NCBI GenBank assembly: GCA_017609645.1
Contig: JAFCDQ010000003.1
Location: 148,846 to 212,845 of the forward strand
Source of the DNA: Candidatus Woesearchaeota archaeon
Lineage (GTDB): Archaea > Nanobdellota > Nanobdellia > Woesearchaeales > ARS49
DNA length: 64,000 nt
Direction: 5' to 3'
In this document: one piece after another, positions 1 through 64,000 of the stretch
Layout of the letters: the number at the start of each line of letters is the position of its first letter
Position numbering within the stretch: position 1 is the stretch's first letter
Made by a program: the position numbers and the translations under genes
Notes under the pieces: generated by a model
Told to the model about the DNA's origin: nothing
Databases searched by the model: none
Seen by the model: only the letters and a program-made list of their open reading frames with translations

Positions 1-975
1 ATAGCCTTTTAGGCTGCTAAATCTATTTTTTAATTGCTCGTGATTATAATCTATTCCTGTATCTATAACTGCTACATTAACTCCCTGTCCTTTTGTTGTT
101 TTTTGAGCATCATATGCTCCGATTTGCATTAAGTTCCTGTATTTTGTGAGAACATCATTTTTTGTTTTGATTTTTGGCAGTTTTATTATTTTTGCTATTG
201 ATGCATCAAACTGTTGTTTGAGTTCTTTTTCTACTTTTTTCTCGTCTTTTTTCGGGCATCTTACATCAATAAATGGTATGTTTTTGTATGAGAAAGCAGG
301 CAGGCTTAATGCTGTTTTGATTGTGTATAATATTTCTGCTGCGTGTGTTTGTCTTGAATTATTTACTAATACTCTACCAAGTTGTTTTTTGTCTTTTTTT
401 GGCTTGTTTCTTTTTCGTAAATTAAAGAAGGTAAACAATTGTTTTGATATAAAGGAGTCAAAATCCAGTTTTGTATAAGTTCTTATTAATTTTTCAGCAT
501 GTTTGTAATCAAAATTTTGCAGATAATCTATTAATACCTCGTGTATTTTGTGTGAAAGTTCTACTCTTGAGCCGCTTGTTCCAAAAAATCCTTTGAAATA
601 GTCAGGTATTTGTTTTAATCTTAAGTCTCTTCCATACAAGACTTTTGTTCCTTTGTCTGTTACAAGGCCTAATTGTGTGTGATCTGTTGCATGTCTTGCT
701 AATAATTCTAATGGATTTTCTGTTTCTGTTATTGAAACTCCGCTGCTGTTGCTTATTCTTAGTCTTCCTTCTGAGTCGCATAAAGTTATTGGTATGTTTT
801 TCTTTAGAACATGATTTTCTAGTTTTGCAAATGTTTTCTTTTTCTTTAATTGTTTTATTTCATCTTTTTCAAGTCTTTCACTTAATCCAAGAGTTCCATG
901 AAAGTCAAATATTGTTTGCTTGTATTCATTTGAACAGATATATAGATCTTTTTTGTTTTGTATGATGTATATCAT
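1..975 (-). CDS. Subtilisin-like (peptidase S8) serine protease, N-terminal 325 codons; the gene continues beyond the window start
   Basis: I checked by hand that the minus-strand frame is open from the ATG at 975-973 down to position 1; an upstream in-frame stop lies at 1035-1033. Residues encoded at 1-120 read GQGVNVAVIDTGIDYNHEQLKNRF, the canonical subtilase Asp-box (DTG). About 300 aa precede the Asp box and there is no obvious signal peptide. The six-frame track misses it because it is truncated. Confidence 0.6.
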   Translation of the reverse strand, partial: MIYIIQNKKDLYICSNEYKQTIFDFHGTLGLSERLEKDEIKQLKKKKTFAKLENHVLKKNIPITLCDSEGRLRISNSSGVSITETENPLELLARHATDHTQLGLVTDKGTKVLYGRDLRLKQIPDYFKGFFGTSGSRVELSHKIHEVLIDYLQNFDYKHAEKLIRTYTKLDFDSFISKQLFTFFNLRKRNKPKKDKKQLGRVLVNNSRQTHAAEILYTIKTALSLPAFSYKNIPFIDVRCPKKDEKKVEKELKQQFDASIAKIIKLPKIKTKNDVLTKYRNLMQIGAYDAQKTTKGQGVNVAVIDTGIDYNHEQLKNRFSSLKGY

Positions 976-1112
976 GTATTTTACATAGATTCTGTCTTTA
1001 AAACAATCTTCGACGAGAAAACAGTAAAATATTCACGTATTTTCTATTTATTTTCAACAATTAGTAAAGATTTTTCAGAATTAATGCTTTTTTCTGAAAA
1101 TTTTCCTAAAAA

Positions 1113-1120
1113 TTTAAATA
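1113..1120 (+). promoter_or_regulatory. Candidate TATA box (TTTAAATA) 22 nt upstream of the ATG at 1143; the transcript is probably leaderless
   Basis: It lies inside AAAAATTTAAATA (1108-1120). The same 8-mer sits at the same spacing upstream of the genes at 36227 and 49035. Confidence 0.3.
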
Positions 1121-1142
1121 TTACTTGCTAATTTTCCTATTT

Positions 1143-1727
1143 ATGACAAAAATTTATCTTATCAGGCATGGCGTAACGCAGGATAACTTAGATAAAAGAC
1201 ATCAAAGTAGTTCTACCCCTTTGAATGAAACAGGTTTAGAACAAGCCAAAAAAGTAGCTGAAAAACTTAAAGATCTAAAAATTTCAACAATTTATTCTAG
1301 TCCTTTTGTTCGTGCAATGCAGACTGCAGAAGTAATTGCATCTCACCATGAATTAGATATTATCAAGGTTGATAATCTGCGTGAAAGATCTTTTGGTGAT
1401 TTTATAGGTCTTACTAGAAAAGAAGTCTTAAAAATTATGCCTGATATTGAAGAACAATTTAAACATCAAGGAATGGATTGGAAAGCTCCTAACGGAGAAA
1501 GTATGAGAGAACTTCAGTCAAGAGTTGTTAAAATCTTTAAAGATTTAGCAAATAAGCATGGTGATGAGAATATAATTATTATAAGTCATGGTGCTACTAT
1601 TATTACTCTTTTAATTCATTGTCTAAAAGTGCCTATTGAAAATGTTTTTGCTATTCGTCCCCTTGGTAATTGTGAAGTTATTGAAGTAGATTGGAACAAA
1701 GGTAAAGCTGAATTAAAGTATGAATAA
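1143..1727 (+). CDS. Histidine phosphatase superfamily protein (phosphoglycerate mutase / GpmB / CobC-like)
   Basis: N-terminal IYLIRHGVTQDN is the RHG catalytic motif; a later ISHG motif is present. The track start at 1125 is a TTG; the ATG at 1143 matches the family N-terminus. Confidence 0.8.
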   Translation: MTKIYLIRHGVTQDNLDKRHQSSSTPLNETGLEQAKKVAEKLKDLKISTIYSSPFVRAMQTAEVIASHHELDIIKVDNLRERSFGDFIGLTRKEVLKIMPDIEEQFKHQGMDWKAPNGESMRELQSRVVKIFKDLANKHGDENIIIISHGATIITLLIHCLKVPIENVFAIRPLGNCEVIEVDWNKGKAELKYE

Positions 1728-1738
1728 TCAGAAAATCA

Positions 1739-2365
1739 TTAATTAGTCGCTATATTCCTAACTAATCTAACCTTTGCTACATTGCTTTTGCTTAAGAACT
1801 CTCCATCTTTTGTGTATATCTCAAAAAATGCTGTGTATTTATCTCTTGGATAATATCCAATGTATTCATCATATTTGTTTGCATACCCAAACACAACATA
1901 TCCTTCTATAAATGCAGTGGTGATTATTTGTTCGCATGTTGGAGGATCGCTTTCATATTGGTTTTGTGCGCACATTTTTATGACGAGATTTTCTACTGGA
2001 TCATATGGATATGGTCCGAATTTCCCTTCATATGTTCTTATGATATCGTCATAAAGTTGTATCTCTCCATACATCGTAGAGGGCGTGAATATTCCTTGTA
2101 CATAAAATTGAATATCATTTGGCATTAATGCTTTTTGTACTTCTGTTTGCATTGGCAGTTCATATACTCCTGGCAAAGTGCCTGCTTGTCCAACTGAGAC
2201 AATTTGTTGTGTGCCAAATAATCCTGGTATTGGCTCCCATGCTTCTATTATTTGCTGTCCTGTTCTTTTGCCTAGAAATGAGTCGCTTGTTGATGCTATA
2301 CCAAGTAAAAGAATTATGACAATTAAAGCTCCGGATGTTACACCAACTTTTTTTACTCTTTGCAT
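1739..2365 (-). CDS. Secreted or membrane-anchored hypothetical protein; last gene of the surface-protein locus
   Basis: 208 aa with an N-terminal hydrophobic segment (GALIVIILLLGIAS). It follows the giant-protein gene on the same strand. Confidence 0.5.
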   Translation of the reverse strand: MQRVKKVGVTSGALIVIILLLGIASTSDSFLGKRTGQQIIEAWEPIPGLFGTQQIVSVGQAGTLPGVYELPMQTEVQKALMPNDIQFYVQGIFTPSTMYGEIQLYDDIIRTYEGKFGPYPYDPVENLVIKMCAQNQYESDPPTCEQIITTAFIEGYVVFGYANKYDEYIGYYPRDKYTAFFEIYTKDGEFLSKSNVAKVRLVRNIATN

Positions 2366-2404
2366 TTTATCCTCCTTAAGGAATGTGTTTTTTTAAAGGT
2401 TTTG

Positions 2405-5400
2405 TTAATAATTGAATATTTCATTTACTCTGTTGTATTTTTCATTTATCATTTCCAGCAGTAATTCTTCTGTGCACACATAATCTTTGTATGCTCTGCA
2501 TTCATCTATTTTTTCTTGGTATTTGTCAAATCTTGTCAAGCCTATATTACTCGCGACTTTAAGGAAGTTTTCTTCTAATGTTAACACTCCCCAAAGATCT
2601 CCATTGTCTGCTAGATAAATCCATAATTTGTATTCTTCTGGCAGAACATTTCTCATCAATGCAAGGTCTGACTCTTCTGTGTATAAAAGATCTTTTTTCA
2701 CTTGCTGTTCTCTTTCAATTATGCTTTTGCTGATTAAATGAGCAGGAATTTTTAGAGTTTCATTTACATATTGTTCCATACGGTATTTGCCAGTTTGTTC
2801 TGGAGTGATGCTATCTAGGGCAGCAATAATATTATTTAATTGTTGTAGTTGATATCCGTGATGAATATCTGATAATTTTGCTTTGTAAGCTTTTATTTTT
2901 CCTTTTAAGTATTGGAGATTATCGGCCATATTTTGTCCTGAAACATAATCTTTTGAATTTTTCAAGATATCCAAAATAAATACTTTTGCATCATCTGCGG
3001 TTTGAGTGTATCTTTTCATCTCAGAGTTTAATGCTTTTGGAGATGGTTTTACAGCAGGTTTTATTTCTCCTTTAAACTCCAATCTTATTAATACTACACT
3101 GGTTTTTAGATTTTCTTTGACTATTATTAGATTATCCAAACAGTTCTGCTGATAATTATTCATGCATTTCCTTAATTCCATGTCAAAGGCATTCATTTGT
3201 TTTTTCCATTCATTATTCAGTTTTAAATCATTTAATGTTTGCGGCAGTTCATAATAATTTTTTTGAAGTTCTCTTAAGAATTTGATTTCTGTTTTTTGAA
3301 TTTGATTTTTTGTTGCCTGTCCTGCATTTCGTTTGATTCTTAGTTCTTTTTCAGCGTCTATATTATTGAATAAGAAATTTAGAGTGTTTTTAAAGTAAGT
3401 TATTTTGCCTACATACAGCATTGCTCTTATTTCTATTTCTGCTATTTCATTTATTGTTTTTTGTATGTTTTGCTTAACACTTTCTTCACTTGATTTCTTC
3501 AATATGTTTTTCTTTAAATCATCTATTATTTGTTTTTTTGTTGCTAAATTTTTCATGAATTTGTTTATCTCTGTTAATTGTGATGTTGTTTTAACTGATT
3601 CCAATAGTTCTGTTATTTGTTTTTCTGCCCTCGCTAATTCTGTAAAATAAGTATTTATGTGGTCTCTTGCAGTATCTGCAGGAGTGTAATATTTTCCAGT
3701 TTGTATTGCAGGCAGGACTTCTTTTAATTGCCCTCTTGCAGACTTGCTTTTTGCAATTATTGTATCAATCGCTATTTCTTTTATTTTTGCTATTGCTTCT
3801 CCTTCGCTTGCTTTTGGAGGCAATGCCACTCCCGTTAATCTCTCTGCTTCTGTGAGGACTTTTTCTTTTTCTTTTTGTGCATCTTCAATTAAATCTATGA
3901 CTCCTTTCAAATAAGCTTTGATGTCAGCATCATTTTTCTTAACTTCATTAAATCTTTGCAGTTTTCTTGTTAATATATCAAGTATTTTTGCTAAATCATC
4001 TGCTTGGAGTTTTTCAGTTTCTTTTGCTAACGCATTATATTTATCTATTAATTCTAAGAGTTTTTCTTCTACTTGTGATTCTAATGGTTCTGCTTCTCTT
4101 TCTATGTAATTTGTTATGTCTACATAGATTTTTGCCATGTCTGTTTTTTGTAAAAATACATTGATATTGTCGCTTATTACTTTTTCATCATTAATATACC
4201 CGTCTAGCGGATCTAATGCTTGTCTTATTTGGAATAATAAGTCATTTGCTGTTGCTTCTTCAATAATTTCTTTTTCAGGAATCTCGCATACAACATAGAA
4301 TTCTTTTTTCATCTCTACTGGAGAGCCTATTACAGGGTCTATGCTTTGCATTGATGTTGGATTGCCGTATTTGTCTGCATCATATGCCTGGAATATGACT
4401 GTAAATCTTTGAGGTTGATATTTTGTTTTTGCATCTGCACAGATATCTCCTGCAATTGTTTGTATTATCTTGAATTCTTTTCTTTTTCCTTTTATCTTGC
4501 CTATTTTGTCTTTTGCAGGAAGGTTTATTACGACTTCTATGTTTTTTGCTTTATCAATAAATACTATTTTTGTTTTATAATCTCCTTTGTCAAGATTTAT
4601 TCTTTCTGTGTATTCAAAACCATATGCACTATTTTTTACTTTGTCTTCTAAATCTTTTGATTCATGAATTCTATAAACAAGTTCTCCGTTTTCTTCATCA
4701 ATTACTAAAAGATATGATATGCTTGCTGCATAAGGTTGTTTTTCTTCTCTAATTATTTTGAATTCTTCAAATAATTGCAGTTCTCCTGGACGAATAAAAC
4801 TCAAGCGAATGTCAGATTGTGATAATGTGTCAGACATTTTTGCTGTTTCTTTGTCTTTGTCCCATTCTAAAATTCTCATGCCGATGGTTTTCTCTCCCAT
4901 CCATTCTTTTGTTACAAATATATTTCCTATTCCCGCATCTAATGTGCTTACTGTATAATCTCCATTAGTGTTTAGTATTGTTTTTCCAGCAAATGTTTCA
5001 CTTGCAGGATCTTTTTGTGTAACTATTCTTCCTTTTGCATCTTTTATCTGCCATGCTAAGAATTTATTGTATACTGGTTTTGGAGGACTTGGATAATCCT
5101 GGCTTATTGCAAGTTCTGCTTCAAACTTATCTTTTATAGTGAATATTGTTATTTCTTTTTTGTTTTGTTTTATTGTATGAGGTGCTTTGATTGTTAAATC
5201 TCTAAACATTACTCCTCCTTCTTGTTCTCCAAATACACATCTAAAGCTCAAGGTAAAGAGGTCAAATGCGCAAAAGTTTGGAGGATGTGTTCCTGTCTGA
5301 CCTATTGAACAAGTTACTGAATCATCTCTGAATTGTCCGTTTGGATCTGTCCAGCTCCAGGATAATTCTGCCGTGTCATATCTAACCATGCTTTGGTCGC

Positions 5401-8400
5401 CTTGTAATGGTATGAATAATTCTTTGTTTAATATATCATATTTGCTTATTGTTCCTGCTATTTCTGGCGGAGTGACTTCTAATTCTTTTTCTCCTTGCCT
5501 GCAGTCGCATTCTCCTTTAAGGAAGCCGTCTGTTTCTTTGCATTTATATCCTTGGCTGCATTTTAATTTTAATCTTAAGTTAAGATCGCTTCCTGGCGCG
5601 ATCATTATTCCAAAATGATAAAGCCATTTTGCTGATCCTTTTACAGGATAACTTGATGGATCATATCCTATGAATCTTCTTGAGCAAGGGAATATTACTG
5701 CTGAGCTGTCTATTGGTACTTCTTCTAATGACATATCAAACAGAACGTCTGGATCTAGGCTCCACGTGCCTGTAAATGCAAATGAGCACATGCTGTGCAC
5801 TAACTTCCTGTCTACAAACATTGCTTTGTATAATCCTGTTCCGCCGTATCTTTCTTCTACATCTCTGCCTACATTACTCGCTGATGTTGTTAATGCTGTT
5901 AATACATTTTCTACGCCTCCTATTTCTACTCTTTTATTTGCTTTTGGCATGCTGTATTTTTCTGAGAAACATTTTACTACATTAAATATTAAATCACACA
6001 CATATGTCTCTAGTACTGCTTGGCATACTCCTTCGCTTCCTTCTCCTGTTGTTCTTACAACATCAAAGCAGTTTTTGGATGCAGTTAGTATGTTTTTCCA
6101 TAATTTCAAATTAGCTACCATGCCTGGCAGGCAGATGCATTGTCCTGAACGCAATAGTCCACTTGATGGTCTGACAATGTATTCTTTGTCTTCTGAACCT
6201 ATTTTTGTGATTATGCTTTCATATAATTCTGTGGCTCTTGCTTTTGTTATGCATGAAGCACCTTTGCCTGCTGCAGTACATAATGCTTTTTGGAATCCTT
6301 CAATATTTTTTATTTTTCCTGTTGCGTAATATTCTTCTATTATTTCTGGTGTGAAGAATGTGTCAGCCTCTGCTGCTTCTAGTTCTATTGCTTCTAGTTT
6401 TGCATTTAAGTAATGTCTTTTTCCTTCTGCAATTATTCCTGATTGCTCGCTTTTTTGGAAGTTAAGAACTTCTACTACATATCCTAGTTTTACTGTGTAA
6501 AGGCTTGTTGATTTTGTTAAGCTCATTAGCACTTTTTGTTCTTCTGTTAATGGTATGACAAACACATAGAGCATTTGTTCTGGGCTGAATTCTGATAATC
6601 CTAATTCTTTTATTTTATCGTCACTAAACTTCACAATCTTGTATGTTTCTGGTGTTGGCCCTCCTTTTGCTTCGCAGAATCCTGCAACAGAGTTCCATAA
6701 TTTGTTGCATTCTACTTTTTCTTTGCCTACTTCAAATTTGTTTTGTCCTACTCTTTCTGAACTTAGGCATGTGCTTTCTTTTATTTCGTCAAATGTGTCT
6801 AAAAATTCTAGTTTACTTAGTCCGCATGCGCTGCCCCAGGTGTCCATGTATTCATATCCACAGCATTCTGCAGTTGCTGGATGAATTCCTGAGCAGCTCA
6901 GTCCTGTTATTTTTTCTTTTTCTCCGTCATCTTGATGTTTTAGATAGTTTCCATATATTTTTTTTACTTCGTCATTGCTAATCATTAATTTTCCTTTTAC
7001 TCCTTTTTTGTTTTGTTTTATCCATGCCGCACAGTCACTGCCTTGGTATATTTTCCCGTCAATGGCGTATTTTGCTGTTTCTGCATTTTTTGGAATATTT
7101 TTTATCTCGCTTATTCTGTTTTGCTGTCTTTTGATGTATGTTTGTAATGTTGGGGCGTCTGGACAAGCTACTCTGTCACATACTTGTTGATAGATTGATT
7201 TTACTTGATTATAAGTTTCTACTGCATCTTGGCAGGATTTACAGTTTGTTTGTGTTTCTCCTGTGTAAATTTCGCACATTCCTGATTTTGCTATGTTTGG
7301 ATTAAATCCTTTTCCTGATAGGAAACTTGCTGCTGCATTTAATTCGCAGTTTAATGTTTTTTGAACTTGAAAGACATACATTAATACATTTCCTGCTAAG
7401 CAGCCTATTGTTGCTACTTTTCCGACTGTTTCTATTGGTTTTAGTATAAAGTCTATTCCTTTTATTATATCTCCAAAACGCCTTGATAAGAATTCTAATG
7501 CTCCTGATGGTATTATGTCAGCAGGGATTAGTTTGTCTATCATCATTTCTTGTTCTATGCATATTTTTTGTACTTTATTCTCGCTTATTTCTTCTTCTAC
7601 ACTTTCTCCTGAGTATGGATCTGTTACCCATCTTTTCTTAACTTCTTGGAATGGAATCTCTAACTCGAGCATAAATCTTCCGCAGCCAAATCCTGGAACA
7701 AGGCAGTTTCCTTCTCTATGATTGCTTAATTCCATTAACCTGTCTGAGGTTAGTGCTTCTGGATCGTCTGAAAGTAAGTCTAGTGGATTAAAATTAAATT
7801 GTATATATCCTTTTACTTTTTCATTTTCATATCCTCGAACAGGTGTTGCTATTGTGTTTATGTTGACCCATCCATTATCATATTGGTTTGCAACTGCTGG
7901 GCTGAGCATCATTGCATTTGCTTTTATTGCGTTTGATCTTAGTCTTATTTTGTTTACGCCTTTGTATTCTAGTTCAAATGCAAGTCCTATTTGCTGCATT
8001 CCTTCAAACATTAATCTTGGAGTTAGTATATCAGGTATTGGTGTTGAGATTCGTGATTCAAACCACGTGCCGTAACCGCATATTGCATATTCTACTATGC
8101 TTTCTGGTGTTTCTGTCATTAATCCTACTGCATCAACAGCCTGTAATTTGATTTTGTTTGCATAACCTCCTCCTGCTTGCAGTGTTGCTCTCATTTCACT
8201 TGAGGTCATGCCTGCTCCTGTTGTTTTTAGAACAATTTGTGCTGCAAATGTTCCATCATTTTCTGTTAGAACTGTTTTTTCTGCTTTGCCGTTCAAGAAT
8301 ACTGTCACGCTTGCTTTTTCATTTAATTTTCCTCTTACTATTACTGCTTTTTTGTATGAAGGGGTTAATTCTTCGAGATTTGTTTCAATGAATTGAGGAG

Positions 8401-9253
8401 GTCCTGAGTCATACATTATTTCTTTCTTTGTGATTGTTCTAAATCCTGCTTCATCTTTTGCAGTTATGATTACTTCATTTTTTCCTTCAAATAAATCTAT
8501 TGGGATTGTAAAGTTTCCTTCAACACTTTTGTTTTTTGTTCGTGATTCATCACTATCTTCTTTATTGATTTGTATTATCAGTGTTACTGGTTCATTCACA
8601 TATCCATTAAGTTCAATTATTTTTTGGGTCGTTACATCTTCTATTTTAATTTCTAATTGAGGAGGTTTTGTGTCAACTTTGACTGTGAATTCTTTTGTTA
8701 GTTCCTGTCCTCCTATATTTATTGCAGTTATTTTCAATTTGTTTGTATCTTTTGTTAATGCTATGTTGGTTATTGTGAATAATTCTTCTTTTGTCAGGAT
8801 GTTTTTCTTTTCTATGCCATTAACAAATACTCTTATTGTTGTCTCAGGAATTGTTTTTCCTTTTATCTCGATGCTTGTGCTTTTTGCTACTTCAGGCACA
8901 TCTAAATCTAGATAGAATTCTTTTACTGTGAATGTTCCTTCTCTCAATGCACAATCAGGGGTAAGCAATTCTGTGCAGCTTAGTATTTTATAGACGTATT
9001 CTCTTTGTTCTGTATTAAATGTAAATTCATGATGTGTTTTCTTGTCTTGGTATGCTTCGCCTAAAATTTCCTTAAAAGAGCCGTATCCATATTCAAATGT
9101 TGCATTTGTTGCGATGTCTGTGTTCCAGGATACTGTTGTTGTGGTTTCTGTGTGTGTGAAAACTACATTTGTGATAAAATCAGGTTGTGCTAATACTGAT
9201 ATTGCTAGTGCTATGATAATGAGGATCATGATGTTTTTTATTTTTATTTTCAT
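2405..9253 (-). CDS. Giant secreted surface protein (2282 aa): signal peptide, FN3-like N-terminal module, Cys-rich central region, about 900-aa K/E-rich coiled-coil C-terminus
   Basis: Single uninterrupted ORF. The N-terminus MKIKIKNIMILIIIALAISVLAQP is a signal peptide, and TVSWNTDIATNATFEYGYG is an FN3-like start. The C-terminal third is heptad-like and Lys/Glu-rich. Its start overlaps the stop of the upstream pilin-like gene by 4 nt. Confidence 0.8.
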   Translation of the reverse strand: MKIKIKNIMILIIIALAISVLAQPDFITNVVFTHTETTTTVSWNTDIATNATFEYGYGSFKEILGEAYQDKKTHHEFTFNTEQREYVYKILSCTELLTPDCALREGTFTVKEFYLDLDVPEVAKSTSIEIKGKTIPETTIRVFVNGIEKKNILTKEELFTITNIALTKDTNKLKITAINIGGQELTKEFTVKVDTKPPQLEIKIEDVTTQKIIELNGYVNEPVTLIIQINKEDSDESRTKNKSVEGNFTIPIDLFEGKNEVIITAKDEAGFRTITKKEIMYDSGPPQFIETNLEELTPSYKKAVIVRGKLNEKASVTVFLNGKAEKTVLTENDGTFAAQIVLKTTGAGMTSSEMRATLQAGGGYANKIKLQAVDAVGLMTETPESIVEYAICGYGTWFESRISTPIPDILTPRLMFEGMQQIGLAFELEYKGVNKIRLRSNAIKANAMMLSPAVANQYDNGWVNINTIATPVRGYENEKVKGYIQFNFNPLDLLSDDPEALTSDRLMELSNHREGNCLVPGFGCGRFMLELEIPFQEVKKRWVTDPYSGESVEEEISENKVQKICIEQEMMIDKLIPADIIPSGALEFLSRRFGDIIKGIDFILKPIETVGKVATIGCLAGNVLMYVFQVQKTLNCELNAAASFLSGKGFNPNIAKSGMCEIYTGETQTNCKSCQDAVETYNQVKSIYQQVCDRVACPDAPTLQTYIKRQQNRISEIKNIPKNAETAKYAIDGKIYQGSDCAAWIKQNKKGVKGKLMISNDEVKKIYGNYLKHQDDGEKEKITGLSCSGIHPATAECCGYEYMDTWGSACGLSKLEFLDTFDEIKESTCLSSERVGQNKFEVGKEKVECNKLWNSVAGFCEAKGGPTPETYKIVKFSDDKIKELGLSEFSPEQMLYVFVIPLTEEQKVLMSLTKSTSLYTVKLGYVVEVLNFQKSEQSGIIAEGKRHYLNAKLEAIELEAAEADTFFTPEIIEEYYATGKIKNIEGFQKALCTAAGKGASCITKARATELYESIITKIGSEDKEYIVRPSSGLLRSGQCICLPGMVANLKLWKNILTASKNCFDVVRTTGEGSEGVCQAVLETYVCDLIFNVVKCFSEKYSMPKANKRVEIGGVENVLTALTTSASNVGRDVEERYGGTGLYKAMFVDRKLVHSMCSFAFTGTWSLDPDVLFDMSLEEVPIDSSAVIFPCSRRFIGYDPSSYPVKGSAKWLYHFGIMIAPGSDLNLRLKLKCSQGYKCKETDGFLKGECDCRQGEKELEVTPPEIAGTISKYDILNKELFIPLQGDQSMVRYDTAELSWSWTDPNGQFRDDSVTCSIGQTGTHPPNFCAFDLFTLSFRCVFGEQEGGVMFRDLTIKAPHTIKQNKKEITIFTIKDKFEAELAISQDYPSPPKPVYNKFLAWQIKDAKGRIVTQKDPASETFAGKTILNTNGDYTVSTLDAGIGNIFVTKEWMGEKTIGMRILEWDKDKETAKMSDTLSQSDIRLSFIRPGELQLFEEFKIIREEKQPYAASISYLLVIDEENGELVYRIHESKDLEDKVKNSAYGFEYTERINLDKGDYKTKIVFIDKAKNIEVVINLPAKDKIGKIKGKRKEFKIIQTIAGDICADAKTKYQPQRFTVIFQAYDADKYGNPTSMQSIDPVIGSPVEMKKEFYVVCEIPEKEIIEEATANDLLFQIRQALDPLDGYINDEKVISDNINVFLQKTDMAKIYVDITNYIEREAEPLESQVEEKLLELIDKYNALAKETEKLQADDLAKILDILTRKLQRFNEVKKNDADIKAYLKGVIDLIEDAQKEKEKVLTEAERLTGVALPPKASEGEAIAKIKEIAIDTIIAKSKSARGQLKEVLPAIQTGKYYTPADTARDHINTYFTELARAEKQITELLESVKTTSQLTEINKFMKNLATKKQIIDDLKKNILKKSSEESVKQNIQKTINEIAEIEIRAMLYVGKITYFKNTLNFLFNNIDAEKELRIKRNAGQATKNQIQKTEIKFLRELQKNYYELPQTLNDLKLNNEWKKQMNAFDMELRKCMNNYQQNCLDNLIIVKENLKTSVVLIRLEFKGEIKPAVKPSPKALNSEMKRYTQTADDAKVFILDILKNSKDYVSGQNMADNLQYLKGKIKAYKAKLSDIHHGYQLQQLNNIIAALDSITPEQTGKYRMEQYVNETLKIPAHLISKSIIEREQQVKKDLLYTEESDLALMRNVLPEEYKLWIYLADNGDLWGVLTLEENFLKVASNIGLTRFDKYQEKIDECRAYKDYVCTEELLLEMINEKYNRVNEIFNY

Positions 9254-11241
9254 TTTATTATTGGCAGCAGTGCTGTTTGGTATTTTGTTGTAGCGTCATA
9301 ATATCCTTTATCTAAAAATGCGAGCAGGTTCTGCAGGTCTTGTTCTCTTGAAGGGTTTGGTCTGTATTCAACCAAATTTAATTGTATTTTATCTTTGCCT
9401 AATAAATCATGATAACTTACTCCATAATTTTCTTTTTGGTATCCTCCTATTATCATGTCTCCTGCTACTAGATACATTTCTAGTTCATATCGCGCATCAT
9501 CTAGTACAAAGTCCAGAGTTTCATCTTCTGGGAAGATTTTATATTGTTCATAATCTGTTCCTTTTAGTTTTAATGACAGCATAATTCTTTCTTTGTCTTT
9601 TAGTTTGAATCGGTTTTGGTCTGTCTGCCATTGTCTCATGTTTGATTGATATGGATGTATCACAAATTCTGGTTTTAATGCCTGTAGTTTTTTCAGGTAT
9701 ATATCCAGTGTGTCTTGTGTAAGCCATTGTGCTGAGTCAAGATATCCTTTTTTTGTTGCAAGTACTCTTGGATTGCCGCAGCCTTGAGGAACATTTGTTC
9801 TTAATTCAATATCCCCGTTGCTTTGTACTTGTGTCTCACCCATTTCGCAGTCTATGCTCATACATTCTAATGTTATGTTTACTTCTTCAAGAGGTATGCC
9901 AACTGGGCTGTATGGTTCAAAGCCTAGTACTTTGATTTTTATTTCTCTTTCCCCTTGTTCTTCACAAAATCCTGAGCCAATATACATTGGTTCAAATTGT
10001 CTCATGCCAAAGTTAACTCTTTCAGGCGCATTGTCACTTATTATTACTGGCGTTCCAAATTGAAATACAAATCCTTGATTGTCAAATGCTTTGTCGTCTT
10101 TTACTATGACTTTTAGAGGATATATTATATCATATGTGAAGTGCCATTGGTTCATGCAGAAAAATGGTATTAAGTTTTTTGATCCTTTTGCCACCTCACT
10201 TTTTAGCCATTTGCCGTCGTGAGGAAGAGCGCTCATTAATAATTGTGAAGGGTCATAAACAAATTTGACTTTCAAGTCTGTGCTTGAAAGTTTTGGATCA
10301 AATGTCATCTTGTTTATTTCATACACATCTGCAGGAATATCTCCTTCAATTTCTACTGAACTTATTTTTCCTTTGATCAAGTCTTCTGTGATGTCTTCTC
10401 CTTTACTTTTTAATTCGTCATATACTCTTTGCGCTGCTAGCGGCGCTGGTTGAGGAGTATTTTTGATTCTTATCATAGGTATTGTGTAGAATAATATTTT
10501 TTTCATTCTTTCTTGCACTGTTTCTAGGTTCCATTTCTTTTGTGTGCATCCTGCTTCCATTCCTCCTAATGGTATTTTGTCGTCTCCACTCATCATGTCT
10601 ATTGTAAGTTTTTCCAGCCATTTTTGTTTGTTTTCTTCTGCCAGGATTTGTACTGCTGTATCATACATTTCTCTGTATCTTGATTCTTGCAATGCAAAGT
10701 ATTCAGAATGCATGACTGTTCTTTGTTGTGTGTTTATGTTTAGCGGCCATTTTATTTCTGCCACTACTTCTTCTTCTGCATATGTCACTAAAACATCTGG
10801 TTCTTCTAATATTTGCACCATTTGGGATGGCGCTAATGCTTGAAAGTTAACACAGGTTTGTATTTCTTGTTTTATGTATCTAGCTAGTTGTGTTTGCATT
10901 AGTCCATAACTAGGTATTCTGTTTTCTGTTTCATAATACCAGAATGGAACTTTCACAACTCCTAATGAATCTGCATTGATGTAAGAATCTGGATTGCTTA
11001 ACACAAATGCAGGGATTTCTATGTATCCTCCTTGCAGTCCTTGTATTATTAGTCCTTGTTTTAGTGCATTTTTTGCACAGTCATTTACCATGTCAAATAC
11101 TGGTCTTACGTCACTGGGAACACTTGGTGCAGTTCTCCAGGGCTTAGCAGCTTCTGTCGTTACAAAGTATAGAACCATTCCTATTGTGATTATTAAGATT
11201 AAACCTAAGATTATGAATATTGTTAGTTGTCCTTTTCTCAT
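9250..11241 (-). CDS. Large (663 aa) protein with a class III (type IV prepilin-like) signal peptide; paralog of the 711-aa protein at 18052..20187
   Basis: N-terminus MRKGQ followed by about 22 hydrophobic residues (LTIFIILGLILIITIGMVLYFV). A Shine-Dalgarno-like AGGGGT lies 3 nt before the ATG. Shared motifs with the 711-aa paralog are QGGYI, PFWYY/PYWWY and CVNFQAL/CVNNFAGL. Confidence 0.7.
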   Translation of the reverse strand: MRKGQLTIFIILGLILIITIGMVLYFVTTEAAKPWRTAPSVPSDVRPVFDMVNDCAKNALKQGLIIQGLQGGYIEIPAFVLSNPDSYINADSLGVVKVPFWYYETENRIPSYGLMQTQLARYIKQEIQTCVNFQALAPSQMVQILEEPDVLVTYAEEEVVAEIKWPLNINTQQRTVMHSEYFALQESRYREMYDTAVQILAEENKQKWLEKLTIDMMSGDDKIPLGGMEAGCTQKKWNLETVQERMKKILFYTIPMIRIKNTPQPAPLAAQRVYDELKSKGEDITEDLIKGKISSVEIEGDIPADVYEINKMTFDPKLSSTDLKVKFVYDPSQLLMSALPHDGKWLKSEVAKGSKNLIPFFCMNQWHFTYDIIYPLKVIVKDDKAFDNQGFVFQFGTPVIISDNAPERVNFGMRQFEPMYIGSGFCEEQGEREIKIKVLGFEPYSPVGIPLEEVNITLECMSIDCEMGETQVQSNGDIELRTNVPQGCGNPRVLATKKGYLDSAQWLTQDTLDIYLKKLQALKPEFVIHPYQSNMRQWQTDQNRFKLKDKERIMLSLKLKGTDYEQYKIFPEDETLDFVLDDARYELEMYLVAGDMIIGGYQKENYGVSYHDLLGKDKIQLNLVEYRPNPSREQDLQNLLAFLDKGYYDATTKYQTALLPIIK

Positions 11242-11297
11242 ATTACCCCTTTTTTTACTTTTGCTGCCTTTTTTGAGCTTACTTTTATAGTCTTGCT

Positions 11298-11392
11298 AAC
11301 CGCGACAGGGGGTTGCCCCCTTCGGGGATGTCGCCACTCAAATAAACTTTGCAGTCAAGCGAATTGGCAGCAAAGTCTACCCCCTTGTTCCC
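11298..11392. other. GC-rich structured intergenic element (candidate small RNA, leader or attenuator) between the 297-aa membrane-protein gene and the 663-aa pilin-like gene
   Basis: The only strongly GC-rich island in the window. Outer stem GCGACA (11302-11307) pairs with TGTCGC (11329-11334) and encloses a GGGGG-UUG-CCCCC hairpin (11308-11320). That hairpin competes with a CCC-UUCG-GGG tetraloop hairpin (11318-11327). A second 7-bp stem ACTTTGC/GCAAAGT (11346-11352 / 11370-11376) has a 17-nt loop. I found no tRNA cloverleaf. Confidence 0.35.
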
Positions 11393-12286
11393 CTAAAGTT
11401 TAAATTTTTCAATAAATGTTTTCAAATAATTTCTCAGCCACACTACAAGAAGCGCTAACAATAATGCTTGTATGTAAAATGTTGTTGTTGGCGTTAAAGT
11501 TAATGATAATAATGAAAGTATTACTGCAATTAAAAAATAAATAAAGATAATGTAGCTTATTGGATTGAGGCATTTTGATATTAATGTCAGACTTTGTATT
11601 CCTTTTGCAAAGCTTTGTTTTATTTTGTTTGTTTTCAGCATATTGTAATGCAAAAATGTTGTCATATATATGTAAAATACAAGGAATATTGTAGGAATTA
11701 GTGATACTGCTATTTGTCCAGCGAAAGCATCTTCTTTCGGTGCAAAAATATAATATAATATTCCCCACATCAGCCACCATAATAAGTTTAATGCAAAAAA
11801 CTTAAGCAATTTTTTCTTGTTGAATTTTTGTTTAAGTAGTTTTAGCCAAACAAAATATTTCAATATTGAGTATATTATTAAAAGCAAAAGCAAAAATACT
11901 GCGAATATTAATATGATGTAAACGATTGTTTGCTGTGCTAATGCTAGATTTTGTTGTATTGCTTCAAATGTTTGTTCTGTCAATTGTGTTGAAGCGATTT
12001 TTTCAGCGACTTTAGAAACTAATTTTAGCGCCCCTTGTAATAAAAAGAAGAATATTACCAAATAGGCTATATCTAAAACAAATATTGTGAAGATTGTTTT
12101 GTTGAATTTAAATGATTTCAGGAATGTTTGGAACTTTTTCTTGTCTGTTTTTGTTGGAATAAGCAGGACTAATCCTGCTAGCGCAAGTATGATAAAAAGA
12201 TTTTGTTTAACAAATATTGTCAATCCTATTCCTGCTAAAATACTTATGATCCCTATTACTTTTTGTGTTATGTTTTTTATTTTCAT
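11393..12286 (-). CDS. Polytopic integral membrane protein, hypothetical (about 8 predicted TM segments)
   Basis: 297 aa, almost entirely hydrophobic helices. It lacks prepilin-peptidase and archaeosortase motifs. Its start overlaps the upstream gene's stop by 4 nt. Confidence 0.6.
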   Translation of the reverse strand: MKIKNITQKVIGIISILAGIGLTIFVKQNLFIILALAGLVLLIPTKTDKKKFQTFLKSFKFNKTIFTIFVLDIAYLVIFFFLLQGALKLVSKVAEKIASTQLTEQTFEAIQQNLALAQQTIVYIILIFAVFLLLLLIIYSILKYFVWLKLLKQKFNKKKLLKFFALNLLWWLMWGILYYIFAPKEDAFAGQIAVSLIPTIFLVFYIYMTTFLHYNMLKTNKIKQSFAKGIQSLTLISKCLNPISYIIFIYFLIAVILSLLSLTLTPTTTFYIQALLLALLVVWLRNYLKTFIEKFKL

Positions 12287-14811
12287 ATTAATGTACCATC
12301 TTCTGCATCTTCTGATTGTAAGTTATTTGCTGCCAGATTTCTTGAATCCATTGTGCTTGCCGGTCCTGCTCCTGCAAATGGCACACAATATTCACTTTTT
12401 GCACCTGGGAAATCTGCATCAGTCCATTGCATAGCTGCTGGAAGAAGTCCTCCTGTAATTGAACCAATTCCACCTAATATTGTTCTTGCCCATAAGTCTT
12501 CATAATCTTGAACAAATTCATCTATTTTTTCTTTAAACACTAAACAAATTTGATTATAATCTGTTGTGCTGTATTTGATAAAGTGTCTTGTTGCGCCTTG
12601 TCCTGGTTTGAGATATTTCCAGTCAGAGAACCATCTTGCTCGTCTTTCAGGGCCTCTGAATTCTACATTCACGTGCAAGTCTCTGTCTAATGGATTATTT
12701 ACTCTCATTTGTGCATTGTAAAGCCACATAGTGATTACTTCCATTTTCTTTATGTCGAGTTTTGGATCTGTGAAATCTACTTTTACACCGTCAATAAATG
12801 TCTGTTCTCCAAATAAATCTACTAATTCTTGTCTTGTTAATCCTTTGAATTCTATTGAGTCTGATCTCTCACCCACAAGTAAGGCAGCTCCCATTGGTGC
12901 TGCAGTGTCAGGCCCTTTTGTTAGCATGTAATTGCTTGGGCTTGAACTGATAAATCCTTCACATATATGTGATGTCCAGCATTCTTTTAATCCACCTATC
13001 ACACAGAATTTATCTTGAATCTCCTGCTTTCTCTTTGCAGCTTCTTGTAAATAATCAGAATCAAATATTAATGCGCTTAAGTATGCAAATCCCTTATATT
13101 GATTGAATGAATGTGTTAATACTCCTAGAAATCTCCACGTTCCCATTGCACTTATCTTTTTGCCTACAGAAACTGGCAAAGTTAAGTATATTGTTATCAT
13201 TTTTTGTTTGGCTTTTTCTAGCATTTTTTTCATTGCTGGAGTTAATCCTTTTTTTGCCAATAATGCATCATAAAGTTCATCAAATGTTAATGCTTTTCCT
13301 GTTGTTTTTGCTTTTGCTAATAAAGCATCTAATTCAGTATTCAATTTTTTTATAGACTCTCGTGATAATCCTTGCTCTTTTGCTGCATCTTCTAAGACTT
13401 TTTTCGCTTCCTCAAAAAGAGCAGTTGCAATTGCTAAATCTTCATCTGCTGTTGCTGAATCAAATCTTGCTATGTCTTCATTTTCCTCTGCTATTTCTAA
13501 CTTTACTTTATCTTGATCAAGCAATTTTTTTGCTTCTTCAATTGTATCAAGAGTTCGTTCTGCATCTGCTTTCATAACTTCTAATTTTGCTTTGTATTCA
13601 TTTTCCTTTGCTTGCTCTAGTTTTGTTTCTGCTTCATAAAAAGCTTGTTTTGCTTTTTGATATTCTTCTCCTGGTTTTGCTGTTGTTGTTGCTTCTTGTG
13701 CTTTGTCAAATTCAGTTAATGCCTTGGTATATGCAGTTACTGCAGTTTCATACGCTTTATCTGCTTCTATGCTTGCTAATGTATTTTGGTACAGTATTTG
13801 TGAATTTTGATATTTTGCTTCTGCATCTCTATATTCTTCTAGTACATAGTTATATACCTGCTCTGCTGATTCACTATATCGTTTTGCTTCATTTAGTTCT
13901 AACAGTTTTTTCCCTCTATCCATCTCTGCATTTTCTTTATCTTGTGTCGTTGCGTCTTCTATCACTTCCCATGCCAAAAGATCGTTGCTAACTTTTAGAT
14001 AGTCTTCGCCGATTTGTTCTACGGCTAAATCTATAAAATTTCCATCGTTATCAAGTGTATAAGACTTAAATGTGTCTTTGTCTTGCATTACATTAAAGAT
14101 TGTGTTCCATTTTCCTGCAATAAACACTTCTTCAGTACTTCCAATTTTGTTGCCTTGATAATATTGGTTTTTTATTTTTCTTTTTAATTGCCCTGTTTTT
14201 TTGTCAATTACTAACTCAACTTTTGAAACTTGATATCCTAAGTTTGCTTTTTTGTCTGCTTCTGATAATTCTTTATGCAGTTTACTTGCCTTGTCTAGAA
14301 CATATTCTTCTACTGTTCTTCTTAATTCACCATTAGCACTTAATTTGTTTTCAGTTCTTATTGTTGTTTTGTATTCTTTTAATCCTCTGCTCCATTCTTG
14401 TGTGCTTTTGCCCCAGTAATTTATGCTTCCATCTGCTTCAACTCTAAAAGAATCTGCTTTTTTGATATCTTCATATATATTTGAAGTTAGATATTTGTTT
14501 TGGACATATCCTTCAGCTTGTAAGTCTTTAGCACTTACAACGACATCTTTGATTTTGAGTTCTCCTTTTATTAAAGGAATAATTCTGTTATTCTTTGAAG
14601 AAACATAGTAGTCTGCACTACCTGGAGTTTGTTTCATTTTATCTGTCACTGTTTCTTTTGCAGGTTTAGGCGTGATTCCTATTTTATTATCTTCAATCAA
14701 CTTATTTACAGCTCCTTTTTCTGGAGCTTTAGTATCTGCTGCATAAGCTATAAAGCTACTTAAGAAAATCATGATTATCATTATTCCTATAAATCTTCTA
14801 GAATGGTTCAT
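12283..14811 (-). CDS. Large secreted protein (about 840 aa) with a central coiled-coil region of about 190 aa
   Basis: The track ORF extends to 14895. The in-frame Met at 14811 gives a signal peptide (MNHSRRFIGIMIIMIFLSSFIAYAA) and cuts the overlap with the upstream gene to 14 nt. The central segment is A/E/K-rich and heptad-like. Confidence 0.65.
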   Translation of the reverse strand: MNHSRRFIGIMIIMIFLSSFIAYAADTKAPEKGAVNKLIEDNKIGITPKPAKETVTDKMKQTPGSADYYVSSKNNRIIPLIKGELKIKDVVVSAKDLQAEGYVQNKYLTSNIYEDIKKADSFRVEADGSINYWGKSTQEWSRGLKEYKTTIRTENKLSANGELRRTVEEYVLDKASKLHKELSEADKKANLGYQVSKVELVIDKKTGQLKRKIKNQYYQGNKIGSTEEVFIAGKWNTIFNVMQDKDTFKSYTLDNDGNFIDLAVEQIGEDYLKVSNDLLAWEVIEDATTQDKENAEMDRGKKLLELNEAKRYSESAEQVYNYVLEEYRDAEAKYQNSQILYQNTLASIEADKAYETAVTAYTKALTEFDKAQEATTTAKPGEEYQKAKQAFYEAETKLEQAKENEYKAKLEVMKADAERTLDTIEEAKKLLDQDKVKLEIAEENEDIARFDSATADEDLAIATALFEEAKKVLEDAAKEQGLSRESIKKLNTELDALLAKAKTTGKALTFDELYDALLAKKGLTPAMKKMLEKAKQKMITIYLTLPVSVGKKISAMGTWRFLGVLTHSFNQYKGFAYLSALIFDSDYLQEAAKRKQEIQDKFCVIGGLKECWTSHICEGFISSSPSNYMLTKGPDTAAPMGAALLVGERSDSIEFKGLTRQELVDLFGEQTFIDGVKVDFTDPKLDIKKMEVITMWLYNAQMRVNNPLDRDLHVNVEFRGPERRARWFSDWKYLKPGQGATRHFIKYSTTDYNQICLVFKEKIDEFVQDYEDLWARTILGGIGSITGGLLPAAMQWTDADFPGAKSEYCVPFAGAGPASTMDSRNLAANNLQSEDAEDGTLI

Positions 14812-17800
14812 ATTCTGGTTCTCCTCCGTTTTCTCCAGACGCTGTTGTTTTATCATATTCTTCTGCCCATTCTTCCATTTCACCGCACCATTCATTTGTT
14901 ACCATTCCCATTTCATTTTGTCTGTTTGTCATTGCAGCAATACTTGCCCATGCTTCTCCTACTTCTGCAGCTACCCTATACAATGAGCATGCTGTATGAA
15001 TTTGTGCTGGTTTTGTTTCACAAGTCAAGTCACACCAGGTTCCAAAGAATGTTGTAACTATTGTCCATGGATTTGCTAGCATCTCACCTAGCATTTGACT
15101 GATTCCTTCAAAGAATTGTGAGAATGGTATTATGTCAAATAAGGGTCCGCCCCATACATATGCGCAGTTCATGTAATGATTTGTATCTTTGCAATAACTT
15201 ATTGGAACTCCTGTTTCTTTCCAGTCTTTTTCTAAGCAGGTTGCATATTTGCATTCTATTTGTGCTATTTTATTGATGTTTCTGATAATTCCTGGCAAAC
15301 AAAGACATGCCGTGCTTAAGTAAATATTATCTTTTATATTTGTATACATTCTCATGTTTCTTTCGCCTTCTCCGAGATTTCGCATGTTTCCTTGCATCAT
15401 TGCCCAGCCTGCTGTTAAGCTGCCACCTTGATCCATTATCCAGTCTTCAAATGCAGTGCACCATGGAGCTCCTCCTCCAACTAGATTTTCAATTCCCCAT
15501 TGGTCTTTTCCTCCGCTTGACTGACAATTTACTACAGCGCAGGCTTTGTCTAAGATTGTGTATAATGGAACTCCTAGTAATTTTTCTTCTTCAGGTATTA
15601 CTATTTTTTTGAATGAGGATTGTTTTCCTCCATATGCTCCGTCTATTTTTTCTTCTATTTCACATATTGGAGCTCTTGTGAGATAGATTGATTGGGATAT
15701 TGCAGGTCCAAAGACAGGAATGGCGCTTGTTGAGTCTTCCACGTTTCCTATTACTGCAACTAGTGCTGCTCCTGTTGATATTATGCTTGTTATGATTCCT
15801 TTCCATTCACATACTTCTTCTGCTATGTTAACTATTTCATTCATTGTTTCTAAAAGATCTGATTTAAGCACTCTTGCAGTATCCACAGCTTCTTTGATTG
15901 TTTTTTCTCTTCGTTCATAAATATCTCCAAGAGGCAAATCATAAAATTCTAAAAGAATGTCTACATCTTCTTCTTGAGGTGTTGTGTATATTGTTTGTTC
16001 TCTTTTTGAGTAGATTGTTAATGGACATGATAAGCTTAAATTATCTAGATAATAATCTCTTGCAGGAAGTTGTATCATAAAGTAGGGATTTGTGCTTCCT
16101 GGTGCTGTGTTTATTGTGCTTATATCGTCAATAAAGTTTGTTGTATTTCCAATACAATCATTTATTGATGTAGGTCCGATGATGCTTACTGTTTCTGCGC
16201 TTGAGCTTGTGCTTAAATCAACTTCACATACTACTCTTTGAGGTAGTTGTGATGTTGTTTTTCTGTCTATTGGCTGCGGCCTGCATGTTACATCACTTGT
16301 CCAGTATTTTCTTGCAGTGTCAACATCAAGTTCATATATTGTCATGTTGTATTCTGTTTCTGTTGTGTCATCAAATATGTCTGTGAATATGAAATTTATT
16401 GTTGCTTCTGCTGGTCCGCTTATGTCAACTACACTTTCAAACAAACATTCATCTAATCCTGTTATGCTGCTTAAGCTGCATTCAACAGCGTCTGAATCAC
16501 TTTCACCGCCTATTGCACTAAAGTCAGCAAAAGCATTTTCAAAGTTTTTGCTTTCTACAACAAATTGGACTGTGTCTCCTCTAACTGCTTCTCCTCCTAC
16601 ACCTTCTGGTCCTGGAATTACTATATAGTCTATTACTTTTGGTTTTAATGGTCCTTCGCTTTGATAAAATATTTCAAATTCTTGTCCAGAGTCTATTTTG
16701 TTTCCTAAATCATCTTGCGTGTCTGAGGATAATTCAAAATCATATATTCCTGAATTTGTTGTTAAGAAATTTGGATGTATGTTCCATTTGCAGTCCCATT
16801 TGTCAGCTGCAGTATTCTCGCACAAATCTGCTTGTAATTTTTTATCTGCAGATCTTCCTGTTAGATCATAAATGTTAAGATATGCTTTTCCTAGGTTCAT
16901 TCCTACTCCTGGATCACCGTCAGTATCTTTTTCTGAGAATATAATTGTGAAATAAGAATTATAAGCTGCTATTGGGTTTCCGTCTCCATCTACTGGCCCT
17001 TTTCCAATCTGAACAACAACAGGTGATTTATCATCTGCTTCTATATCAAAATCAAGTGTTCCTTGGCCTTGATTTCCTATGTTGTCTGTTGCTCTTACAA
17101 GTATTGTTCCAGAACTTTCTTCATCAACTTCCAGACCAGTCCAGTAATAAAAATTAGGAATTTGTTTATTTGAATAAGGAACTAATTGCACATTGTCATT
17201 AAATGGAGTTAGTTTTGCTTTTACTGTTGCATCTTCTATTCCGCTTAAATCAGTGATTTCTGCTCTGACACTTACTTGCTCGCTTCTTCCTGGCAGGACA
17301 TGTGTTATTTGTGCTCCTTCTGCATTTGTTAATGCTACTTCTATTGTTGGAGCTCCTTCATCTATGTAAAAATCATCACAAGCAGTATCTTCTCCGTCTA
17401 AGAAATCTCTAACAGTTGCGCATGCTCTTAGTTCATTTTCATCTCCATCATATATATAATCAAATCCTTCTGTTATTTCGCATTCTCCGGCCTCGCCTGT
17501 TATTGTTCCTACTTCTTCCATGTTAACATAGAATATGATTTCTTTTATTCCTGAGCATTCTGCTGATGCAGTTGTTGTGCCGTAATCTTTTGCCGTTACA
17601 GCAAAATTTACAGGGCCTGTTGTCATTTCTGGTTCTACATTAAAGCTTATTATTTCTGGGTCTGTATCATCTATGATTATTGTTTCTTCTAATGTTTCTC
17701 TTAAGATTGTATCTTGGTCATGAAGTGTTACTTTAAAGTCTATTTTTTCTTGTCCAATAAGATCTAATTCATCAGTATACGTGCAGGTGTAATAATCATC

Positions 17801-18055
17801 TGTTCCTTTTTGGCAAGTATCAAATGGCGCAAACACATTGCCTATCCAGAAGTTGACTCTTGATGGAAGTATGTTTTCATTTAACAGCATTGCTTTTGCT
17901 TTTATTGTCAAGGTATCTTTTGATCTTGCAAAGCCGTTTGCTTCATCTTCTCCGCTGTATCTGACCAGCTGCAAGTCAGATGTTTCTGCAATTGATATTG
18001 GAAGCAGAACTATCAGGATGATCATCATTATTGATATTTGTTTTTTTGAGTTCAT
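14798..18055 (-). CDS. Giant secreted protein (1085 aa) with acidic DxDxDG-like calcium-binding-type motifs and a Cys-rich C-terminal domain
   Basis: Signal peptide MNSKKQISIMMIILIVLLPISIAETS. Motifs DTDGDPGVG, PVDGDGNPI and DDTDPE are present. Its start overlaps the stop of the 711-aa pilin-like gene by 4 nt. Confidence 0.75.
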   Translation of the reverse strand: MNSKKQISIMMIILIVLLPISIAETSDLQLVRYSGEDEANGFARSKDTLTIKAKAMLLNENILPSRVNFWIGNVFAPFDTCQKGTDDYYTCTYTDELDLIGQEKIDFKVTLHDQDTILRETLEETIIIDDTDPEIISFNVEPEMTTGPVNFAVTAKDYGTTTASAECSGIKEIIFYVNMEEVGTITGEAGECEITEGFDYIYDGDENELRACATVRDFLDGEDTACDDFYIDEGAPTIEVALTNAEGAQITHVLPGRSEQVSVRAEITDLSGIEDATVKAKLTPFNDNVQLVPYSNKQIPNFYYWTGLEVDEESSGTILVRATDNIGNQGQGTLDFDIEADDKSPVVVQIGKGPVDGDGNPIAAYNSYFTIIFSEKDTDGDPGVGMNLGKAYLNIYDLTGRSADKKLQADLCENTAADKWDCKWNIHPNFLTTNSGIYDFELSSDTQDDLGNKIDSGQEFEIFYQSEGPLKPKVIDYIVIPGPEGVGGEAVRGDTVQFVVESKNFENAFADFSAIGGESDSDAVECSLSSITGLDECLFESVVDISGPAEATINFIFTDIFDDTTETEYNMTIYELDVDTARKYWTSDVTCRPQPIDRKTTSQLPQRVVCEVDLSTSSSAETVSIIGPTSINDCIGNTTNFIDDISTINTAPGSTNPYFMIQLPARDYYLDNLSLSCPLTIYSKREQTIYTTPQEEDVDILLEFYDLPLGDIYERREKTIKEAVDTARVLKSDLLETMNEIVNIAEEVCEWKGIITSIISTGAALVAVIGNVEDSTSAIPVFGPAISQSIYLTRAPICEIEEKIDGAYGGKQSSFKKIVIPEEEKLLGVPLYTILDKACAVVNCQSSGGKDQWGIENLVGGGAPWCTAFEDWIMDQGGSLTAGWAMMQGNMRNLGEGERNMRMYTNIKDNIYLSTACLCLPGIIRNINKIAQIECKYATCLEKDWKETGVPISYCKDTNHYMNCAYVWGGPLFDIIPFSQFFEGISQMLGEMLANPWTIVTTFFGTWCDLTCETKPAQIHTACSLYRVAAEVGEAWASIAAMTNRQNEMGMVTNEWCGEMEEWAEEYDKTTASGENGGEPEYEPF

Positions 18056-20187
18056 CTTAATACTGGTTTTAATAATGGCGCTTTAGCGATTGATTCATCT
18101 TTTATTTTGGTTATTTGGTCTAAATCTTCTATAAATCTTTGATCTTGAGGTACTTTGTCTATTGCAAGTGAAAAATATGTAAGCAGTAATTCTTCAGAAT
18201 CATATAGTTTATCAGGTGTGACTGTGAAGTCTATCTCCATCATAGTTGTTGGAAATGGATTTTCTGCATTAAATATCATGTCTTCTGGAGGTAGGTCATA
18301 CGATCTTCGTTTAGTTATAGGAATAAGTCCAAATATTTTTTCTGGTTCTATATATCTTGTGTCTTTTGGTATTACTATGTTTTTTGTTAAAAAGCCTGTT
18401 ATGGTGATTTTGTAGTTTCCTGGGATTAATGTTATTGTGTTTTCTTTTCCTCCTGATAAATCTGTTATTGCTGCAAAATCATCTTCAAACTGGCCTGGTT
18501 CTTTTGTAATCATAACCATCAATTCTTCTTCTTTATCTACTGGATGAAACTCGGTTGTATCTAGTTTCCATTTTCTTACTCCTTCTTTTTCATACAAATA
18601 TTTTCTGGCATTTACTTTGAGTTCTTTTTCTGGATACATTGTTATTGCAAGTTTTCCTTCTTTATCTCCTGTTGTTAATGGAGCATATATTGTCATGTAT
18701 CCTTGTCTTTTGATTTCTAATAATCCGTTCAAGCATCTTGGGAATTTAGAATTAAATATTCCTTGTGCTGTTGTTCCTAGCGCACATGCTGTGTCTCCAC
18801 AAGTGTAGATTATTGATGCATCATCTATGAATTCTTTTGTTGCATAATCTTTCAACTCGATATTTATTTCTCCGCTTGTTCTTTGGTTTGCTTTGCAGAA
18901 TAGGTTAGAGTCAAGATTTTTTAATGCTGCTGCCAGTTTTGTGTTTGATGTGAATGGATTATTATTTCTTAGGTTTGCTTCTAAGAAGAATTTAAAGCTG
19001 TATCCTTTGCCGCCTAGTGCATTTGGATTTGTTATCTCAACTAATACAGGTATGCTTATGTCATATGCAAAATTGTATTTTTGTATTCCAAATATGAAGA
19101 AGCTTTCTGATAATAATGAATTGTCAGGCCTGCATAATTCTCCGTCACAGTTTAAGTCTATGTAGGGTTTCCACCAGTCAAGATAATAAAATCTGACTTC
19201 TAAATCAGGATGAGGCGTGTCCATTGGTATTAAGAACTGTCTGTTGTACATTAGTTCATATGCTTCTGCATCTCTCACACCAGGTGGAGAAGGAACATAG
19301 TTGAAGTTTCTTGTTCCGCTTAATTGTAATAATGGAATATAGCTTGTGAGCATTTGAGTGATTTTCTTTTGTACTTTACTTTTTAACCAAAAGGTTTCTT
19401 TGCCTGTTTCAAATGTCATGTCAGATACAGGAGGCAGTGCATTTTTGTCAAGCTCAGAGAATGAATAAACCAGTTCTTTTATTGCATTTTCCAAGAAGGT
19501 GTATTCTATTTCTATGTTTGTTATGTCTGTTGCTAAATCATATATTTCTTTTAGGTTTACATTCACTGTTGCTGCAAAGTTAGCTAAGTCTTGTGTTGTT
19601 TTGTCTTTTGTTGCTTCTAACTCCCAATCTAATGAAATTAGAATGTCATTATCGCGGATGATTAATTCCACGTCAGGTCTTGATTTTTCTTCAACAACAT
19701 AGCCTTGTTCTCTTAATCCTGCAAAATTGTTGACGCATGCTGCAATGTTTTCTTCTACATAATCTGTTAATTGTTCTTCTATGTTTATTTTTCTTCCTGA
19801 GTATAGTTCAGGTCTTTTTGTTTCAAATGCACATTTGTCCTGGCATTTGTTTGGACTTTGCATATACCACCAATATGGTGATACAGGACCTTTCCCTCCT
19901 AATGATACTGCATCTGCTTCTGTTGGCGCATAAGGATTTTGTGCATAGTCAGGCAGGATATATCCTCCTTGCGAGCCTAATAAGTCAAGTCCATCTATTG
20001 TTGTTTTCTTGATGCAGAGCAGCACATAACTTGTTACAGGATCTGCTTCTGCGATTGGCACTACAGGAGTTATTGCTTTTCTTTCTATTGGTTTTTCCGC
20101 AACCTGAACAAAATAGATGACTAAAGCTATTGTGATTAATAGAATTATTCCTATTATAATGAACAATGTTACTTGTCCTTTTCTCAT
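18052..20187 (-). CDS. Large (711 aa) protein with a class III (type IV prepilin-like) signal peptide; paralog of 9250..11241
   Basis: N-terminus MRKGQVTLFIIIGIILLITIALVIYFV. A Shine-Dalgarno-like AGAGGAAAC precedes the ATG. It shares the N-terminal domain with the 663-aa paralog. Confidence 0.7.
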   Translation of the reverse strand: MRKGQVTLFIIIGIILLITIALVIYFVQVAEKPIERKAITPVVPIAEADPVTSYVLLCIKKTTIDGLDLLGSQGGYILPDYAQNPYAPTEADAVSLGGKGPVSPYWWYMQSPNKCQDKCAFETKRPELYSGRKINIEEQLTDYVEENIAACVNNFAGLREQGYVVEEKSRPDVELIIRDNDILISLDWELEATKDKTTQDLANFAATVNVNLKEIYDLATDITNIEIEYTFLENAIKELVYSFSELDKNALPPVSDMTFETGKETFWLKSKVQKKITQMLTSYIPLLQLSGTRNFNYVPSPPGVRDAEAYELMYNRQFLIPMDTPHPDLEVRFYYLDWWKPYIDLNCDGELCRPDNSLLSESFFIFGIQKYNFAYDISIPVLVEITNPNALGGKGYSFKFFLEANLRNNNPFTSNTKLAAALKNLDSNLFCKANQRTSGEINIELKDYATKEFIDDASIIYTCGDTACALGTTAQGIFNSKFPRCLNGLLEIKRQGYMTIYAPLTTGDKEGKLAITMYPEKELKVNARKYLYEKEGVRKWKLDTTEFHPVDKEEELMVMITKEPGQFEDDFAAITDLSGGKENTITLIPGNYKITITGFLTKNIVIPKDTRYIEPEKIFGLIPITKRRSYDLPPEDMIFNAENPFPTTMMEIDFTVTPDKLYDSEELLLTYFSLAIDKVPQDQRFIEDLDQITKIKDESIAKAPLLKPVLR

Positions 20188-20207
20188 ATAGTTTCCTCTT
20201 TTTTTAG

Positions 20208-21122
20208 TCAGCTGACTTTCAACGTTATCGGAATTTTTGTCAGTTTTCCTAAATCAGATGCTATCACAGTTATGATTTTATCTCCTGTGACTCCTGCTTT
20301 TGGTATGATTATCATTTGATTTCTTTCAACTCTTATGTCTATGCCATCCTCTGTGGTGGATAAAAATACTAATTCATCACCTTCTGGATCTTTGAATTGT
20401 TTTGAAAGGTCTATTATTGTTTTTCCTTTAACTGCAAAGTCTTTTGATTCTCCTATCCATTCTGGAGGCTGGTTCTCTGTTCTTTCGATATGGTAAATTA
20501 ATTCATTTACTTCTAGCCTTCCATTTATTACTTCAACAAATAATTTAGCTACAACTCCTTCAAAATCATTTAATGTACAAGTGTCTAAGCATGATTTTGT
20601 GAATTTTCCTTCATCATCTAATGCAACTTGTTCAGTATCAAACACCAAGACTAATTGCTCTTTATGTTCTAAGAATACTTTTGCTGATTCTCCTTCAAAT
20701 TTTCCAGATATAGCAAAGGATAATGGTACTTGTTTCAACATACCTGTTGAGACTGTTGTGTTTTCAAATACTAAAGTTACTGGTTGTGATATTTCATCTT
20801 GAAATGTTGTTAATCCTACAATCCCTGGATTTAATGCAACAATTATGCTAAAGACTATTATCAGCACTCCTGCGACTATGATGTTTAATGGCATTTTGGT
20901 CGTGCCTTTTTGCACTTCTTTTATTCTGTTGAATACTTTTGTTATTTGATCATATGCTAGTTCTCTTTGAAATTCATCCATGTTTGTTTTCATTAATTTA
21001 GAATAAATATCTAGAAGCAGGTAATATTGTTTTCTGGCAGAGTCTACTCTGCTTGCATCCAAGTGTTGCTGGGCTTTATAGTAGCTTTCTACGAAATCTT
21101 TGACTAGTTGACTTTGTTCCAT
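20208..21122 (-). CDS. Single-pass (type II) membrane protein, hypothetical: about 75-aa cytoplasmic N-terminal domain plus an extracellular beta-rich domain
   Basis: 304 aa with one hydrophobic segment (LNIIVAGVLIIVFSIIVAL) after a charged N-terminal region. First gene of the locus on the minus strand. Confidence 0.55.
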   Translation of the reverse strand: MEQSQLVKDFVESYYKAQQHLDASRVDSARKQYYLLLDIYSKLMKTNMDEFQRELAYDQITKVFNRIKEVQKGTTKMPLNIIVAGVLIIVFSIIVALNPGIVGLTTFQDEISQPVTLVFENTTVSTGMLKQVPLSFAISGKFEGESAKVFLEHKEQLVLVFDTEQVALDDEGKFTKSCLDTCTLNDFEGVVAKLFVEVINGRLEVNELIYHIERTENQPPEWIGESKDFAVKGKTIIDLSKQFKDPEGDELVFLSTTEDGIDIRVERNQMIIIPKAGVTGDKIITVIASDLGKLTKIPITLKVS

Positions 21123-21223
21123 ATCACCACCTTTTACTTTTAAATAAGATTACGTTTTACTTTATAAATGTTTCGGATGTTTATCGTCGAAAAAGTGTTT
21201 TTGAGAACAAGTTAAAATTTTAC

Positions 21224-21781
21224 TTATTTTTTAGTTTCTTCAGAAGGTTTTTCTTCTTTTTTTTCAGCTTCTTTAGGTTTTTCTGCAGGTTTCTCTGCTT
21301 TCTTAGGTTCTTCTTTAGGTTTTTCTTCCTTAGGTGCTTCTTTTTTTGGCTCTTCTTTTACTGTTTCTTTAGGTTTTTCTGCTGGTTTCTCTGCTTTCTT
21401 AGGCTCTTCTTTCTTTTCTTCAATCAATTTTTCTTTGCCTTCTTTTAAGATTTTTAAGTTGATTTGAGAAATTTTAGCATGAACTGCGTTTCCACAGACT
21501 GTTTTTCTTACTTTTATTCCTTTTCCTTTCTTTTTCAAGCCTACGCCTTGTACTGCAAATATTCTTTTTCTGATTGGCCCGTCAATATCTTTTCGCATTG
21601 GAAATCCACAGGAATCACTGCCTCCTGTTATTTCAAATTCATACCCTGCAAATCCGATTGTCTCCCCTGCTATCTTTTCACCTATTTTTTTACCTATAAA
21701 GCTTGAGGATTCATCTTCTGATAGTTCTTTTTGCAGGCATTTGCCTTTTTTTGTGCCAATTACGATTTTAAATGCAGTCAT
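21224..21781 (-). CDS. rps6e: 30S ribosomal protein S6e with a 65-aa Lys/Glu/Pro-rich C-terminal repeat tail
   Basis: MTAFKIVIGTKKGKCLQ...ITGGSDSCGFPMRKDIDGP matches the archaeal S6e N-terminus and core. The tail contains EEPKKAEKPAEKPKE twice. Confidence 0.85.
   Translation of the reverse strand: MTAFKIVIGTKKGKCLQKELSEDESSSFIGKKIGEKIAGETIGFAGYEFEITGGSDSCGFPMRKDIDGPIRKRIFAVQGVGLKKKGKGIKVRKTVCGNAVHAKISQINLKILKEGKEKLIEEKKEEPKKAEKPAEKPKETVKEEPKKEAPKEEKPKEEPKKAEKPAEKPKEAEKKEEKPSEETKK
21271..21412 (-). repeat. Direct repeat of 96 nt (two 46-nt copies, 2 mismatches) encoding the duplicated EEPKKAEKPAEKPKE block in the S6e tail
   Basis: CTTTAGGTTTTTCTGC[A/T]GGTTTCTCTGCTTTCTTAGG[T/C]TCTTCTTT occurs at 21271-21316 and 21367-21412. 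Confidence 0.6.
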
Positions 21782-21805
21782 GATTTAAGTTAAAATTAGC
21801 TGTTG

Positions 21806-21824
21806 ATTTAAAAAGGTTTTGGTA
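21806..21824 (-). promoter_or_regulatory. Candidate BRE/TATA promoter of rps6e (leaderless): ATTTAAAAAGGTTTTGGTA, identical to the 19-mer upstream of rpl21e
   Basis: In the minus sense it reads TACCAAAACCTTTTTAAAT, followed by 24 nt and then the ATG. The same 19-mer occurs at 61413-61431, 25 nt upstream of the rpl21e ATG. Confidence 0.4.
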
Positions 21825-21833
21825 ATAGAAGAG

Positions 21834-22178
21834 TTATGATATGAGCTTTAATTTTCCTGTTACTTTGTCTATTTCTTTTTCTTTGTCAGGACCTATTGCT
21901 AAACAAGTTACTGTTCCTGGTTCTAAATGAGTTTTGCCAGCATCGATTATTAATGCTGTTTTTAATTTTAATTGACCTGCTTTTTTCTTGTATTCCATCA
22001 ATTCTGTTTTGTCTTTGACTTTAAGGATTGATTTTTTCATTCCTTCTTTTTGCCAGCTGTCAATTTTTGTTTTAGAACTCTTTAATACAGCATCAACACT
22101 TGCATGGCTGCATTGTGCTGCCATTTTTCCTTTTGACAATTTTAAGTCAGTTCGCACTAGTATTACTTGTTTGTACAT
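21834..22178 (-). CDS. pth2: Peptidyl-tRNA hydrolase, archaeal/eukaryotic PTH2 type
   Basis: VILVRTDLKLSKGKMAAQCSHASV is the PTH2 signature; 114 aa. Confidence 0.85.
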   Translation of the reverse strand: MYKQVILVRTDLKLSKGKMAAQCSHASVDAVLKSSKTKIDSWQKEGMKKSILKVKDKTELMEYKKKAGQLKLKTALIIDAGKTHLEPGTVTCLAIGPDKEKEIDKVTGKLKLIS

Positions 22179-22198
22179 TGTAATATAAAAAAAAGAAA

Positions 22199-22675
22199 TT
22201 AATTAGGGAATATATCCCTATTTCTTGTTGGAATACAGACTCTATCTGCAGAGTCATACCAATCTAAAGTCTGATGCCCAATATCTGCTAGATAACAAAG
22301 CACATCTGAGTTTATTCTTCCTTGATATAATGGAAGATTATATTGTCTTAGCGTTTGTCCTCTTTGTGCTTTATCTTCTACAACATAACATTTTATTTGA
22401 TCTTGCGGAATTATTTGTTTATCAGACCTTCTATTCCCCCATATAGTTCTACATTGAGGAATATGTTCTACTCCGCCTCCTATAATAATGTAATGAGCTT
22501 GATCATATGACATTCCGCCTGTTTCTCCGACATAGGGTTTGTTATATGTCATGCCCGCATACCATGATTCTCCTGTTGTACTTGCTCTTGTAAATAGCAA
22601 GACTAATCCTATAATGGCTATGATTGTTATAACACCTAAAATAACTAATCCTAATCCTACTTGACCTTTTTTCAT
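22199..22675 (-). CDS. Small (158 aa) pilin-like protein with a class III signal peptide
   Basis: MKKGQVGLGLVILGVITIIAIIGLVLLF. A perfect Shine-Dalgarno GGAGGT (22682-22687 on +) lies 6 nt upstream of the ATG. Confidence 0.65.
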   Translation of the reverse strand: MKKGQVGLGLVILGVITIIAIIGLVLLFTRASTTGESWYAGMTYNKPYVGETGGMSYDQAHYIIIGGGVEHIPQCRTIWGNRRSDKQIIPQDQIKCYVVEDKAQRGQTLRQYNLPLYQGRINSDVLCYLADIGHQTLDWYDSADRVCIPTRNRDIFPN

Positions 22676-22745
22676 TTTTGAACCTCCTTTTTGACTATTA
22701 TATACTTTAATTACGTATATTGATATTTAAATGTTTTGTCTTGTT

Positions 22746-24629
22746 TTACTTCTTTAATTCAATCTCCTCTTTCAAATCTTTAACAAACTTGTTCAGATTT
22801 ACATTATTAATTACTTCATTACTTCTTGTTCTAACTGTCAGCTTGCCGCTTTTCTCTTCTTTTTCTCCAAACACCAGCATATAATTTATTTTGTCTACTT
22901 GCGCTTCTCTTACTTTCTTACCTATACTTTCAGATCTGTTATCTGATGTAACTATGAATCCTTCTTGTATTAATTCTTGTTTTAATTTCTCTGCTTTTTT
23001 GACAAATCTGTCAGCTATTGTTAATATCCTTATTTGTTCAGGTGAAATCCATAATGGAAACTTTCCTGCATAATGTTCTATTAATATTCCTAAGAATCTT
23101 TCTATTGATCCGTATATTGTTCTGTGCAGCATAACAGGACGATGCTTTTTGCCGTCTTGTCCTTCATATGTAAGATCAAATTTCTCTGGCATTAAAAAAT
23201 CAAGTTGTATTGTTCCACACTGCCAGGTTCTTCCTATTGCATCTTTGATGTGAAAGTCAATTTTTGGTCCATAAAATGCGCCGTCTCCTGGATTGACTTG
23301 ATATTTCATTTTTTTTGCTTTCATTGCATCTGCTAATGATTTTTCTGCAATTTTCCAGACTTTTGGATCTCCCATGGCTTTTTCAGGCTTAGTTGAAAGT
23401 TCTACATGATAGTCAAAGTCAAATACAGAATATACTCTGTCTACTAGCTCTATTAATTCTATTATTTGTTCTTGCAGTTGCTCTTCTGTGCAAAATATGT
23501 GCGCATCATCTTGTGTGAATGCTCTTACTCTAAACAATCCGCTTAGCACTCCTGAAAGTTCATGTCTGTGCACTAGTCCAAATTCTCCTGCTTTTATCGG
23601 AAGTTCTCTGTAAGAATGTGCTTTTGTCTTATAGATAAGCATGTTTCCAGGACAGTTCATTGGTTTTAATGCATAATCTTGATTATCAATTTTAGTAAAG
23701 TACATATTTTCTTTGTAATGATTCCAATGTCCAGAACGCAGCCATAATTCTTTGTTTAATATGATTGGCGTTTTGTTTATTTCATAATTTAATTTTTTGA
23801 TTTCTTCTGTCATGTACTGAATTAATTTATCAAAAATATATGTTCCTTTATCATGAAAAAATGGCATTCCTGCAGCTTCTTCGTGAAAACTAAACAAGTC
23901 AAGCTGTTTTCCTAGTTTTCTATGATCTCTTTTTTCAGCTTCTTGTAATTTGAATAAATATTGTTTTAGTTCTTTTTGGTCAGGAAAACTTATGCCGTAA
24001 ACTCTTGTTAATTGTTTATTTTCTGCTTTTCCTTTCCAGTATGCTCCTGCTAGTTTCATTAGTTTGAATCCTTGGATGAATCTTGTTGAGGGAATATGCG
24101 GTCCTCTGCATAGATCAATAAAGTCTCCGCATTCGTATGCGGTTAGTTTTTCTCCTTCTTTTTCAAATTCTTTTGCCATCTCTAGTTTATATTCATTTTT
24201 TGGAAAATGTTTTTTCACATCTGCTAATTTCCATGTTGTTTTTTTGAATGGATAATTTTTTGCAACTATTTTTTTCACTTCTGTTTCTATTTCTGGAAAA
24301 TCATCTAGGGTGAGTTCTATATTGTCAAAATCATAATAAAATCCATTTTCAACAGCTGGCCCAATTGTTATTTTTACATCAGGATATAAATTTCTAACAG
24401 CATATGCTAGTACATGTGCAGAACTGTGCCAGAAGATGTCTTGTCCTTCTTTATCTCTAAATGTAATAAATTTCACTTCACAATCTTTGTTAATTTTTGT
24501 AAACAAATCAAGTGGAACATCATCTACTTTAATCGCAAGGACACCTCTTGCCTTCTCTTTTTTAACAACTTCCTCTCCAGTTATCCCCTTTGGATATTCT
24601 TTTTTCTTCCCATTTACAACTAATTTCAC
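22746..24629 (-). CDS. thrS: Threonyl-tRNA synthetase with a bacterial/eukaryotic-type N-terminus (TGS domain plus zinc-containing editing domain)
   Basis: Class II motifs (RHELSGVLSGLFRVRAFTQDDAHIF), the editing-domain HSSAHVLAYAV motif and N-terminal TGS-like MKLVVNGKKKEYPKG; 627 aa. Confidence 0.95.
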   Translation of the reverse strand: MKLVVNGKKKEYPKGITGEEVVKKEKARGVLAIKVDDVPLDLFTKINKDCEVKFITFRDKEGQDIFWHSSAHVLAYAVRNLYPDVKITIGPAVENGFYYDFDNIELTLDDFPEIETEVKKIVAKNYPFKKTTWKLADVKKHFPKNEYKLEMAKEFEKEGEKLTAYECGDFIDLCRGPHIPSTRFIQGFKLMKLAGAYWKGKAENKQLTRVYGISFPDQKELKQYLFKLQEAEKRDHRKLGKQLDLFSFHEEAAGMPFFHDKGTYIFDKLIQYMTEEIKKLNYEINKTPIILNKELWLRSGHWNHYKENMYFTKIDNQDYALKPMNCPGNMLIYKTKAHSYRELPIKAGEFGLVHRHELSGVLSGLFRVRAFTQDDAHIFCTEEQLQEQIIELIELVDRVYSVFDFDYHVELSTKPEKAMGDPKVWKIAEKSLADAMKAKKMKYQVNPGDGAFYGPKIDFHIKDAIGRTWQCGTIQLDFLMPEKFDLTYEGQDGKKHRPVMLHRTIYGSIERFLGILIEHYAGKFPLWISPEQIRILTIADRFVKKAEKLKQELIQEGFIVTSDNRSESIGKKVREAQVDKINYMLVFGEKEEKSGKLTVRTRSNEVINNVNLNKFVKDLKEEIELKK

Positions 24630-24691
24630 TTCTTACACCTTCTTTTGATAAGTTATATCAAGGCATATAAAAACCTTTTCAGAAATAGTTG

Positions 24692-26302
24692 TTAATTTCC
24701 TTTCACTAAATAATTTCCATCTTTGTTTATCACAGTATTTACTGTTTTAATATCAAAAGGATAATATTTTACTATTTTAAGATTCATTTTTGCGGATACT
24801 TTAGTAGCACCGATTGTTGTTCTGCTTCCTGCATATCTTCTGACAAAATTAAAGAAGTTTCCTTGATCTTCTTTTCCTCCTTCAGCTGTGCTGCAAGAGT
24901 CTAAAAAGATAACTGCATCTTTTGCTAACATAGAAAGATATGTGCCAATATCTGTATCAGTTATATCTAATCTTTGATTTTCTTCACGTCCGCCATACAT
25001 TATTCCTTTTTTTGATCCATGTCCTGAAAGAATAAGTAATTTTGTGTCTTTATTTTTCATAGCTTCTATTGTTTCATATACTTGTTTTTCATTTTCTGCG
25101 ATTGCGAGTTTAATATCATAATGTTTCTTTATTGAATTAAAAAATTTAACCATCGTGTTCATTTCAAAAACTTTCATTGAAGAATGTGTTTTTCCTTCAC
25201 TATAAGGCAAGATCCAAACTGCATTTGGTTTTTCTGTATCTTTAAAATTTAATATTTCATCTGTTGTTAATCCAAGTTGTGCAAATCTATAAATTCTCAT
25301 TCCATCATAACCTTTTTTAGCTAATTTTTCTGCATATCCAAACAAATCATAATCTTCTTTTTCTAAAACTTTATCAAAACCATAGAATTTTTCAACTTTT
25401 CTAAATTTGGATATTTGTTCTGAATTTGTAAAAACAGGATTTCCTTTATTGTCTTTAAATTCTAATAATTTCTTTGCAAATTCATAAGTACCTTTTGCTC
25501 TTTTAAATTCGGTTAATTCACTCTCATCAACAAATATTTGTTCTCCTTTTTCATTTTCTAAAGTTAACATTTTTTCTGCATATTCTTTAGTTCCTCCAAC
25601 TGAAAAATAATTTGAAATATAATGATCAAACAAAAGATTTCCTTTTTTTGTTTTTATTTTCATTAATTCAAGAAGTTTTTCATGTGAAATGTTTGCTTTA
25701 TAAAGTTTAATTATGTCTCCAGACAGATCGAGAGAAAACAACTTTGTTCCATCTGATTTTTTTGATTTGGCAAATCGCATTACATAATCTACAGGAACTT
25801 TTGCCTTTGATAATTCGCATATTTCAGAGTTAAAAAATGTAAAATATGAACGATTTCCCTTTTTATCTCTCACTTTTTTAAGTTTAATGGCATAATCAAC
25901 AGGAACTTTAGCTTTATATAAATCATAAATAAAATCTTCAAAAATAAATAATCTATCTTCCTCTTCATCTCTCGCATTTAATAATTTTTTAGCATAAGAA
26001 ACATCCATATCTCCTGGAAATTTGTATCCGTCAATAATTATATCCTTTAATTTTGGTTTTTCCTTTTCTACTTTACCTTCCAATGTCTGCGGTTGACTCT
26101 GTGTTTGAGAAATAGTTTGTATTTGTGGTTTTGTCTGTACTTTCTTTTTTCTTTTTGTTTGCACTTCTTCTTTTGTTTGAGAATGATAAACTGGCTCTAT
26201 AGGGATAATTTCAGTTGTATTACTACAACCTGTCAAAACACTCCAAGCTAATACAGCTGTTGCAAATATTCCACCAACTAATCTTCCTAACTCCATAATC
26301 AC
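24692..26302 (-). CDS. Lipoprotein with six or more internal repeats of about 35 aa and a C-terminal CHAT/caspase-like (clan CD) domain
   Basis: Lipobox LTGC at the end of the signal peptide; repeats of the form LYKAKVPVDYAIKLKKVRDKKGN..F. The C-terminus has KLLILSGHGS...(about 40 aa)...VIFLDSCSTAEGG, the His/Cys dyad spacing typical of CHAT/caspase-fold enzymes. Confidence 0.6.
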   Translation of the reverse strand: MIMELGRLVGGIFATAVLAWSVLTGCSNTTEIIPIEPVYHSQTKEEVQTKRKKKVQTKPQIQTISQTQSQPQTLEGKVEKEKPKLKDIIIDGYKFPGDMDVSYAKKLLNARDEEEDRLFIFEDFIYDLYKAKVPVDYAIKLKKVRDKKGNRSYFTFFNSEICELSKAKVPVDYVMRFAKSKKSDGTKLFSLDLSGDIIKLYKANISHEKLLELMKIKTKKGNLLFDHYISNYFSVGGTKEYAEKMLTLENEKGEQIFVDESELTEFKRAKGTYEFAKKLLEFKDNKGNPVFTNSEQISKFRKVEKFYGFDKVLEKEDYDLFGYAEKLAKKGYDGMRIYRFAQLGLTTDEILNFKDTEKPNAVWILPYSEGKTHSSMKVFEMNTMVKFFNSIKKHYDIKLAIAENEKQVYETIEAMKNKDTKLLILSGHGSKKGIMYGGREENQRLDITDTDIGTYLSMLAKDAVIFLDSCSTAEGGKEDQGNFFNFVRRYAGSRTTIGATKVSAKMNLKIVKYYPFDIKTVNTVINKDGNYLVKGN

Positions 26303-26374
26303 TATAAAGTAGCTATTTTATATATAAATCTTTCTCTCCCAAAGCTTTAAAAAACAATAAAACATCAATAACTC

Positions 26375-26923
26375 ATGCTTCCAAAAATAAAAGAGGACAT
26401 AATCTCAGTATTAAAAAAAGCAATTCCTGCTTTGAAAAAAGAGGATTTTACTGAATTAAGTGATTTAAGTAATAGAACTATTCATGATGCAAGTATTTTT
26501 CAAGATGCTGATTCAATCTCTTGTGCCGTTCTTATGTATTCTTTGTCAAAGTTTTGCCAGCAATGCAAAGAAAAAGATATCTCTCTTCCAAATTTTGCCG
26601 CACAATTAGAAAAAGCTTTAGATCTCTTAAAAAAAGATAATATTAAACTTTACGAAAATAAAATTAAAGAGATTTTCAAAGTTATGAAAAAATATGATGA
26701 AAAAGTTAATATTTATTTTGAAGAAGCAATCAAGCGTGCAAAAATCAAGAAAGCAAGCTGGATGCATGAACACGGCATTAGTATTGCAAGAACAGCTGAA
26801 CTTCTAGGAGTGAGCCAGTGGGATTTAAGAAATTATGTTGGAGTAACTAAAGTTCCTGACAAAAACTTAGGCGGTTTAACAGCAAAAAAGAGATTAGAAG
26901 TAGCGAGGGACTTATTCAAATGA
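26375..26923 (+). CDS. UPF0175 (COG2886)-type antitoxin-like protein with an N-terminal extension of about 110 aa
   Basis: The C-terminal ISIARTAELLGVSQWDLRNYVGVTKVP matches the UPF0175 helix-turn-helix signature. Its stop overlaps the start of the downstream PIN gene (ATGA). Confidence 0.5.
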   Translation: MLPKIKEDIISVLKKAIPALKKEDFTELSDLSNRTIHDASIFQDADSISCAVLMYSLSKFCQQCKEKDISLPNFAAQLEKALDLLKKDNIKLYENKIKEIFKVMKKYDEKVNIYFEEAIKRAKIKKASWMHEHGISIARTAELLGVSQWDLRNYVGVTKVPDKNLGGLTAKKRLEVARDLFK

Positions 26924-27609
26924 AAACTTTAGTTTTTGATACAGGACCAATAATCTCTTTAGCACTAACTAATTTGCTTTGGCTTTTGCCTGAATTAAAG
27001 AAAAAATTCAAAGGAAGATTCTTAATCCCTCTTTCTGTAAAAAAAGAACTTGTTGACAAACCTTTTCACGGGAAAAAATTCAAATTAGAAGCTATTCAAT
27101 TAATGCAGTTGATTGAAAATAAAGTCTTGGAAGTTATTGATGAGGATAAAGTTTCTAAAAGAGCTAAAGAATTAATTGAAGAAGCAAATAAGATTTTCAA
27201 AGGTTTTCATCATAATATTAACATAATTCAAGAAGGGGAGATGGAAGCCGTTGCTATGGCAGAATTATATAATGCAGATGGCATTGTTATTGATGAAAGA
27301 ATTACTAGAACTTTAATTGAACATCCTCCTGGTTTGCAAAAACACATGGAAAGAAAACTGCACACAAGACTTTCTGTAAACAAACAATTATTAGAAAAAC
27401 TCAGTGATCAATTAGATGATGTTTATATCATTAGAAGCACAGAACTTGCTGCAATTGCTTTTGAAAAAGGATTATTAAACAAATATATTATTCCAAGAAA
27501 AGTCACTAAAAGAGATGTGTTAGACGCCACATTATGGGCATTAAAGCTTAATGGCTGTTCTATCAGAAGCGACGAAATAAGAAAAATCAGTCAAGAAGTT
27601 GTTAAATGA
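26920..27609 (+). CDS. PIN-domain protein (COG2405-like putative toxin or nuclease)
   Basis: N-terminal LVFDTGPIISLALTNLLWLL carries the first PIN Asp; acidic residues recur in QEGEMEAVAMAELYNADGIVIDE. 229 aa, translationally coupled to the upstream UPF0175-like gene. Confidence 0.6.
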   Translation: MKTLVFDTGPIISLALTNLLWLLPELKKKFKGRFLIPLSVKKELVDKPFHGKKFKLEAIQLMQLIENKVLEVIDEDKVSKRAKELIEEANKIFKGFHHNINIIQEGEMEAVAMAELYNADGIVIDERITRTLIEHPPGLQKHMERKLHTRLSVNKQLLEKLSDQLDDVYIIRSTELAAIAFEKGLLNKYIIPRKVTKRDVLDATLWALKLNGCSIRSDEIRKISQEVVK

Positions 27610-27643
27610 TTATTTCCAATATTTTTTTATGAAATGAATTGAT

Positions 27644-29950
27644 TTATTTGGAATTAGAATCTTTTTTCTCTATTTTTTTTAAAGTTCTCTCTTTTCCAAG
27701 TTGAGCTAACATATCTTCAGATCCTATTTTTAGAGCTGTTTCATAAGAAGTAAGTGCTTCGTCTAATCTATCTACTCTTTGTAGAACATCTCCTCTAAGA
27801 ATATAAGGCAATGCATCATCAGGATATAACTCTATTGCTCTTTCATAAAACTTAAGTGCTTCTTCCAATTTTCCTGATCTTTCTAAAATACTTCCTTCCT
27901 TACAATAAGGAATTCTTGTTAGAATTTTGGTTTTGTAATCTTCATAATCATCACATTCAGTATTTTCATTTTCTTCTTTTTGTTGTTCTAGTTTTCTTTC
28001 AACTTTTCTTTTAAAAACTTCATAAAATTCTTTTTTCCTTGGCTTTAATTCAATTGCTTTATCATAATATTTATTTGCTTCTTCTAGCTTACCCAATTCT
28101 TCTAACGCCTCTCCTTTACTACAATAATAATGTGCTTTTTCTGGATCTAGGTCTATTGCTAAATCATACTGTTCAATGGCGTCTACTAGTTTACCTAATT
28201 TCCTCAATGCGTCTCCTTTACTACAATAATAATGTGCTTTTTCTGGATCTAGGTCTATTGCTAAATCATACTGTTCAATTGCATCTTTGAATTCTCCTAA
28301 TTCTTCTAAAGCCACTCCTTTTGTAAAATAAAAAAAAGAATCATTTGGTTCAATCTCAATTGCTTTATTATAAAATTCAATTGCTTTTTCAGGATTATCT
28401 TCTTCAATTTCTTGGCCTTTAAGCAAAAAAGAAAAAGCATCTTTTTCTCTCTCAATATTAGAACTTTCACCCCTCTTTTTGAAATCCAAATCTATTACCT
28501 CTTCAGAAACTTTTTGTTCTAATAAAGATGAGTCATCATTTTTTGTTAAAATATCTAAATTAATTAAAGCATCAATAAAATCATCTATCGTTTGATATCT
28601 ATCTTCAGGATAAAATTCTAATCCTTTTTCAATTACTTTTATTATTTTTCCATCAACTTTTGCTTTTTTCAGTGCATTGTAAATTCCCTGAGGACCTGGG
28701 CCTATATTTACTCCTAATGGTTTGCCTGTTAATAACTCATAAAATATTTTGTTTAAAGAAAAGATATCGCTTTTTTCTGTTGGTTTTTTTCCATTTAATT
28801 GTTCAGGAGACATATATAGAAGTGTCCCTTCAAATTCTTTGCTTTGCACAGTCATTATAGACTTTAATGTTTCTGGATTTGACAAAATTTTAGCAAGGCC
28901 AAAATCACAAACCTTAACTTCTAAGTCATCATTTACAAGAATGTTTTCCGGCTTTATATCTGCATGAACAACCCCTTTAGAATGCGCATAAGACAATGCA
29001 TTAGCGACTTGACTTATGATTTTTATTGTTTTTTCTTGGGTAAAATCATTTATCTTTTCTCTTAAATTTGTTGAATTCTCAAAATATTCCATCAATAAGT
29101 ATGGAAATCCCTCTCTTTGAACATGTTCAACAAGAAGTATATTCTCATGCGTTCCTAAACATTTATGCGCCTCAGCTTCTTTAAGAAGTTCGTAACTAGC
29201 ATTAGGTTTTGGGAACTTCATAGTTTTTAAGATATTAGTTTCAGTTTTGACTTTCCAAACAACACCAAAACCCCCTTCACCAATTTTCTCTTCTAAGGTA
29301 TAACCATCAATAATTTGTCCAGAGCTTAAATTTAAAGCTCTTCTTGAGCTTCTTTTAGTTTTAGAAGAAGCAATAAGTTCTATAACATTCAGTTTGCTTT
29401 CTTTTTCAACACTTTCAATATACTTCTTAGCCCAGTTTTCTATTTCTTTAGGAGCTCTCTTAGAGGTTCGTAATTCTGCTTGTAAATTTAATTTAAGTTC
29501 TTCTGTTAATTTATCAAGATTATCAAAAGAATATTTAATCCATCTCTGATTACGCAGATCGGTTGCTTTTTTTAAAGCCTCATCTAAGTCTTGTGAAATA
29601 AACAATATTGGTTTTTTTTGACCAATTAAGAAACCTGTTTCAAGCATCACATTTTCATTTATTTTTTGGCCTTCTTTTTTACTTAAACTCATATCAGAAA
29701 TTCCCATAGTGGCGTACTCTGCAGCAAGTTGGATATCTTCCCAGATAGAACCTTCCCCTAATAAACGCGTAGCACTAAGCACATTTATGCTATATTCCCC
29801 TAAATTTAAACTAGCGTCTTCAATTGCTTTTAGAATTTCTTCAAAATCCTCATTATATTCCTGAGCTACAAATATATAAGGTATTTCTAGCTGAATTTTT
29901 TCTTCTAGTTTAAGTAAATCAAAATACTTCTGTCGAACAACGTTTCCCAT
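27644..29950 (-). CDS. Multidomain signalling protein: N-terminal TIR-like / nucleoside 2-deoxyribosyltransferase-like domain, Hanks-type Ser/Thr protein kinase, C-terminal TPR repeats
   Basis: Kinase motifs GEGGFGVVWKV, HADIKPENILV and DFGLAK. The N-terminus has NENVMLETGFLIGQKKPILFI, which resembles the NDT/COG4271 TIR-like motif. The C-terminus has 34-aa TPR units (AIEQYDLAIDLDPEKAHYYCSKG...). Confidence 0.85.
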   Translation of the reverse strand: MGNVVRQKYFDLLKLEEKIQLEIPYIFVAQEYNEDFEEILKAIEDASLNLGEYSINVLSATRLLGEGSIWEDIQLAAEYATMGISDMSLSKKEGQKINENVMLETGFLIGQKKPILFISQDLDEALKKATDLRNQRWIKYSFDNLDKLTEELKLNLQAELRTSKRAPKEIENWAKKYIESVEKESKLNVIELIASSKTKRSSRRALNLSSGQIIDGYTLEEKIGEGGFGVVWKVKTETNILKTMKFPKPNASYELLKEAEAHKCLGTHENILLVEHVQREGFPYLLMEYFENSTNLREKINDFTQEKTIKIISQVANALSYAHSKGVVHADIKPENILVNDDLEVKVCDFGLAKILSNPETLKSIMTVQSKEFEGTLLYMSPEQLNGKKPTEKSDIFSLNKIFYELLTGKPLGVNIGPGPQGIYNALKKAKVDGKIIKVIEKGLEFYPEDRYQTIDDFIDALINLDILTKNDDSSLLEQKVSEEVIDLDFKKRGESSNIEREKDAFSFLLKGQEIEEDNPEKAIEFYNKAIEIEPNDSFFYFTKGVALEELGEFKDAIEQYDLAIDLDPEKAHYYCSKGDALRKLGKLVDAIEQYDLAIDLDPEKAHYYCSKGEALEELGKLEEANKYYDKAIELKPRKKEFYEVFKRKVERKLEQQKEENENTECDDYEDYKTKILTRIPYCKEGSILERSGKLEEALKFYERAIELYPDDALPYILRGDVLQRVDRLDEALTSYETALKIGSEDMLAQLGKERTLKKIEKKDSNSK
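28101..28269 (-). repeat. Identical 67-nt segment repeated at 102-nt (one TPR unit) spacing inside the kinase gene
   Basis: 28101-28167 equals 28203-28269 exactly; both encode TPR units, which suggests recent unit duplication or gene conversion. Confidence 0.8.
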
Positions 29951-30002
29951 CTTCAGTCCCTACTCTCTAGTAATCATTTAAAAACCTTTCGTCAGAAAAA
30001 GA

Positions 30003-30698
30003 TCATTTTTTCTTATAACCAATACTCTTTACCTTAATCTTCCCAGGAAACCATTTCAATAATAAATCAATATATTCTTCATGAGGTATTGAATTTGCAT
30101 TTGCTGCTTCATTCAAAAAAGATTGTAAATAACTTTGATAAGGTTTTAATAATTTCTCAACATTGTCGTTAGAATAAACTTTTTCTTTAGCAATAACAAT
30201 ACTCCCGTCTGTTGCTATGAACATAATGCCTTCATCTTCAGCCCATTCACAATCTTCTTCAAGTTCTAATGATAATATTCCTTTTTTCTCTATGCGAGGA
30301 TAAGCTGGAAAGAATAGGGGCTCAGCTTTTAATTGTTGAAGTGATAGTATTGTTGTTTCATTGTCAAATAATTGGCTTCCTGAAAATACTTGGTCTATTA
30401 TATTGCTTCCTTTGTCTTCTGACTCTATATCTACAACATCTAATTCTTCAGCATCAAGAACTTCTCTGCAGACTTTTGTATTCTCAAATGCAACCAGGAA
30501 ATTTTGTTCAAAATATTTGTTCAAAAGTATCATTCTTAAGAAGGGCAATACTCTTGCTTCTAAAAGAAACTTCTGAAAACTGTTAAAATTTACAAAAGGA
30601 AATAAATTAATCTCTTTTAATCTATTTAGATTTACTTCATACCCAAAGTTTTTTGACATTAATTGCTTGATTGTTTCCATGATGAAGGTTTTCTGCAC
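30003..30698 (-). CDS. Hypothetical protein (231 aa, acidic)
   Basis: Long ORF with no recognisable motifs; the likely start is the Met at 30680. Confidence 0.45.
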   Translation of the reverse strand: MQKTFIMETIKQLMSKNFGYEVNLNRLKEINLFPFVNFNSFQKFLLEARVLPFLRMILLNKYFEQNFLVAFENTKVCREVLDAEELDVVDIESEDKGSNIIDQVFSGSQLFDNETTILSLQQLKAEPLFFPAYPRIEKKGILSLELEEDCEWAEDEGIMFIATDGSIVIAKEKVYSNDNVEKLLKPYQSYLQSFLNEAANANSIPHEEYIDLLLKWFPGKIKVKSIGYKKK

Positions 30699-30773
30699 TA
30701 TTCATTTATAAGTTTTATGCTGTTTTGTTAACCAAACATTTAAATATGTATTTCTTATATTTTTCTTAAAAAG

Positions 30774-31316
30774 GTGATGCTCATGAAAGATAAAGAATAT
30801 GAATTAGTTCCTGAAGATGAATTAGAAAAGCTTAGAGCAGAAGTCAAGGAACTGAAAGAATTTGAAATTACTCCAACTAAGAAGATGGAGGTTTCTATAT
30901 TAGAATTAAACAGGAAATTAGACAAATTATTAGATGTTTTTGAGAGAGCTTCCAGAGATTTAAGAAAAGAAGAAGGCGGTTTGACCTTCACAGATAAGAT
31001 GAAGCCTATTTCAGAAAAGCTAAATAAAATTTTAGAACAAAATGCTGAATTAGCTTCAGGTATTCTTGCTTTGGCTGATATGATTAAACCAGAAAGAAAA
31101 CTTCCTCAGATGCCAGGTCAATTGCCTAGGCAGCCTCATGCACCCCCTAGAATTCCTCCTCAAGGAAGGATTGAACATAAAGAAGGTTTTCCTCAGCCAC
31201 CTAGTGGTGTTCATATAAGAACTCCTATACCTCCAAGTCAAGGTTTGCCTCAAAAAGCTCCTTTACCTCCTCCTAGCAATTTGCCTCCTCCTAAGAAGAG
31301 GACTTTTGGCTTGTAA
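30774..31316 (+). CDS. Hypothetical protein with an N-terminal coiled coil and a C-terminal proline-rich low-complexity tail
   Basis: LEKLRAEVKELKEF... followed by PQMPGQLPRQPHAPPRIPPQG...PLPPPSNLPPPKK. Confidence 0.5.
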   Translation: MMLMKDKEYELVPEDELEKLRAEVKELKEFEITPTKKMEVSILELNRKLDKLLDVFERASRDLRKEEGGLTFTDKMKPISEKLNKILEQNAELASGILALADMIKPERKLPQMPGQLPRQPHAPPRIPPQGRIEHKEGFPQPPSGVHIRTPIPPSQGLPQKAPLPPPSNLPPPKKRTFGL

Positions 31317-31545
31317 AATGACTTTTGATGTTAGTAAAGCCAGAATTCTGTTAAAATATTTAGCTAGAGCTTATTCTACAACTCCTGATCATAAACAAAG
31401 GAGTGTTAGAAATGATTTAGTTAGAGATTTCTTAAATATTAAGAGATTGTTAACTCAAGCAAGAAGAGAAGGTGTTGAGCCTGATAGAATTCTTCCTTTA
31501 ATTGAACGCGCTGAAAAAATTAAAAAAAAAATAAAAGAATTTTAG
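31306..31545 (+). CDS. Small hypothetical protein (79 aa)
   Basis: ORF translationally coupled to the upstream gene; no known motifs. Confidence 0.4.
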   Translation: MACKMTFDVSKARILLKYLARAYSTTPDHKQRSVRNDLVRDFLNIKRLLTQARREGVEPDRILPLIERAEKIKKKIKEF

Positions 31546-31706
31546 AGGTCTTTTCCCATTACAGTTCTTCTGTTGTTTGCTCCTGCTCTTTCACATGCAG
31601 CTTTAACAAGCTCTTGCACTTTCTTATCTAGTGCTTCTGCAAAGTCTCCTGCAACATTTAAATCCCCAACAGCTTCTTTTATCTTTGCTTTTACTACTAA
31701 AGACAT
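31542..31706 (-). CDS. Small (54 aa) histone-fold-like protein of the DUF1931 type; absent from the ORF track because it is shorter than 60 aa
   Basis: I translated it by hand as MSLVVKAKIKEAVGDLNVAGDFAEALDKKVQELVKAACERAGANNRRTVMGKDL with no internal stops. A perfect Shine-Dalgarno AGGAGGTG (31713-31720 on +) lies 6 nt upstream of the ATG. The protein resembles the DUF1931/histone-fold pattern (ALD..V.EL...A..RA...GRKTV...DL). Confidence 0.55.
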   Translation of the reverse strand: MSLVVKAKIKEAVGDLNVAGDFAEALDKKVQELVKAACERAGANNRRTVMGKDL

Positions 31707-31776
31707 TCTATACACCTCCTTACCTATAACCTCAGCAAAGCTCGTCTAGTATTAAAATCTTTGCTTTTCAACAAGT

Positions 31777-33486
31777 CTAACGATGCGCATACCAGAATTC
31801 ATAAATATTGTTCTTAATACTATTTAACTTACAAAAGCCAAAGCGTTCAAACTGAATGATATCATTAACTTTAAGCGTCTTAACAGATTCTTCTGCAACG
31901 CCTTTCTTCAAAGTACCGTCTGGCATTAAAACTTCTACCTTAACAGTTTTTTCTTTACTTGGCAGCCAGTGTATAATCGCAGAACCATTTTGTTTATACT
32001 TTTCGTACTCTTCAGAATCAAATATATACTTTGTTCCTTTCTTTTTGAAGTTTATACAATCCATCAACCTAACTATATTATTGTTCTGAATATTTTTTTT
32101 GTCTTGTTTTGTAATGTAAATACTGCTATCAAACTTGAATTTTCTTTTTCCTCGTTTAGGATAATCAGGATGAAGCTTAATTTCAACAGCTTTTTTAGGT
32201 GCTTTGTCTATATTTACTTTAACAGGATCCCAGATAAAGAAGTATCTGTTTGCTTTTTTGTCTATTATATCTCTATTATGAGCATTTAACAGCTTAAAGA
32301 ATTCATCTAGTGTTACTGTTTTGTCTGTTAGTGTTAAACCCATATCTATTGCAAATTTGACAAATGCTTTTGGCTGATAACCTCTTTTCTTTAATGCTCT
32401 AATTGTCTGCAGCCTTATATCATCCCATCCAGTAAACTCACCGTATTCTATTCTTTTTTTTGTTTCTGTTGTGCTTAATTTAATTCCTTTGAAATTGATT
32501 CTGCCAAAATAAAGGTCTATTGGTGGTTTCCATTTGAAGAATTCACATACTTGTGCTTGTTTTCTTGCATTATCCATATGATCCTTGCCTCGTATTGCAT
32601 GAGTTACTTTGAGATCATGATCATCACATACAACTGCAAAGTTCATTAATGGCCACATCCTATATTTAGTACCTTGTTTAGGATGTTTTTCTAAATTCAC
32701 TCTAAACGCAGACCAATCTCTTAAAGCAGGATTTTTATGATTAATATCTGTTTTTATTCTTACAACAGCATCTCCTGGCTTGTAATCTAAGAACATTTTG
32801 TCCCATCTTGTGTGTTGTTCCTTGATTGACAGCTTTCTACATGGACATTCTTTCTTTTTTGTGATTAATTCTCTGAATTTGTCAGGATTGCACGTGCAAA
32901 CATATGCTTTGCCTTTCGCAAATAGTTTTTCCCCATAATCATAATAATCTTTTAATCTGTCACTTTGGCAAACAACTTGTGAGACATTTTTTTCTGTCAG
33001 CCATTTTGCATCTTCATCAATCAATTTATAAGATTGTGGATAAATATTTTCAGGATTAGTATCATCTATTCTTAGGATTAGTTTTCCTTTGTATTTTTTT
33101 GCATATTCTGAATTAATAGATAGTACAAATGCATGTCCTATGTGTAATGGTCCTGATGGGCTAGGAGCCATTCTTAACACAACTTTGCCTGGTTTTACAT
33201 CCTTCAACTCTTTTAACTCTTTTTTCTCAACAATTTTCTTTTCTTCTAATAATTCAGGTGCCATGTCTTTTAATCTTTCAAGTTGCTGATTCATTGGCAT
33301 TCCATTTACTTCTGCTATTATTGATTGTATTTTTGGAGAAATAGTTTTGAGTTTTGTCTTGATGTCAGGCATTTCATTCAACAATTTGCCTATTACAGCT
33401 CCTGGATTGGCTTTTCCATCAAATCTGCGAGCATTATCTAAAGCCCATTTCCATATTATCTTGTCAATATCCTCTTTTTTAGCCAT
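31777..33486 (-). CDS. gltX: Glutamyl-tRNA synthetase (archaeal/eukaryotic GlxRS type)
   Basis: Class I HIGH motif (SPSGPLHIGHA) and 569 aa, typical of archaeal GluRS. Confidence 0.9.
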   Translation of the reverse strand: MAKKEDIDKIIWKWALDNARRFDGKANPGAVIGKLLNEMPDIKTKLKTISPKIQSIIAEVNGMPMNQQLERLKDMAPELLEEKKIVEKKELKELKDVKPGKVVLRMAPSPSGPLHIGHAFVLSINSEYAKKYKGKLILRIDDTNPENIYPQSYKLIDEDAKWLTEKNVSQVVCQSDRLKDYYDYGEKLFAKGKAYVCTCNPDKFRELITKKKECPCRKLSIKEQHTRWDKMFLDYKPGDAVVRIKTDINHKNPALRDWSAFRVNLEKHPKQGTKYRMWPLMNFAVVCDDHDLKVTHAIRGKDHMDNARKQAQVCEFFKWKPPIDLYFGRINFKGIKLSTTETKKRIEYGEFTGWDDIRLQTIRALKKRGYQPKAFVKFAIDMGLTLTDKTVTLDEFFKLLNAHNRDIIDKKANRYFFIWDPVKVNIDKAPKKAVEIKLHPDYPKRGKRKFKFDSSIYITKQDKKNIQNNNIVRLMDCINFKKKGTKYIFDSEEYEKYKQNGSAIIHWLPSKEKTVKVEVLMPDGTLKKGVAEESVKTLKVNDIIQFERFGFCKLNSIKNNIYEFWYAHR

Positions 33487-33515
33487 AAAATAAGTATAAA
33501 TAGCAGGGGTTTAAA

Positions 33516-34244
33516 TTATTTTCTTAATCTATGTATCATAAAAAAAGGATTCTTTTCCATTGCTTCTCTAAAAGCAGCATCTACTGGTTGTTGTGCTCCG
33601 CCTCCTGCAACTATTATCGGCACTTCTTCAAATTCAAATCCTGCTTTTCTAAATGCTTCTTCATATGTTTGTTTTTCCCAATAATAACTTGTGAATTCAC
33701 AGAATTTTTTTGTAAAGTCTACACTGCATAATTCTATCGTAACTTTTGCTCCTTCTTCTTCACTTTCAGCAGTTGCTCTTACTCCATATTGTTCATAATT
33801 AGTATTATTACTCATTATGTTCAAATAAATCCCGCCTGGCTTTAACACACTAAAGATATTGTTTAACATTTTGTCAATTTCTTTTTTTGTTTTAGAATAA
33901 TGTAATAACATCATTGCTGTCACCATGTCAAATTCTCCATGGTAAGTTAAATCATCATTTATCACGTCAGCAACAAAATAATCTATTCCTCTTTGTGTTT
34001 CTTTTTCTATTGCCATTTCTATTTGCTCGTCAGAAATATCTACTCCAACAATTCTGTTTGCGCCGTATCGTTTTACTAATCTTGTTGAATAGCCGCTTCC
34101 GCAAGCCACATCAAGAACATCTAATCCTTTTATATCTCCTAATGCACTTACAAAAGAAGGTATTAATACATATTTAGAAGTAGGTCTTTCCTTAGACTCT
34201 TCATAAGCTTGTTTTATTTCGTTGTATTCATCTCTTGTTGTCAT
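33516..34244 (-). CDS. Class I SAM-dependent methyltransferase
   Basis: Motif I VLDVACGSGYST; 242 aa. Confidence 0.8.
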   Translation of the reverse strand: MTTRDEYNEIKQAYEESKERPTSKYVLIPSFVSALGDIKGLDVLDVACGSGYSTRLVKRYGANRIVGVDISDEQIEMAIEKETQRGIDYFVADVINDDLTYHGEFDMVTAMMLLHYSKTKKEIDKMLNNIFSVLKPGGIYLNIMSNNTNYEQYGVRATAESEEEGAKVTIELCSVDFTKKFCEFTSYYWEKQTYEEAFRKAGFEFEEVPIIVAGGGAQQPVDAAFREAMEKNPFFMIHRLRK

Positions 34245-34279
34245 TTTTTTAAGAATCAGGCGCGCATTTATATTATTTT

Positions 34280-34981
34280 CTAATATCGTCCGCCTAGATA
34301 AACATTTTTTATTTTCTTGTGTTTTAGAATTTCTTTTCCGCCTTTTAATGCCACTTTACCGTCTTCTAACAAGTAAGTTTTGTCTGCTATCTCTACTGCT
34401 TTTTTTGCATTCTGTTCTACTATTAATATTGCTAAGCCTTCTTTTCTTAAATTTTTAATCATTTTGAAAACTTCTGTAACTAATTTTGGGCTTAATCCTA
34501 AAGATGGCTCGTCTAATAGCAATAGTTTTGGTTCTTGCATCAGCGCTCTTCCTAATGCTAGCATTTGTTGTTGTCCTCCACTTAAAGAAAAAGCATGTTT
34601 TTTCTGTTTTCTTTTTAATTCTGGAAATTTATCAAAAACTTTTTTCATATTTTCAGATAGTTTGTGATTAGTTAATCTTCCACCTAATTCTAAGTTTTCT
34701 TTTACTGTTAAATTTGAGAAATTGATTTTTCCTTGAGGAACATAGCTTATTCCTTTTTTGATTAATTCATGTGTTGGTAATTTTGTTATTTTTTCCCCTT
34801 CAAAATTTATTTTTCCAGAATAAATATCACATAAGTTAAAGACACTTTTTAATACAGTACTTTTTCCTGCTCCATTAGGCCCTATTAACGCAACTATTTC
34901 TCCTGCTTTGACTTCAATATCTATCCCTTGCAGTACTTTTAATTTCCCATATCCTGAGTCAAGTTTCTCTATCTTTAGCAT
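34280..34981 (-). CDS. livF: Branched-chain amino acid ABC transporter ATP-binding protein (LivF-like)
   Basis: Walker A GPNGAGKST, ABC signature LSGGQQQ and Walker B LLLLDEP. Confidence 0.85.
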   Translation of the reverse strand: MLKIEKLDSGYGKLKVLQGIDIEVKAGEIVALIGPNGAGKSTVLKSVFNLCDIYSGKINFEGEKITKLPTHELIKKGISYVPQGKINFSNLTVKENLELGGRLTNHKLSENMKKVFDKFPELKRKQKKHAFSLSGGQQQMLALGRALMQEPKLLLLDEPSLGLSPKLVTEVFKMIKNLRKEGLAILIVEQNAKKAVEIADKTYLLEDGKVALKGGKEILKHKKIKNVYLGGRY

Positions 34982-35038
34982 TTACTTTAATAGGATTAGA
35001 TTGTTTTTAAAATTTTGCATATCAAAAAAAGAAGAAAT

Positions 35039-36100
35039 TCAAATAACTAAAACTTCTCCTAACTTTCCATCCTGAACCATCAATACCTTCATTGGAAGTT
35101 CTATCTTCTTCTCTTCATCATATTTTACTCCTTTAATTGCTAAATCATGTGAATTGACATAATCAATCAAGTCTAGTATATTTGATTCTGCATTGTTGCA
35201 AAGAACTTCTGCAAACATATAACCATATGCTGAGTAAACATTTGGTTCTTCTGAATATTTTTCTTTAAATCCTGATTGAAATGCAGGATCATATTCAATC
35301 TTTGCTATGCCTGTAAAATACACTCCTTCTAAGATATCTTCAAACTCTTTTACTTGGTCTTCTTCAACATCAGATCCTATTATTATCATGCCTTTATACT
35401 CTCTTTCTTTCAATTCTTTTACGATCTTGAAATTGACTGACGGTTTCATTGTTGAAACAAAGACAAATTCTGGATTTTTCTCAATTATTTTTGTTGTTAT
35501 TGTATAAAATTCACTATCTTTTACATTTATTTTACTTACGTCTAACAGATTAAGATTAAATTCTTCTGAAATCTTTGAAAGAAGTTCATTTATTGATTCT
35601 CCTACCGCATCATTTGCTAAAATAGAGTAAAAACTCTTCTTATTTTGCTTAACAGGAAATTCAAATGATTTCTTTAACTGATAATAAGGGCTTGGATAAT
35701 TACATATCATGTTTTCATATTCTAAGAATGAATCAGAACACATTGACATTGCTATGAAAGTATATCTTTTCTTATCTCCTTGTGCAGAATACAGTGTTTC
35801 TGAAGCCGCAGGTCCAAAAGGTCCATAAAAAGTATTAATTCCATCTACGCTAGACAATTTCTTGAAAGCATTGATTGTCTCTTTTGGCTGTCCTTTGTCA
35901 TCTTCAATAACAAATGCACAATCCTGCTCTGAACTGTAGAGATTAATCCCTTTAACTACATCATTTCCAAAGTTAGCAAAATCTCCGCTTAAAGGCAAGA
36001 TTGCTCCTATTTTTACACCTTGTGAGATAGGTAAAAGTAAAATAACACATAAAATCGCTATGATTAATAAAATTCCAATAATCCAAAGTTTTTTAGCCAT
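35039..36100 (-). CDS. LivK-like periplasmic substrate-binding protein, membrane-anchored
   Basis: N-terminal TM anchor followed by GVKIGAILPLSGDFANFG, typical of type I PBPs of the Liv family. Confidence 0.7.
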   Translation of the reverse strand: MAKKLWIIGILLIIAILCVILLLPISQGVKIGAILPLSGDFANFGNDVVKGINLYSSEQDCAFVIEDDKGQPKETINAFKKLSSVDGINTFYGPFGPAASETLYSAQGDKKRYTFIAMSMCSDSFLEYENMICNYPSPYYQLKKSFEFPVKQNKKSFYSILANDAVGESINELLSKISEEFNLNLLDVSKINVKDSEFYTITTKIIEKNPEFVFVSTMKPSVNFKIVKELKEREYKGMIIIGSDVEEDQVKEFEDILEGVYFTGIAKIEYDPAFQSGFKEKYSEEPNVYSAYGYMFAEVLCNNAESNILDLIDYVNSHDLAIKGVKYDEEKKIELPMKVLMVQDGKLGEVLVI

Positions 36101-36195
36101 GTGTAAAAAAAGTAAATAAAGGTATAAATAAGTATTCGTAAAAATTTACTAAGAAAAGTAGAAAAACGAACAAATCTTTGCTAATTTTAGTAAAA

Positions 36196-36203
36196 TTTAA
36201 ATA
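36196..36203 (+). promoter_or_regulatory. Candidate TATA box (TTTAAATA) 23 nt upstream of the ATG at 36227
   Basis: Same 8-mer and spacing as upstream of the genes at 1143 and 49035. Confidence 0.3.
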
Positions 36204-36226
36204 AGAATTACTTTTCTTAGACTAAT

Positions 36227-37177
36227 ATGAAATTAAAACTAGATAAAATAGATAAGAAGCTGTTGAGTTATTTATTTCATAACTTCAGAAAACCTATAAC
36301 TCAGATTGCTAAGAATTGCAGGATTTCTAGAGAGCAGGCAGAATATAGAATAAAGAAATATGAAAAATCAGGCTTGATTAACAGATATTTAACAGCTTTT
36401 AATTTATACATGTTTGGATACAGAGAACATTATACTTTGAGGTTGAGAGTTAAGAATCCTAAATCAAAAAATTTAGACAAATTATGCAATAAAAATATAT
36501 TAATATTCACCAGACTTCATTCTTTTGGTGAATGGGATTATATTTTGGCAATTTTTGCAAAAAATAAAACAGATTTCCTTAATTTCATTTCAACATTATT
36601 TAATTCATGGAAAGAAGACCTTCTTGACTACAGCATTTTCGAACCAACAGAAGTGCATTTTTATCCTCTAAAGATATTTGGTAAAAGAGAAGACGACAAA
36701 ACTCTGAGTTTTAAAGAAGATAAAGAGATTAAATTTGATGTTTTAGATAAAAAGCTCATGACAATTCTTGCTAAGAATGCTGATATCAAAATTGTTGATT
36801 TGGCAAGAAAACTCAAAGAAAAAGTAAAGACAATTAGTTACAGATTAAAAAGATTAGAGAAAAATATCATCGTAGGATATAGAATTTTCCTGGATTTAAG
36901 CAAAATAGGTTATAACCTAGCACAATTATCAATTAAATTAAATGATTTGTCAGATTCAACAGTAAGACAATTAAGACAATACGCAAAGCAAAGAGAAAGC
37001 GTGCATGCATTTAATTTAGGTATAGGAAAATATAACACAATGTTTCAAATTATTTATCAAAATCCTAAAGAAGTTAATGAAGAGATAAATAAATTAAAAG
37101 AAATATTCAAAGAAAAGATCATAGAATTTGATGTGACTTTTATTGATAAAGAATTAAGTCCCACATTATATCCTTAA
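36227..37177 (+). CDS. Tandem-duplicated Lrp/AsnC-family transcriptional regulator (two complete HTH plus RAM modules in one 316-aa chain)
   Basis: Both halves carry the AsnC-type HTH pattern (KIDKKLLSYL...IAKNCRISREQAEYRIKKYEKSGLI and VLDKKLMTILAKNADIKIVDLARKLKEKVKTISYRLKRLEKNIIVGY). Confidence 0.8.
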   Translation: MKLKLDKIDKKLLSYLFHNFRKPITQIAKNCRISREQAEYRIKKYEKSGLINRYLTAFNLYMFGYREHYTLRLRVKNPKSKNLDKLCNKNILIFTRLHSFGEWDYILAIFAKNKTDFLNFISTLFNSWKEDLLDYSIFEPTEVHFYPLKIFGKREDDKTLSFKEDKEIKFDVLDKKLMTILAKNADIKIVDLARKLKEKVKTISYRLKRLEKNIIVGYRIFLDLSKIGYNLAQLSIKLNDLSDSTVRQLRQYAKQRESVHAFNLGIGKYNTMFQIIYQNPKEVNEEINKLKEIFKEKIIEFDVTFIDKELSPTLYP

Positions 37178-38251
37178 CGGAACAATCTCTCCATCCTTTA
37201 TCTGCCACCACATGAACTTTCTTATCCCATCTCCTTTCTCGTCAATACTAAATATTCCACTCACACCTTCTCTATTCTCAATGTCATAAAGATATTCTTT
37301 CAAACAATTTGAATCTTCACACTTCTTTAAAGCATCATATAAAACCATGTAAGTATCATATCCTAAAGCTCCATACATCTCTTCTGGAATCTTTTCTCCG
37401 TATACTGCTTCATAATCAGCTAAGAATGTCTGCATTTTAGAAGAATCTAAATCATACTCATAAGTTATCACAATTAATCCTTCAGCAGTATCTCCCATTA
37501 AATTTTTGAGAACTTGTCTAGAAAAGAATGCTTCATTTCCTATTAATTGAGTTTCAATTCCTAACTCCTTTGCTTGTTTTACCAATAAAGTTGCTGAGAT
37601 GGGAGATTGTACTAAGAATAAAATAGCATCGGGATTTGTATTTTCTATTTTTGAAAGTTGGAGTTTAACATCTTTATCTCCTGAATCAAAATATTCAATC
37701 CCTGTAACCTCCTCTTCATAAACTTTTACAAAAGAATCTTTCCATCCGACAGCATAATCTGTATTTTCTACAATTATTCCTATCTTGCTATTTTTTTTAA
37801 TCATATTTGCTGTTTTCTCTGCAAATAAATCTGCTGAAGAAGATATTCTAAAAACATGATCTCCTGCGTCTGATATAGCAGGAGCACTTGCTACAGAAGA
37901 TATCAAGATTTTTTCTTCAGTTAATGGTGCAATAGCTAATGTTGATCCTCCGCAGATTGCTGAAACAATAATATCTACATTATTAACATCTAATAATTTC
38001 TTAGCAGCTGTAACTCCTTCTTTCGGTATGCATTTGCCGTCTTCAAATATAACTTCAATTTCTTTGCCATCTATTGAATGAAACTGTTTATTAGCAAGTT
38101 CAAATGAATTTTTAATATAAACTCCTGGATTTGCTACAGGACCGGTTAAAGGCCCAATAAAACCTATTTTGATTGTTTTCTCTTCAGGAACACAACTGAT
38201 TAAAAACAATGTTAAGATCATTAAACATAATATTTTCTTCATTTTAACCAC
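37166..38251 (-). CDS. LivK-like substrate-binding lipoprotein
   Basis: Lipobox LISC followed by KIGFIGPLTGPVANPG; 361 aa. Confidence 0.75.
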   Translation of the reverse strand: MVKMKKILCLMILTLFLISCVPEEKTIKIGFIGPLTGPVANPGVYIKNSFELANKQFHSIDGKEIEVIFEDGKCIPKEGVTAAKKLLDVNNVDIIVSAICGGSTLAIAPLTEEKILISSVASAPAISDAGDHVFRISSSADLFAEKTANMIKKNSKIGIIVENTDYAVGWKDSFVKVYEEEVTGIEYFDSGDKDVKLQLSKIENTNPDAILFLVQSPISATLLVKQAKELGIETQLIGNEAFFSRQVLKNLMGDTAEGLIVITYEYDLDSSKMQTFLADYEAVYGEKIPEEMYGALGYDTYMVLYDALKKCEDSNCLKEYLYDIENREGVSGIFSIDEKGDGIRKFMWWQIKDGEIVPLRI

Positions 38252-38349
38252 CTAGAAATAGTGTTATCGACGAGATATTTAAGTTTATGTTGTAGAAAAT
38301 CTACTACAATAAAGAAAGATTTATATATCTACTCCTCATATTATCTAGT

Positions 38350-39081
38350 ATGGTAACAAAAGAAGAAGCATTAAAAGAACTGAATTTAAGCGATAAAGAG
38401 GTAAAAGTATATCTATCATTATTAATGCTGGGCCAATCTACTGCTAACTCTATAGCAAAAAAAGCCAGATTAAACAGAGTCACAACTTATGATATTCTTA
38501 AAGCTCTGCTAGAAAGAGGTTTTGTTTCTTATGTTATCAAATCAGGCGTTAAACATTTTGAAGCAGTTGACCCTTCTAAATTTTCAGACACATTAAAAGA
38601 AAAACAAGAAAAAATCAAGGCAATTATGCCAGAATTAAAAGCAATAAAAGCGTCTTTGACAAAAAAACCTCAAGTAGAGATGTTTGAAGAGATCAAAGGT
38701 TTGAAATCAATCTTTAATGATATTCTTAAAGAAAATAAAGAGACTTTGTTTATAGGGGATCCTAAGATGTTAGATAAACTTCAATTTTATTTCCCTCATT
38801 TTATCAAACAAAAGAGAAAACAAGGCATATTCTCTAAAGTAATCACTTTTGACTGTCCTTCTATGAGAAAATACAAGAAACAATCCCCTAAAAAATACCT
38901 TAATATGAAATTCATAAAACAAGAAATAGAAATGACTAAAGTGATTTATGGCAATAAAGTTTCTTTCTTAACCTTTAAGGAAAAGAATTCTATTGGAATA
39001 TTGATTAATAATAAAGATATAGCTGATACTGAAAGAAAATTATTTGATATGTTGTGGAAACAAGCTCATTCTCCTAAATAA
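38350..39081 (+). CDS. TrmB-family transcriptional regulator
   Basis: N-terminal HTH LSDKEVKVYLSLLMLGQSTANSIAKKARLNRVTTYDILKALLERGFV matches HTH_TrmB; 243 aa. Confidence 0.7.
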   Translation: MVTKEEALKELNLSDKEVKVYLSLLMLGQSTANSIAKKARLNRVTTYDILKALLERGFVSYVIKSGVKHFEAVDPSKFSDTLKEKQEKIKAIMPELKAIKASLTKKPQVEMFEEIKGLKSIFNDILKENKETLFIGDPKMLDKLQFYFPHFIKQKRKQGIFSKVITFDCPSMRKYKKQSPKKYLNMKFIKQEIEMTKVIYGNKVSFLTFKEKNSIGILINNKDIADTERKLFDMLWKQAHSPK

Positions 39082-39785
39082 GCATCCAGCACTTTCTTAT
39101 TATTTTGTATTTGTTTAGGTTTGCCCGACGCTATAACTTCTCCTGCATCTAAGACAAATATATGATCTACTAAATCCATAACGAAGTTCATGTCATGTTC
39201 AATCAAAAACACTGTTTCTCCTTTTTTGTTTAAATTTTGAATTATTTTTTTTATTTGTTTCCTTAACTTTGGATTAACTCCAGCTACTGGCTCATCCAGC
39301 ATCAATAAATCATGTGGTTTGGCTAAAGCAACGCCTAAATCTAATAACTTCCTTTGTCCATATGATAAATCACTTCCTAAAGTATGTAATGGCTTAGTCA
39401 ATCCTATCAAATTCATTATTTCTTTTATTTTCCATTCAACATCTTTTTCTTTTGCAAACATTGATTCATCATTTGTTGACAAAGCCATCATGAAATGATC
39501 TTTTATTGTTAAATTCTTGAATAATCGAGGATCTTGAAATGTTCGAGAAATTCCCATTTTAGCGACTTTATTAGGTCTAAATTTATCAATTCGTTCTTGT
39601 TTAAATTTTATAAATCCTGAATTTGGTTTTATCAATCTTGAAATAACATCAAATAATGTTGTTTTTCCAGATCCATTTGGACCTATGAGCGCTGTAATTT
39701 TATTTTTCTTAATTCCTAAACTACATTTATTTAATGCTCTTACTCCTCCAAAGTTTTTAGTTATTTCATGCGCTTCCAATATCAT
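39066..39785 (-). CDS. livG: Branched-chain amino acid ABC transporter ATP-binding protein (LivG-like)
   Basis: Walker A GPNGSGKTT, signature LSYGQRK and Walker B LLMLDEP. Confidence 0.85.
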   Translation of the reverse strand: MILEAHEITKNFGGVRALNKCSLGIKKNKITALIGPNGSGKTTLFDVISRLIKPNSGFIKFKQERIDKFRPNKVAKMGISRTFQDPRLFKNLTIKDHFMMALSTNDESMFAKEKDVEWKIKEIMNLIGLTKPLHTLGSDLSYGQRKLLDLGVALAKPHDLLMLDEPVAGVNPKLRKQIKKIIQNLNKKGETVFLIEHDMNFVMDLVDHIFVLDAGEVIASGKPKQIQNNKKVLDAYLGE

Positions 39786-40654
39786 TCGAGATCAATCCTC
39801 CCAAATAATCCTTTTGGTCTATACAATAATATTCCTAATAATATCAATGCATAGAATATTTGTCTTAATGGTCCTAGTACTGTGCTTGGCAAATACAAAA
39901 ACCTCAATGCTTCTGGGATTAATATAATAATAAAAGTAGCTACTATTGTGCCTTTGATTGACGCTATTCCTCCAACTATTACTATTGTAAATATTAAGAT
40001 TATTTCAGCTAATGAAAAACTGCTTGGATCAATATAAGTTATGTAAGATGCAAATAAGCTTCCTGCTATTCCTGCAAAGAATGCGCTCAGCATCATTGAT
40101 TTTGCTTTTAATTTGAATGTATCTTTTCCTAAAACTTTTAAGCCTATTTCATCATCTCTCACGCCTTGTAACAATCTTCCAAATGGGCTTTTGACTATTT
40201 TATATATTAAAAACACTGTTATAACAGCTAATATTGTTACAAAGATGAAATAAGGCAGTAAGCCGCTGATTTTAAATCCAAATATTACTGGTTTTGGAAT
40301 TCCTGGTATTCCTAATGGTCCTCGAGTTAATTCTGTCAAGTTCAACATTAATGAATAGATTACAAAACTAAATCCTAATGTTGCTAATGCTAAATAATCT
40401 CCTTTTAATTTCCTTGTTGCCAGAACTAGTAAAAATCCAAATATAGCCGCTATTAAGCCTGATATAAAAAAAGCCATAATAAATGAAACTCCTGCTTTTA
40501 ATAATAAGGCAGACGTATAAGCGCCTATTCCAAAGAATGCTACATGTCCTAAATTTAATAATCCTGTAAAACCTAATGCTAAATTCAAACTCACTCCCAG
40601 AATTATGTAAATCGCAATCAAAATCCCAATATGCAGCAAATAAGATTCTATCAT
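39782..40654 (-). CDS. livM: Branched-chain amino acid ABC transporter permease (LivM-like)
   Basis: Polytopic membrane protein; operon position between livH and livG with 4-nt overlaps. Confidence 0.8.
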   Translation of the reverse strand: MIESYLLHIGILIAIYIILGVSLNLALGFTGLLNLGHVAFFGIGAYTSALLLKAGVSFIMAFFISGLIAAIFGFLLVLATRKLKGDYLALATLGFSFVIYSLMLNLTELTRGPLGIPGIPKPVIFGFKISGLLPYFIFVTILAVITVFLIYKIVKSPFGRLLQGVRDDEIGLKVLGKDTFKLKAKSMMLSAFFAGIAGSLFASYITYIDPSSFSLAEIILIFTIVIVGGIASIKGTIVATFIIILIPEALRFLYLPSTVLGPLRQIFYALILLGILLYRPKGLFGRIDLE

Positions 40655-41538
40655 TTCTTCACTCCTTTATTTAATCCAAACAAGCCTGTCGGTTTGAATA
40701 ATAAAAACAAGAATAACAGTAAGAATGTTATTGCATTTTTATATCCTGACGGCAAGAACCATACTCCAAAATTTTCTGCGCCTCCAATAATATAGCTTCC
40801 TAATACTGCAGCAGGCACTGATGTTATTCCTCCTATTACTGCTCCTGTGAAGCCTTTTATCATCAGGCCCATTCCCATTGTTGGTTCTAGGTTTTGTTCC
40901 ATTCCTATTAGTATTCCAGCAAATCCTGCCATTACTGTTCCTAAAATAAATGCTAATGCCATGATTTTTTTAGAGTTTAATCCCATGATTTCTGATAATT
41001 CTGGATTGTCTGCTACTGCTCTCATATCTCTTCCTATTCTTATTTTATGCATGAATAACCATAATAAAACTAATAATAACACTGACGCAATTATTATTAC
41101 TAATTGCAATGGTGTTATGACCGCTCCTAAGAATTTGATTACATGAACTCCTTTGATATAACCTATTGTTTTTACATCTGCTCCATAAGCCATCAAAATT
41201 AGATTTTCAAATAATATCAGCAATCCTACACTTGCTATCAATAAAACTATGCTTGATGATTTTCTTTTCATTAAGGGGCTGTATATTCCTTTATACATCA
41301 AGTAGCCAAATAATCCTGTTATGATTAAAACTAAAATACAGCTGATTAAGAAAGGTATATGTAATAATGAGTACATCTGGAAGAGCATATATGCTCCTAT
41401 TACGACACTCACTCCGTGTGCAAAATGCATAAATCTGCTTGTTGAATATATTAAACTAAATCCAGAAGCCACTAATGCGTATATGCTTCCTGCTATTAAT
41501 GAGTTAACCAGCAACTGAACAAATATATTAAATGCCAT
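40651..41538 (-). CDS. livH: Branched-chain amino acid ABC transporter permease (LivH-like)
   Basis: Polytopic membrane protein; first gene of the livHMG block. Confidence 0.8.
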   Translation of the reverse strand: MAFNIFVQLLVNSLIAGSIYALVASGFSLIYSTSRFMHFAHGVSVVIGAYMLFQMYSLLHIPFLISCILVLIITGLFGYLMYKGIYSPLMKRKSSSIVLLIASVGLLILFENLILMAYGADVKTIGYIKGVHVIKFLGAVITPLQLVIIIASVLLLVLLWLFMHKIRIGRDMRAVADNPELSEIMGLNSKKIMALAFILGTVMAGFAGILIGMEQNLEPTMGMGLMIKGFTGAVIGGITSVPAAVLGSYIIGGAENFGVWFLPSGYKNAITFLLLFLFLLFKPTGLFGLNKGVKK

Positions 41539-41687
41539 TATTTCCTTTTTCTTTTAAATTCAGGCATATTTGTTTTTAAAATTTTGCATATCAGAAGAAG
41601 GGAAAAATAAAATTTAATGCACTAAACGTATTTAAATTTTTAATTGAGCCAATCTCTTCGCATTTTTAATAAAAACTTTTTTAAATG

Positions 41688-41701
41688 CCGAATATATACG
41701 G
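41688..41701 (+). promoter_or_regulatory. Candidate operator CCGAATATATACGG between the TATA-like TTTTTTAAAT and the probable start codon of the HTH_10 regulator
   Basis: Imperfect palindrome. A related copy, CCGAATATGTTCGG, lies at 42380-42393 upstream of the adjacent LivK-like gene. Confidence 0.4.
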
Positions 41702-41708
41702 TTATTGT

Positions 41709-42368
41709 ATGTGGTATATAAAATTCAAAATAAAACATAGTGATTGTGTTTATGCGCCAGAATTAGAAAAGTTAAAGCTTTCAGTATTTTTCTATCCATT
41801 AGGAAATTATAAAAAAAAGGGCTTTATTTTTACTTCGGCTCTTCAAAAAATTTCTGGAAAAGCAAATTCCATTAAAAAATATTTTACTTATCTAAAAAAG
41901 CATAAGAATACTCTAAGAATAGAACAATATGAGAATACTATTTTTACATTAGTTAAACATAAAAAAGTGAAAACAACTTATGAAACAATGTATAATCCTG
42001 CTTTAATATATCCTGCTCCTGCTTTTTTAGACAAAAAAGGATTTGAAATTTGGGAAATTGCTTGCTGGGACAGGAAACCATTAGAAACTTTAATCAGTGC
42101 AATGTCAAAAAGTAAGACAACAATCAGTTTTGAACTTCTTTCTTTTGTAAAAAGAACCCTGCATGAGGTATATATCCTTAATTTGCTTCCAAAATTAAGT
42201 CCAAAACAAAGAGAGGCGATTGAATTAGCTTACAAAGAAGGATATTATGAATATCCCAAAAAAACAGATCTTAATAAGCTTGCAAAAATGATGAAGGTTG
42301 GAAAGTCAACATTTCAAGAGCATCTAAAAAAAGCTGAAAAAAAGATTATTCCCAGATTAATTGAATAA
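41709..42368 (+). CDS. Transcriptional regulator with a C-terminal HTH_10 (bacterio-opsin-activator-type) domain
   Basis: C-terminus LSPKQREAIELAYKEGYYEYPKKTDLNKLAKMMKVGKSTFQEHLKKAEKKII. I chose the Met at 41709 (MWYIKFKIKH) as the start because it aligns with the paralog N-terminus MWIAKFKFKH; the track begins at the ATG at 41685. Confidence 0.7.
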   Translation: MWYIKFKIKHSDCVYAPELEKLKLSVFFYPLGNYKKKGFIFTSALQKISGKANSIKKYFTYLKKHKNTLRIEQYENTIFTLVKHKKVKTTYETMYNPALIYPAPAFLDKKGFEIWEIACWDRKPLETLISAMSKSKTTISFELLSFVKRTLHEVYILNLLPKLSPKQREAIELAYKEGYYEYPKKTDLNKLAKMMKVGKSTFQEHLKKAEKKIIPRLIE

Positions 42369-42379
42369 ATTTTAGAATA

Positions 42380-42393
42380 CCGAATATGTTCGG
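42380..42393 (+). promoter_or_regulatory. Second copy of the CCGAATAT-N-T-CGG motif (CCGAATATGTTCGG), about 85 nt upstream of the LivK-like gene at 42479
   Basis: Inverted-repeat arms CCGAA/TTCGG, preceded by the TATA-like TTTTAGAATA. Confidence 0.4.
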
Positions 42394-42478
42394 ATAAAAT
42401 GTTTTCTACTGCAAACTATCTTCTAAATAACAAAATGAATTGTTACGGGAAAATTTGATGGAAATATAAGGTAAAAAA

Positions 42479-43600
42479 ATGATGAAAAAAATTTTTGCAA
42501 TCATTCTAACATTCCTATTAACCTTAACATTTCTAGCAGGATGTTCACCAGTTAATCAAGAAGAGACTATTAAAGTTGGATTTGTATCTACTCTTTCAGG
42601 TGAAGCAGGTTCTTGGGGTCAACAAGTAAAAAAAGGTTTTGAATTTGCTCTGGAAGAGATTAATACTAACAAGCTTTTAGGAGACAAAAAACTTGAAATT
42701 TTCTATGAAGATGATTTTTGTGATGCGACAAACGGATTAACAGCATTTAATAAATTAATAGATGTTAATGATGTTCAGATAATTGTTGGAACTGTTTGCT
42801 CTTCTGTTGCAATGGCAGTATCAGAGAAGACTCAAAGTAATCATATATTATATCTAGCTTCTGCAGCTACAAATCCTGAAGTAACAGAACAAGGAGATTT
42901 TATATTTAGATTATGGGCTTCAGATGACTATGATGCAAAAGCTATCGCTCAATTTGCTGTTAATGAATTAAGATTAGAAACATTTGCAGTTACTTATGTT
43001 AATGATAATCCTGCAGGCCCCATATTAAAAGATGCTTTTAAAGAAACAATTCTAAAAAAAGGAAAAAAGATTTTGGCAGAAGAATCCTATTCTTCAAAAG
43101 AGACTGATTTTAAAACACATTTAATTAAGATTTTACAAAAAAATCCTGAAGCAGTTTATTTAATGACTAATCCAGAAAGGACTGATTTAATCATAAATCA
43201 AATAAGACAACTAGGTTTTGAGGGCATAATATTTGCTTACGGACCTTCGATCACTTCTGAAGGCGTGGTTGAAAAGATTAAAGATAAAAAAGATATATAT
43301 TATGCTTTGCCGGTTTCAAAACAGGAGACACTATTTTGGAATAAATATAAAGAGAAAAAAGGCGAAGATGCAGATTCTCTCGTGGCTTTAGGTTATGACA
43401 GTATGAAAATTCTTGTTGATGGAATTAAAAAATGTGATGTTGATACTGGGTGTTTAAGAGAATATCTGCTAAAGCTAAAAGATTATGAATCTGCAAGAGG
43501 TAAATTAAACTTTGACTCTGAAGGAGCTTTGACTAATATTGAATTTGAAGTGAAAAAAATAAAATTTAAACCTTACCCAATTCTCCATTCACAACTTTGA
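42479..43600 (+). CDS. LivK-like substrate-binding lipoprotein
   Basis: Lipobox LAGC followed by IKVGFVSTLSGEAGSWG; 373 aa. Confidence 0.8.
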   Translation: MMKKIFAIILTFLLTLTFLAGCSPVNQEETIKVGFVSTLSGEAGSWGQQVKKGFEFALEEINTNKLLGDKKLEIFYEDDFCDATNGLTAFNKLIDVNDVQIIVGTVCSSVAMAVSEKTQSNHILYLASAATNPEVTEQGDFIFRLWASDDYDAKAIAQFAVNELRLETFAVTYVNDNPAGPILKDAFKETILKKGKKILAEESYSSKETDFKTHLIKILQKNPEAVYLMTNPERTDLIINQIRQLGFEGIIFAYGPSITSEGVVEKIKDKKDIYYALPVSKQETLFWNKYKEKKGEDADSLVALGYDSMKILVDGIKKCDVDTGCLREYLLKLKDYESARGKLNFDSEGALTNIEFEVKKIKFKPYPILHSQL

Positions 43601-44681
43601 ATGAATCAAAATCTACCAAGATATCTCCGTTCTCATCAAATGTTATCTCTTGCATTAATCCTTTCCATCCTTTTGTGTTATATAATTCTTTTTTGATGCA
43701 ATCAGTATCTTCTCCGCATTTTTCCATTTTTTCTGCTAATAGAAATAATCCGTCATATAATGTTGCACAAAACACTCCTACATCACATCCAATTGTTTCT
43801 TGTAAATATTTGAAACCTTCTGTTGTTTCATCAAAATGCTGTTTTTGTATAATCATTCCTTCCATATAATCTTTTCCCTCATTTAAAGTATCTCCTAAAC
43901 TAAACATTTCAGCTCCGTAAAGTTTTGCTGAAATATCTTGTTCTTTAACTTGTTTTGCAAAAAGAATTGCTACTGGAATTGTTTGCGGAACTAAATATAT
44001 TGCATCAGGTTCTGATTGTTTTATCTTTAACAATTGCACTCTGAATTCTTTTTCATCAGAATTTACTAGCTCATCTGCAACTATTGTTCCGCCGAATTTA
44101 ACAATTTCTTCTTTGAATTTTTCTCTTAATGCTTGGGCATAGTCAGTATTTTCAGAAAGTACCGCTATTTTTTTGTTTTCTTGTTCAATAACTTTTTGTG
44201 CAGCTACTATTGCTTGATGAACATCTGAACCAACATTTCTAAATATATATTCTCCTGCAGTTGTGATTTCAGGGCTTGTTGATGCTGGCGATAAGAATAT
44301 TATTTTTTTTTCTTCAACAAAAGGCGCAGCTCCTAATGTTTCGCCTGAACAAATTCCTCCAAAAATAGTTTTCACGCCTTTTAAATTAACTAATGTTTGT
44401 GCTGCTGTTAACCCATCTTTTGGATTGCATTTGCCATCTTCAAAAAGCAGATTGAATCTGATATTTTTTTTCTCTTTCTTCAATTTTTCATTTAAGTCTT
44501 CTAATGCTTTCTGTGCTATTTTTTGCCCAATCAAACCATGAAAAGCACCATCTCCTGTTAATGGAAATATTGCGCCTATCTTATAGACTTTAACTTTTTC
44601 TTTTATTGGTTGAGCAATTTGTGTTGTAGTACAAGCTGCCAAGAACAATAAAATCATTATGATTGTGATTATTTTTTTCAT
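43566..44681 (-). CDS. LivK-like substrate-binding lipoprotein (close paralog of 45771..46901)
   Basis: Lipobox LAAC followed by a TTTQ linker and YKIGAIFPLTGDGAFHG. Its C-terminal 50 aa are nearly identical to the paralog. Confidence 0.8.
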   Translation of the reverse strand: MKKIITIIMILLFLAACTTTQIAQPIKEKVKVYKIGAIFPLTGDGAFHGLIGQKIAQKALEDLNEKLKKEKKNIRFNLLFEDGKCNPKDGLTAAQTLVNLKGVKTIFGGICSGETLGAAPFVEEKKIIFLSPASTSPEITTAGEYIFRNVGSDVHQAIVAAQKVIEQENKKIAVLSENTDYAQALREKFKEEIVKFGGTIVADELVNSDEKEFRVQLLKIKQSEPDAIYLVPQTIPVAILFAKQVKEQDISAKLYGAEMFSLGDTLNEGKDYMEGMIIQKQHFDETTEGFKYLQETIGCDVGVFCATLYDGLFLLAEKMEKCGEDTDCIKKELYNTKGWKGLMQEITFDENGDILVDFDSFKVVNGELGKV

Positions 44682-44787
44682 TTTTACCTTCCCTTAAGTT
44701 ATAAAAATTAATAGTATCTACTTGTTAATTAAATATTTTATTGATTTTTTTAACAAAATGGAAATATTTATAAAGAATTAATACTTT

Positions 44788-45762
44788 TTGTTAAGTAATA
44801 TGCATAAAATAGATTTAAAAGATAAAAAAATACTTTATCAATTAGATCTTAATTGCAGGCAGTCTTTTCAAAAAATTGGCAAAAAAGTCAGGTTAAGTAA
44901 AGAATCAGTTTTTTATAGAATAAAAAAACTTGAAGAACAAGGAATTATTGAAAGTTATTCTACATTGCTTGATATTGGAAAGCTAGGTTATACAAGCTTT
45001 AGAATTTTTCTAAAATTTCAAAACACTACTTCTTCAAAAGAAGAAGAAATAATTAATTATCTTAAAAAAGAAAAAATAGTTGGCTGGTTTGTAACAATTG
45101 AAGGTAATTGGAATGTGAATCTTTGGTTAATGTCTAAAAATGTTGAAGACTTTGATTCTTTCTGGATAAAATTCAAGGAAAAATACATTAATTATATTGC
45201 TAAACAGAAGCTTGCTGTGTTTACTAACATCACATATTTTTCTAAATCATATCTAATAAATAAATTCAATAAAGACAAATGCAGGTTTGTATCTCCACCA
45301 AAACAAGGAAAAATTGATAAAATTAATTTAGAAATTTTAAAACTCTTAGCATCAAATGCTAGACTCCCTACAGTAGATATTGCTCAAAAACTTAAAATTT
45401 CAGCCAAAACTGTTGCTCATAGAATTAAAGATTTAGAAAAAAAGAAAATAATTGTCGGTTTTAAACCATTACTTAATCTTAATAAATTAGGATATTCTTA
45501 TTATAAAGCGCATTTTAAACTGCATAATTTAACTAAAGAAAAAGAAAAAGAAGTAAGGTATTTTATTTTTCAACAGCCCAATATTGTTTATGATAATATA
45601 GCTATTGGGGGCTCTGATCTAGAAATTGATATTCAAATAGAAAATAAAGAAAAACTTCGTGAATTAATCAAAGAAATAAAAGACAAATTCTCTTTAATTA
45701 TCCAGGATTCTGAAATACTGCATTATTTGAAAGAGTATAAGTATGTTACTTTTCCTGTTTAA
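44788..45762 (+). CDS. Tandem-duplicated Lrp/AsnC-family transcriptional regulator (324 aa)
   Basis: Two AsnC-type HTH modules (KILYQLDLNCRQSFQKIGKKVRLSKESVFYRIKKLEEQGII and LEILKLLASNARLPTVDIAQKLKISAKTVAHRIKDLEKKKIIVGF). Confidence 0.8.
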   Translation: MLSNMHKIDLKDKKILYQLDLNCRQSFQKIGKKVRLSKESVFYRIKKLEEQGIIESYSTLLDIGKLGYTSFRIFLKFQNTTSSKEEEIINYLKKEKIVGWFVTIEGNWNVNLWLMSKNVEDFDSFWIKFKEKYINYIAKQKLAVFTNITYFSKSYLINKFNKDKCRFVSPPKQGKIDKINLEILKLLASNARLPTVDIAQKLKISAKTVAHRIKDLEKKKIIVGFKPLLNLNKLGYSYYKAHFKLHNLTKEKEKEVRYFIFQQPNIVYDNIAIGGSDLEIDIQIENKEKLRELIKEIKDKFSLIIQDSEILHYLKEYKYVTFPV

Positions 45763-45770
45763 TGCAAAAA

Positions 45771-46901
45771 TTAAATCTTTACCAATTCTCCATCCACAAC
45801 TCTGAATGAATCATATTGAACTAAGATATCTCCATTGTCATCAAAAGTTATCTCTTGCATTAATCCTTTCCATCCTTTTGTATTGTACAATTCTTTCTTG
45901 ATGCAATCTGTATCTTCTCCGCATTTTTCCATTTTTTCTGCCAAAAGAAAAACTCCATCATAAATTGAAGCACAATATATCCCTAATTCGCATCCTGTCT
46001 CTTCTTGGACATACTTGAATTCTTCAGTAGTCTCATCAAAATGAGCTTTTTGAGTTATCATTCCTTCTAAATAATTCTTCCCCTTTTTCAAGGTGTCGCC
46101 AAAAGTAAAAGCTTCATTTCCGAAAAGTTGTGCTGATATTGTTTGTTCAGTTATTTGCTTAGCAAACATTATAGCTACACGAATATTCTGCGCATTTAAG
46201 TACAATGCATCAGGATTGGCTGTTTTTATTTTTATTAATTGAATTCTTATGTCTCTTTCATTAGAATTAACGACTTCATCAGCGACTATCTCTCCTCCTA
46301 GTTTTTTGATTTCTTCTTTAAATTTTTCTCTTAATGCTTGTGCATAATCAGTATTTTCTGAGAGTACTGCTATTTTTTTATTGCCCTCTCCTAAAATTTT
46401 CTTCGCAGCAACAACAGCTTGATATTCATCAGAACCAATATTTCTAAATATATAATCTCCTGCATTAGTAATCTCAGGGCTTGTTGACCCAGGGGATAAC
46501 ATTATTATTTTATTTTCTTCTGCAAATGGCGCAGCTCCTAATGTTTCGCCTGAACAAAATCCTCCAAAAATTACTTTTATATCTTTTAAATTAATTAGTG
46601 TTTGCGCTGCAGTTAATGCATCTTTTGGATTGCACCTACCATCTTCAAAAACTAGCTCAAATTTTATATTTTTATTTTCTACTTTTAATTTTTTATTTAA
46701 ATCTTCTAATGATTTTTGTATTACTTTTTGTGCAGGCATTCCATAAATAGAAGCATCACCTGTTAAAGGCAATATTAAACCTATTTTATATACTTTTGTA
46801 CCAGTTACTATAATTTCTTTTGATTTTGTTGCAACTTGAGTTGTAGTGCAAGCTGTAACTAAGAACAACATGATTAAAATTGTAAATAGGTTTTTTTTCA
46901 T
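45771..46901 (-). CDS. LivK-like substrate-binding lipoprotein (close paralog of 43566..44681)
   Basis: Lipobox VTAC followed by a TTTQ linker; the 3'-end nucleotide sequence is about 85-90% identical to 43566-43760. Confidence 0.8.
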   Translation of the reverse strand: MKKNLFTILIMLFLVTACTTTQVATKSKEIIVTGTKVYKIGLILPLTGDASIYGMPAQKVIQKSLEDLNKKLKVENKNIKFELVFEDGRCNPKDALTAAQTLINLKDIKVIFGGFCSGETLGAAPFAEENKIIMLSPGSTSPEITNAGDYIFRNIGSDEYQAVVAAKKILGEGNKKIAVLSENTDYAQALREKFKEEIKKLGGEIVADEVVNSNERDIRIQLIKIKTANPDALYLNAQNIRVAIMFAKQITEQTISAQLFGNEAFTFGDTLKKGKNYLEGMITQKAHFDETTEEFKYVQEETGCELGIYCASIYDGVFLLAEKMEKCGEDTDCIKKELYNTKGWKGLMQEITFDDNGDILVQYDSFRVVDGELVKI

Positions 46902-46980
46902 TTTTTGCCTACCTCAAGTTCTAATTTTTTATCTACCTTAAATTATTATTAATAAGTCAAAACTAAATATTTAATCTTTT

Positions 46981-46998
46981 TACCAAACATGTTTGGTA
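46981..46998. promoter_or_regulatory. Perfect 18-bp palindrome TACCAAACATGTTTGGTA between the HTH_10 regulator gene and the LivK-like gene at 45771..46901
   Basis: It is self-complementary over all 18 nt. A degenerate copy overlaps the regulator's own start codon at 47653-47669. Confidence 0.45.
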
Positions 46999-47002
46999 TT
47001 TT

Positions 47003-47653
47003 TTATTTAGAATAAGATAATAAGTTTGGAATAAGTTTCTCTTCAGCTACTCTTATATGCTGTTGATAAGTCGCTAAAGAAACTCCTGTAAGCTTAGCTA
47101 GTTTTCTTAAATCTGTTTTTTTAGGAGTTTTATAATATCCTTCTTTTATTGCCAGTTCTATTGCTCTTTTTTGTTTTGCAGTTAAATCCGGCATTAGTTT
47201 TGGAAAAAACACATTGTCAATGTTTATTTTATTAAATTTTAATAATTCAAAATTTTTTATTCTTTTTTTGACTTTGTTAACAAATTTAGAAACTTCTTCT
47301 TTTTCCCAAGAAGCTATTTCCCACGTTTCATAGCCTTTATCATCGATTAATACTGGCTTGACAAAGATTATTTTTGGCGTATAAAACTCAACTGCTTTGA
47401 TTTGAGCTTTTTCTAAAAGGAAAAACATATCTCCTTTTTGTTCTAGTTTTATTACGTTTTTGTCTTTTTTTAAGTCTAAAACAAAATCAGTCATATTTGA
47501 AGGTCTGCCTGCCATATACTGCAAAGAAGATGTAACAGCTCTTCCTTTATCTTTAAAAACAGAAAAAACAACTCCTTGTATGGTTATCTTAAACTTTTCA
47601 CATCTATTCCCTATTATACAATCATGTTTAAACTTAAACTTTGCTATCCACAT
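47003..47653 (-). CDS. Transcriptional regulator with a C-terminal HTH_10 (bacterio-opsin-activator-type) domain; paralog of 41709..42368
   Basis: C-terminus LTAKQKRAIELAIKEGYYKTPKKTDLRKLAKLTGVSLATYQQHIRVAEEKLIP. Confidence 0.7.
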   Translation of the reverse strand: MWIAKFKFKHDCIIGNRCEKFKITIQGVVFSVFKDKGRAVTSSLQYMAGRPSNMTDFVLDLKKDKNVIKLEQKGDMFFLLEKAQIKAVEFYTPKIIFVKPVLIDDKGYETWEIASWEKEEVSKFVNKVKKRIKNFELLKFNKINIDNVFFPKLMPDLTAKQKRAIELAIKEGYYKTPKKTDLRKLAKLTGVSLATYQQHIRVAEEKLIPNLLSYSK

Positions 47654-47669
47654 ACAAACATGTATGGTA
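47653..47669. promoter_or_regulatory. Degenerate copy (TACAAACATGTATGGTA) of the 18-bp palindrome, placed between a TATA-like TTTATAAAA and the regulator's ATG
   Basis: Matches TACCAAACATGTTTGGTA at 15 of 18 positions and overlaps the start codon at 47653. Confidence 0.35.
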
Positions 47670-47757
47670 TTAGGTTTTATAAAAGTTTTGAAAAATTAGA
47701 AGGCCAATAAATTTTCTCTCATTTTACTAATAATTGTTCAAAGTTCCTGTTAAATGT

Positions 47758-48930
47758 TTAATTAAACTCAACTATTTCTCCTTTTTCTGCATCAATTATT
47801 TGTTTCATTGCAAAGTTTATTCCTTCTAGATCTCCGTTTTTATCAAACTCGTATTTTCCTATTACGCCATCATATTCTGGCATAGCATACAAATAATCTC
47901 TGATGCATTCTGTGTCAATTTTTCCGCAGGATTCTATTGCATTCTTGATTATGTAAACAGTGTCATATCTTGCTCCAATTTGATAATCGCTTGGGGGCTT
48001 AGAGTACTTGCTCAAGTATTTGTTCAAGAAACTGGTGGCTTTTGAATTGTTTTTGCTTAGTCCAGGCGTATCTACAAATTTAAAGCCATTTAATGCATTC
48101 CCTGCATTTGTTAATGCATCTCCGCTGCTAAAAGCAAAATTGCCGTAATATGGAATATTTATGAGAAGTTCTTTTGCCTGCTTGACTGCTAAACCTCCTG
48201 AAAGTCCTGTTTGCGGGTTAAAGAAAATAGCTTCTGGCTTTGATGCTTTTATTTTTGTTAATTGAATTCTATAATCTTTTGATTCCATCTCAAATATTTC
48301 ATCTGCTATTATTTCTCCACCTAGTTTTTTAAATCGTTGCAAAAATACTTTTCTTACGCCTTGTGAATAATCTTTATTTTCTGTTAAAACTGCAACTTTT
48401 TTATAGCCGTCATTAAAAATCATTTCAGCGATTGCTTCGCCCCCTTCAACATCTGAAGGTGAATTTCTGAAAATAAAATCTCCTGCATTTGTTATATCTG
48501 AGCTTGAAGAAAATGCTGATAATACAATAACTTTGTTTTGTTCAGCTATTGGTGCTATTGCTAATGTTTCTCCGCTGCATGCACCTCCTAGAATAATCTT
48601 GACATTATCAACATTGATTAACTTATTTGCCGCTGTTGTAGCATCTTTTCCACTGCATTTTCCATCTTCATAGATAACTTCAACTTTCATGCCATTGATT
48701 CCTCCTTTAGAATTGATTTCTTCTAAAGCCAGTTCAATAGCATTTTTCTCTCCTTGGCCATAAGATGCTCCGTCACCTGTAAGAGGAATTATAGCGCCTA
48801 TTTTATATATTTTAATCCCTGTAACAATCACTTCCTTTGCTGGCTGTGCAACTTGAGTTGTCGTGCACGCTGTCAAAAATAATATAAGAAATATTATTAC
48901 ATTTATTTTGTTTATTTTTTTCAGGTTCAT
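47758..48930 (-). CDS. LivK-like substrate-binding lipoprotein
   Basis: The track ORF begins at a TTG at 49002. The ATG at 48930 gives MNLKKINKINVIIFLILFLTAC with lipobox LTAC followed by a TTTQ linker. Confidence 0.8.
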   Translation of the reverse strand: MNLKKINKINVIIFLILFLTACTTTQVAQPAKEVIVTGIKIYKIGAIIPLTGDGASYGQGEKNAIELALEEINSKGGINGMKVEVIYEDGKCSGKDATTAANKLINVDNVKIILGGACSGETLAIAPIAEQNKVIVLSAFSSSSDITNAGDFIFRNSPSDVEGGEAIAEMIFNDGYKKVAVLTENKDYSQGVRKVFLQRFKKLGGEIIADEIFEMESKDYRIQLTKIKASKPEAIFFNPQTGLSGGLAVKQAKELLINIPYYGNFAFSSGDALTNAGNALNGFKFVDTPGLSKNNSKATSFLNKYLSKYSKPPSDYQIGARYDTVYIIKNAIESCGKIDTECIRDYLYAMPEYDGVIGKYEFDKNGDLEGINFAMKQIIDAEKGEIVEFN

Positions 48931-48970
48931 TTTTTTCACCTTTAAAATTAAATTTTTTTCATAATTAAAG

Positions 48971-48988
48971 AATTTTCTATAGAAAATT
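48971..48988. promoter_or_regulatory. Perfect 18-bp AT-rich palindrome AATTTTCTATAGAAAATT in the divergent promoter region between the LivK-like gene and the tandem Lrp gene; overlapped by a second inverted repeat AAATTTTGC-N6-GCAAAATTT (48984-49007)
   Basis: Both are self-complementary. A TATA-like TTTAAATA at 49005-49012 lies 22 nt before the Lrp ATG. Confidence 0.35.
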
Positions 48989-49034
48989 TTGCATAACCGC
49001 AAAATTTAAATATTATTATGTAGTTTCTGCATAT

Positions 49035-50009
49035 ATGAAGCTTGATTTGATTGATAGAAAGATTTTATATGAACTGGATTTTAATGCAAGAATGCCTTTG
49101 ACTAAATTAGCTAAAAAGCTTAGGATTTCAAGGCAGGTTGCTGATTATAGGATTAAGAATTTAGAAAAAAAAGGCATAATAGAAGAATATTTTGTCATTG
49201 TTGATAATGCAAAACTTGGATTAAATTATTTTAGGTTAGTCATCCAAATGACAGATTTTCCAAAAATTAATGAAATTCTTGAATTTGGTAAACAAAATCC
49301 TAATTTGGCTTTTTTAGGCCTTCTTGATGGAATGTGGAATTTATGTATAGGAATTTGGGTCAAGGATATTTCAGAATTTGAAGACTTTTTACGATATGTT
49401 CTTTATAAATACGGAAATTATATTTCAGATAAAGAAGTTTCAATCGGTTTTCAAATCAGACATTTTCAGTCAGGTTTTTTATTAGACAAAAAAGATAATA
49501 AGGAATTCTTAACTGGTGGAAAATTATTTAAAATTAAGCTTGATGATATTGATAAGAAATTACTTATATTATTAAGTAAAAATGCCAGGGAATCAATTTG
49601 TAGTTTAAGCAAAAAGCTTAATATCAGTGAAAGAAGTGCAGCATATAGGATTAGACAATTAAAAAAGAGAAAAGTTATTCTTGGTTATAAAACAAAAATT
49701 GATTATAAAAAACTAGGTTTTTTTAATTATAAAGTTTTTTTTAATTTTAAAAAATTAGAAAAAAAAGATGAAACCGCTTTAATTTTTTATCTCAAACAAC
49801 TGCCAAATTGTATTTATGTGACAAAACCAATAGGAATGGCAGATTTAGAATGTGAACTTCTGATTAGAACAAGAGAAGACTTTTTTAATATAATGCAGGA
49901 AATCATGGAAAAATTTGGATATATCATTAAAAAATACGAACACTTAGTTATTTACAAAGAGCTAATATTAAGATATATTCCTGTAAATTATGACTCTAAT
50001 AAAAAGTAA
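49035..50009 (+). CDS. Tandem-duplicated Lrp/AsnC-family transcriptional regulator (324 aa)
   Basis: Two AsnC-type HTH modules (KILYELDFNARMPLTKLAKKLRISRQVADYRIKNLEKKGII and LLILLSKNARESICSLSKKLNISERSAAYRIRQLKKRKVILGY). Confidence 0.8.
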   Translation: MKLDLIDRKILYELDFNARMPLTKLAKKLRISRQVADYRIKNLEKKGIIEEYFVIVDNAKLGLNYFRLVIQMTDFPKINEILEFGKQNPNLAFLGLLDGMWNLCIGIWVKDISEFEDFLRYVLYKYGNYISDKEVSIGFQIRHFQSGFLLDKKDNKEFLTGGKLFKIKLDDIDKKLLILLSKNARESICSLSKKLNISERSAAYRIRQLKKRKVILGYKTKIDYKKLGFFNYKVFFNFKKLEKKDETALIFYLKQLPNCIYVTKPIGMADLECELLIRTREDFFNIMQEIMEKFGYIIKKYEHLVIYKELILRYIPVNYDSNKK

Positions 50010-50023
50010 AGAAAAAATAAAAG

Positions 50024-51226
50024 TTATCTATGCAAAAAGCACCTTTCATGTGTGTCGAACAACACTAATCCCATCTCATCTGCCATGAATATCACATCAG
50101 TATCTGCAGTTGAGCCTCTGGGAAAGATTATTCCTTTGATGCCATATTGTGCAGCTAACTTAACAACATCAGTCGCAGGCATAAAAGCATCTGAAGCCAT
50201 GAATGTTCCTTTTGATTGATATCCTCGTTCAGATAATCGAATAGCATCCATTGCAGCATCTATTCTGCTTCTTTGCCCAGAACCAATGCCATGTGCTTTA
50301 TTTTCTGTTGCAATAACAATTGCATTTGATCTTGTGTGTGCTGCCACATGCCATGCAAACAGCGCTGTGTATATATCATCCTCTGTTGGTTTTTTCTTTG
50401 AAATACACTCAAGATCTTCAGGTTTCCAAATGTTAGTTTGATATCTGTTCTCAACCAACAAACCACCTGCAGTTCGTTTATAGTCTATTCCACTATCTTT
50501 TACTGGCTCTGAAATATCTGGCATCTGCAAAACTCTTAGTGGTTTTCTTTTCTTTAGTGCTTCTAATGCTTCGTCAGTATAGGATGGTGCTATCAACACT
50601 TCTGAATTTTTCTTAGGTTTTGCAATCTGCTCTGCAACTTCTTCAGTTACTTCATAAGATAAAGCAATAACTCCTCCAAAAGAAGATAATTCGTCTGCAA
50701 ACCATGCTCGTAAATAAGTTTGTAATGGGTCTGTTCCTCTTGCAACGCCGCTTGGCATTTCATGTTTTACTATTGTTGCAACTAAAGTATCTACACTCTC
50801 GTTCTCAAATAATTCTTTGTCATTTTGTTTGTTTGAAAGTTCATGAAGTGATTTTGTCAATCTTAAAGCCAAATCAACATCTCCTATGTTGATATAACCT
50901 AAACCTTTTGTTCCTTCTTGCAATACTTCAAATGTTGCTGTGCATGGTCCTGAAGCTCCGTCTTCTCCATAAAATGCAGCAGATCCTCCTGGATTCTGAC
51001 CATATCTAAGAGAGAGTTTTTTACTAAACGTTGTTGAAGATTCCCGAATAAGTTGCATCAATTCACGGTCTTGATCAATGTCTAATCCTTGGTCATTTTC
51101 CAATCCCAATCTTTCTAATTTTAGTTTAATAAATTTATCCATATCTATAATTGCACATTGTTCTGGAAAAGATTCGTCTACTTTTTTCACATATTTTTCT
51201 TTACTTGATTCCTCTACCATTCTCAT
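50024..51226 (-). CDS. purH: AICAR transformylase, domain-only PurH (lacks the N-terminal MGS-like IMP cyclohydrolase domain)
   Basis: LRYGQNPGG (PurH LRYGENPHQ motif) and the C-terminal ...GIKGIIFPRGSTADTDVIFMADEMGLVLFDTHERCFLHR match the AICARFT domain; 400 aa. Confidence 0.8.
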   Translation of the reverse strand: MRMVEESSKEKYVKKVDESFPEQCAIIDMDKFIKLKLERLGLENDQGLDIDQDRELMQLIRESSTTFSKKLSLRYGQNPGGSAAFYGEDGASGPCTATFEVLQEGTKGLGYINIGDVDLALRLTKSLHELSNKQNDKELFENESVDTLVATIVKHEMPSGVARGTDPLQTYLRAWFADELSSFGGVIALSYEVTEEVAEQIAKPKKNSEVLIAPSYTDEALEALKKRKPLRVLQMPDISEPVKDSGIDYKRTAGGLLVENRYQTNIWKPEDLECISKKKPTEDDIYTALFAWHVAAHTRSNAIVIATENKAHGIGSGQRSRIDAAMDAIRLSERGYQSKGTFMASDAFMPATDVVKLAAQYGIKGIIFPRGSTADTDVIFMADEMGLVLFDTHERCFLHR

Positions 51227-51984
51227 TCACCTCTCTCACTTCTATTTATTCTAAAAAATTTGTTATTAATATTATTAATATCTCTTTCTTGGAAAGCAAC
51301 TGCAACACTTACTCTAAAATCATCTTTGCCTTGTTCTGGTTTTAATGCTTCATAAACAGCTTCTGCTATTTCTTCAGGAGTTTTTCCTTTTAATTCAACA
51401 TCGAATGGTTCTCCTGTAAAAGAAGGAACTGGTTCTACATTCGGTCCTGCATATGTTGTGATTGATTTTCCTTTTCCTGAAATTAATGGAAACTCAAAAT
51501 GATATCTTAATGTTTCATCATTTTCTGCTTTTTTCAATATGCCTAACACAGCCACATTATCTTCTCTCATAACTATGCCACCAATTCTTGGCGTGCAGTA
51601 TTTATCATCTTCATATGACCATTTGTCAGAATGATTTTTTGAAAACGCAGAAGTCATAACTTTCATTGGAGAAGTACCATTTATAAAATAAGAATGATCA
51701 ATTGCTGACATATGGTCTCCATTAGCGATCAGTAAAGCTCTGTCAGCCATTATTGCATTATCATAAAGAAGCAAATCAACTTTTCCTTGTTTAACTGTGT
51801 CTTCATCAATAGCCTCGATTTTGACATTATTTCCAACTACTTCCAATTTCCTTGCCCTGCTTGGCGGACTTCTTCCTGTCAATGCATAAACAACAACATT
51901 ATTATCATCTATCTGTCCAATTATTATAACTCGTCCAAGATATTCCCATTTTGCTAAATTTTCCAATCCTTCTCCTTTTGTCAT
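51223..51984 (-). CDS. purO: Archaeal IMP cyclohydrolase PurO
   Basis: YLGRVIIIGQ...YALTGRSPPSR...TPRIGGIV parallels M. jannaschii PurO (YLGRILAVG...YRVSSRSFPNR...TPRIAAAI). Overlaps purH by 4 nt. Confidence 0.75.
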   Translation of the reverse strand: MTKGEGLENLAKWEYLGRVIIIGQIDDNNVVVYALTGRSPPSRARKLEVVGNNVKIEAIDEDTVKQGKVDLLLYDNAIMADRALLIANGDHMSAIDHSYFINGTSPMKVMTSAFSKNHSDKWSYEDDKYCTPRIGGIVMREDNVAVLGILKKAENDETLRYHFEFPLISGKGKSITTYAGPNVEPVPSFTGEPFDVELKGKTPEEIAEAVYEALKPEQGKDDFRVSVAVAFQERDINNINNKFFRINRSERGE

Positions 51985-51986
51985 TT

Positions 51987-53633
51987 TTATTCCTCCTTTC
52001 TAAAAGATAATTTTAATTCTTTAAGACGAGCTTTTGCATATGTAACAGGAATTGCTGTTAGTCTGCCTGCATCGCCAATATTATTTTCAGGTTTAATTAT
52101 TCCTAGAATTTCATCTCTCACATCAAAGGTTATTTTATTGTCTGCTAAAAGTTTGCTTGTCAAATAAACATAATCACTTTCTTGTACTTTTCTTCCCATT
52201 GTTTTTTCTTTCAAAGTATCATATGCATCTGATATTCCTTCTCTTTTAAGTATTGTCTGCACAGCCGCTGCTGACATTTCTGGATGTTCATCTACTTCTT
52301 TTTGAATATTGTCATAATTTGGTTCATATTTATTTATCTCTTGAATTAATCTTTTTATTCCAATTATTGTTTTTGCAAAAGGTTCTCCTATGCCTCTTCT
52401 TTGTATTGATCTTCTTAAATCTCCCTGCATCTTATATTTAATCTGTCTTTCAAATCCTTGAAATTCTGCATTTGCTTCTGTCAAATATTCTTCTGCTCCT
52501 TCTGACAGCCAAGGATTTGTTTTCTGCGCCATTACAGAAGATCCTGATTCTCCTTTTGTTGTCTTTTTCTGAAATAATCCTCGACTGCAATAATCCCAAA
52601 AGTCAGCGCAAACTTTTATCAAAACATTATTTGTGTTTACAACATCATCATAGAATTTCTGATGCTGCACTCCAAAAACAGGCTGGTCTGCCATTAACTC
52701 AAGTTTTAATTTTAAAATACCTTCAACAAAATATCTGCCAAACTCATCCCAGTCAGCATAATCAGGATATGCTGCAATTAAGTCATTATTATTTCCAATT
52801 GCTCCTCCTAATTTTCCCGGCATTAATAAATATTTATTTGCAAAATTATCTAGTTCAATACCTAAAATAGAAATAAAATTAGCAAATACTTTATGCAAGG
52901 TTGTATATTCTGCATATTGGCCGTGTGTTTGTCCTGCAAATACAGCAGGATCCCAAGTCTCAACTTTTTTAATTAAAGTTTCTTGCAGTTTTAACAATGC
53001 AGGCATATAATGTTCTTTAAACAGTTCTTTTACTGTTAAACTATAAACATTTCCATCAATATCGTCTGATGTTAATGCAAAATGTATGGCTGATTCAACT
53101 TCATTTCTTATGTCTTTTTCCAAAGAATCTCCTAGTTCATATACCATCCATGTTGTCATCGCAACTACATCATGATTTATTTCTCTGTCAAGCAGTTGTA
53201 TTTTTCTAAAATCATTTTCATCAAAATTCTTATACAAGCTTCTTAACTTTTCTTTTTCTTTGTCAGTAAATTCTCTACTTAAAAGATGTTTTTTCTCACC
53301 TTCATATTCATTACAAATAACATCAGTTAATGCAATCAAATATTCTACTTCAACATATACTCTTTTTCTTGTCCATTCATATTGTGATGTAACAGAATGC
53401 AATTCATCAACATATCTATCATATCTTCCTTCTATTGGAGATATCGCATGCATTCTTTTCTTTAGTTTTTCATTTGTTTCAATAGTGTTAAGTAAATAAG
53501 TAATAACTGATTCATCAACCTCTTCAGAAAGTTCGCGCATCAATAATTGTTTTGTATCTAATATAATATTGTCAAACTCAGAAATAAGATGTTCTAATCC
53601 TTTTCTTTTAAGTATTTCTGTATTTTTTACCAT
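51987..53633 (-). CDS. purB: Adenylosuccinate lyase with an N-terminal extension of about 60 aa
   Basis: ISPIEGRY (PurB SPxDGRY motif) and the fumarate-lyase signature GSSVMAQKTNP. The real start may be the internal Met at 53453. Confidence 0.8.
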   Translation of the reverse strand: MVKNTEILKRKGLEHLISEFDNIILDTKQLLMRELSEEVDESVITYLLNTIETNEKLKKRMHAISPIEGRYDRYVDELHSVTSQYEWTRKRVYVEVEYLIALTDVICNEYEGEKKHLLSREFTDKEKEKLRSLYKNFDENDFRKIQLLDREINHDVVAMTTWMVYELGDSLEKDIRNEVESAIHFALTSDDIDGNVYSLTVKELFKEHYMPALLKLQETLIKKVETWDPAVFAGQTHGQYAEYTTLHKVFANFISILGIELDNFANKYLLMPGKLGGAIGNNNDLIAAYPDYADWDEFGRYFVEGILKLKLELMADQPVFGVQHQKFYDDVVNTNNVLIKVCADFWDYCSRGLFQKKTTKGESGSSVMAQKTNPWLSEGAEEYLTEANAEFQGFERQIKYKMQGDLRRSIQRRGIGEPFAKTIIGIKRLIQEINKYEPNYDNIQKEVDEHPEMSAAAVQTILKREGISDAYDTLKEKTMGRKVQESDYVYLTSKLLADNKITFDVRDEILGIIKPENNIGDAGRLTAIPVTYAKARLKELKLSFRKEE

Positions 53634-53671
53634 GCTTTCTCTCTATAAAATTTAAAATAAAAAAATAAAAT

Positions 53672-54988
53672 TTATCTATTAATTGCTTTAGCTGCAATAT
53701 CTGTTCTAAAATACTGTGATTTTTTCCCTGTTTCTTTGTCAACAAATTTGATTTTCTCTACAGCATCATATGCTCCTTTCTGCGCTTCAGCAATATCTTT
53801 TCCATAATGTGTCACTCCTAATACTCTTCCTCCGCTTGTTACTAAATTTCCAGCTTCATCTAATTTTGTTCCTGCATGAAACACAAAAGTATTTGGATCT
53901 GTTACACTTTCTAAGCCAGTAATCAATTTTCCTCTGTCATACTCGTTTGGATATCCTTCTGATGCCATTACTACACAGCATGCAGCTCCGTCTTTATGTT
54001 TAATCTCTACTTCATCTAATTTTCCTGTTGCACATGCCATGCATGCTTCATACCAGTCAAAGTCAGTTAACATTGTTATTGGTGGCATTTCAGGGTCTCC
54101 TCCTCTGACATTAAATTCTAATACTTTTATTCCATCTGCAGTTTTTATTAATCCTGCATAGATTATTCCTTTGTAGGTTATTCCAATACTGTTTAACCCC
54201 TCAACTAATGGAGCTAAGATTGTTTTATAGATCTGCTCTTCCATTCCAAGAATCACTGGCGCTGGTCCATATGCACCCATTCCTCCTGTATTTGGTCCTT
54301 TGTCGCCATCAAATGCTGGCTTGTGATCTTGTGTTGAAACAAGCTGCTTGATTGTTTTGCCGTCACATAATGCTATTACAGATGCTTCTTCTCCTATTAA
54401 TTTTTCTTCTACTACAATCAAATCACCTGCACTTCCAAATTTCTTGTTTACCATGATTAAATCAATTGTTTGGTATCCATGTTCTAAATTGTTTAAAACT
54501 ATTACTCCTTTTCCTGCTGCTAAGCCGTCAGCTTTCACAACTGCTTCTAATCCACTGTCATAAAGATCTTTTAGATAATCTTTTGCTTCTTCTGGATTAT
54601 CAAATGATTCATAAGCTGCTGTAGGTATTCCAAATTCTGTCATTGTTTCTTTAGCAAACTTTTTGCTGCCTTCAAGCAAAGCAGCACTTTTATTTGGTCC
54701 AAAGATATGTTTCATACTTGCGCCCATCTCATAAGTATCTGCAATTCCATCTACTAATGGCTGTTCAGGTCCAACAACTGTTAAAGTAATATTTTTATCA
54801 TGAACAAACTTAATGATCTGTCCAAATTGATCAAGATCTAATTTTACATTTTCTCCTTTTTCCAGTTGCGCAGTTCCAGCATTTCCTGGTCCGCACCAGA
54901 CTTTGTCAACATTAGGGCTTTTATTCATTTCTCGTGCAAAAGAATGTTCTCTAGATCCACTGCCTAAAATTAATACTTTTTCTCCCAT
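53672..54988 (-). CDS. purD: Phosphoribosylamine--glycine ligase
   Basis: N-terminal KVLILGSGSREHSFA, an ATP-grasp core and 438 aa. Confidence 0.95.
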   Translation of the reverse strand: MGEKVLILGSGSREHSFAREMNKSPNVDKVWCGPGNAGTAQLEKGENVKLDLDQFGQIIKFVHDKNITLTVVGPEQPLVDGIADTYEMGASMKHIFGPNKSAALLEGSKKFAKETMTEFGIPTAAYESFDNPEEAKDYLKDLYDSGLEAVVKADGLAAGKGVIVLNNLEHGYQTIDLIMVNKKFGSAGDLIVVEEKLIGEEASVIALCDGKTIKQLVSTQDHKPAFDGDKGPNTGGMGAYGPAPVILGMEEQIYKTILAPLVEGLNSIGITYKGIIYAGLIKTADGIKVLEFNVRGGDPEMPPITMLTDFDWYEACMACATGKLDEVEIKHKDGAACCVVMASEGYPNEYDRGKLITGLESVTDPNTFVFHAGTKLDEAGNLVTSGGRVLGVTHYGKDIAEAQKGAYDAVEKIKFVDKETGKKSQYFRTDIAAKAINR

Positions 54989-55004
54989 TTTTCCACCTCA
55001 AAAC

Positions 55005-56708
55005 TTATTTTGGTCTGTAAACTGTTGCATGTTTTGCATTGTCTTCTGCAACTTTTGCTTTCTTGCCTTGCATATATTTCTCTACACCCTCTTTAACTTC
55101 GTCGTGTTTTAATCCAAGTATTTTTGCTGCAGCTAAAGCAGAATTAGTTCCGCCATATGCAACTGTTGGAGCAACTCCGCTTGGTGTTTGTAAAGAACTC
55201 CAAACTTCATTTGAATCTTTGTCAGATTTATTTTCATAATTAATTATCACTGGATTTAATGTCCTTGCTGCAATAGAAGGTCCTTTTCCATTTGACATTC
55301 CTGTTACATCAATGTAAATAATATCTCCTGAATAAGAATCAAACCAGTCTACTAATTCAAATAAACTTTCAGGATCTCTATGTGCTGATGCAACATTTAT
55401 TCCATGAGGTATATTTAATGCTTTTAATGTTTTTGAAATGTTTTTCACAGGAGACTTTTCCTTCTCAATATCACTTCCAGATCCTGCAATTATTGAAACA
55501 AAATATCCTTTTATTAATTTGTCATTTTGGCTATATGTACAATTTAGATTATGGCAGACTATATGTGACTGATCAAAGTAAGAATCTCCAACTTTTAATC
55601 CTTCTACAACATCGTCTAAATCAGCACCTGTCAAAAATTCATGTGCTTGGCAAATTATTTTTGCTGCTTCTAAACGAACAGAGTCAGGCAATACAACTCC
55701 TTTCTTTTTCCATAAACCTGCCTCTTGCAGATATTTTCTAACATATTCTTTGTCAAAAGCTTGAGGCTCTTCTTCTGCTTCAAATCTTTCTTGATAAGTT
55801 TCTAATTCCCAAAATCTTGAAGAATCTGTTGTAAACCATTCATCAGCTAAAACTACACAATCAGCAGGCTCAGTATAATTTATTTTTTGCTCTTTTGTGT
55901 ATTTTCTGACTCCCCATTCAAACTTTGTGTCAACAAATATTTTGCCTTTTTTCGCTAATTCTTCTGCTCCTAATTTATATAATTTTTTTGAACAATCAAT
56001 CACATAATCAAGAACATTTCTATCACTAATTGAAGCACTCAATAGCAAAGATCTCTCTTCTTCACCCTCGACTATAGGCAGAGGTAAAACAATCTTATTA
56101 AATCTCTTTTGCAAAAATTCATATGCCTCTTCAACAGTTATGCCAGGATCTCCGTCTGCTTTTGTTGTTATTGTAACAATTGGCTTAACAAACTTTGCAT
56201 TTTTCTTTATCTCGCCACCTTCAAACATGTCTGGCGTTAGTTCAATACCATATTGTTCATAGAATTTATTGTTTGTTGAAGAATGCCTCTTTCCATAATC
56301 TATAATTTGATTAAAATCTCGCCAAGCAGATCCTGTTATAAATCCCCTAACTATTACTTCTAATCCTAAAGTATGTAATTGCTCAATAAGCATTGAATTT
56401 GTAGTTAATCTTTTTTTTAGATGATGCTGACAAATCTGCTCTTCTTCAATCTTTTTTGCCCAATATTCCTGAACTTCAACAAATAAAGCTCCTTTAAGCG
56501 GAATAGCACCAGTAAGTTCTACATCTCCTGCAGAAATCCTGTCTGTTGTGAATTGTATTCCTTCTATATCATTTATCTCATAATTATCTCTTACTTTGCC
56601 TTTATGAAAGCCTCCCTCAGGCACTCCTAACTCTGGAAAGCATGTTGTTTCAAGAACTCTATTTTCTTCAATCATAATTTTTAATGTTTCATCTACAGAC
56701 ATTTGCAC
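55005..56708 (-). CDS. purCE: Bifunctional SAICAR synthetase (eukaryotic Ade1-like PurC) fused to AIR carboxylase (PurE); PAICS-like domain order
   Basis: N-terminal GKVRDNYEI...TTDRISAGDV matches the SAICAR synthetase fold. The C-terminal IAGSGSD...SAHRDPE...AYGGTNSALAAAKILG matches PurE. Confidence 0.8.
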   Translation of the reverse strand: MQMSVDETLKIMIEENRVLETTCFPELGVPEGGFHKGKVRDNYEINDIEGIQFTTDRISAGDVELTGAIPLKGALFVEVQEYWAKKIEEEQICQHHLKKRLTTNSMLIEQLHTLGLEVIVRGFITGSAWRDFNQIIDYGKRHSSTNNKFYEQYGIELTPDMFEGGEIKKNAKFVKPIVTITTKADGDPGITVEEAYEFLQKRFNKIVLPLPIVEGEEERSLLLSASISDRNVLDYVIDCSKKLYKLGAEELAKKGKIFVDTKFEWGVRKYTKEQKINYTEPADCVVLADEWFTTDSSRFWELETYQERFEAEEEPQAFDKEYVRKYLQEAGLWKKKGVVLPDSVRLEAAKIICQAHEFLTGADLDDVVEGLKVGDSYFDQSHIVCHNLNCTYSQNDKLIKGYFVSIIAGSGSDIEKEKSPVKNISKTLKALNIPHGINVASAHRDPESLFELVDWFDSYSGDIIYIDVTGMSNGKGPSIAARTLNPVIINYENKSDKDSNEVWSSLQTPSGVAPTVAYGGTNSALAAAKILGLKHDEVKEGVEKYMQGKKAKVAEDNAKHATVYRPK

Positions 56709-56788
56709 TCACCTCATATCGTTATAAAAACACTATAACCCTTTTTTATATACCTTTTTCGCCACAACAAAATATACTTTCTAGGCTC

Positions 56789-56828
56789 TAAAGCGTCATA
56801 AAGCTTCGTAAAGCTATCTAAAGCTTTG
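56789..56828. repeat. Four tandem 10-bp units TAAAGC-N4 (TAAAGCGTCA TAAAGCTTCG TAAAGCTATC TAAAGCTTTG), with further degenerate TAAAG copies out to 56860
   Basis: TAAAG recurs at 56789, 56799, 56809 and 56819 (exactly 10-nt phasing), then at 56833, about 56844 and 56856. The repeats lie in the 275-nt divergent intergenic region upstream of the GHKL ATPase genes. Confidence 0.5.
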
Positions 56829-56910
56829 TTTCTAAAGTTTCTAAAAGTTTGTTTATAAAGTAAAAAATCTATGTATATTACAGCACCCAAGCTGAAATCC
56901 CTTCCCCACC

Positions 56911-56936
56911 CACTCTTGCGTTATTACGCAAGAGTG
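56911..56936. promoter_or_regulatory. GC-rich perfect 11-bp inverted repeat CACTCTTGCGT-TATT-ACGCAAGAGTG, 48 nt upstream of the ATG at 56984
   Basis: The arms are exact reverse complements. The local sequence is GC-rich against an AT-rich background. Confidence 0.5.
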
Positions 56937-56983
56937 ATGAAAACACCGAAAGATTTAAATATGAGTGAGACTGAACTAACACT

Positions 56984-57862
56984 ATGATGCACAAAAGATT
57001 AGAGGAGTTAGCAATAGATACAATCAGCGGTATTAATTATCGAGATAGATCTCACATTAAAGGTATTTTAGATAAATCTTATAAAGTAAATTCTAACAGT
57101 CCTTGTGTTAGCATACAAGAAAATATTTACGGACCTGATTCTAGATTTATTCTTTATCTTGATGCAAAAGACAGAATTTCATATGAAGGTGCTGTTACAA
57201 AAGCTATTTTGATTCCTATTATGCATGAATTATCTCATAATATTCAAAAACAATACCAAAAAATGCAAAAAGAACAGCAATTATCCCTATTTCTTCCTTT
57301 TATTTCTTTCATAGGCTTGAGAAAAAGCAGAGAAAAATATGAAGAACATGGTGTCAAAAAAGAAAATGAATTTTATATTTTTGATTTTGCAGATACCGGA
57401 TTGGGTATTCCAAATACTAAAATAGCTGCTTTACAAGGAAAAGCATTGCTTGCTGATACACAACTAAGCAATAAACTTCCTGAAGAAATACAAAAAGAAC
57501 TAATTAGAATGACTGTTGAAAGTGACGTTACAGAAGAAACAGGCGGAATGGGATTAACCATGGCTTATAGAACTTGTAAAACATCAAAAGGAATTTTTTA
57601 TATTGCTTATGATTTCAGAGAAAATGGTAATGGAAGAAATTGTGCTTTATTCACATCTCTCAATCCAACACATATTAGAAAAACAAATAGAAAACCTATT
57701 AAAAAAATTGATAATTTTTTAGAAAATAGAACTAAAACACATGTAAGAGTTTTTATTCCTACTGATTATGTGTTAACTATTGAAAAGTATTTGATTGAAA
57801 ATTCTGAAACTTTTCAAATACTAGACTCAAAACAAAAATTAGAATTTTTAAAAGATCAATAA
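56984..57862 (+). CDS. Divergent GHKL / histidine-kinase-like ATPase (HATPase_c-like) protein, soluble, with a possible H-box
   Basis: G1-like FDFADTGLGIP and G2-like GGMGLTMAY. The upstream IPIMHELSHNIQ resembles a HisKA H-box. No TM segment or sensor domain is recognisable. Confidence 0.55.
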   Translation: MMHKRLEELAIDTISGINYRDRSHIKGILDKSYKVNSNSPCVSIQENIYGPDSRFILYLDAKDRISYEGAVTKAILIPIMHELSHNIQKQYQKMQKEQQLSLFLPFISFIGLRKSREKYEEHGVKKENEFYIFDFADTGLGIPNTKIAALQGKALLADTQLSNKLPEEIQKELIRMTVESDVTEETGGMGLTMAYRTCKTSKGIFYIAYDFRENGNGRNCALFTSLNPTHIRKTNRKPIKKIDNFLENRTKTHVRVFIPTDYVLTIEKYLIENSETFQILDSKQKLEFLKDQ

Positions 57863-57872
57863 AGAGAAGACC

Positions 57873-59375
57873 ATGGTAGATTATATCGAATACGATGCAA
57901 ACGCTGCAAGAGAATTTATTGCATTAATTAAAAAAAGAATTGATAGGTTAACCCCTGCTAAAACTAAAGAATTCTTAAAAGAACTAAATGAAATTGATGA
58001 GATTCATATAAAAGAAGCTGCTAAAGATATTCTTTTCTTTTCAAAACTAGAACGTATTGATCCAGCAGTCTCATTTATTATTGAACAAAAATATCTTTTA
58101 AATGATAAAACATTAAGACCTACATCAGAAGATATTCAAACAGAATATAATACTAACCTTGATGATGAAGCTTCTGCTCTAAACTTTGAAGATATTCCTG
58201 CATTAGAAAGAGCAGGTTTAGAACAAATTGTTGATCCTTTAAAAAATAAAAAAGGTTTAGGTCACATAAGTTATGTTTTTGATAATCTGCGCGAATTAAC
58301 TCCTAAAAGTGTTGCTAATTTTATTATTGAACAAACAATTGCAAGAATAGTTAGAAAACCAAATCGTAAACTTAAAATAGTTGAGAAACACCCAGTTGGT
58401 CTGCCTAAGAAATACAAAGAAGCATGTAAAAAGTTGAGCGGTCAATCAGGCCAAAAAATTACAAAAAATATCACCATCAATATTGGAAAAGAAAAAAATC
58501 AACTCAAACCAACAGACGAAGCAAAGTTGATTTACAGTCTTAATGCTAATGATAAATTCCATAGTATCTACTTGCCTTTTTTCTTTGGAATGTATGGTGT
58601 TAAAGAAATTACTGAAAACTCAGTCAAACAATATGATAAACTAAAAAAGAAAGGCGAGTGTTCAAAAGATAATCCTTTCTTGATGTTGGTTGGCGCAAAG
58701 AAGATATCTGATCAAAGATACAGTACTAGTCAGCGTTTAAAAGCTATTAGATTAGAAGCTTTGACTGATAAAGTTCAAACAGAGGATACAAAAAAAGAAT
58801 CAGCTACTGAAAAAAAAGAAAAAGCAAGTGTTTTCTTGTTTGAATTTGCAGATACTGGAGAAGGGTTTACCAGAGATCAATTACAGAATTTATATAATAG
58901 AATTTATCAAGCAATGATTGTAGATGCAACTGACGAAACAAAATCATTCAAAAAAACTTTAACAAAAGGGAGTGCTAAAGAGAAACACGGAGAAATAGGA
59001 CTTGCTGGTTCTGCTAAAATCTTTGCACAGACTTTCGGAGGAACTTTTGAAATAAATTCTAATTATCACTCTATTGACGGAGTATTATACAAAGATTCAA
59101 TTATTTGTAATAGTGACAAATATGAATTTAAACCACATCAAAAAGCAGTTCAAAGAGATTATGATATTCAGAATGTAATGCAAAAAAGAGCTAAAACTTA
59201 CATTAATATTCAATTAACAGAACATAGTCTGCGTGATCTTGATAAAATAATTCTCGAAAAGCAAAAATATGCTGCTGCAGAAAGACCTCTTGTTTATGAT
59301 GAAAACGATATGACTGAAACATCTGTACTGGAAACTGTTGATTTTGATGAATTTGTATTTCCAGAAGAAATGTAA
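57873..59375 (+). CDS. Second divergent GHKL / HATPase_c-like ATPase protein (500 aa)
   Basis: FEFADTGEGFTRDQL (G1-like) and GEIGLAGSAKIF...GGTFEI (G2/G3-like). It lies 10 nt downstream of the previous gene, with a long N-terminal region of unknown function. Confidence 0.5.
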   Translation: MVDYIEYDANAAREFIALIKKRIDRLTPAKTKEFLKELNEIDEIHIKEAAKDILFFSKLERIDPAVSFIIEQKYLLNDKTLRPTSEDIQTEYNTNLDDEASALNFEDIPALERAGLEQIVDPLKNKKGLGHISYVFDNLRELTPKSVANFIIEQTIARIVRKPNRKLKIVEKHPVGLPKKYKEACKKLSGQSGQKITKNITINIGKEKNQLKPTDEAKLIYSLNANDKFHSIYLPFFFGMYGVKEITENSVKQYDKLKKKGECSKDNPFLMLVGAKKISDQRYSTSQRLKAIRLEALTDKVQTEDTKKESATEKKEKASVFLFEFADTGEGFTRDQLQNLYNRIYQAMIVDATDETKSFKKTLTKGSAKEKHGEIGLAGSAKIFAQTFGGTFEINSNYHSIDGVLYKDSIICNSDKYEFKPHQKAVQRDYDIQNVMQKRAKTYINIQLTEHSLRDLDKIILEKQKYAAAERPLVYDENDMTETSVLETVDFDEFVFPEEM

Positions 59376-59377
59376 AA

Positions 59378-60712
59378 TTATTTTCTAAAAACCAAACCCT
59401 TTATCGCAGTCACTGCATCATTTATTTGTTCATAACAAGGAATTCCTTTCTCTTTTAGCTTTTTAGAAATCTTGTCAGCAAGTCCTGTTCCTGTCACAAC
59501 AGCAATTAATGGCTTTTTCTTAGCATCAGCACAGATTTTATTTGCTAATCTTTCATTAATTAAAGGAACTTGTGTTAATATTAAAACTAATATCAAATCA
59601 TTATTCTTGTCTTTTGCACAGGCTTTAATCGCTAAGTCATATCTTTCATTTGTTGAATCTCCTAGTAAATCCATAGGGTTATTTACAGAAACTATTGCTG
59701 GAAATTTCTTATTCAACTGTTTAACACATCTTTTGCTTGGCTGCACTAGCCGAAGTCCTGCTTTCTCTAACAAATCAGCTGCATTGATTCCATACCCTCC
59801 TCCATTGGTAATCACTTGGATTTTATTTCCTTTTGGCAGATTCTTAATTTTTTCAAAAGCTTCTGCCATGATAAACATTTCTTCAATACTTTTAACCTGA
59901 ATACAGCCAGCCTGACGCAAAGCACCTAAATAAATCTCTCCACTGCCTGCTAAACTGCCTGTATGACTCTTTGCCGCAGCTCTTCCTGCAGAAGTCATTC
60001 CTCCTTTCAAAACAATTATAGGTTTTTTTATCTTCTTAGCAACACGAACAAACCTTTGTCCGTCTTTAATTTGTTCTATATACATGCAGATTACTTTTGT
60101 CTTCTTATCTTTGCCTAAATATTCTAAAATATCTGTTTCATTCACATCTATCGCATTTCCATAACTGACAAATTTTGAAAATCCCAAATGTTTTTTAGAA
60201 GCTAAATCAAGTATCATCGCTCCAAGTGCTCCGCTCTGTGAAACAAGAGAAATATCTCCTTTTTTTGGTCTGTGCAGTCTTTGCTTGAGCATGAACATAG
60301 TGTCAACATCAGAATAAGAATCAAATACACCTAAACAATTTGGTCCTATTACTCTTAATTTATATTTATCAATAACTTTCTCTAATTCTCTCATTAATTT
60401 CAAATTACCAACTTCTTTAAAACCAGCACTAATAATAACAACATTCTTAATTCCCTTCTGACCACATTCATCTAAAATTCCAGGAACTGTCTTTGCAGGT
60501 GTTGCTATGACCGCTAAATCTATTTTTCCTTTAACTTGTAAAACATTTGAATAACATTTCTTGCCATAGATAGATTTAGCTTTTGGATTGACACAAAACT
60601 CTGAAAATTTCTTATCAAGCAAATTCCTAAAGATAACATTACCTATCTTTCCAGGGAATCTAGAAGCTCCTACCACCACCACTTTTTTTGGATTGAAAAA
60701 CTTATCAAGCAT
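59378..60712 (-). CDS. acdA: Acetyl-CoA synthetase (ADP-forming) alpha subunit / CoA-binding NDP-forming acyl-CoA synthetase
   Basis: N-terminal FNPKKVVVVGASRFPGKIGNVIF...LAVIATPAKTVPGILDECGQKGIKNVVIISAGF matches ACD alpha subunits; 444 aa. Confidence 0.85.
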   Translation of the reverse strand: MLDKFFNPKKVVVVGASRFPGKIGNVIFRNLLDKKFSEFCVNPKAKSIYGKKCYSNVLQVKGKIDLAVIATPAKTVPGILDECGQKGIKNVVIISAGFKEVGNLKLMRELEKVIDKYKLRVIGPNCLGVFDSYSDVDTMFMLKQRLHRPKKGDISLVSQSGALGAMILDLASKKHLGFSKFVSYGNAIDVNETDILEYLGKDKKTKVICMYIEQIKDGQRFVRVAKKIKKPIIVLKGGMTSAGRAAAKSHTGSLAGSGEIYLGALRQAGCIQVKSIEEMFIMAEAFEKIKNLPKGNKIQVITNGGGYGINAADLLEKAGLRLVQPSKRCVKQLNKKFPAIVSVNNPMDLLGDSTNERYDLAIKACAKDKNNDLILVLILTQVPLINERLANKICADAKKKPLIAVVTGTGLADKISKKLKEKGIPCYEQINDAVTAIKGLVFRK

Positions 60713-60758
60713 ATGACGATAAAAGCATTATTTATTTTTAAATGTATTGTAAAAAGAA

Positions 60759-61100
60759 TCAAACAAACCCTTTGACAATATCCCCTATCTTCTTGCAGTT
60801 TTCTTTTGTAATTGTTACATTAAATCCCTGCAGAACAACTTTTACTTCTTCTTCCGTGTTAGGTAGTATGTCAATTATTTTTTGAATTTGAGGTTCTCTC
60901 AATCTAGGAATTTTTAATCCTTCGATTTTTTTGTTAAGCTCGTCTGCTTTCTCTTTTCCTAGTTTTGCTACTTGATTTACATATTCTAATGCTTTTTGAG
61001 CTCTGAAATTCAGTTCTTTGTCTCTTTTCTTTATTTTTTCAAGTTCTTCCTTTACCTCGTAGAGGTTTACAGGAGTTGATTCTAAGACTTCGTGTTTCAT
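60759..61100 (-). CDS. rpoF: Probable DNA-directed RNA polymerase subunit F (Rpo4/Rpb4-like)
   Basis: 113-aa helical acidic/basic protein immediately downstream of rpl21e with a 4-nt overlap, the conserved archaeal L21e-RpoF arrangement. The similarity is pattern-level only. Confidence 0.5.
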   Translation of the reverse strand: MKHEVLESTPVNLYEVKEELEKIKKRDKELNFRAQKALEYVNQVAKLGKEKADELNKKIEGLKIPRLREPQIQKIIDILPNTEEEVKVVLQGFNVTITKENCKKIGDIVKGFV

Positions 61101-61387
61101 AGTTTTTTCAGGTGCACTGGATGCACAATTATTTTTTTGATTTTGTTTCCATCTTTTATATTGACTTCATAACAAGCGCCTCTTTTGGCCTGCACTATTC
61201 CCTTCTTGCCGTGAAATCTTCTGTGATAAAGTGATTTTTGTACTGCGGATTCTGCTAAAAGAATCACTTTTTCTCCTGCTGTTAGCGTAGCCAAGTATCT
61301 TGTAATGCTAATTTTACCTTTCTCCCTTTTATTCTTCTGGAAGATGTGTCTGCTCTTTCTTCTTGGTCCGCCTTGTCTCGTCACCAT
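61097..61387 (-). CDS. rpl21e: 50S ribosomal protein L21e
   Basis: MVTRQGGPRRKSRHIFQKNKREKGKISITRYL... matches the L21e N-terminus and length (96 aa). Confidence 0.9.
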   Translation of the reverse strand: MVTRQGGPRRKSRHIFQKNKREKGKISITRYLATLTAGEKVILLAESAVQKSLYHRRFHGKKGIVQAKRGACYEVNIKDGNKIKKIIVHPVHLKKL

Positions 61388-61412
61388 ATTGTTAACAAAA
61401 AGTTCGTATTTT

Positions 61413-61431
61413 ATTTAAAAAGGTTTTGGTA
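61413..61431 (-). promoter_or_regulatory. Candidate BRE/TATA promoter of rpl21e (leaderless): the same 19-mer ATTTAAAAAGGTTTTGGTA as upstream of rps6e
   Basis: The minus sense reads ATACCAAAACCTTTTTTAAAT, followed by 25 nt and then the ATG at 61387. Confidence 0.4.
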
Positions 61432-61503
61432 TGCTCACCCAAACATTTATATAATAACTAGGCAATCCCATTTTCAAGTAACAAAGAAAGGAGAGGTAAT
61501 AGA

Positions 61504-61896
61504 ATGGCATTTTTTTCAAAAATTAAAGAAAAACTAAGTGGAACAAATTCTAAATTCGACGAGCTCGAGAGTGAAGAAGGTTACGTTGAGCTTGACACTG
61601 ATTCTGAACTTAAACAGAGTAAAGTTCTTGTTAGACCTTTCCTTTTGAAAGACTTTGATGATGTGAAGCAGATTCTTGATGCTTTAAGAGAAGGCAGGAC
61701 TATTGCTTTAATTAACATAAAACCTCTAAAAGAAAGAGATCTTATTGAATTAAAGAGAGCTATAAGCAAGATGAAAAAGACTGCTGATGCTATTGACGGC
61801 GAGATTGCTGGTTTTGGTGATGATTATCTTGTTGTGACTCCAAGTTTTGCTGCTATTTATAGAAGCAAACAGATTAAAGAAGTTAGAGAAGATTAA
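61504..61896 (+). CDS. sepF: Cell division protein SepF (FtsZ-interacting, DUF552)
   Basis: VLVRPFLLKDFDDVKQILDALREGRTIALINIKPLKERDLIELKRAISKMKKTADAIDGEIAGFGDDYLVVTP matches the SepF core. A Shine-Dalgarno AAAGGAGAGGT is 7 nt upstream, and a TATA-like TTTATATA (61446-61453) lies about 50 nt upstream. Confidence 0.85.
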   Translation: MAFFSKIKEKLSGTNSKFDELESEEGYVELDTDSELKQSKVLVRPFLLKDFDDVKQILDALREGRTIALINIKPLKERDLIELKRAISKMKKTADAIDGEIAGFGDDYLVVTPSFAAIYRSKQIKEVRED

Positions 61897-62541
61897 TTAT
61901 TTCTTTTTATTTCTTAATTCTTTCAAAACTTTATTTGCAATCTTATGTGCAATATGCAAAGGTTCCGGTAATTTATGAGGAGGAATTATTGTTTTCTTAA
62001 CAAGTTCTGCTGCAAAATCAACTGTAACTAGATTTCCTGGGCTTACAATAACTGGCCTGGCATGTTTTCTTGTGCTTACTTTTTGCGCTACAATTTGTCC
62101 ATCTATCACAATATTATCACCTTGTTCTTCTCCGTCTAGCAAATCTTTAGCAACTCCTATTGTAGGCTTGACTAACTCCACTCCAATATATGCTGCTAGT
62201 CCGCATTTTCTTGGATGTGCTATGCCGTGCCCGTCTATCATTATGACATCTGGCTCATTTTCAAAGTCATAATATACTTGCAGTATTGGAGGTCCTTCTC
62301 TAAATGCTAAAAAGCCAGGCACATAATTCATTGGCGCTTTTGTCACAATATGTTTTACTTCTAGAACTTTCATTGTTTTTGCATCCAGAACTACACCTGC
62401 GCAGACTGCTTGGTCTCCGTCATAGGTCACATCAAATCCTGCGATTTTCTTGACATCAGAAATTTTGAGAGTTTCATCTACTTTGAATTGTTTTGCTGTT
62501 TCTTGCTGCATGCTTTTAAGCTTATCAAAACCGAATTTCAT
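61897..62541 (-). CDS. nfi: Endonuclease V
   Basis: GFDVTY...VPGFLAFREGPP...IMIDGHGIAHPRKCGLAAYIGVELVKPTIGVAK is the EndoV signature. The track ORF extends to 62607; the Met at 62541 gives the typical length of about 214 aa. Confidence 0.8.
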   Translation of the reverse strand: MKFGFDKLKSMQQETAKQFKVDETLKISDVKKIAGFDVTYDGDQAVCAGVVLDAKTMKVLEVKHIVTKAPMNYVPGFLAFREGPPILQVYYDFENEPDVIMIDGHGIAHPRKCGLAAYIGVELVKPTIGVAKDLLDGEEQGDNIVIDGQIVAQKVSTRKHARPVIVSPGNLVTVDFAAELVKKTIIPPHKLPEPLHIAHKIANKVLKELRNKKK

Positions 62542-62701
62542 TTTTTTTATCTCGATTGAGGTTTTGATGCTCGAAATTCCAAAGGAATTTTGTTGTATCA
62601 AATCCAAATTTCATAGTAAAAACCCCTCTTTAATTACTTAATTAGAATTAAATCAGCTATATTTAAATCTTTCGGTTTGTAACCACTAAAGAATAAGTAA
62701 A

Positions 62702-62965
62702 TTATTTCTTTTCTGAATATATCAAACTTACACCAGCATAAAGTATACATGCCCAAGGACTTGCATAAACAGCATACTCTGTGGCAGTTTCTAATGAAGA
62801 ATAATCAGCTCCCGTAGTTACCAAACCCAGAACAAAGCCTACTGCTAAAGCACCTTTTCCTGTACCTCGGGCTATTTTCTTCAATAAACCTTCTTGTTCA
62901 GGCATTTGATTACTAAATTCAGTTTCAACTAAACTTTGTTCTATTTCACTTAGTTCTTCACTCAT
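62702..62965 (-). CDS. Small hypothetical membrane protein (87 aa)
   Basis: Acidic N-terminus plus two hydrophobic segments; no homolog recognised. Confidence 0.35.
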   Translation of the reverse strand: MSEELSEIEQSLVETEFSNQMPEQEGLLKKIARGTGKGALAVGFVLGLVTTGADYSSLETATEYAVYASPWACILYAGVSLIYSEKK

Positions 62966-62998
62966 TCTCAGTCAAAATCAAGAATTCTTATTTAAAAC

Positions 62999-63526
62999 TT
63001 ACTTCTTTAATTTAGATTTTACTGCTTTTTCAGAAATTATTGCTGAATTTCCTGTAGGATCTTCAAGAATTATCTTCACTTTCTCACTGCCCCATAAAAC
63101 TTTCTGCAGTTTCTTCAGTAACCTTTTAGCTTTTTTCTTGTCATCATCATCTTCTGCAGTTTCTTTGACATTTTCTATCTGCACTTTAAACTTATTCAAT
63201 AAACCCTCTACATTAGTCACATAGCCGTTGCTTGCAGGTCCTGGCGTTATTTCGCCGACATGAGGTATCTTTACCGTTGCCTCAGCGCTTTTCACAACCC
63301 TAACATTCAAATCTTCTTTAGAACTAACTTCAAAAGTATATTTAGCAGGCTCATGCACTTTATCTGCTTCAATATCTGATTTATGATATTTGCACTTAGA
63401 ACAATCCATGGAAAACACATGCACTTTGCCGAAAAAAGGTATTTCTTGCTCTGACTCTGACAAAGTCAGGTTCTTTGTATTACAAAATGGACAAGGCTGC
63501 CCTTTTAACTGATTTACTTTAGCCAT
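62999..63526 (-). CDS. ZPR1-type zinc-finger domain protein (COG1779-like)
   Basis: CPFC-(N22)-IPFFGKV-(N6)-CSKCKY matches the ZPR1 C4 finger; 175 aa. Confidence 0.65.
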   Translation of the reverse strand: MAKVNQLKGQPCPFCNTKNLTLSESEQEIPFFGKVHVFSMDCSKCKYHKSDIEADKVHEPAKYTFEVSSKEDLNVRVVKSAEATVKIPHVGEITPGPASNGYVTNVEGLLNKFKVQIENVKETAEDDDDKKKAKRLLKKLQKVLWGSEKVKIILEDPTGNSAIISEKAVKSKLKK

Positions 63527-63582
63527 AATTATATACTCAAAACCGAGAATACTTAAAAAGTTTTCTCAACAAGCAAATTAAC

Positions 63583-64000
63583 ATGATTTTAAAAAGAGTG
63601 ATCCTTAATAATATTAGATCTTATAAAAATCAAGAGATTAAATTTCCTGACTCTAAAACACTATTAGCTGGCGATATTGGTTCAGGTAAATCTACCATTC
63701 TATTAGCAATCGAGTTTGCTTTGTTTGGTACGTTAAGAGCTGAACTTTCAGGAAATGCTTTGTTAAGAAACGGCTCGGATTCAGGAACTGTTGACCTTGA
63801 GTTTGAAATTGAAAATAAAACTTATCTCATACACAGAGGATTAAAACGCACTAAAAAATCTGTTGAACAAGAAGCAGGCTATATTGTTTTTGATAATAAT
63901 AGACAAGACCTGACTCCTATTGAATTAAAAGCTTTCATCCTTAATCTTTTAGAATATCCTAAAGAATACATAACTAAAAGTAAAAATTTAATTTACCGTT
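63583..64000 (+). CDS. Rad50/SbcC/SMC-family ATPase, N-terminal fragment; the gene continues past the window end
   Basis: I translated it by hand from the ATG at 63583: MILKRVILNNIRSYKNQEIKFPDSKTLLAGDIGSGKSTILLAIEFALFG. It has the Walker A motif and the Rad50-like N-terminus NFRSY...F...G. The frame is open to the window edge. Confidence 0.55.
   Translation, partial: MILKRVILNNIRSYKNQEIKFPDSKTLLAGDIGSGKSTILLAIEFALFGTLRAELSGNALLRNGSDSGTVDLEFEIENKTYLIHRGLKRTKKSVEQEAGYIVFDNNRQDLTPIELKAFILNLLEYPKEYITKSKNLIYR

Follow-up and report, generated by a model that had tools for sequence, protein, structure and literature searches.

A conserved seven-gene cassette of Woesearchaeota that pairs giant secreted proteins with class-III-signal proteins, a possible surface complex

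SPEARE proteins are giant surface proteins of Nanohaloarchaeota, and the Sulfolobus bindosome consists of sugar-binding proteins that carry class III signal peptides, are processed by PibD and are assembled by the Bas system. The bindosome is mentioned in a work that also describes archaeal T4P loci encoding large DUF2341 PilY-like proteins (PMC4858521), and giant proteins in nanohaloarchaea have been discussed as well (PMC10266531). In the modular type IV pilins PilB and PilC of Streptococcus sanguinis, a bulky module fused to the pilin gives the filament adhesive properties (PMC8179133, PMC9934059). The locus considered here shares traits with each of these systems and was found in a 64-kb stretch of woesearchaeal DNA, the whole of which is referred to as the window.

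Across window positions 1739-22675, eleven minus-strand genes run co-directionally. A preliminary description of this DNA had reported an operon-like locus of ten packed genes with the same limits. The co-directional run is real, but the count is eleven, and packing by 4-nt or 14-nt overlaps holds at four of ten junctions, the others being gaps of 20-151 nt. ATGA overlaps occur at 18052-18055, 12283-12286 and 9250-9253, and a 14-nt overlap joins g1085 and g842 (14798-14811). The limits also had to be redrawn: the conserved unit is window 2405-21122 on the minus strand, the strand of all genes discussed below, and consists of seven co-directional genes, g304, g711, g1085, g842, g297, g663 and g2282, which take up about 19 kb. 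The GC content of this cassette is 0.34-0.36, compared to 0.28-0.35 in the rest of the window.

The cassette is conserved in dozens of Woesearchaeota, which are tiny DPANN archaea. The g711 family is present in 52 GTDB species representatives, and its profile matches 9061 cluster representatives (clustering at 50% identity). The six-gene order from g711 to g2282 is kept in 20 of the 31 Woesearchaeota loci having enough sequence, and g1085 directly follows g711 in 37 of 40 related loci. Most of these loci hold a single cassette copy; extra g711-like/g1085-like copies are found in L029, L049 and L052. The giants are syntenic with the pilin-like genes rather than scattered, so the proposal survives the comparison by which the preliminary description suggested it could be refuted, and the gene order kept across dozens of species bears out its view of genes working as a unit. 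Because four junctions overlap, the order is conserved and the same parts recur in L052 and L054 despite a shuffled order, we conclude that window 2405-21122 is one operon whose products are functionally coupled.

A pattern scan of the whole 64 kb returned three genuine class-III-like N-termini and no further ones. As described earlier, they are found on proteins of 663 (MRKGQ), 711 (MRKGQ) and 158 (MKKGQ) amino acids, in each of which a basic leader and G-Q are followed by some 20 hydrophobic residues. The first two belong to the cassette: g711 (18052-20187) starts with MRKG followed by QVTLFIIIGIILLITIALVIYF, and g663 (9250-11241) with MRKG followed by QLTIFIILGLILIITIGMVLYF. Both have the layout of a class III signal, with a basic leader, a Gly at -1 and a hydrophobic stretch of some 20 residues straight after it. 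The segment [KR][KR]G-Q-I-T-x-F-I-I-I-G is the best-conserved stretch of the g711 family, and the linker after the N-terminal helix is its least conserved part. Among 112 aligned homologues with an overall identity of about 35%, conservation is 81% for G4, 98% for Q5, 92% for T7, 94% for F9, 91% for G13 and 84% for Y25, and the first 25 residues score 2.88 bits against a family mean of 2.18. In the g663 orthologues Q5, G13 and Y25 are invariant (100%). Retention of these residues would not be expected of an ordinary signal anchor. The curated models for such sequences (Pfam Class_IIIsignal/DUF361 PF04021, Pilin_N PF07790 and the TIGRFAM archaeal flagellin N-terminal model) gave no match at E≤0.1 for g711, g663 or the 158-aa protein. 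Because small pilin-like proteins of related loci, one of which starts with RRGQAALEFLMTYGW, escape these models too, the negative result says little.

The fold of g711 was established by an AF2 model (pLDDT 90). From N- to C-terminus it is predicted to comprise an N-terminal helix, a flexible Pro-rich linker, an alpha/beta domain for which no structural match was found, tandem CnaB/transthyretin-like beta-sandwiches, and a C-terminal helix. The beta-sandwiches resemble 6fwv (E 3.7e-8), BcpA and SpaA, a likeness limited to these domains. It had been proposed that the pilin-like proteins are filament subunits. The model argues against this: no pilin head domain is present, and about 650 residues of other domains lie past the linker. 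Because the pilin head is missing and the helix stops at residue 30, where the low-confidence linker begins, incorporation of g711 into the body of a filament appears unlikely. Judged by sequence, g711 and g663 are clear paralogs, with 24% identity in BLASTP (E 2e-22) and an hhalign probability of 100% (E 2.9e-79).

Each of the two proteins is followed by a giant partner with a Sec-type signal peptide. The start codon of g1085 (14798-18055; 1085 aa) overlaps the stop codon of g711, and that of g2282 (2405-9253; 2282 aa) overlaps the stop codon of g663, in both cases as ATGA. The N-terminal region of g1085 is probably Ig-like, by homology to g2282, and its C-terminal region is helical and Cys-rich with a CLCLPG motif. 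The protein carries 29 Cys, many of them invariant, and an internal Gly/Ala-rich hydrophobic segment (754-772) that is not strongly conserved. In g2282, Ig-like domains with borderline Pfam matches to Big_13 and Glucodextran_B occupy residues ~100-380. They precede a conserved core (~380-1400) in which 33 Cys are found in at least 10 of 12 aligned sequences and 28 in every one. After the core come further beta domains and then a poorly conserved part (~1680-2282) that looks helical or coiled-coil. The core was modelled with only moderate confidence (pLDDT 68.5), and the PDB yielded no informative structural match to it; a beta-hairpin with 22-residue strands and a 64-residue helix appear in this model but may be artefacts at that confidence. 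The two giants resemble each other in their N-terminal Ig-like arrays (93.7%) and in a Cys motif of 60 aa (74.5%). Together with the paralogy of g711 and g663, this indicates at the sequence level that the two-gene module, with the pilin-like gene first and the giant gene second, is truly duplicated, as had been suggested. The preliminary description counted three such pairs. Two of them, g711/g1085 and g663/g2282, stand, but the third, of the 158-aa and ~840-aa proteins, does not, as the gene before the ~840-aa protein is g1085 and the 158-aa gene precedes pth2.

The ~840-aa protein is g842 (12283-14811). Counted from the first ATG its ORF has 870 aa, but orthologue N-termini back position 14811 as the start and hence a length of 842 aa. 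A signal peptide is followed by a variable N-terminal part, and the C-terminal domain is conserved; composition and heptad pattern suggest that residues ~330-570 are helical or coiled coil. Orthologues have 446 to 938 aa and are invariably flanked by g1085 and g297. Both membrane proteins listed earlier are indeed present. The polytopic protein g297 (11393-12286, ~8 TM by hydropathy) starts within the g842 stop codon (ATGA) and also occurs in the divergent variants L052, L054 and L033. Its sequence is poorly conserved; invariance is confined to a few G, W, P and R residues, none of them obviously catalytic, and no relatives were found in PDB or Pfam. The type II membrane protein g304 (20208-21122) is encoded by the first gene of the cassette, and its orthologues are directly upstream of g711 in most loci. 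Hydropathy indicates about 78 helical cytoplasmic residues and one TM segment (79-97), followed by an extracellular beta-rich domain; neither Pfam nor NCBIfam gave a match.

Searches of Pfam, NCBIfam, PHROG and PDB sequences, which include the HMM searches called for earlier, gave no confident match for any cassette protein, and the literature searched contains no description of them. The seven-gene operon is without characterised or annotated relatives, in agreement with the earlier claim of an undescribed system. The sole PHROG match was generic, to a family of unknown function, and covered aa 129-335 of g2282, in the N-terminal region of beta domains. An origin from a virus or mobile element was considered and rejected in view of this generic match, a GC content near that of the window and a neighbourhood conserved in a subset of species.

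The remaining genes of the run lie outside the unit. Those for rpS6e (Pfam, 3.8e-30) and Pth2 (NCBIfam, 2.5e-44) are present in the run, as was reported, but comparison of loci places them outside the conserved unit, which they and g158 adjoin in a subset of genomes only. Since they are not part of the locus, the constitutive expression that had been deduced from them does not follow. The small class-III-like protein g158 (22199-22675) starts with MKKG followed by QVGLGLVILGV; in some of the genomes its gene is a conserved one, flanked by thrS and pth2. It is not part of the cassette; L002, L020, L024 and others have cassettes with no g158 nearby. At the other end, membership is doubtful for g208 (1739-2365), which encodes a small secreted or anchored protein and is barely conserved. 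Among the related loci, DNA past the giant gene is available in L056 and L057 only; in both the g2282 orthologue closes the cassette, and the genes downstream differ. The one homologue of g208 that BLASTP found in the related loci is weak (31% identity, E 6e-13) and is encoded in L056, some 3 kb past the giant.

Pfam scans of 30 further ORFs at 24.7-57.9 kb found no T2SSE, T2SSF or Peptidase_A24, which agrees with the reported absence of an assembly ATPase, platform protein and prepilin peptidase; the scans did not extend to the short ORFs before 1739 or to seven ORFs of 120 aa or more at 57.9-64 kb. No T2SSE/T2SSF association was found in L001, L002, L056 and L057. When 141 ORFs from the flanks of related loci were scanned as a batch, two matched T2SSF, both in L052, and T2SSE and Peptidase_A24 were not among the families listed. 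In this divergent locus, two T2SSF genes and a DUF361-like canonical pilin are directly followed by a variant cassette, all on one strand. The pilin has an R-G-Q start, and K-G-Q is the start of the small g158 family. Between dependence on machinery encoded elsewhere and an assembly-independent use of class III signals, the L052 arrangement leans towards the former.

In view of the above, we tentatively favour a multi-subunit surface complex of Woesearchaea that depends on class III signals, displays paired giants and probably acts as an adhesin. All seven products bear Sec-type or class-III-like N-termini or TM segments, and Ig-like and CnaB/transthyretin-like folds are typical of adhesins, pilins and S-layer stalks; for these reasons a surface location is proposed, and the surface or attachment role suggested earlier is plausible. 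Small genomes are typical of DPANN archaea (PMC8204110, PMC11329633), so the cassette represents a sizeable share of coding capacity. This investment, together with the spread over species and cluster representatives given above, argues for its importance to the organism. The complex would be built from two paralogous modules, each a class-III protein of about 700 aa (g711, g663) with a giant Sec-exported, Cys-rich, Ig-domain protein (g1085, g2282), and would be completed by g842, g297 and g304. A prepilin peptidase encoded elsewhere would cut g711 and g663 after Gly4. The hydrophobic helix (QITxFIIIG...Y) could then stay in the membrane or, as a tip or minor-pilin-like subunit, be raised by type-IV-filament machinery. 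Projected by the flexible linker, rich in Pro, and by the CnaB-like stalk domains, the alpha/beta head would hold the cognate giant. The giants, probably stabilised by disulfides, would expose their Ig-like arrays outward as adhesins or contact structures facing a partner cell or surface, with g297 and g304 forming the membrane base. Cleavage of g711 and g663, complex formation and the adhesive or host-contact role are what we infer from these features.

Other explanations should be considered. The cassette could form the cell envelope itself, an S-layer or other scaffold, with g711 and g663 as SlaB-like stalks, g1085, g2282 and g842 as a SlaA-like canopy and the class-III-like N-termini as anchors only, in which case it would be structural and not adhesive. 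The translationally coupled gene pairs for an anchor and a large secreted protein resemble slaA/slaB, the cassette is widespread and mostly single-copy, and housekeeping genes (rpS6e, pth2, thrS) are neighbours in a subset of related loci. The role would also be unclaimed by another protein, since there is no solved DPANN S-layer structure (PMC11329633) and no woesearchaeal S-layer protein was found in the literature searched. The composition of the proteins is less easily reconciled with such a layer. The five large proteins are strongly depleted in N-x-S/T sequons (9 observed, 32 expected), whereas archaeal S-layer glycoproteins are usually sequon-rich, and S-layer proteins do not typically have invariant cysteines by the dozen. 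The anchor, marked by a conserved G-Q, sits at the N-terminus, where SlaB has a C-terminal TM segment and coiled coil, and there are seven components including an 8-TM protein, against one or two in known S-layers (PMC5744192). We regard this explanation as unlikely, and give the same standing to an integral-membrane assembly that is independent of prepilin peptidase and filament machinery, in which the MRKGQ N-termini are ordinary uncleaved anchors with a convergent likeness to class III signals. The near absence of type-IV-filament genes from the scanned parts of the window and the related flanks, the lack of matches to pilin and class-III HMMs, and the modelled helix, linker and non-pilin domains of g711 fit such anchors. 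An anchor alone, however, does not explain why G4, Q5, T7, F9 and G13 are kept at 81-98%, and the K-G-Q and R-G-Q starts of the g158 family and the L052 pilin, as well as the physical linkage of the L052 cassette to two T2SSF genes and a pilin, speak against it.

A contact-dependent apparatus that breaches or fuses with a host cell, for cytoplasmic bridging or uptake, would require membrane-active or penetrating giants. The long hairpin and helix modelled in the unmatched g2282 core and the hydrophobic segment of g1085 would suit that function, and bridges to hosts are formed by DPANN archaea, whose symbiotic life is known or predicted (PMC11329633, PMC11291902). These structural elements are, however, possible artefacts in the one protein and not strongly conserved in the other, the cassette lacks an ATPase or energy source, and its proteins do not resemble known fusogens, pore formers or secretion systems, which makes this the least probable of the readings. 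A bolder reading is possible though doubtful: a hitherto unrecognised kind of archaeal surface machine, specific to Woesearchaeota and related Nanoarchaeia, in which a prepilin-type N-terminus has been co-opted, no longer builds a filament and mounts two giant disulfide-rich proteins with unmatched folds. If true, the machine would be an organelle for the contact of ultra-small archaea with partner cells, perhaps including exchange of material. Small genomes are typical of DPANN archaea (PMC8204110, PMC11329633), so the cassette represents a sizeable share of coding capacity. This investment, together with the spread over species and cluster representatives given above, argues for its importance to the organism.

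Among described systems, the T4P tip or priming complex (FimU-PilVWXE with PilY1/PilC) is similar in that prepilin-type genes lie directly beside the gene of a large, Sec-exported non-pilin protein that their products presumably display, and in that genes for the assembly ATPase and peptidase may lie elsewhere. Unlike T4P minor pilins, g711 and g663 are about 700 aa long and lack a pilin head fold, and the cassette has a duplicated module, additional 8-TM, type II membrane and possible coiled-coil proteins, and no major pilin. Pfam and NCBIfam gave no PilY1 beta-propeller (Neisseria_PilC), vWA or DUF2341 match for g1085, g842 or g2282; a PilY1/PilC-type tip adhesin was rejected, as the giants match only the borderline families in g2282. 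Modular type IV pilins share with g711 a class III signal peptide fused to a bulky module. They keep a complete pilin module (alpha1 and beta-sheet), whereas g711 has an N-terminal helix followed by a flexible linker, and its extra domains are the unmatched alpha/beta domain and the CnaB/transthyretin-like sandwiches. An archaeal type IV pilin fold was rejected for g711, as the helix in the AF2 model does not run into a compact beta-rich head. A Gram-positive sortase-assembled pilin or adhesin was also discarded: g711 has no C-terminal LPXTG or TM segment, there is no sortase in the locus, and the likeness is confined to the beta-sandwiches.

The bindosome resembles the cassette in that large (>500 aa) non-filament proteins use a class III signal and hydrophobic helix for surface display. 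It differs by phylum, by unrelated sequences and by the absence of giant Cys-rich partners, and a bindosome-type assignment was rejected because the cassette encodes no solute-binding fold and no ABC transporter. The SlaA/SlaB S-layers of Sulfolobales share the combination of a membrane-anchored beta-sandwich stalk with a large secreted outer protein; the cassette differs in its N-terminal class-III-like anchor, its seven components against two, its paucity of sequons and its richness in Cys. SPEARE and other DPANN giants are likewise very large secreted proteins of small-genome archaeal symbionts with a presumed role in host contact. The cassette giants have no detectable sequence or domain similarity to SPEARE proteins and no protease, restriction-endonuclease or laminin-type domains, and, unlike SPEARE proteins, they belong to a fixed multi-gene unit with pilin-like partners.

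ORF listing and translation give eleven minus-strand genes between 1739 and 22675, not ten as stated in the preliminary description. In the direction of transcription they are g158 (22199–22675; 158 aa, an MKKGQ start followed by a hydrophobic stretch), pth2 (21834–22178; 114 aa, NCBIfam 2.5e-44), rpS6e (21224–21781; 185 aa, Pfam 3.8e-30), g304 (20208–21122; 304 aa, one TM segment at residues 79–97), g711 (18052–20187; 711 aa, MRKGQ start), g1085 (14798–18055; 1085 aa, Sec signal peptide, 29 Cys), g842 (12283–14811; 842 aa), g297 (11393–12286; 297 aa, about eight TM segments), g663 (9250–11241; 663 aa, MRKGQ start), g2282 (2405–9253; 2282 aa, Sec signal peptide, 44 Cys) and g208 (1739–2365; 208 aa, small, secreted or anchored). 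The g842 ORF extends to 870 aa from its first ATG, and the later start that gives 842 aa is backed by orthologues. Junction sequences reveal an ATGA stop/start overlap at g711/g1085, g842/g297 and g663/g2282 and a 14-nt overlap at g1085/g842; the remaining junctions in the run are gaps of 20–151 nt. The seven genes from g304 to g2282 form the cassette discussed here, and the topologies of their products are backed by hydropathy. A pattern scan of the whole 64 kb turned up three genuine N-termini of class-III-like type and no more.

The sole large gap within the cassette, between the g297 stop (11393) and the g663 start (11241), holds an element of about 110 nt (11262–11372) with a GC content of about 50% against a background of about 31%. 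On the plus strand it is predicted to adopt a cloverleaf-like three-arm fold with a 7-bp closing stem (MFE −40.1, z −1.95). Neither Rfam nor ARAGORN identified it, and no counterpart was found in any related locus, where the gap mostly measures −4 to +13 nt. A small RNA or an unusual tRNA-like gene could be encoded here on the opposite strand.

Searches of Pfam, NCBIfam and PHROGs gave no match for the cassette proteins beyond borderline Ig-like ones (Big_13 and Glucodextran_B, at residues 207–279 of g2282), and profile searches of PDB sequences with the g711, g1085 and g297 families returned nothing credible, the sole sub-threshold match being a designed protein. Within the cassette, g711 and g663 are paralogs (24% identity in BLASTP, E 2e-22; hhalign probability 100%, E 2.9e-79). 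The giants g1085 and g2282 have their N-terminal 330–380 or so residues in common, comprising the signal peptide and Ig-like arrays (hhalign probability 93.7%), as well as a motif of about 60 residues, S-x-x-C-[IL]-C-L-P-G...C...C (probability 74.5%, E 2.7e-5). No homology was detected by hhalign among g842, g297 and g304, or from these to the other cassette families. The paralogy of g711 and g663 together with the common regions of g1085 and g2282 establishes a duplicated two-gene module, each pair consisting of a class-III-signal protein and a giant, and limits it to two pairs. The duplicated pilin-like/giant module of the preliminary description therefore holds for g711–g1085 and g663–g2282 but not for its third pair, an approximately 840-aa protein with the 158-aa one: g842 comes after g1085, and g158 lies before pth2.

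The profile of the g711/g663 family retrieved more than 120 proteins at E ≤1e-75, none with a functional name or Pfam domain; those that have a source name are called 'hypothetical' or 'uncharacterised', and the named sources are nearly all Woesearchaeota or Nanoarchaeia MAGs, one being labelled Aenigmarchaeota. When 1.84 billion cluster representatives were searched exhaustively with HMMER, 9061 matched at E ≤1e-3, 6476 at 1e-10 and 1779 at 1e-30. A scan of GTDB species representatives yielded 52 loci with the family (labelled L below), and synteny was counted by BLASTP of the window proteins against their ORFs. In 37 of the 40 loci whose sequence reaches at least 3.3 kb downstream, g1085 comes next after g711; the full run g711–g1085–g842–g297–g663–g2282 is present in 20 of the 31 that reach at least 8.5 kb. 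The other 11 show mostly partial runs, likely from divergence or from longer genes pushing later ones beyond the locus end. g304 lies upstream of the run in most loci, and gene calls with precomputed Pfam annotation show an identical gene string, without annotated domains, in L001, L002, L056 and L057. The cassette is a conserved operon in which every product carries an export or membrane signal. It terminates at g2282: the genes beyond differ between loci, and g208 has a single homologue in the related loci, weak and not adjacent. The upstream string thrS–g158–pth2–rpS6e is present in some loci (L001, L005, L006, L008, L009, L012, L014, L037, L048) and not upstream in others (e.g. L002, L020, L024), so these genes are neighbours and not components of the cassette. 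Divergent loci keep the parts in another order, as in L054 (g1085-like, x, g711-like, g297-like, x, g663-like, g2282-like), which argues for functional coupling and not mere inheritance of gene order. Some genomes (among L029, L049, L052, L054 and L055) have extra or reordered copies of the pilin-like/giant pair, and some of the same set encode short class-III proteins (about 340 aa) that align with the g711/g663 profile in its N-terminal part alone. It appears that the module is evolving.

At 2.88 bits per column, against 2.18 on average, the first 25 residues are the best-kept segment in the alignment of 112 homologues, with K2/K3 at about 70–80%, G4 81%, Q5 98%, T7 92%, F9 94%, I11 90%, G13 91% and Y25 84%, while residues 26–45 are the least conserved (1.55 bits). 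The g663 orthologues follow the same pattern. Judged from sequence, a prepilin-peptidase substrate would be expected to look like this, G standing at −1 and Q at +1, and a plain signal anchor would not. Substrates of methanogen EppA likewise have G at −1 and Q at +1. The EppA system is described in PMC3875500 and PMC4390842. Curated class-III HMMs did not match the cassette, and the same models also miss the small pilin-like proteins of related loci, so the lack of a match says little either way. The g158 family, found between thrS and pth2 in at least nine species, has an almost invariant N-terminus, K[KR]GQxGIxLVILGVxAIIAxIGLVLLFTRAS (among others, window 22199–22675; L001 5305–6066; L006 1822–2586; L009 392–1135). 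Its orthologues measure about 230–290 aa, the window copy being short at 158 aa, and g158 may be a true pilin.

The AF2 model of g711 (pLDDT 90.1, pTM 0.73; 112-sequence alignment) consists of a helix at residues 2–30, a low-confidence Pro-rich linker (31–45), an α/β domain (about 46–420) without a match in structure searches, beta-sandwich domains (about 440–675) and a C-terminal helix. A pilin head is missing from the model, which makes it unlikely that g711 is built into the body of a filament. The conserved core of g2282 (aa 370–1420) keeps 33 Cys in at least 10 of 12 aligned sequences and 28 in all 12; its model is moderate (pLDDT 68.5). The folds of the cassette are of adhesin or stalk type, and it has no known enzymatic or transport domains. 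N-x-S/T sequons are strongly depleted in the extracellular proteins g2282, g663, g842, g1085 and g711 (2405–20187): shuffles predict about 32, and 9 are present. Three solute-binding proteins (Peripla_BP_6 genes, 42479–49002) show the same trend (1 against 7), whereas cytoplasmic enzymes show no such depletion. This pattern suggests that N-glycosylation of secreted proteins is selected against in this organism.

In the window, no T2SSE ATPase, T2SSF platform or Peptidase_A24 was found among the 30 ORFs scanned at 24.7–57.9 kb. A batch Pfam scan of 141 flanking ORFs of related loci placed T2SSF in two, both in the divergent locus L052; T2SSE and Peptidase_A24 are not among the families listed. 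In L052 (42–2402, 2555–19102) a rearranged cassette comes directly after two T2SSF genes and a DUF361-like pilin (MKRRGQAALEFLMTYGW), all on the same strand; the contig breaks off immediately upstream of the first T2SSF, before any ATPase would show. The cassette order is g1085-like (HMM E 2e-192), a 502-aa protein, g711-like (E 1.5e-141), a 270-aa protein, g297-like, a short g663-like gene, a 1464-aa protein and a second g1085-like gene. This arrangement, the sole physical link found, is present in 1 of about 52 loci and points to filament machinery as the partner system. Four downstream ORFs of L033 were also considered as type-IV-filament genes and rejected; three proved to be radical-SAM proteins, and Pfam gave no match for the fourth.

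The cassette is a genuine, widely conserved and undescribed system, for which we infer the following function. The class-III proteins would be processed, after which their N-terminal helix would keep them in place, either within the membrane or as minor or tip subunits that filament machinery encoded at another site handles. Each would bind its own translationally coupled giant, g297 and g304 would form the base, and the complex would serve attachment or contact. We advance this reading as a whole tentatively, at somewhat less than an even chance. The preliminary observation of pilin-like genes interleaved with giants stands in part, and its interpretation as a surface or attachment apparatus is likewise supported in part.

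An S-layer-like envelope scaffold is unlikely in view of the sequon depletion (9 against 32 expected), the many Cys and the seven components. About equally improbable is that the MRKGQ proteins are uncleaved signal anchors independent of filament machinery, against which stand the conserved N-terminal residues and the linkage in L052. A membrane-active apparatus breaching a host is speculative and would be more improbable still, its basis being a moderate-confidence model. A viral or mobile origin of the cassette and a solute-binding or bindosome function were considered and rejected, as was multihaem electron transfer, no CxxCH motif being noticed on reading the cassette protein sequences.

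The window has a GC content of about 31% and further encodes ThrRS, GluRS, a Ser/Thr kinase with TPR repeats, a Liv-type ABC transporter, six Peripla_BP_6 paralogs, HTH regulators and purine-biosynthesis genes. At 35039–49002 the six Peripla_BP_6 solute-binding genes are interleaved with tandem-HTH regulators (AsnC/MarR-like, HTH_10, TrmB) around the transporter, an expansion unusual for a DPANN genome, and de novo purine synthesis genes at 50–57 kb adjoin this uptake locus. The minus-strand ORF at 24692–26302 (536 aa), without a Pfam match, begins like a lipoprotein (…LTGCSN) and is repetitive internally, in units of about 35 aa (…KAKVPVDYA…); SGHG…DSCS motifs in its C-terminal region are reminiscent of caspase or CHAT-like peptidases. 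rpS6e carries a repetitive, Lys/Glu/Pro-rich C-terminal extension of about 65 aa in which KKAEKPAEKPKE is present twice; its 185 aa compare with 129–134 aa in many orthologues, and long forms also occur in L004 and L005. In the whole 64 kb ARAGORN found no tRNA and no Rfam family reached its gathering score. Further short GC-rich islands (at least 50% GC) at about 31101–31210 and about 63201–63300 might represent RNA genes that have escaped recognition.

Within the DPANN archaea, Woesearchaeota rank among the most widespread groups. The literature searched contained no description of this cassette, no cultured Woesearchaeota and no identified envelope or host-contact proteins of the group. DPANN proteins related to symbiosis belong largely to hypothetical families, and Castelle et al. 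(2021) note that DPANN-specific hypothetical families, possibly symbiosis-related, set these lineages apart (PMC8204110); no DPANN S-layer structure is known (PMC11329633). The cassette is a candidate for Woesearchaeota host contact and a concrete, strongly conserved target of seven genes and about 19 kb, traceable in metatranscriptomes, metaproteomes and cryo-ET and usable as a marker. It adds at least six protein families without Pfam, PDB or PHROG relatives; clustering at 50% identity leaves more than 9,000 representatives of one of them. It also offers a clear example, outside the Sulfolobus bindosome, of very large proteins that lack a pilin fold and bear class III signal peptides.

That it is a new kind of surface organelle is less likely than not, yet a real possibility. 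SlaA/SlaB likewise combines an anchor with a canopy, but its type of anchor, its composition and the number of its parts are different. Closest in working are the minor-pilin/PilY1 tip complex, modular pilins and the Sulfolobus bindosome; however, the cassette has neither the PilY1 domains of the first, nor the pilin head of pilin-based systems, nor the solute-binding fold of the bindosome. We class it with known systems in which large surface proteins are displayed via class III signals.

Follow-up and report, generated by a model that had tools for sequence, protein, structure and literature searches.

The stretch of DNA analysed here (64,000 nucleotides, hereafter the window) encodes g2282, a Sec-exported cell-surface protein of ~250 kDa from a Woesearchaeota archaeon (DPANN; GTDB Nanoarchaeota). 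A conserved surface cluster of seven genes, two of which encode pilin-like proteins, has g2282 as its largest product. This conserved operon context is the informative part that an earlier sequence-only reading of the region had overlooked. Judging function from this context, we give roughly an even chance to g2282 being the distal subunit in an apparatus for cell contact that is anchored through pilins. The gene and the parts of its product are located as follows.

2405..9253, minus strand: g2282, giant secreted protein and subject of the finding, 2282 aa plus stop (ORF list and translation)
9188..9253, minus strand: Sec-type signal peptide, aa 1-22, MKIKIKNIMILIIIALAISVLA followed by QP (read from sequence)
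8882..9184, minus strand: FN3 / purple-acid-phosphatase-N-like β-sandwich head, aa 24-124 (Pfam Pur_ac_phosph_N)
8048..8881, minus strand: Ig-like domain array, aa 125-402
5705..8047, minus strand: family-defining Cys-rich α/β core, aa 403-1183 (AF2, conserved Cys)
4292..5704, minus strand: post-core β-sandwich modules, aa 1184-1654 (AF2 core and tail models, motifs)
2408..4276, minus strand: variable C-terminal module, aa 1660-2282 (AF2, heptad tests, similarity search)

g2282 is a genuine gene for an exported protein

The ORF list and translation show a single uninterrupted frame with an ATG start codon, and g2282 is a genuine ORF rather than an artefact. The possibility that it arose as an assembly chimera was ruled out, because full-length, collinear homologs with the same neighbours occur in dozens of independent assemblies. 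No relatives were found on IMG/VR contigs, so g2282 is not viral or mobile. The signal peptide noticed in the first reading is present, with the n-, h- and c-regions of a Sec signal and a cleavage site inferred from sequence; its pattern L..L.I.LP...A is retained in the family consensus. It is the only segment of the whole protein with a Kyte-Doolittle hydropathy ≥1.6, and the same scan revealed no C-terminal membrane anchor. The giant bears a Sec signal and not a pilin signal. N-x-S/T sequons are depleted in g2282 (4 observed vs 14.2 expected) and across 60 family members (584 vs 815). The extracellular binding proteins of the window are likewise depleted, and the depletion is therefore compatible with an extracellular location of g2282.

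Domain organization and the Cys-rich core

As drawn from Pfam and AF2, g2282 consists, from N- to C-terminus, of the signal peptide, an FN3-like head, Ig-like spacers, an α/β core of ~780 aa, β-sandwich modules and a lineage-variable C-terminal module. The head matches Pur_ac_phosph_N only below the 30-bit cut-off (E=1.4e-3, 19.6 bits), but the equivalent region of the homologs P0011 (2.7e-10) and P0064 (1.2e-7) is above threshold, and fn3 is matched there as well. The FN3 or purple-acid-phosphatase-like module proposed earlier is thus upheld by its relatives. Less than 40% of the protein consists of Ig-like modules, and its conserved part is a core of approximately 1140 aa.

The Cys-rich extracellular core was also correctly recognized at first reading. 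Residues 392-1339 hold 36 of the 44 Cys of g2282, and the Cys content of this region is 3.8%, compared to 1.15% for 13 further proteins encoded in the window. Among 45 homologs (28-64% identity), 33 of these 36 Cys are invariant or at least 90% conserved, and the ~33 conserved residues probably form disulfides. The AF2 model of the core, built with 45 sequences, has a mean pLDDT of 76.5 and a pTM of 0.63. It contains a long β-hairpin (aa ~523-572, 22 residues per strand) followed by helices of 64 (aa ~583-646) and 31 residues, and the motif QC[IV]CLPG lies at aa ~1038-1044. The core has no match in Pfam, NCBIfam, PHROG or PDB sequences, and fold searches of PDB and BFVD returned matches restricted to the flanking Ig-like domains. 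The sole structural neighbours of g2282 are Ig/FN3 modules of the kind present in the giant adhesins SiiE, MpIBP and Bap; no known adhesive fold was seen in the central core.

The β-sandwich modules downstream of the core are conserved to about aa 1420 and moderately so to about aa 1654. Their strands lie at 904-1134 in the AF2 core model and at 36-234 in the AF2 tail model (pLDDT 60-80), and they keep the motifs KLKCS.GY.C...DGF..G.CDC and YDAD..G.PT.

A conserved cluster with two pilin-like proteins

At 50% identity the core family falls into at least 651 clusters, and 348 of these reach E≤1e-30. Its members span roughly 800 to 3100 aa (most 1700-2500) and include 12 close full-length homologs of g2282. 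Almost all of the 57 genomic loci with a family member are labelled Woesearchaeota or Nanoarchaeia. The array runs g711, g1085, g870, g297, g663, g2282, g208, and the neighbours of the giant gene are listed in that order (slash, predicted processing site).

18052..20187, minus strand: g711, second of two modular type-IV-pilin-like proteins, MRKG/QVTLFIIIGIILLITIA..., at the head of the conserved array (N-terminus, position)
14798..18055, minus strand: g1085, secreted, Ig-like array and Cys-rich C-terminal region with 29 Cys (conserved position)
12283..14895, minus strand: g870, secreted, Ala/Glu/Lys-rich helical middle and conserved C-terminal domain (translation, conserved position)
11393..12286, minus strand: g297, polytopic membrane protein, about 6-7 hydrophobic segments (hydropathy, conserved array position)
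9250..11241, minus strand: g663, obligate upstream neighbour of g2282, a large 'modular' type-IV-pilin-like protein, MRKG/QLTIFIILGLILIITIG... (N-terminus of class-III type, shared among loci)
1739..2365, minus strand: g208, small N-terminally anchored or secreted protein, downstream cluster member (blastp)

Wherever upstream sequence is available (53 related loci, without exception), the pilin-like g663 (663 aa) immediately precedes the giant gene; in the window its stop codon and the start codon of g2282 overlap (ATGA). About 28 distinct loci carry the array g1085-g870-g297-g663-giant, most of them with g711 too, and about 10 loci have only part of the array. The cluster is widely conserved and single-copy. 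Downstream, blastp places g208 on the same strand in 26 related loci, and the 39-nt spacer ahead of it contains AAGGAGG before its ATG.

g711 is a paralog of g663 (hhalign against the g663 family, E=2.9e-57). Both families keep [KR]G/Q[ILV]T[ILV]FII[IL]G followed by a hydrophobic helix; neither protein has a match in Pfam or PDB, and a solute-binding domain was found in neither. By profile comparison g1085 is a partial paralog of g2282: hhalign aligns the two over the array of Ig-like domains (E=2.7e-11) and at the CLCLPG motif (E=2.5e-5). In g870, hydropathy places a signal-like segment at aa 35-53, and translation probably starts at M29 (nt 14811), where the consensus of its family begins.

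When the surroundings of four loci were annotated with Pfam, no type-IV-pilus ATPase or platform gene linked to the cluster was seen, and a crude test for the Walker A motif G.TGSGKTT was negative over 1.14 Mb of loci plus the window. The lack of a linked ATPase or platform gene counts against a pilin-anchored apparatus, as do the Sec signal of the giant and the missing adhesive fold in its core. A filament is not required, since signals of the pilin type are also carried by some non-filament proteins, among them the binding proteins of the Sulfolobus bindosome.

A putative pilin-anchored contact apparatus

These genes suggest the following arrangement. Exported and oxidatively folded, g2282 would dock through its conserved core onto the globular domain of g663, the partner proposed because the two genes are translationally coupled and always adjacent. 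Prepilin peptidase would process g663 and g711 at KG/Q, and the complex would be anchored by their N-terminal helices, either in the membrane or in a short stem resembling a type IV filament, with g1085, g870 and g297 completing it. The Ig and β-sandwich modules would act as spacers. The fast-evolving C-terminal module, in this organism about 620 aa of segmented K/E-rich helices, would form the distal end and contact the partner cell or surface.

From adjacency and coupling we infer the g663-g2282 interaction; assembly into a complex, anchoring by the pilin-like proteins, disulfide bonding and a part in adhesion or cell contact are likewise proposals. A hypervariable C-terminal module beside a conserved core counts in favour of a contact apparatus. 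The pilin-like partner genes and DPANN biology, in which the proteins of attachment structures are still unknown (PMC11420986), make participation in cell-cell contact plausible. Large adhesin-like genes are, moreover, frequent in the type-IV-filament loci of archaea (bioRxiv 10.64898/2026.04.22.720090).

Alternatively, the cluster could build an S-layer-like envelope lattice in which g2282 is a structural coat subunit and not a contact device. g2282 is large, secreted and rich in Ig-like domains, as is typical of archaeal S-layer proteins; the cluster is single-copy and widely conserved, with membrane-anchored partners encoded beside the giant, and we know of no S-layer gene for Woesearchaeota. 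However, archaeal S-layer proteins are usually heavily N-glycosylated, and the sequons are strongly depleted both in g2282 and in the family. A hypervariable C-terminal module would be unusual in a lattice subunit, seven different large components plus two pilin-like proteins exceed known S-layer needs, and the incomplete arrays also speak against a coat. We regard this alternative as unlikely.

The C-terminal module

The sequence-only reading had described a K/E-rich, heptad-like tail of about 900 aa and proposed that it forms a single extracellular coiled-coil rod ~100 nm long, a stalk or tether like tetrabrachion. The composition stands for part of this region only. The 867 aa that follow the core open with about 240 aa of β-sandwich (aa ~1421-1654, AF2 pLDDT 60-80), and only the final ~620 aa (aa ~1660-2274) are predicted all-helical, rich in Lys and Glu (22%) and poor in Pro and Gly (5%). 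The AF2 tail model has for this part low-confidence helices (mean pLDDT 48.6, mostly below 50) and no single long one: about 20 helices of 4-57 residues with breaks between them. The run was of a monomer, in which an oligomeric coiled coil cannot show, and an elongated rod of several segments would be compatible with it.

Heptad signals are patchy. Only two stretches, aa 1860-1917 and 2103-2135, have a crude heptad score above the 99th percentile of shuffles, and both score lower than tropomyosin. By Fourier analysis, a 3.5-residue periodicity is significant only at aa ~1730-1834 (z=3.4-5.4) and one of about 3.67 residues at aa 2010-2079. Significant heptad periodicity spans just about 100-150 aa and is lacking over most of the region. 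Internal repeats were sought in the tail and none was found.

Similarity of the tail is detectable to P0002 only (22% identity, E=2e-7), a relative with 64% identity in the core. In a set of 142 family representatives, anything from 66 to 1413 aa follows the core; helix-like composition was seen in 2 of 68 long tails, many others being Cys-rich, and in most members the tail is absent, short or Cys-rich. The tail is the least conserved part of g2282 and hence not its defining feature. Given the breaks, the patchy periodicity and the missing C-terminal anchor, which sets g2282 apart from tetrabrachion, a continuous ~100-nm stalk is improbable.

A device that penetrates or bridges the host membrane, the core hairpin, the 64-residue helix and hydrophobic segments inserting to open a conduit, is similarly doubtful. 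The modelled hairpin and helices would suit it, as would weakly hydrophobic conserved segments (g2282 aa 602-631 and 1075-1097; g1085 aa 754-772), and the proteins of the cytoplasmic bridges that DPANN archaea form are not yet known (PMC11420986). However, these segments lie below the TM threshold, PDB and BFVD yielded no fold match to a pore-forming or fusion protein, and the dense disulfide-type Cys conservation points to a rigid rather than a refolding domain.

The extreme variability in C-terminal length and composition against conserved N-terminal and core regions might also recall an effector or polymorphic toxin, in which a conserved scaffold delivers an exchangeable toxic module, but this is very improbable: searches of g2282, 12 homologs and the four longest-tailed members turned up no toxin, peptidase or nuclease domain, there is no recognisable immunity-gene pattern (the downstream g208 is secreted or anchored), and the tails are helical or Cys-rich, unlike enzymes.

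Comparison with known systems

Tetrabrachion, the S-layer stalk of Staphylothermus marinus, has a long uninterrupted coiled coil and a C-terminal membrane anchor. g2282 is likewise a giant protein of an archaeal cell surface and helical in its C-terminal part, but has neither of these features, and no sequence or fold match was found between the two. The SPEARE proteins of Nanohaloarchaeota also belong to the giant surface proteins of DPANN archaea and have been proposed to act in host interaction; g2282 lacks their serine-protease, adhesion and restriction-endonuclease domains, and no sequence relation to them was detected. With the giant Ig-repeat adhesins SiiE, MpIBP and Bap, g2282 shares Ig/FN3 modules as structural neighbours. 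Unlike them it is archaeal, Sec-exported and predominantly not Ig-like, shows no RTX or T1SS signals, and has a Cys-rich α/β core of about 780 aa that those adhesins lack.

Large Ig-rich adhesin-like proteins have been described at archaeal TFF loci (preprint, bioRxiv 10.64898/2026.04.22.720090). As with pilus-associated adhesins (bacterial PilY1/PilC with minor pilins; the modular pilins PilB/PilC of Streptococcus sanguinis), a very large secreted non-pilin adjoins prepilin-type proteins, and g663 and g711 (711 aa) bear big globular domains as modular pilins do. The cluster differs from pilus adhesin systems in having no linked ATPase, platform or peptidase genes, and g663 and g711 differ from known pilins in matching no Pfam or PDB entry. 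The β-propeller and vWA domain of PilY1 were not detected in g2282, whose core fold is unmatched. Finally, the substrate-binding proteins of the Sulfolobus bindosome carry class III signal peptides on large non-filament proteins. g663 and g711 differ in having no solute-binding domain and in being tied to a cluster of giant Cys-rich proteins, but they may similarly use the pilin-type N-terminus as an anchor or assembly handle.

A secreted giant protein with a conserved cysteine-rich core

The giant protein g2282 (2282 aa) is exported by Sec. It combines Ig-like spacers and a conserved Cys-rich core with a C-terminal module that is hypervariable. What gives it value is a conserved gene cluster and an unmatched core, not in the 100-nm stalk proposed by the sequence-only reading. 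The single reading frame described there (2405-9253, minus strand) runs uninterrupted through 2282 codons from an ATG start, and collinear homologs rule out an assembly chimera. The window (G+C ~31%) is archaeal, with ribosomal protein S6e (21224-21781) and housekeeping genes of archaeal type.

The signal peptide noticed in the sequence is a textbook Sec signal, MKIKIKNIMILIIIALAISVLA/QP (the slash marks the site), with an A-x-A-type end (VLA/QP). The combination of a pilin-type [KR][GA]/ site and a directly adjoining hydrophobic helix of ~20 aa is absent from the g2282 N-terminus. This signal is the sole strongly hydrophobic segment of the protein (Kyte-Doolittle hydropathy ≥1.6), and g2282 therefore lacks a C-terminal anchor. 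At the head, where an FN3-like module had been suspected, the Pfam match to Pur_ac_phosph_N (aa 24-124) is sub-threshold (E=1.4e-3). The FN3-like call holds nonetheless, because the equivalent region of the homologs passes the thresholds of both Pur_ac_phosph_N and fn3. The Ig-like Pfam families Big_13 and Glucodextran_B match aa 207-279.

The Cys-rich region, also part of the sequence-only reading, is well founded: 36 of the 44 cysteines of g2282 lie within aa 392-1339 (3.8% Cys, versus 1.15% in 13 other window proteins), and 33 of these 36 are strictly conserved, or retained in at least 90%, across 45 sequences of 28-64% identity. They are probably of disulfide type and would stabilise the core. 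A multihaem cytochrome is ruled out, as g2282 contains no haem-binding CxxCH motif; CxxC occurs just once (aa 671).

A usable AF2 model of the core was obtained from the alignment of 45 sequences (mean pLDDT 76.5, pTM 0.63).

Modules of g2282, and predicted elements of the AF2 core model in order
aa ~24-402 and ~1184-1654: Ig/FN3-like modules
aa 403-1183 and 1660-2282: not Ig-like
Core model, first: Ig-like sandwiches
Core model, second, aa ~523-572: β-hairpin with 22-residue strands
Core model, third, aa ~583-646 and ~666-696: helices of 64 and 31 residues
Core model, fourth, to about aa 1180: mixed α/β Cys-rich region
Core model, fifth, to about aa 1414: more β-sandwiches

The fold search used the entire 1140-aa core model as query, so that Ig matches may mask weaker matches of the central region. 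PDB sequence and profile searches with g2282, the core alignment and the pilin-like alignment returned nothing real, and Pfam, NCBIfam and PHROGs gave only Ig/FN3-type matches for g2282 and its neighbours. The core, ~780 aa in length, seems to represent an undescribed fold of extracellular type.

Size and distribution of the family

The first search retrieved 12 full-length relatives (1700-2450 aa), among which one bears the label Candidatus Woesearchaeota. Conservation in their alignment is concentrated in aa ~281-1420, where every invariant Cys is found. Against 1.84 billion cluster representatives, the core profile matched 651 clusters at E≤1e-3, of which 348 reached E≤1e-30; the family thus comprises at least 651 clusters at 50% identity. 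Members range from ~800 to ~3100 aa, mostly 1700-2500, and a profile search of a second protein database added two named partial Woesearchaeota proteins. The loci carrying the giant gene are titled almost exclusively Woesearchaeota or Nanoarchaeia, with one Aenigmatarchaeota. A viral origin is ruled out, no relatives being present on IMG/VR viral contigs. Neither the family nor the cluster is described in Pfam, NCBIfam, the PDB or the searched literature, an absence that is not proof.

Many cluster-bearing contigs (L007, L008, L012, L013, L015 and others) are titled 'uncultured Methanosarcinales archaeon' (binchicken/co-assembly MAGs) and one (L031) 'Candidatus Binatia bacterium'. Such names read as placeholders or products of mis-binning, not as true taxonomy.

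The giant gene and its pilin-like partners

The giant gene is locked to a modular pilin-like gene, g663, within a conserved surface cluster of several genes, which are ordered on the minus strand as g711, g1085, g870, g297, g663, g2282 and g208. The g711/g1085, g870/g297 and g663/g2282 junctions are 4-nt overlaps (ATGA read), and the motif AAGGAGG precedes g208. Hydropathy indicates signal peptides for g870 and g1085 and ~6-7 membrane segments for g297. The Ig array of g1085 matches the giant (probability 97%, E=2.7e-11), and both share a 37-column motif around [S]..C[ILV]CLPG (E=2.5e-5). By hhalign comparisons g870 was rejected as a paralog of the giant; a strong coiled coil in g870 was likewise rejected.

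The g663 and g711 proteins are paralogs (hhalign E=2.9e-57). Both start with MRKG/Q[LV]T[IL]F.., which leads into a hydrophobic helix, a feature conserved across orthologs. The N-termini, MRKG/QLTIFIILGLILIITIG in g663 and MRKG/QVTLFIIIGIILLITIA in g711, combine the [KR]G/Q motif with this helix and are, as far as sequence can tell, of the type-IV-pilin (class III signal) type. A strict regular expression found the N-terminal motif in 36 of 56 g663-family and 24 of 32 g711-family matches, two lists that overlap because the paralogs cross-hit.

Related loci were collected by exact-protein look-up and by scanning one genome per GTDB species (57 loci), with an HMM for each family. Wherever upstream sequence was available, g663 lay directly upstream of the giant gene (53/53 loci). 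The run g1085-g870-g297-g663-giant was present in ~28 distinct loci, most with g711 too, and g663 and the giant gene stood alone in ~10. Relatives of g208 follow the giant gene in 26 related loci. No prepilin-peptidase, type-IV-filament ATPase or platform gene was found within 10 kb in four annotated loci, and a crude search detected no secretion-ATPase Walker A in 63 loci (1.14 Mb) or in the window. The pilin machinery may be encoded elsewhere.

In the arrangement that we favour, the core would dock on g663, the pilin-type helices of g663 and g711 would hold the complex in place, either in the membrane or within a short filament, and the variable C-terminal end would contact a partner cell or surface. 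We give this arrangement about an even chance.

Additional pilin-like and surface genes were seen in the window and in related loci. One weak match (L043) was the only relative of g158 in the fetched loci; on sequence grounds g158 could be a conventional pilin. The gene g304 is probably a lineage-specific addition, since it is not conserved beside the array in the other loci examined. In three loci where g1085 and g870 do not adjoin the giant gene, L016 (3596-4723), L021 (4672-5589) and L041 (5216-6223), a shorter, divergent pilin-family relative (E=1e-18 to 1e-25) is encoded a few kb upstream of it, each time on the other strand. This hints at a variant cluster layout.

Other genes in the window
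20208-21122, minus: g304, upstream of g711 at a distance of 20 nt; a single TM segment (aa 79-97) between a cytoplasmic N-domain and an extracellular part with weak Big_9 match
21224-21781, minus: S6e, with a repetitive Lys/Glu/Pro-rich C-terminal extension of ~65 aa (…KKEEPKKAEKPAEKPKE…)
22199-22675, minus: g158, 158 aa, pilin-type N-terminus MKKG/QVGLGLVILGVITIIAIIGLVLLF; 2 kb upstream of the cluster, flanked by the genes for ThrRS and S6e
24692-26302, minus: 536-aa protein, weak caspase (Peptidase_C14) match, E=2.5e-3
27644-29950, minus: 768-aa fusion of a Ser/Thr protein kinase with many TPR repeats
35039-49002: six paralogous Peripla_BP_6 (branched-chain-amino-acid-type) binding proteins beside probable ABC transporter genes
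55005-56708, minus: apparent SAICAR synthetase and AIR carboxylase fusion (PurC-PurE, 567 aa) in a purine-biosynthesis gene group

The kinase-TPR and Peptidase_C14-like genes lie just upstream of the cluster region. The Peripla_BP_6 group is an expansion of solute-binding proteins, and the PurC-PurE fusion within its group is unusual for a DPANN genome, which is expected to be reduced.

Sequon depletion

N-x-S/T sequons were counted in window 2405-20187 and 35039-49002 and in 60 family proteins. Four were observed in g2282 versus 14.2±3.4 expected, 584 in the 60 family members versus 815±26, and one in the six Peripla_BP_6 binding proteins versus ~11.8; the window's cytoplasmic proteins had about the expected number. 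These counts suggest that secreted proteins of this lineage are under selection to avoid N-glycosylation sites. As the extracellular binding proteins of the window are depleted likewise, the depletion in g2282 favours an extracellular location.

The same counts bear on the possibility that the giant forms an S-layer-like coat. Sequon depletion speaks somewhat against a glycosylated S-layer subunit, and we consider a coat unlikely. Even as a coat component, the protein would have what appears to be an undescribed core fold, present in at least 651 clusters. A device that penetrates membranes and bridges cells seems to us very unlikely.

The C-terminal module

The sequence-only reading described a K/E-rich, heptad-like tail of about 900 aa. 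The helical, K/E-rich part stands, but the region is composite, its first part is a β-sandwich and the heptads are patchy. AF2 modelling of aa 1421-2282 with five homologs was of low confidence (mean pLDDT 48.6, pTM 0.28); it predicted a β-sandwich at aa ~1456-1654 (pLDDT 60-80) and, at low confidence, ~20 helices of 4-57 residues with breaks between them at aa ~1660-2274. The helical tail contains 22% K+E and 5% P+G, and no internal repeats were found in it. Just two stretches, aa 1860-1917 and 2103-2135, rose above the 99th shuffle percentile on a home-made heptad score, and both remained below tropomyosin. In the Fourier analysis a period of 3.5 residues reached significance at aa ~1730-1834 alone (z=3.4-5.4), and one of ~3.67 residues was seen at aa 2010-2079. 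A single continuous coiled coil of ~100 nm is thus largely unsupported by the models, with helices of at most 57 aa and heptad phase in short patches only, and a coiled-coil stalk has little to recommend it as an explanation of the protein. An elongated jointed rod stays compatible with the monomer AF2 model and the home-made score.

After aa ~1660 the tail is unalignable among the 12 full-length relatives. Only one retrieved protein (P0002) has a tail resembling that of the window (22% identity, E=2e-7; 64% identity in the core), and a helix-like composition is found in just 2 of 68 long tails, many of which contain Cys, up to 36. On this comparison the K/E-rich helical tail is particular to this organism and its near relatives, placed on a hypervariable C-terminal slot. 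Post-core length varies from 66 to 1413 aa (median 438) in 142 family representatives.

The tails of three relatives (P0003, P0004 and P0010) carry, after window aa ~1660, a small Cys-knot-like insert, for example CPTETYECKDFCISDKDFSDSYSCPDNKKCC. Distant members also show the pattern C-x6-C-x3-C-x~12-C-x5-7-CC, a recurrence suggestive of a mini-domain that is shuffled.

A polymorphic toxin, finally, is scarcely credible: no toxin domain was found in g2282 itself, among 12 homologs or among four members with long tails, and the downstream g208 is conserved whatever the tail type.

A candidate attachment device

An attached life on other cells is assumed for DPANN archaea. Cryo-ET has revealed elaborate DPANN attachment organelles and bridges, whose proteins the authors call unknown (PMC11420986), and families of unknown function that are specific to DPANN are reported to be, for the most part, membrane-bound or extracellular (PMC8204110). 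The cluster, unannotated and conserved across Woesearchaeota, joins pilin-like anchors to a giant protein. Because it combines these anchors with a conserved, putatively disulfide-type core and a rapidly diverging end, it is a testable candidate for a DPANN attachment device. The pilin-anchored arrangement can be taken further: the seven-gene array, with its two modular pilins, three large secreted proteins that are Cys-rich or helical, one polytopic membrane protein and one small secreted protein, might encode a host-attachment or intercellular-bridge apparatus of Woesearchaeales, with g2282 as its distal, host-specific part and the hypervariable C-terminal module setting partner specificity. 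We hold this fuller version to be unlikely.

Comparison with known systems

The sequence-only reading had suggested a comparison with tetrabrachion-like stalks. These have several hundred residues of uninterrupted coiled coil, in constant heptad or undecad phase, and a C-terminal TM anchor, whereas g2282 shows neither, its AF2 helices being interrupted by ~20 breaks. In giant Ig-repeat (BIg/RTX-type) adhesins, tandem Ig domains fill most of the length, unlike in g2282, where aa 403-1183 and 1660-2282 are non-Ig. Such adhesins also have RTX repeats or a C-terminal T1SS signal; Pfam finds none in g2282, which is archaeal and carries a Sec signal. The C-terminal β-propeller and/or vWA domain of PilY1-type tip adhesins is absent from g2282, as are, by Pfam and NCBIfam, the serine protease, adhesion and restriction-endonuclease domains of SPEARE proteins. 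Although it fits no sequence or fold definition of PilY1, modular-pilin or TFF adhesin systems, the g2282 system resembles pilus-associated adhesins: PilY1 with minor pilins, modular pilins and archaeal TFF adhesin-like genes.

Follow-up and report, generated by a model that had tools for sequence, protein, structure and literature searches.

The Epd pilins of Methanococcus maripaludis, which are of the PF04021 (DUF361) type, processed by EppA, and encoded together with EpdJKL and EppA, are small proteins. They possess a short basic leader, a K-G↓Q-[V/L/I] processing site (EpdB to EpdE; the arrow marks cleavage), Gln at +1, Ser or Thr at +3, usually Glu at +5, and a long hydrophobic helix, and they occur as several paralogues per genome (PMC4371748). 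A charged residue at -2 followed by G, A, or S at -1, together with a long H-domain, identifies archaeal class III signals; for EppA, Gln at +1 is essential, and the processing sites of its substrates include KGQV, KGQL, and KGQI (PMC4371748). Such signals are also borne by substrate-binding proteins (GlcS, AraS, and TreS of the Sulfolobus bindosome; wider set, Sivabalasarma and Albers, 2026), large extracellular proteins in which an N-terminal helix precedes the functional domain and whose genes are located apart from the pilus machinery (PMC4371748; 10.64898/2026.04.22.720090). In bacteria, modular pilins and PilY1 tip complexes (PilB and PilC of Streptococcus sanguinis; FimU-PilVWXE and PilY1 of Pseudomonas) involve a prepilin-signal subunit that presents a large adhesive module, beside the gene of a large Sec-exported protein (PMC8179133, PMC9934059, PMC4858521). 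Finally, two reports describe large extracellular SLT proteins as a hallmark of Woese- and Pacearchaeota and as proposed binders of bacterial walls (PMC8204110, PMC9723730).

The 64-kb window (the whole stretch of DNA analyzed), from an uncultivated DPANN archaeon of the Woesearchaeota type, encodes two proteins, A and B, that share features with these systems. They have the leader, the processing site, the residues at +1 and +3, the helix, and the paralogy of Epd pilins, but comprise ~700 residues, with Phe at +5, show no match to PF04021, and lack pilus genes in their vicinity. Large, extracellular class III substrate-binding proteins are similar in signal and gene location; however, they contain recognizable solute-binding Pfam domains and adjoin ABC transporters, whereas A and B contain a domain without known relative and adjoin giant surface proteins. 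The preliminary description of the locus had stressed a size far above that of canonical archaeal pilins: the lengths of 663 and 711 residues are real, although size alone is not unprecedented. We estimate at roughly one in two the probability that A and B are exported and serve as subunits in a DPANN-specific (Woesearchaeota/Nanoarchaeota type) cell-surface complex, each with an EppA/Epd-type class III signal, in an apparatus contacting other cells.

Paralogy, family size, and gene order

Protein B (711 aa; positions 18052..20187, minus strand) is a class III-signal surface protein and the founding member of the family studied. Protein A (663 aa; 9250..11241, minus strand) is paralogous to B and has an orthologue clade of its own. 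In both ORFs, MRKGQ is the earliest possible start downstream from the preceding stop codon. Comparison by BLASTP of residues 1–560 of A with residues 1–562 of B revealed 24% identity over about 600 residues (E = 2e-22), thereby establishing paralogy. The motifs QGGYI, PFWYY/PYWWY, and CVNF/CVNNF were all found and aligned with each other, as first noticed, but divergence beyond a common N-terminal domain was not retained: homology covers most of the length and, as it extends to residue ~560, only the last ~100–150 residues cannot be aligned.

Profile search assigned 8,944 clusters at 50% identity to the A/B family, which was detected in at least 430 species genomes, those listed bearing Woesearchaeota or Nanoarchaeota titles. 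A word-indexed search returned 130 homologues of B, and 41 homologues of A were found, from Woesearchaeota or Nanoarchaeota wherever the organism was named. In agreement with the initial impression that no described archaeal family fits, the family had no match in Pfam, NCBIfam, or PDB. On these sequence comparisons, A and B belong to a very large, undescribed DPANN family. The two ORFs are not chance occurrences since both have hundreds of full-length homologues and, in related genomes, their homologues occur in one conserved gene string.

This gene string, g304-B-g1085-g870-g297-A-g2282, is kept down to 35–40% identity, and A is located downstream from B within one string in at least 15 loci. 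Each of the two proteins is followed by the gene of a giant partner on the minus strand, with an overlap of 4 nucleotides. The partner of B, g1085 (14798..18055), is a 1,085-residue Sec-signal protein in which Ig-like repeats are accompanied by a conserved C-terminal region rich in Cys (29 Cys). The partner of A, g2282 (2405..9253), is a giant Sec-signal protein of 2,282 residues containing 44 Cys and Ig/Fn3-like repeats. The pairing with giant proteins pointed out in the preliminary description is both real and conserved: a g1085 homologue is present within 400 nucleotides downstream from B in 58 of 70 loci, with translational coupling by the exact 4-nucleotide overlap in 29 of these 58, and a homologue of g2282 (a giant of ~2,000 residues) is present downstream from A in 14 of 16 loci. 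Gene order suggests that A and B may physically associate with these partners.

The alignment of the g1085 family, 19 of 36 members of which contain a Big_3_3 domain, includes invariant Cys columns. In g2282, aligned with its family, a Cys-rich core (about residues 390–1400) is conserved and the C-terminal third is variable; Pfam matches were Big_13 and Glucodextran_B, and the C-terminal third gave only weak, non-significant PDB matches to helical or coiled-coil proteins, namely Vipp1 and a designed coiled coil (E 0.2–0.8). Comparison of the two families by hhalign led to a probability of 95% for the N-terminal repeats but just 43% for the CxCLPG region. Two apparent gene fusions were rejected as they were really runs of N.

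The remaining genes of the neighborhood are also on the minus strand. The third gene of the module, g870 (12283..14895), encodes a protein anchored at its N-terminus, with a variable, repetitive, charged middle followed by a C-terminal domain of ~280 residues that is conserved; by eye, the middle region appears coiled-coil-like. Between both pairs, g297 (11393..12286) encodes a polytopic membrane protein with about 6–8 hydrophobic segments according to hydropathy; homologues occupy the equivalent position in at least 20 loci, and no credible Pfam match was found. Directly upstream from B, g304 (20208..21122), kept at this position in 18 loci, encodes a protein predicted by hydropathy to be bitopic, with a cytoplasmic N-terminus, a transmembrane segment at residues 79–97, and an extracellular C-terminus. 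A second class III-type N-terminus of this conserved neighborhood is found in g158 (22199..22675), a small pilin-like protein starting with MKKG↓QVGLGLVILGV..., homologues of which, one to three in tandem, separate ThrRS from Pth2 in loci L001, L003, L004, L005, L007, and L045. A third one, KKG↓ALELS, is present on proteins of ~200 residues.

The N-terminal signal

In B, class III cleavage is predicted after Gly4, which would remove the leader M-R-K-G (residues 1–4; 20176..20187, minus strand) preceding the hydrophobic helix QVTLFIIIGIILLITIALVIYFVQV (residues 5–29; 20101..20175, minus strand) that contains the family motif Q-x-T-x-F-I-I-x-G. In A, the leader MRKG and the hydrophobic helix QLTIFIILGLILIITIGMVLYFVT occupy residues 1–28 (11158..11241, minus strand). 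The hydrophobic stretches following MRKGQ, LTIFIILGLILIITIGMVLYFV in A and VTLFIIIGIILLITIALVIYFV in B, comprise about 24 residues, with Kyte-Doolittle means over 19 residues of 3.0 and 3.3, respectively. The B site, KGQV, is identical to the sites at which EppA processes EpdB and EpdC, and the A site, KGQL, is that of EpdD (PMC4371748, Table 1).

Of the 257 B-type proteins, 232 have an N-terminus of the form [KR][KR][G/A/S]↓Q-[ILV]-[TS]-x-[FY]-I-I-x-G, as do 40 of the 41 A-type proteins. Among about 300 homologues, position -1 is occupied almost exclusively by G (72%), A (21%), or S (6%), position -2 by K or R in 96% of the family, position -3 likewise by K or R, and position +1 by Gln, for leaders ranging from 3 to 37 residues. 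In the B family, Q5, T7, F9, I11, and G13 are each at least 90% conserved, and no segment is better conserved than the helix (mean column identity of 0.60 versus 0.35–0.59 elsewhere). The helices of A and B are ~70% identical, against 24% for the whole proteins. Such strong conservation is unusual for a passive membrane anchor.

The N-termini of A and B therefore comply with all archaeal class III sequence rules, at positions conserved family-wide, which bears out the prepilin-like signal initially proposed, and the leaders are predicted to be cleaved. The lack of Glu at +5 was also correctly noticed, both proteins having Phe where EppA substrates usually have Glu. Inspection of the family N-termini revealed no conserved SPase I site after the very long hydrophobic region, and no homologue was a known enzyme.

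It appears doubtful that A and B are uncleaved signal-anchor (type II) membrane proteins, whose N-terminal helix would simply be inserted by Sec and in which KGQ would be an inherited family trait serving some other purpose, for instance in topology or in contacts with g297. Consistent with such an anchor, the helix has a membrane-spanning length and precedes a disordered tether in the AF2 model, and the N-termini did not match PF04021 (Class_IIIsignal) in the Pfam search. In one family member, P0097, the KGQ leader is swapped for a soluble domain of ~50 residues and a plain transmembrane helix, indicating that the ectodomain can apparently function with an ordinary anchor. Genes for a class III peptidase, a pilus ATPase, or a platform protein were absent from the 64-kb window and from 10 kb around 84 related loci, and DPANN genomes have been stated in one paper to lack type IV pilus components (bioRxiv 10.1101/2020.05.14.094862). 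The missing PF04021 match, P0097, the missing genes, and this statement also count against the class III complex favored here, as do Phe at +5 and the lack of a pilin head domain continuous with the helix in the model. In favor of that complex, TFF 'system 1' (Epd type) is reported in DPANN (bioRxiv 10.64898/2026.04.22.720090), and two T4P systems are reported in cultured Nanoarchaeota (PMC6142677). Against an uncleaved anchor, the positive-inside rule covers the K and R residues but neither the restriction of -1 to G, A, or S nor Gln at +1, which keep a constant spacing from the helix while leader length varies tenfold, and the identical K-G-Q site is found on the unrelated, adjoining g158 family of small proteins.

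Probable extracellular domains of A and B

The AF2 model of B (pLDDT 89.7, pTM 0.72) contains a helix (residues 2–30) and a flexible linker (residues 30–45; 20053..20100, minus strand) that has pLDDT below 50 for residues 31–40 and the lowest conservation in the protein (0.35). These are followed by a conserved alpha/beta ectodomain (residues 46–430; 18898..20052, minus strand), marked by conserved Cys and by the GGY, W106, E233, and D376 positions, for which no structural relative was found, and by a C-terminal beta-sandwich region of the transthyretin, CnaB, or carboxypeptidase-regulatory type (residues 431–711; 18055..18897, minus strand). An extracellular location is favored by the even number of conserved Cys (in the B family, 8 are nearly invariant), by the beta-sandwich domains, of a kind seen in surface proteins, and by N-X-S/T sequons, which in this organism are depleted in A, B, their partners, and genuine lipoprotein solute-binding proteins but not in cytoplasmic proteins.

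A and B might be true minor or tip pilins, cleaved and located at the tip or base of a T4P-like filament of small pilins (e.g. g158), where they would present the giants. This idea originated in the preliminary description, by analogy with bacterial minor pilins presenting PilY1. We consider it unlikely. Bacterial modular and minor pilins have a complete pilin domain, whereas in the model of B the disordered linker separates the helix from the globular part, leaving no continuous pilin head domain, and the resemblance to PilY1-like tip adhesins did not hold, the Pfam search having detected no PilY1, vWA, lectin, or other adhesin domain in A or B.

Hydrolase variants and proposed function

Four g870-family proteins from three genomes contain SLT (E 8.5e-26 and 7.5e-18) or Peptidase_M23 (E 3.8e-17 and 5.7e-7) modules, which replace the variable middle (loci L021, L026, and L084). 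The C-terminal domain of the family is retained in all four (E 3e-28 to 6e-42), as is the operon position, and they share the operon with homologues of B/g1085 and A/g2282. They probably belong to the group of extracellular murein lytic-transglycosylase proteins typified by fam00969 ('module 98'; Castelle et al. 2021; Vigneron et al. 2022) and found in the same lineages as A and B. In the accessible text of both papers, the hydrolase proteins are described alone, without an operon or class III-signal partners. The Pfam search detected no hydrolase domain in the g870 protein of the window and, as just 4 of the roughly 30 homologues of g870 have such modules, the link with bacterial walls is lineage-specific.

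S-layer proteins are usually poor in Cys. A two-component S-layer or envelope scaffold in which A and B form membrane stalks and the giants an outer lattice, as SlaB holds SlaA in Sulfolobales, is very improbable: the partners contain 29 and 44 Cys, the likeness to SlaB is limited to a generic beta-sandwich fold, the anchor of SlaB is a C-terminal helix that follows a coiled coil, whereas A and B lack a coiled coil and are anchored N-terminally, and the presence of two or three distinct modules in each genome, together with hydrolase variants, suits an apparatus better than a lattice.

We favor exported subunits of a cell-surface complex. An archaeal prepilin-type peptidase would cut the short basic leader off between Gly-1 and Gln+1, and the unusually conserved hydrophobic helix would then keep A and B membrane-bound or make them part of a short, pilin-like bundle of helices. 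The flexible linker of ~15 residues would tether the family-specific, disulfide-bonded domain of 390 residues and the beta-sandwich stalk outside the cell. Made together with g1085 and g2282, respectively, B and A would most likely bind, position, or anchor these giants and, with g870, polytopic g297, and g304, form an envelope apparatus contacting other cells. The conserved operon probably builds this cell-contact apparatus, and the complex would function in contact or adhesion. In some lineages, g870 bears murein-degrading SLT or M23 modules, suggesting that the apparatus targets bacterial cell walls.

N-terminal signal and fold of A and B

The paralogues A (663 residues; positions 9250-11241, minus strand) and B (711 residues; 18052-20187, minus strand) both begin with MRKGQ, encoded from the earliest start codon available, and continue with 22-25 uncharged hydrophobic residues (Kyte-Doolittle mean of 3.0-3.3). 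This N-terminal motif was carried by 232 of the 257 B-type and 40 of the 41 A-type proteins sampled. The residue preceding the predicted cleavage site (position -1) is Gly4 in A and B and is Gly (72%), Ala (21%) or Ser (6%) in the family, other residues accounting for less than 1%. Position -2 is Lys3 in A and B and Lys or Arg in 96% of the family, and position -3 is basic in 87%. Gln5 (position +1) is at least 90% conserved, positions +3 and +9 are Thr/Ser and Gly, respectively, and every motif-bearing member has Phe or Tyr at position +5. The leader preceding the site has a median length of 5-6 residues (range 3-37), and inspection of the family N-termini revealed no conserved A-x-A-type (SPase I) site past the helix. 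A and B thus combine the small residue at -1, the charged residue at -2, the short leader, and the long H-domain devoid of an SPase I site by which FlaFind-type criteria recognize class III signals. The preliminary description had proposed a prepilin-like signal lacking Glu at +5, and both points hold: the signal is class III-like in A, B, and the family, and position +5 is Phe in A and B.

All type IV pilin precursors need Gly, Ala or Ser at -1 (Pohlschroder and Esquivel, PMC4371748). The EppA substrates EpdA-E harbor the sites KGQV, KGQL, KGQI, and RAQI (Table 1 of PMC4371748), and Gln at +1 is required by EppA (PMC4371748). The sites of B (KGQV) and A (KGQL) are among those of the Epd proteins, including Gln at +1. 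In contrast to the Epd/DUF361 class, which usually has Glu at +5 (Q-x-S-x-E), A and B have Phe at this position and do not match the PF04021 Class_IIIsignal profile. The helix is the best-conserved stretch of the family (mean column identity of 0.60, the domains having 0.42-0.59 and the linker 0.35), and the first 28 residues are about 70% identical between A and B, far above the remainder. Judged from these sequences, cleavage between Gly4 and Gln5 by a prepilin-type peptidase is likely. The N-terminus could also be read as an uncleaved signal anchor, its basic residues obeying the positive-inside rule, but a fixed site combined with a leader of variable length is hard to account for by that rule alone, and we consider this reading improbable.

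The relationship between A and B extends beyond the N-terminus. Pairwise BLASTP aligned the two proteins over about 600 columns (24% identity, E = 2e-22). The paralogy initially proposed is therefore upheld, whereas the proposed divergence after a shared N-terminal domain is not, since the proteins are related along about 85% of their length. The AlphaFold2 model of B, built from an alignment of 78 sequences (pLDDT 89.7, pTM 0.72), comprises a helix (residues 2-30), a disordered linker (residues 31-40, pLDDT <50), an alpha/beta domain (residues 46 to about 430), and a beta-rich C-terminal region (residues 440-711). Residues 41-430 modeled alone gave a pLDDT of 92.7 and a pTM of 0.90. The conserved core of B, which contains GGY 74-76, W106, E233, W267, Y375-D376, P380, and eight nearly invariant cysteines, is a new domain, the beta-sandwiches being more variable. 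The model does not display the fold of type IV pilins and archaellins, in which the C-terminal half of the helix packs on a beta-sheet head, and the N-terminal 51-68 residues of B did not match pilins or archaellins of the PDB. The predicted layout therefore corresponds to a pilin-type signal without a pilin fold.

Incorporation of A and B into a real pilus, as minor or tip pilins, would agree with their signal but not with this model, and the machinery of a pilus was not detected nearby. The 64-kb window encodes no assembly ATPase, platform protein or prepilin peptidase. Four annotated loci had no Pfam match to T2SSE, T2SSF or Peptidase_A24 within 10 kb, and neither a T2SSE-type Walker-A motif nor an A24 GxGD-type motif was found in 82 related loci or in the window. 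Across the 82 loci, no recurrent neighbor family was of the pilus ATPase, platform or peptidase kind. The literature is in conflict over DPANN archaea: type IV pilus genes are reported as missing (bioRxiv 10.1101/2020.05.14.094862), whereas an Epd-type 'system 1' is reported as present (bioRxiv 10.64898/2026.04.22.720090) and two type IV pilus systems are described in Nanoarchaeota (PMC6142677). Resemblance to PilY1-like tip adhesins, also put forward in the preliminary description, found no support in domain content: A, B, and the giant proteins encoded next to them contain no PilY1, DUF2341 or vWA domain, Pfam and NCBIfam returning only the Ig-like Big_13, Big_3_3, Glucodextran_B, and Fn3. 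We regard a pilin role as unlikely. Anchoring of an S-layer is less probable still. SlaB-like anchors, whose gene is paired with that of a lattice protein, carry their transmembrane helix at the C-terminus, after beta-sandwich domains and a coiled coil; A and B have their helix at the N-terminus.

Large proteins with class III signals that are not pilins have already been reported, among them the substrate-binding proteins of bindosomes and those of a 2026 survey (bioRxiv 10.64898/2026.04.22.720090). This kind of protein is therefore not new, and the size of A and B, presented at first as far above that of canonical archaeal pilins, is a weaker argument than it looked. Unlike the bindosome proteins, A and B have no substrate-binding protein domain, nor was such a fold present among their PDB matches. 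Bindosome loci have an adjacent ABC transporter, whereas the neighbors of A and B encode surface proteins.

Family range and gene order

Searching 1.84 billion cluster representatives with a profile returned 8,944 matches at E <= 1e-3, for the weakest of which the score may come partly from the N-terminal motif, 6,287 at E <= 1e-10, and 1,671 at E <= 1e-30. With each GTDB species represented by a single genome, a relative was encoded at 430 loci or more. Among the matches listed (80 loci), record titles were Woesearchaeota, Nanoarchaeota, Nanoarchaeia or the generic 'uncultured Methanosarcinales archaeon', and the homologues of the studied proteins originated from metagenome-assembled genomes (MAGs) named after the first three. 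The MAGs titled 'uncultured Methanosarcinales archaeon' (L003, L004, L006, L009, L012, L013, and others) display the same ThrRS-Pth2-S6e-operon synteny as Woesearchaeota-titled records, at similar identity, and this label is probably generic or wrong.

The preliminary description recognized no described family, and the database searches agree. Family members are all named 'hypothetical protein' and have no Pfam or NCBIfam domain; Pfam gave no match for A and B at E <= 0.1 or for 46 family members at E <= 0.01. Sequence and profile searches of the PDB with the A/B family were empty. The combined searches (Pfam and NCBIfam for all nine cluster proteins, Pfam for the 46 A/B members and for the g1085, g870, and g297 families, and PDB) yielded Ig/Fn3 domains only. 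Matches to Rifin, Imm3, and similar families fell under their cut-offs and were dismissed as compositional. We found no published description of a family combining a new domain of 390 residues, an EppA-like site in which +5 is Phe, and thousands of members, nor of its confinement to Woesearchaeota/Nanoarchaeota-type lineages, its strict coupling to giant Cys-rich proteins, and its operon link to the murein-hydrolase proteins previously noted in those lineages.

The window is archaeal, with a low GC content (about 31%) and genes for ThrRS, Pth2, and the ribosomal protein S6e. From 1.7 to 22.7 kb, every long ORF lies on the minus strand in a tight string transcribed in the order g158, Pth2, S6e, g304, B, g1085, g870, g297, A, g2282, and g208 (unnamed genes are designated by the length of their product in residues). 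On this strand, g158 occupies positions 22675-22199, g304 21122-20208, B 20187-18052, g1085 18055-14798, g870 14895-12283, g297 12286-11393, A 11241-9250, and g2282 9253-2405. The giant partner of B, g1085, has 29 cysteines and that of A, g2282, has 44; g297 is polytopic. The pairs B/g1085, g870/g297, and A/g2282 overlap by 4 nt, and all proteins of the string other than the housekeeping ones bear a signal or an anchor at the N-terminus. The longest g870 ORF shares 98 nt with the end of g1085 (14798-14895); its true start is probably a downstream Met located shortly ahead of the hydrophobic segment (…MNHSRRFIGIMIIMIF…).

To survey this context, ORFs were called in 82 loci and searched with the proteins of the window. 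In 58 of the 70 loci in which the contig continued, B was followed by a g1085 homologue starting no more than 400 nt past its end, and 29 of these displayed the exact 4-nt overlap. Likewise, a g2282 homologue followed the end of A in 14 of 16 loci, eight of them with the 4-nt overlap. The full string g304-B-g1085-g870-g297-A-g2282 was kept in at least 15 loci in which B is 35-40% identical (e.g. L001, on an 875-kb contig). The most distant B homologues retain B, a protein of about 1,000 residues, a large third protein, and a membrane protein of about 300 residues. Some genomes (L011, L022, L024) have a third B-like module. A mobile or viral origin was rejected: tblastn against 50,697 phage records gave no match, the GC content is uniform over the window, and housekeeping synteny is conserved. 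In some genomes (L021:9502-12097 and L026:5786-6914), small PIN-like or toxin-antitoxin-like genes separate the g1085-like from the g870-like gene and thereby break up a gene string that is otherwise tight. Apparent fusions of B to g1085 (a 1,630-residue ORF, junction at L013:1880-1960) and of A to g2282 (junction within L009:9810-13160) were artefacts, both junctions consisting of a run of N translated as X; such runs in MAG scaffolds mimic single fused ORFs and are a trap for automated gene-fusion searches.

A and B are each likely to be co-expressed with their giant partner and, as gene order suggests, to bind or anchor it. Descent of the three large proteins from one ancestor was not supported: BLASTP found nothing significant, and hhalign backed only the signal peptide and Ig-like repeats common to the g1085 and g2282 families (95% probability), the CxCLPG Cys-rich segment reaching only 43%. 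The g870 protein is related neither to g1085 and g2282 nor to A and B.

Other N-termini and exported proteins

The g158 protein (158 residues; 22199-22675, minus strand) starts with MKKG/QVGLGLVILGVITIIAIIGLVLLF, the pattern of its family being K-G/Q-x-G-I-x-L-V-I-L-G. Its homologues, of 130-290 residues, occur in one to three tandem copies between ThrRS and Pth2, directly upstream of the operon (e.g. L001:5305-6066, L004:6241-7405, L005:392-1135, L007:6699-7997, and L045:6334-7086). The protein had no Pfam or PDB match, and its N-terminus, compared over 51-68 residues as for B, did not match PDB pilins or archaellins. A weak ubiquitin match (residues 84-115) was spurious, being obtained via repeated polyubiquitin chains only, with no significant stretch. 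The g158 protein has the K-G-Q site in common with A and B and may be a subunit of a filament.

A third class III-type N-terminus, KKG/ALELSITAIVV, was found in proteins of about 200 residues encoded 4-7 kb upstream of B in four loci. Pairs of such proteins, starting with KKG/ALELSITAIVVLIIAI and KKG/LELSLTVIVV, flank a gene for a Cys-rich lipoprotein-like protein of about 458 residues (L012:3060-6146, L014:2800-5905, L025:301-3430, and L029:622-3677) and have no Pfam match. In P0097, a member of the B family, the KGQ leader is replaced by a soluble domain of about 50 residues (…GYDAQVIRGYLLKYGYSPSDVDEA…) and a plain transmembrane helix. This small domain, which has no Pfam match, is also present in a divergent 94-residue ORF just upstream of B in several loci (minus strand; L012:9482-9766, L014:9573-9857, and L029:7188-7472) and in a 308-residue family found in 18 loci (e.g. 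L028:4550-5476, minus strand).

In the source organism, N-X-S/T sequons are avoided by exported proteins but not by cytoplasmic ones. A, B, g1085, g2282, and g870 (within 2405-20187) contain nine, versus about 33 expected from shuffling, and six LivJ-like lipoproteins (35039-49002) contain one, versus about 11.5 expected; nine cytoplasmic proteins have 20, versus about 21. Sequon depletion was rejected as a trait of the A/B family, as it is absent across the family in other genomes and holds in the source organism only. The six paralogous genes for LivJ-type solute-binding lipoproteins (35039-50009) are interleaved with genes for three double-HTH Lrp/AsnC-like regulators of about 320 residues, for further HTH proteins of about 216-243 residues, and for a single ABC permease and ATPase set. 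Such an expansion is unusual for a supposedly reduced DPANN genome.

Murein-hydrolase modules and the proposed surface complex

In L084, a locus encoding a distant homologue of A, two proteins of about 1,000 residues are encoded between the g1085-like and g297-like genes (2539-5550 and 5680-8982). These g870 homologues match SLT (E = 7.5e-18) and Peptidase_M23 (E = 5.7e-7). At the same operon position, the g870 homologues of L021 (12466-15960) and L026 (7025-11392) match SLT (E = 8.5e-26) and M23 (E = 3.8e-17), respectively. The g870-family profile matched the C-terminal 250-430 residues of all four hydrolase-bearing proteins (E = 2e-13 to 6e-42), indicating that the family is a scaffold, anchored at the N-terminus, in which the middle varies and the C-terminal domain is conserved. 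The g870 protein of the window (12283-14895) has no enzyme domain, its middle being a repetitive, charged, coiled-coil-like stretch. Archaea of this group are not known to synthesize murein, and the predicted SLT and M23 modules should therefore act on bacterial walls, in agreement with three published reports.

Castelle et al. (PMC8204110) described large extracellular murein lytic-transglycosylase proteins as a typical feature of Woese- and Pacearchaeota and placed them in a lineage-specific module whose families are mostly unknown, and similar conclusions were reached by Vigneron et al. (PMC9723730) and in a 2025 survey (PMC12352652). The accessible text of these three reports nowhere places the murein hydrolases in an operon with class III-signal proteins. 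By their predicted domains, the hydrolase-bearing variants of g870 tie these large extracellular enzymes to the operon.

Together, these results lead us to favor, with a probability of about one half, the reading of A and B as exported subunits, with a prepilin-type (class III) signal, of a conserved multi-protein surface complex; the likely cleavage after Gly4 is one component of it. Three features suggest that this complex may function in cell-cell contact: the Ig-repeat and Cys-rich partners, the known or inferred symbiotic lifestyle of these lineages, and the hydrolase-bearing variants of some of them. We advance more tentatively, as a possibility with the odds against it, that A, B, the two Cys-rich giants, g870 as a scaffold able to carry murein hydrolases, the polytopic protein, and the small pilin-like proteins form an undescribed organelle present throughout Woesearchaeota/Nanoarchaeota-type DPANN archaea, in which 'mega-pilin' subunits with a new 390-residue fold would mount the giants on the cell surface via the prepilin pathway.

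Woesearchaeota and their relatives account for a large part of archaeal diversity, and no cultivated member is known. Earlier genome surveys, in their accessible text, recorded hypothetical membrane proteins specific to these lineages, as well as large lytic-transglycosylase proteins, without connecting them. The locus connects both in a conserved, translationally coupled operon, which holds two anchor-like subunits combining a prepilin-type signal with a domain devoid of known structural relatives, and a variable third subunit, g870, that carries a murein hydrolase in some lineages. If the proposal is correct, the operon would provide concrete, widely conserved target genes for cryo-ET labeling, metaproteomics, heterologous cleavage assays, and structure determination, and the archaeal prepilin pathway would reach non-pilin cargo of about 75 kDa in DPANN archaea. 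The organelle would then be the apparatus, long sought, for host attachment and wall breaching in these uncultivated episymbionts, including those dwelling on bacteria.
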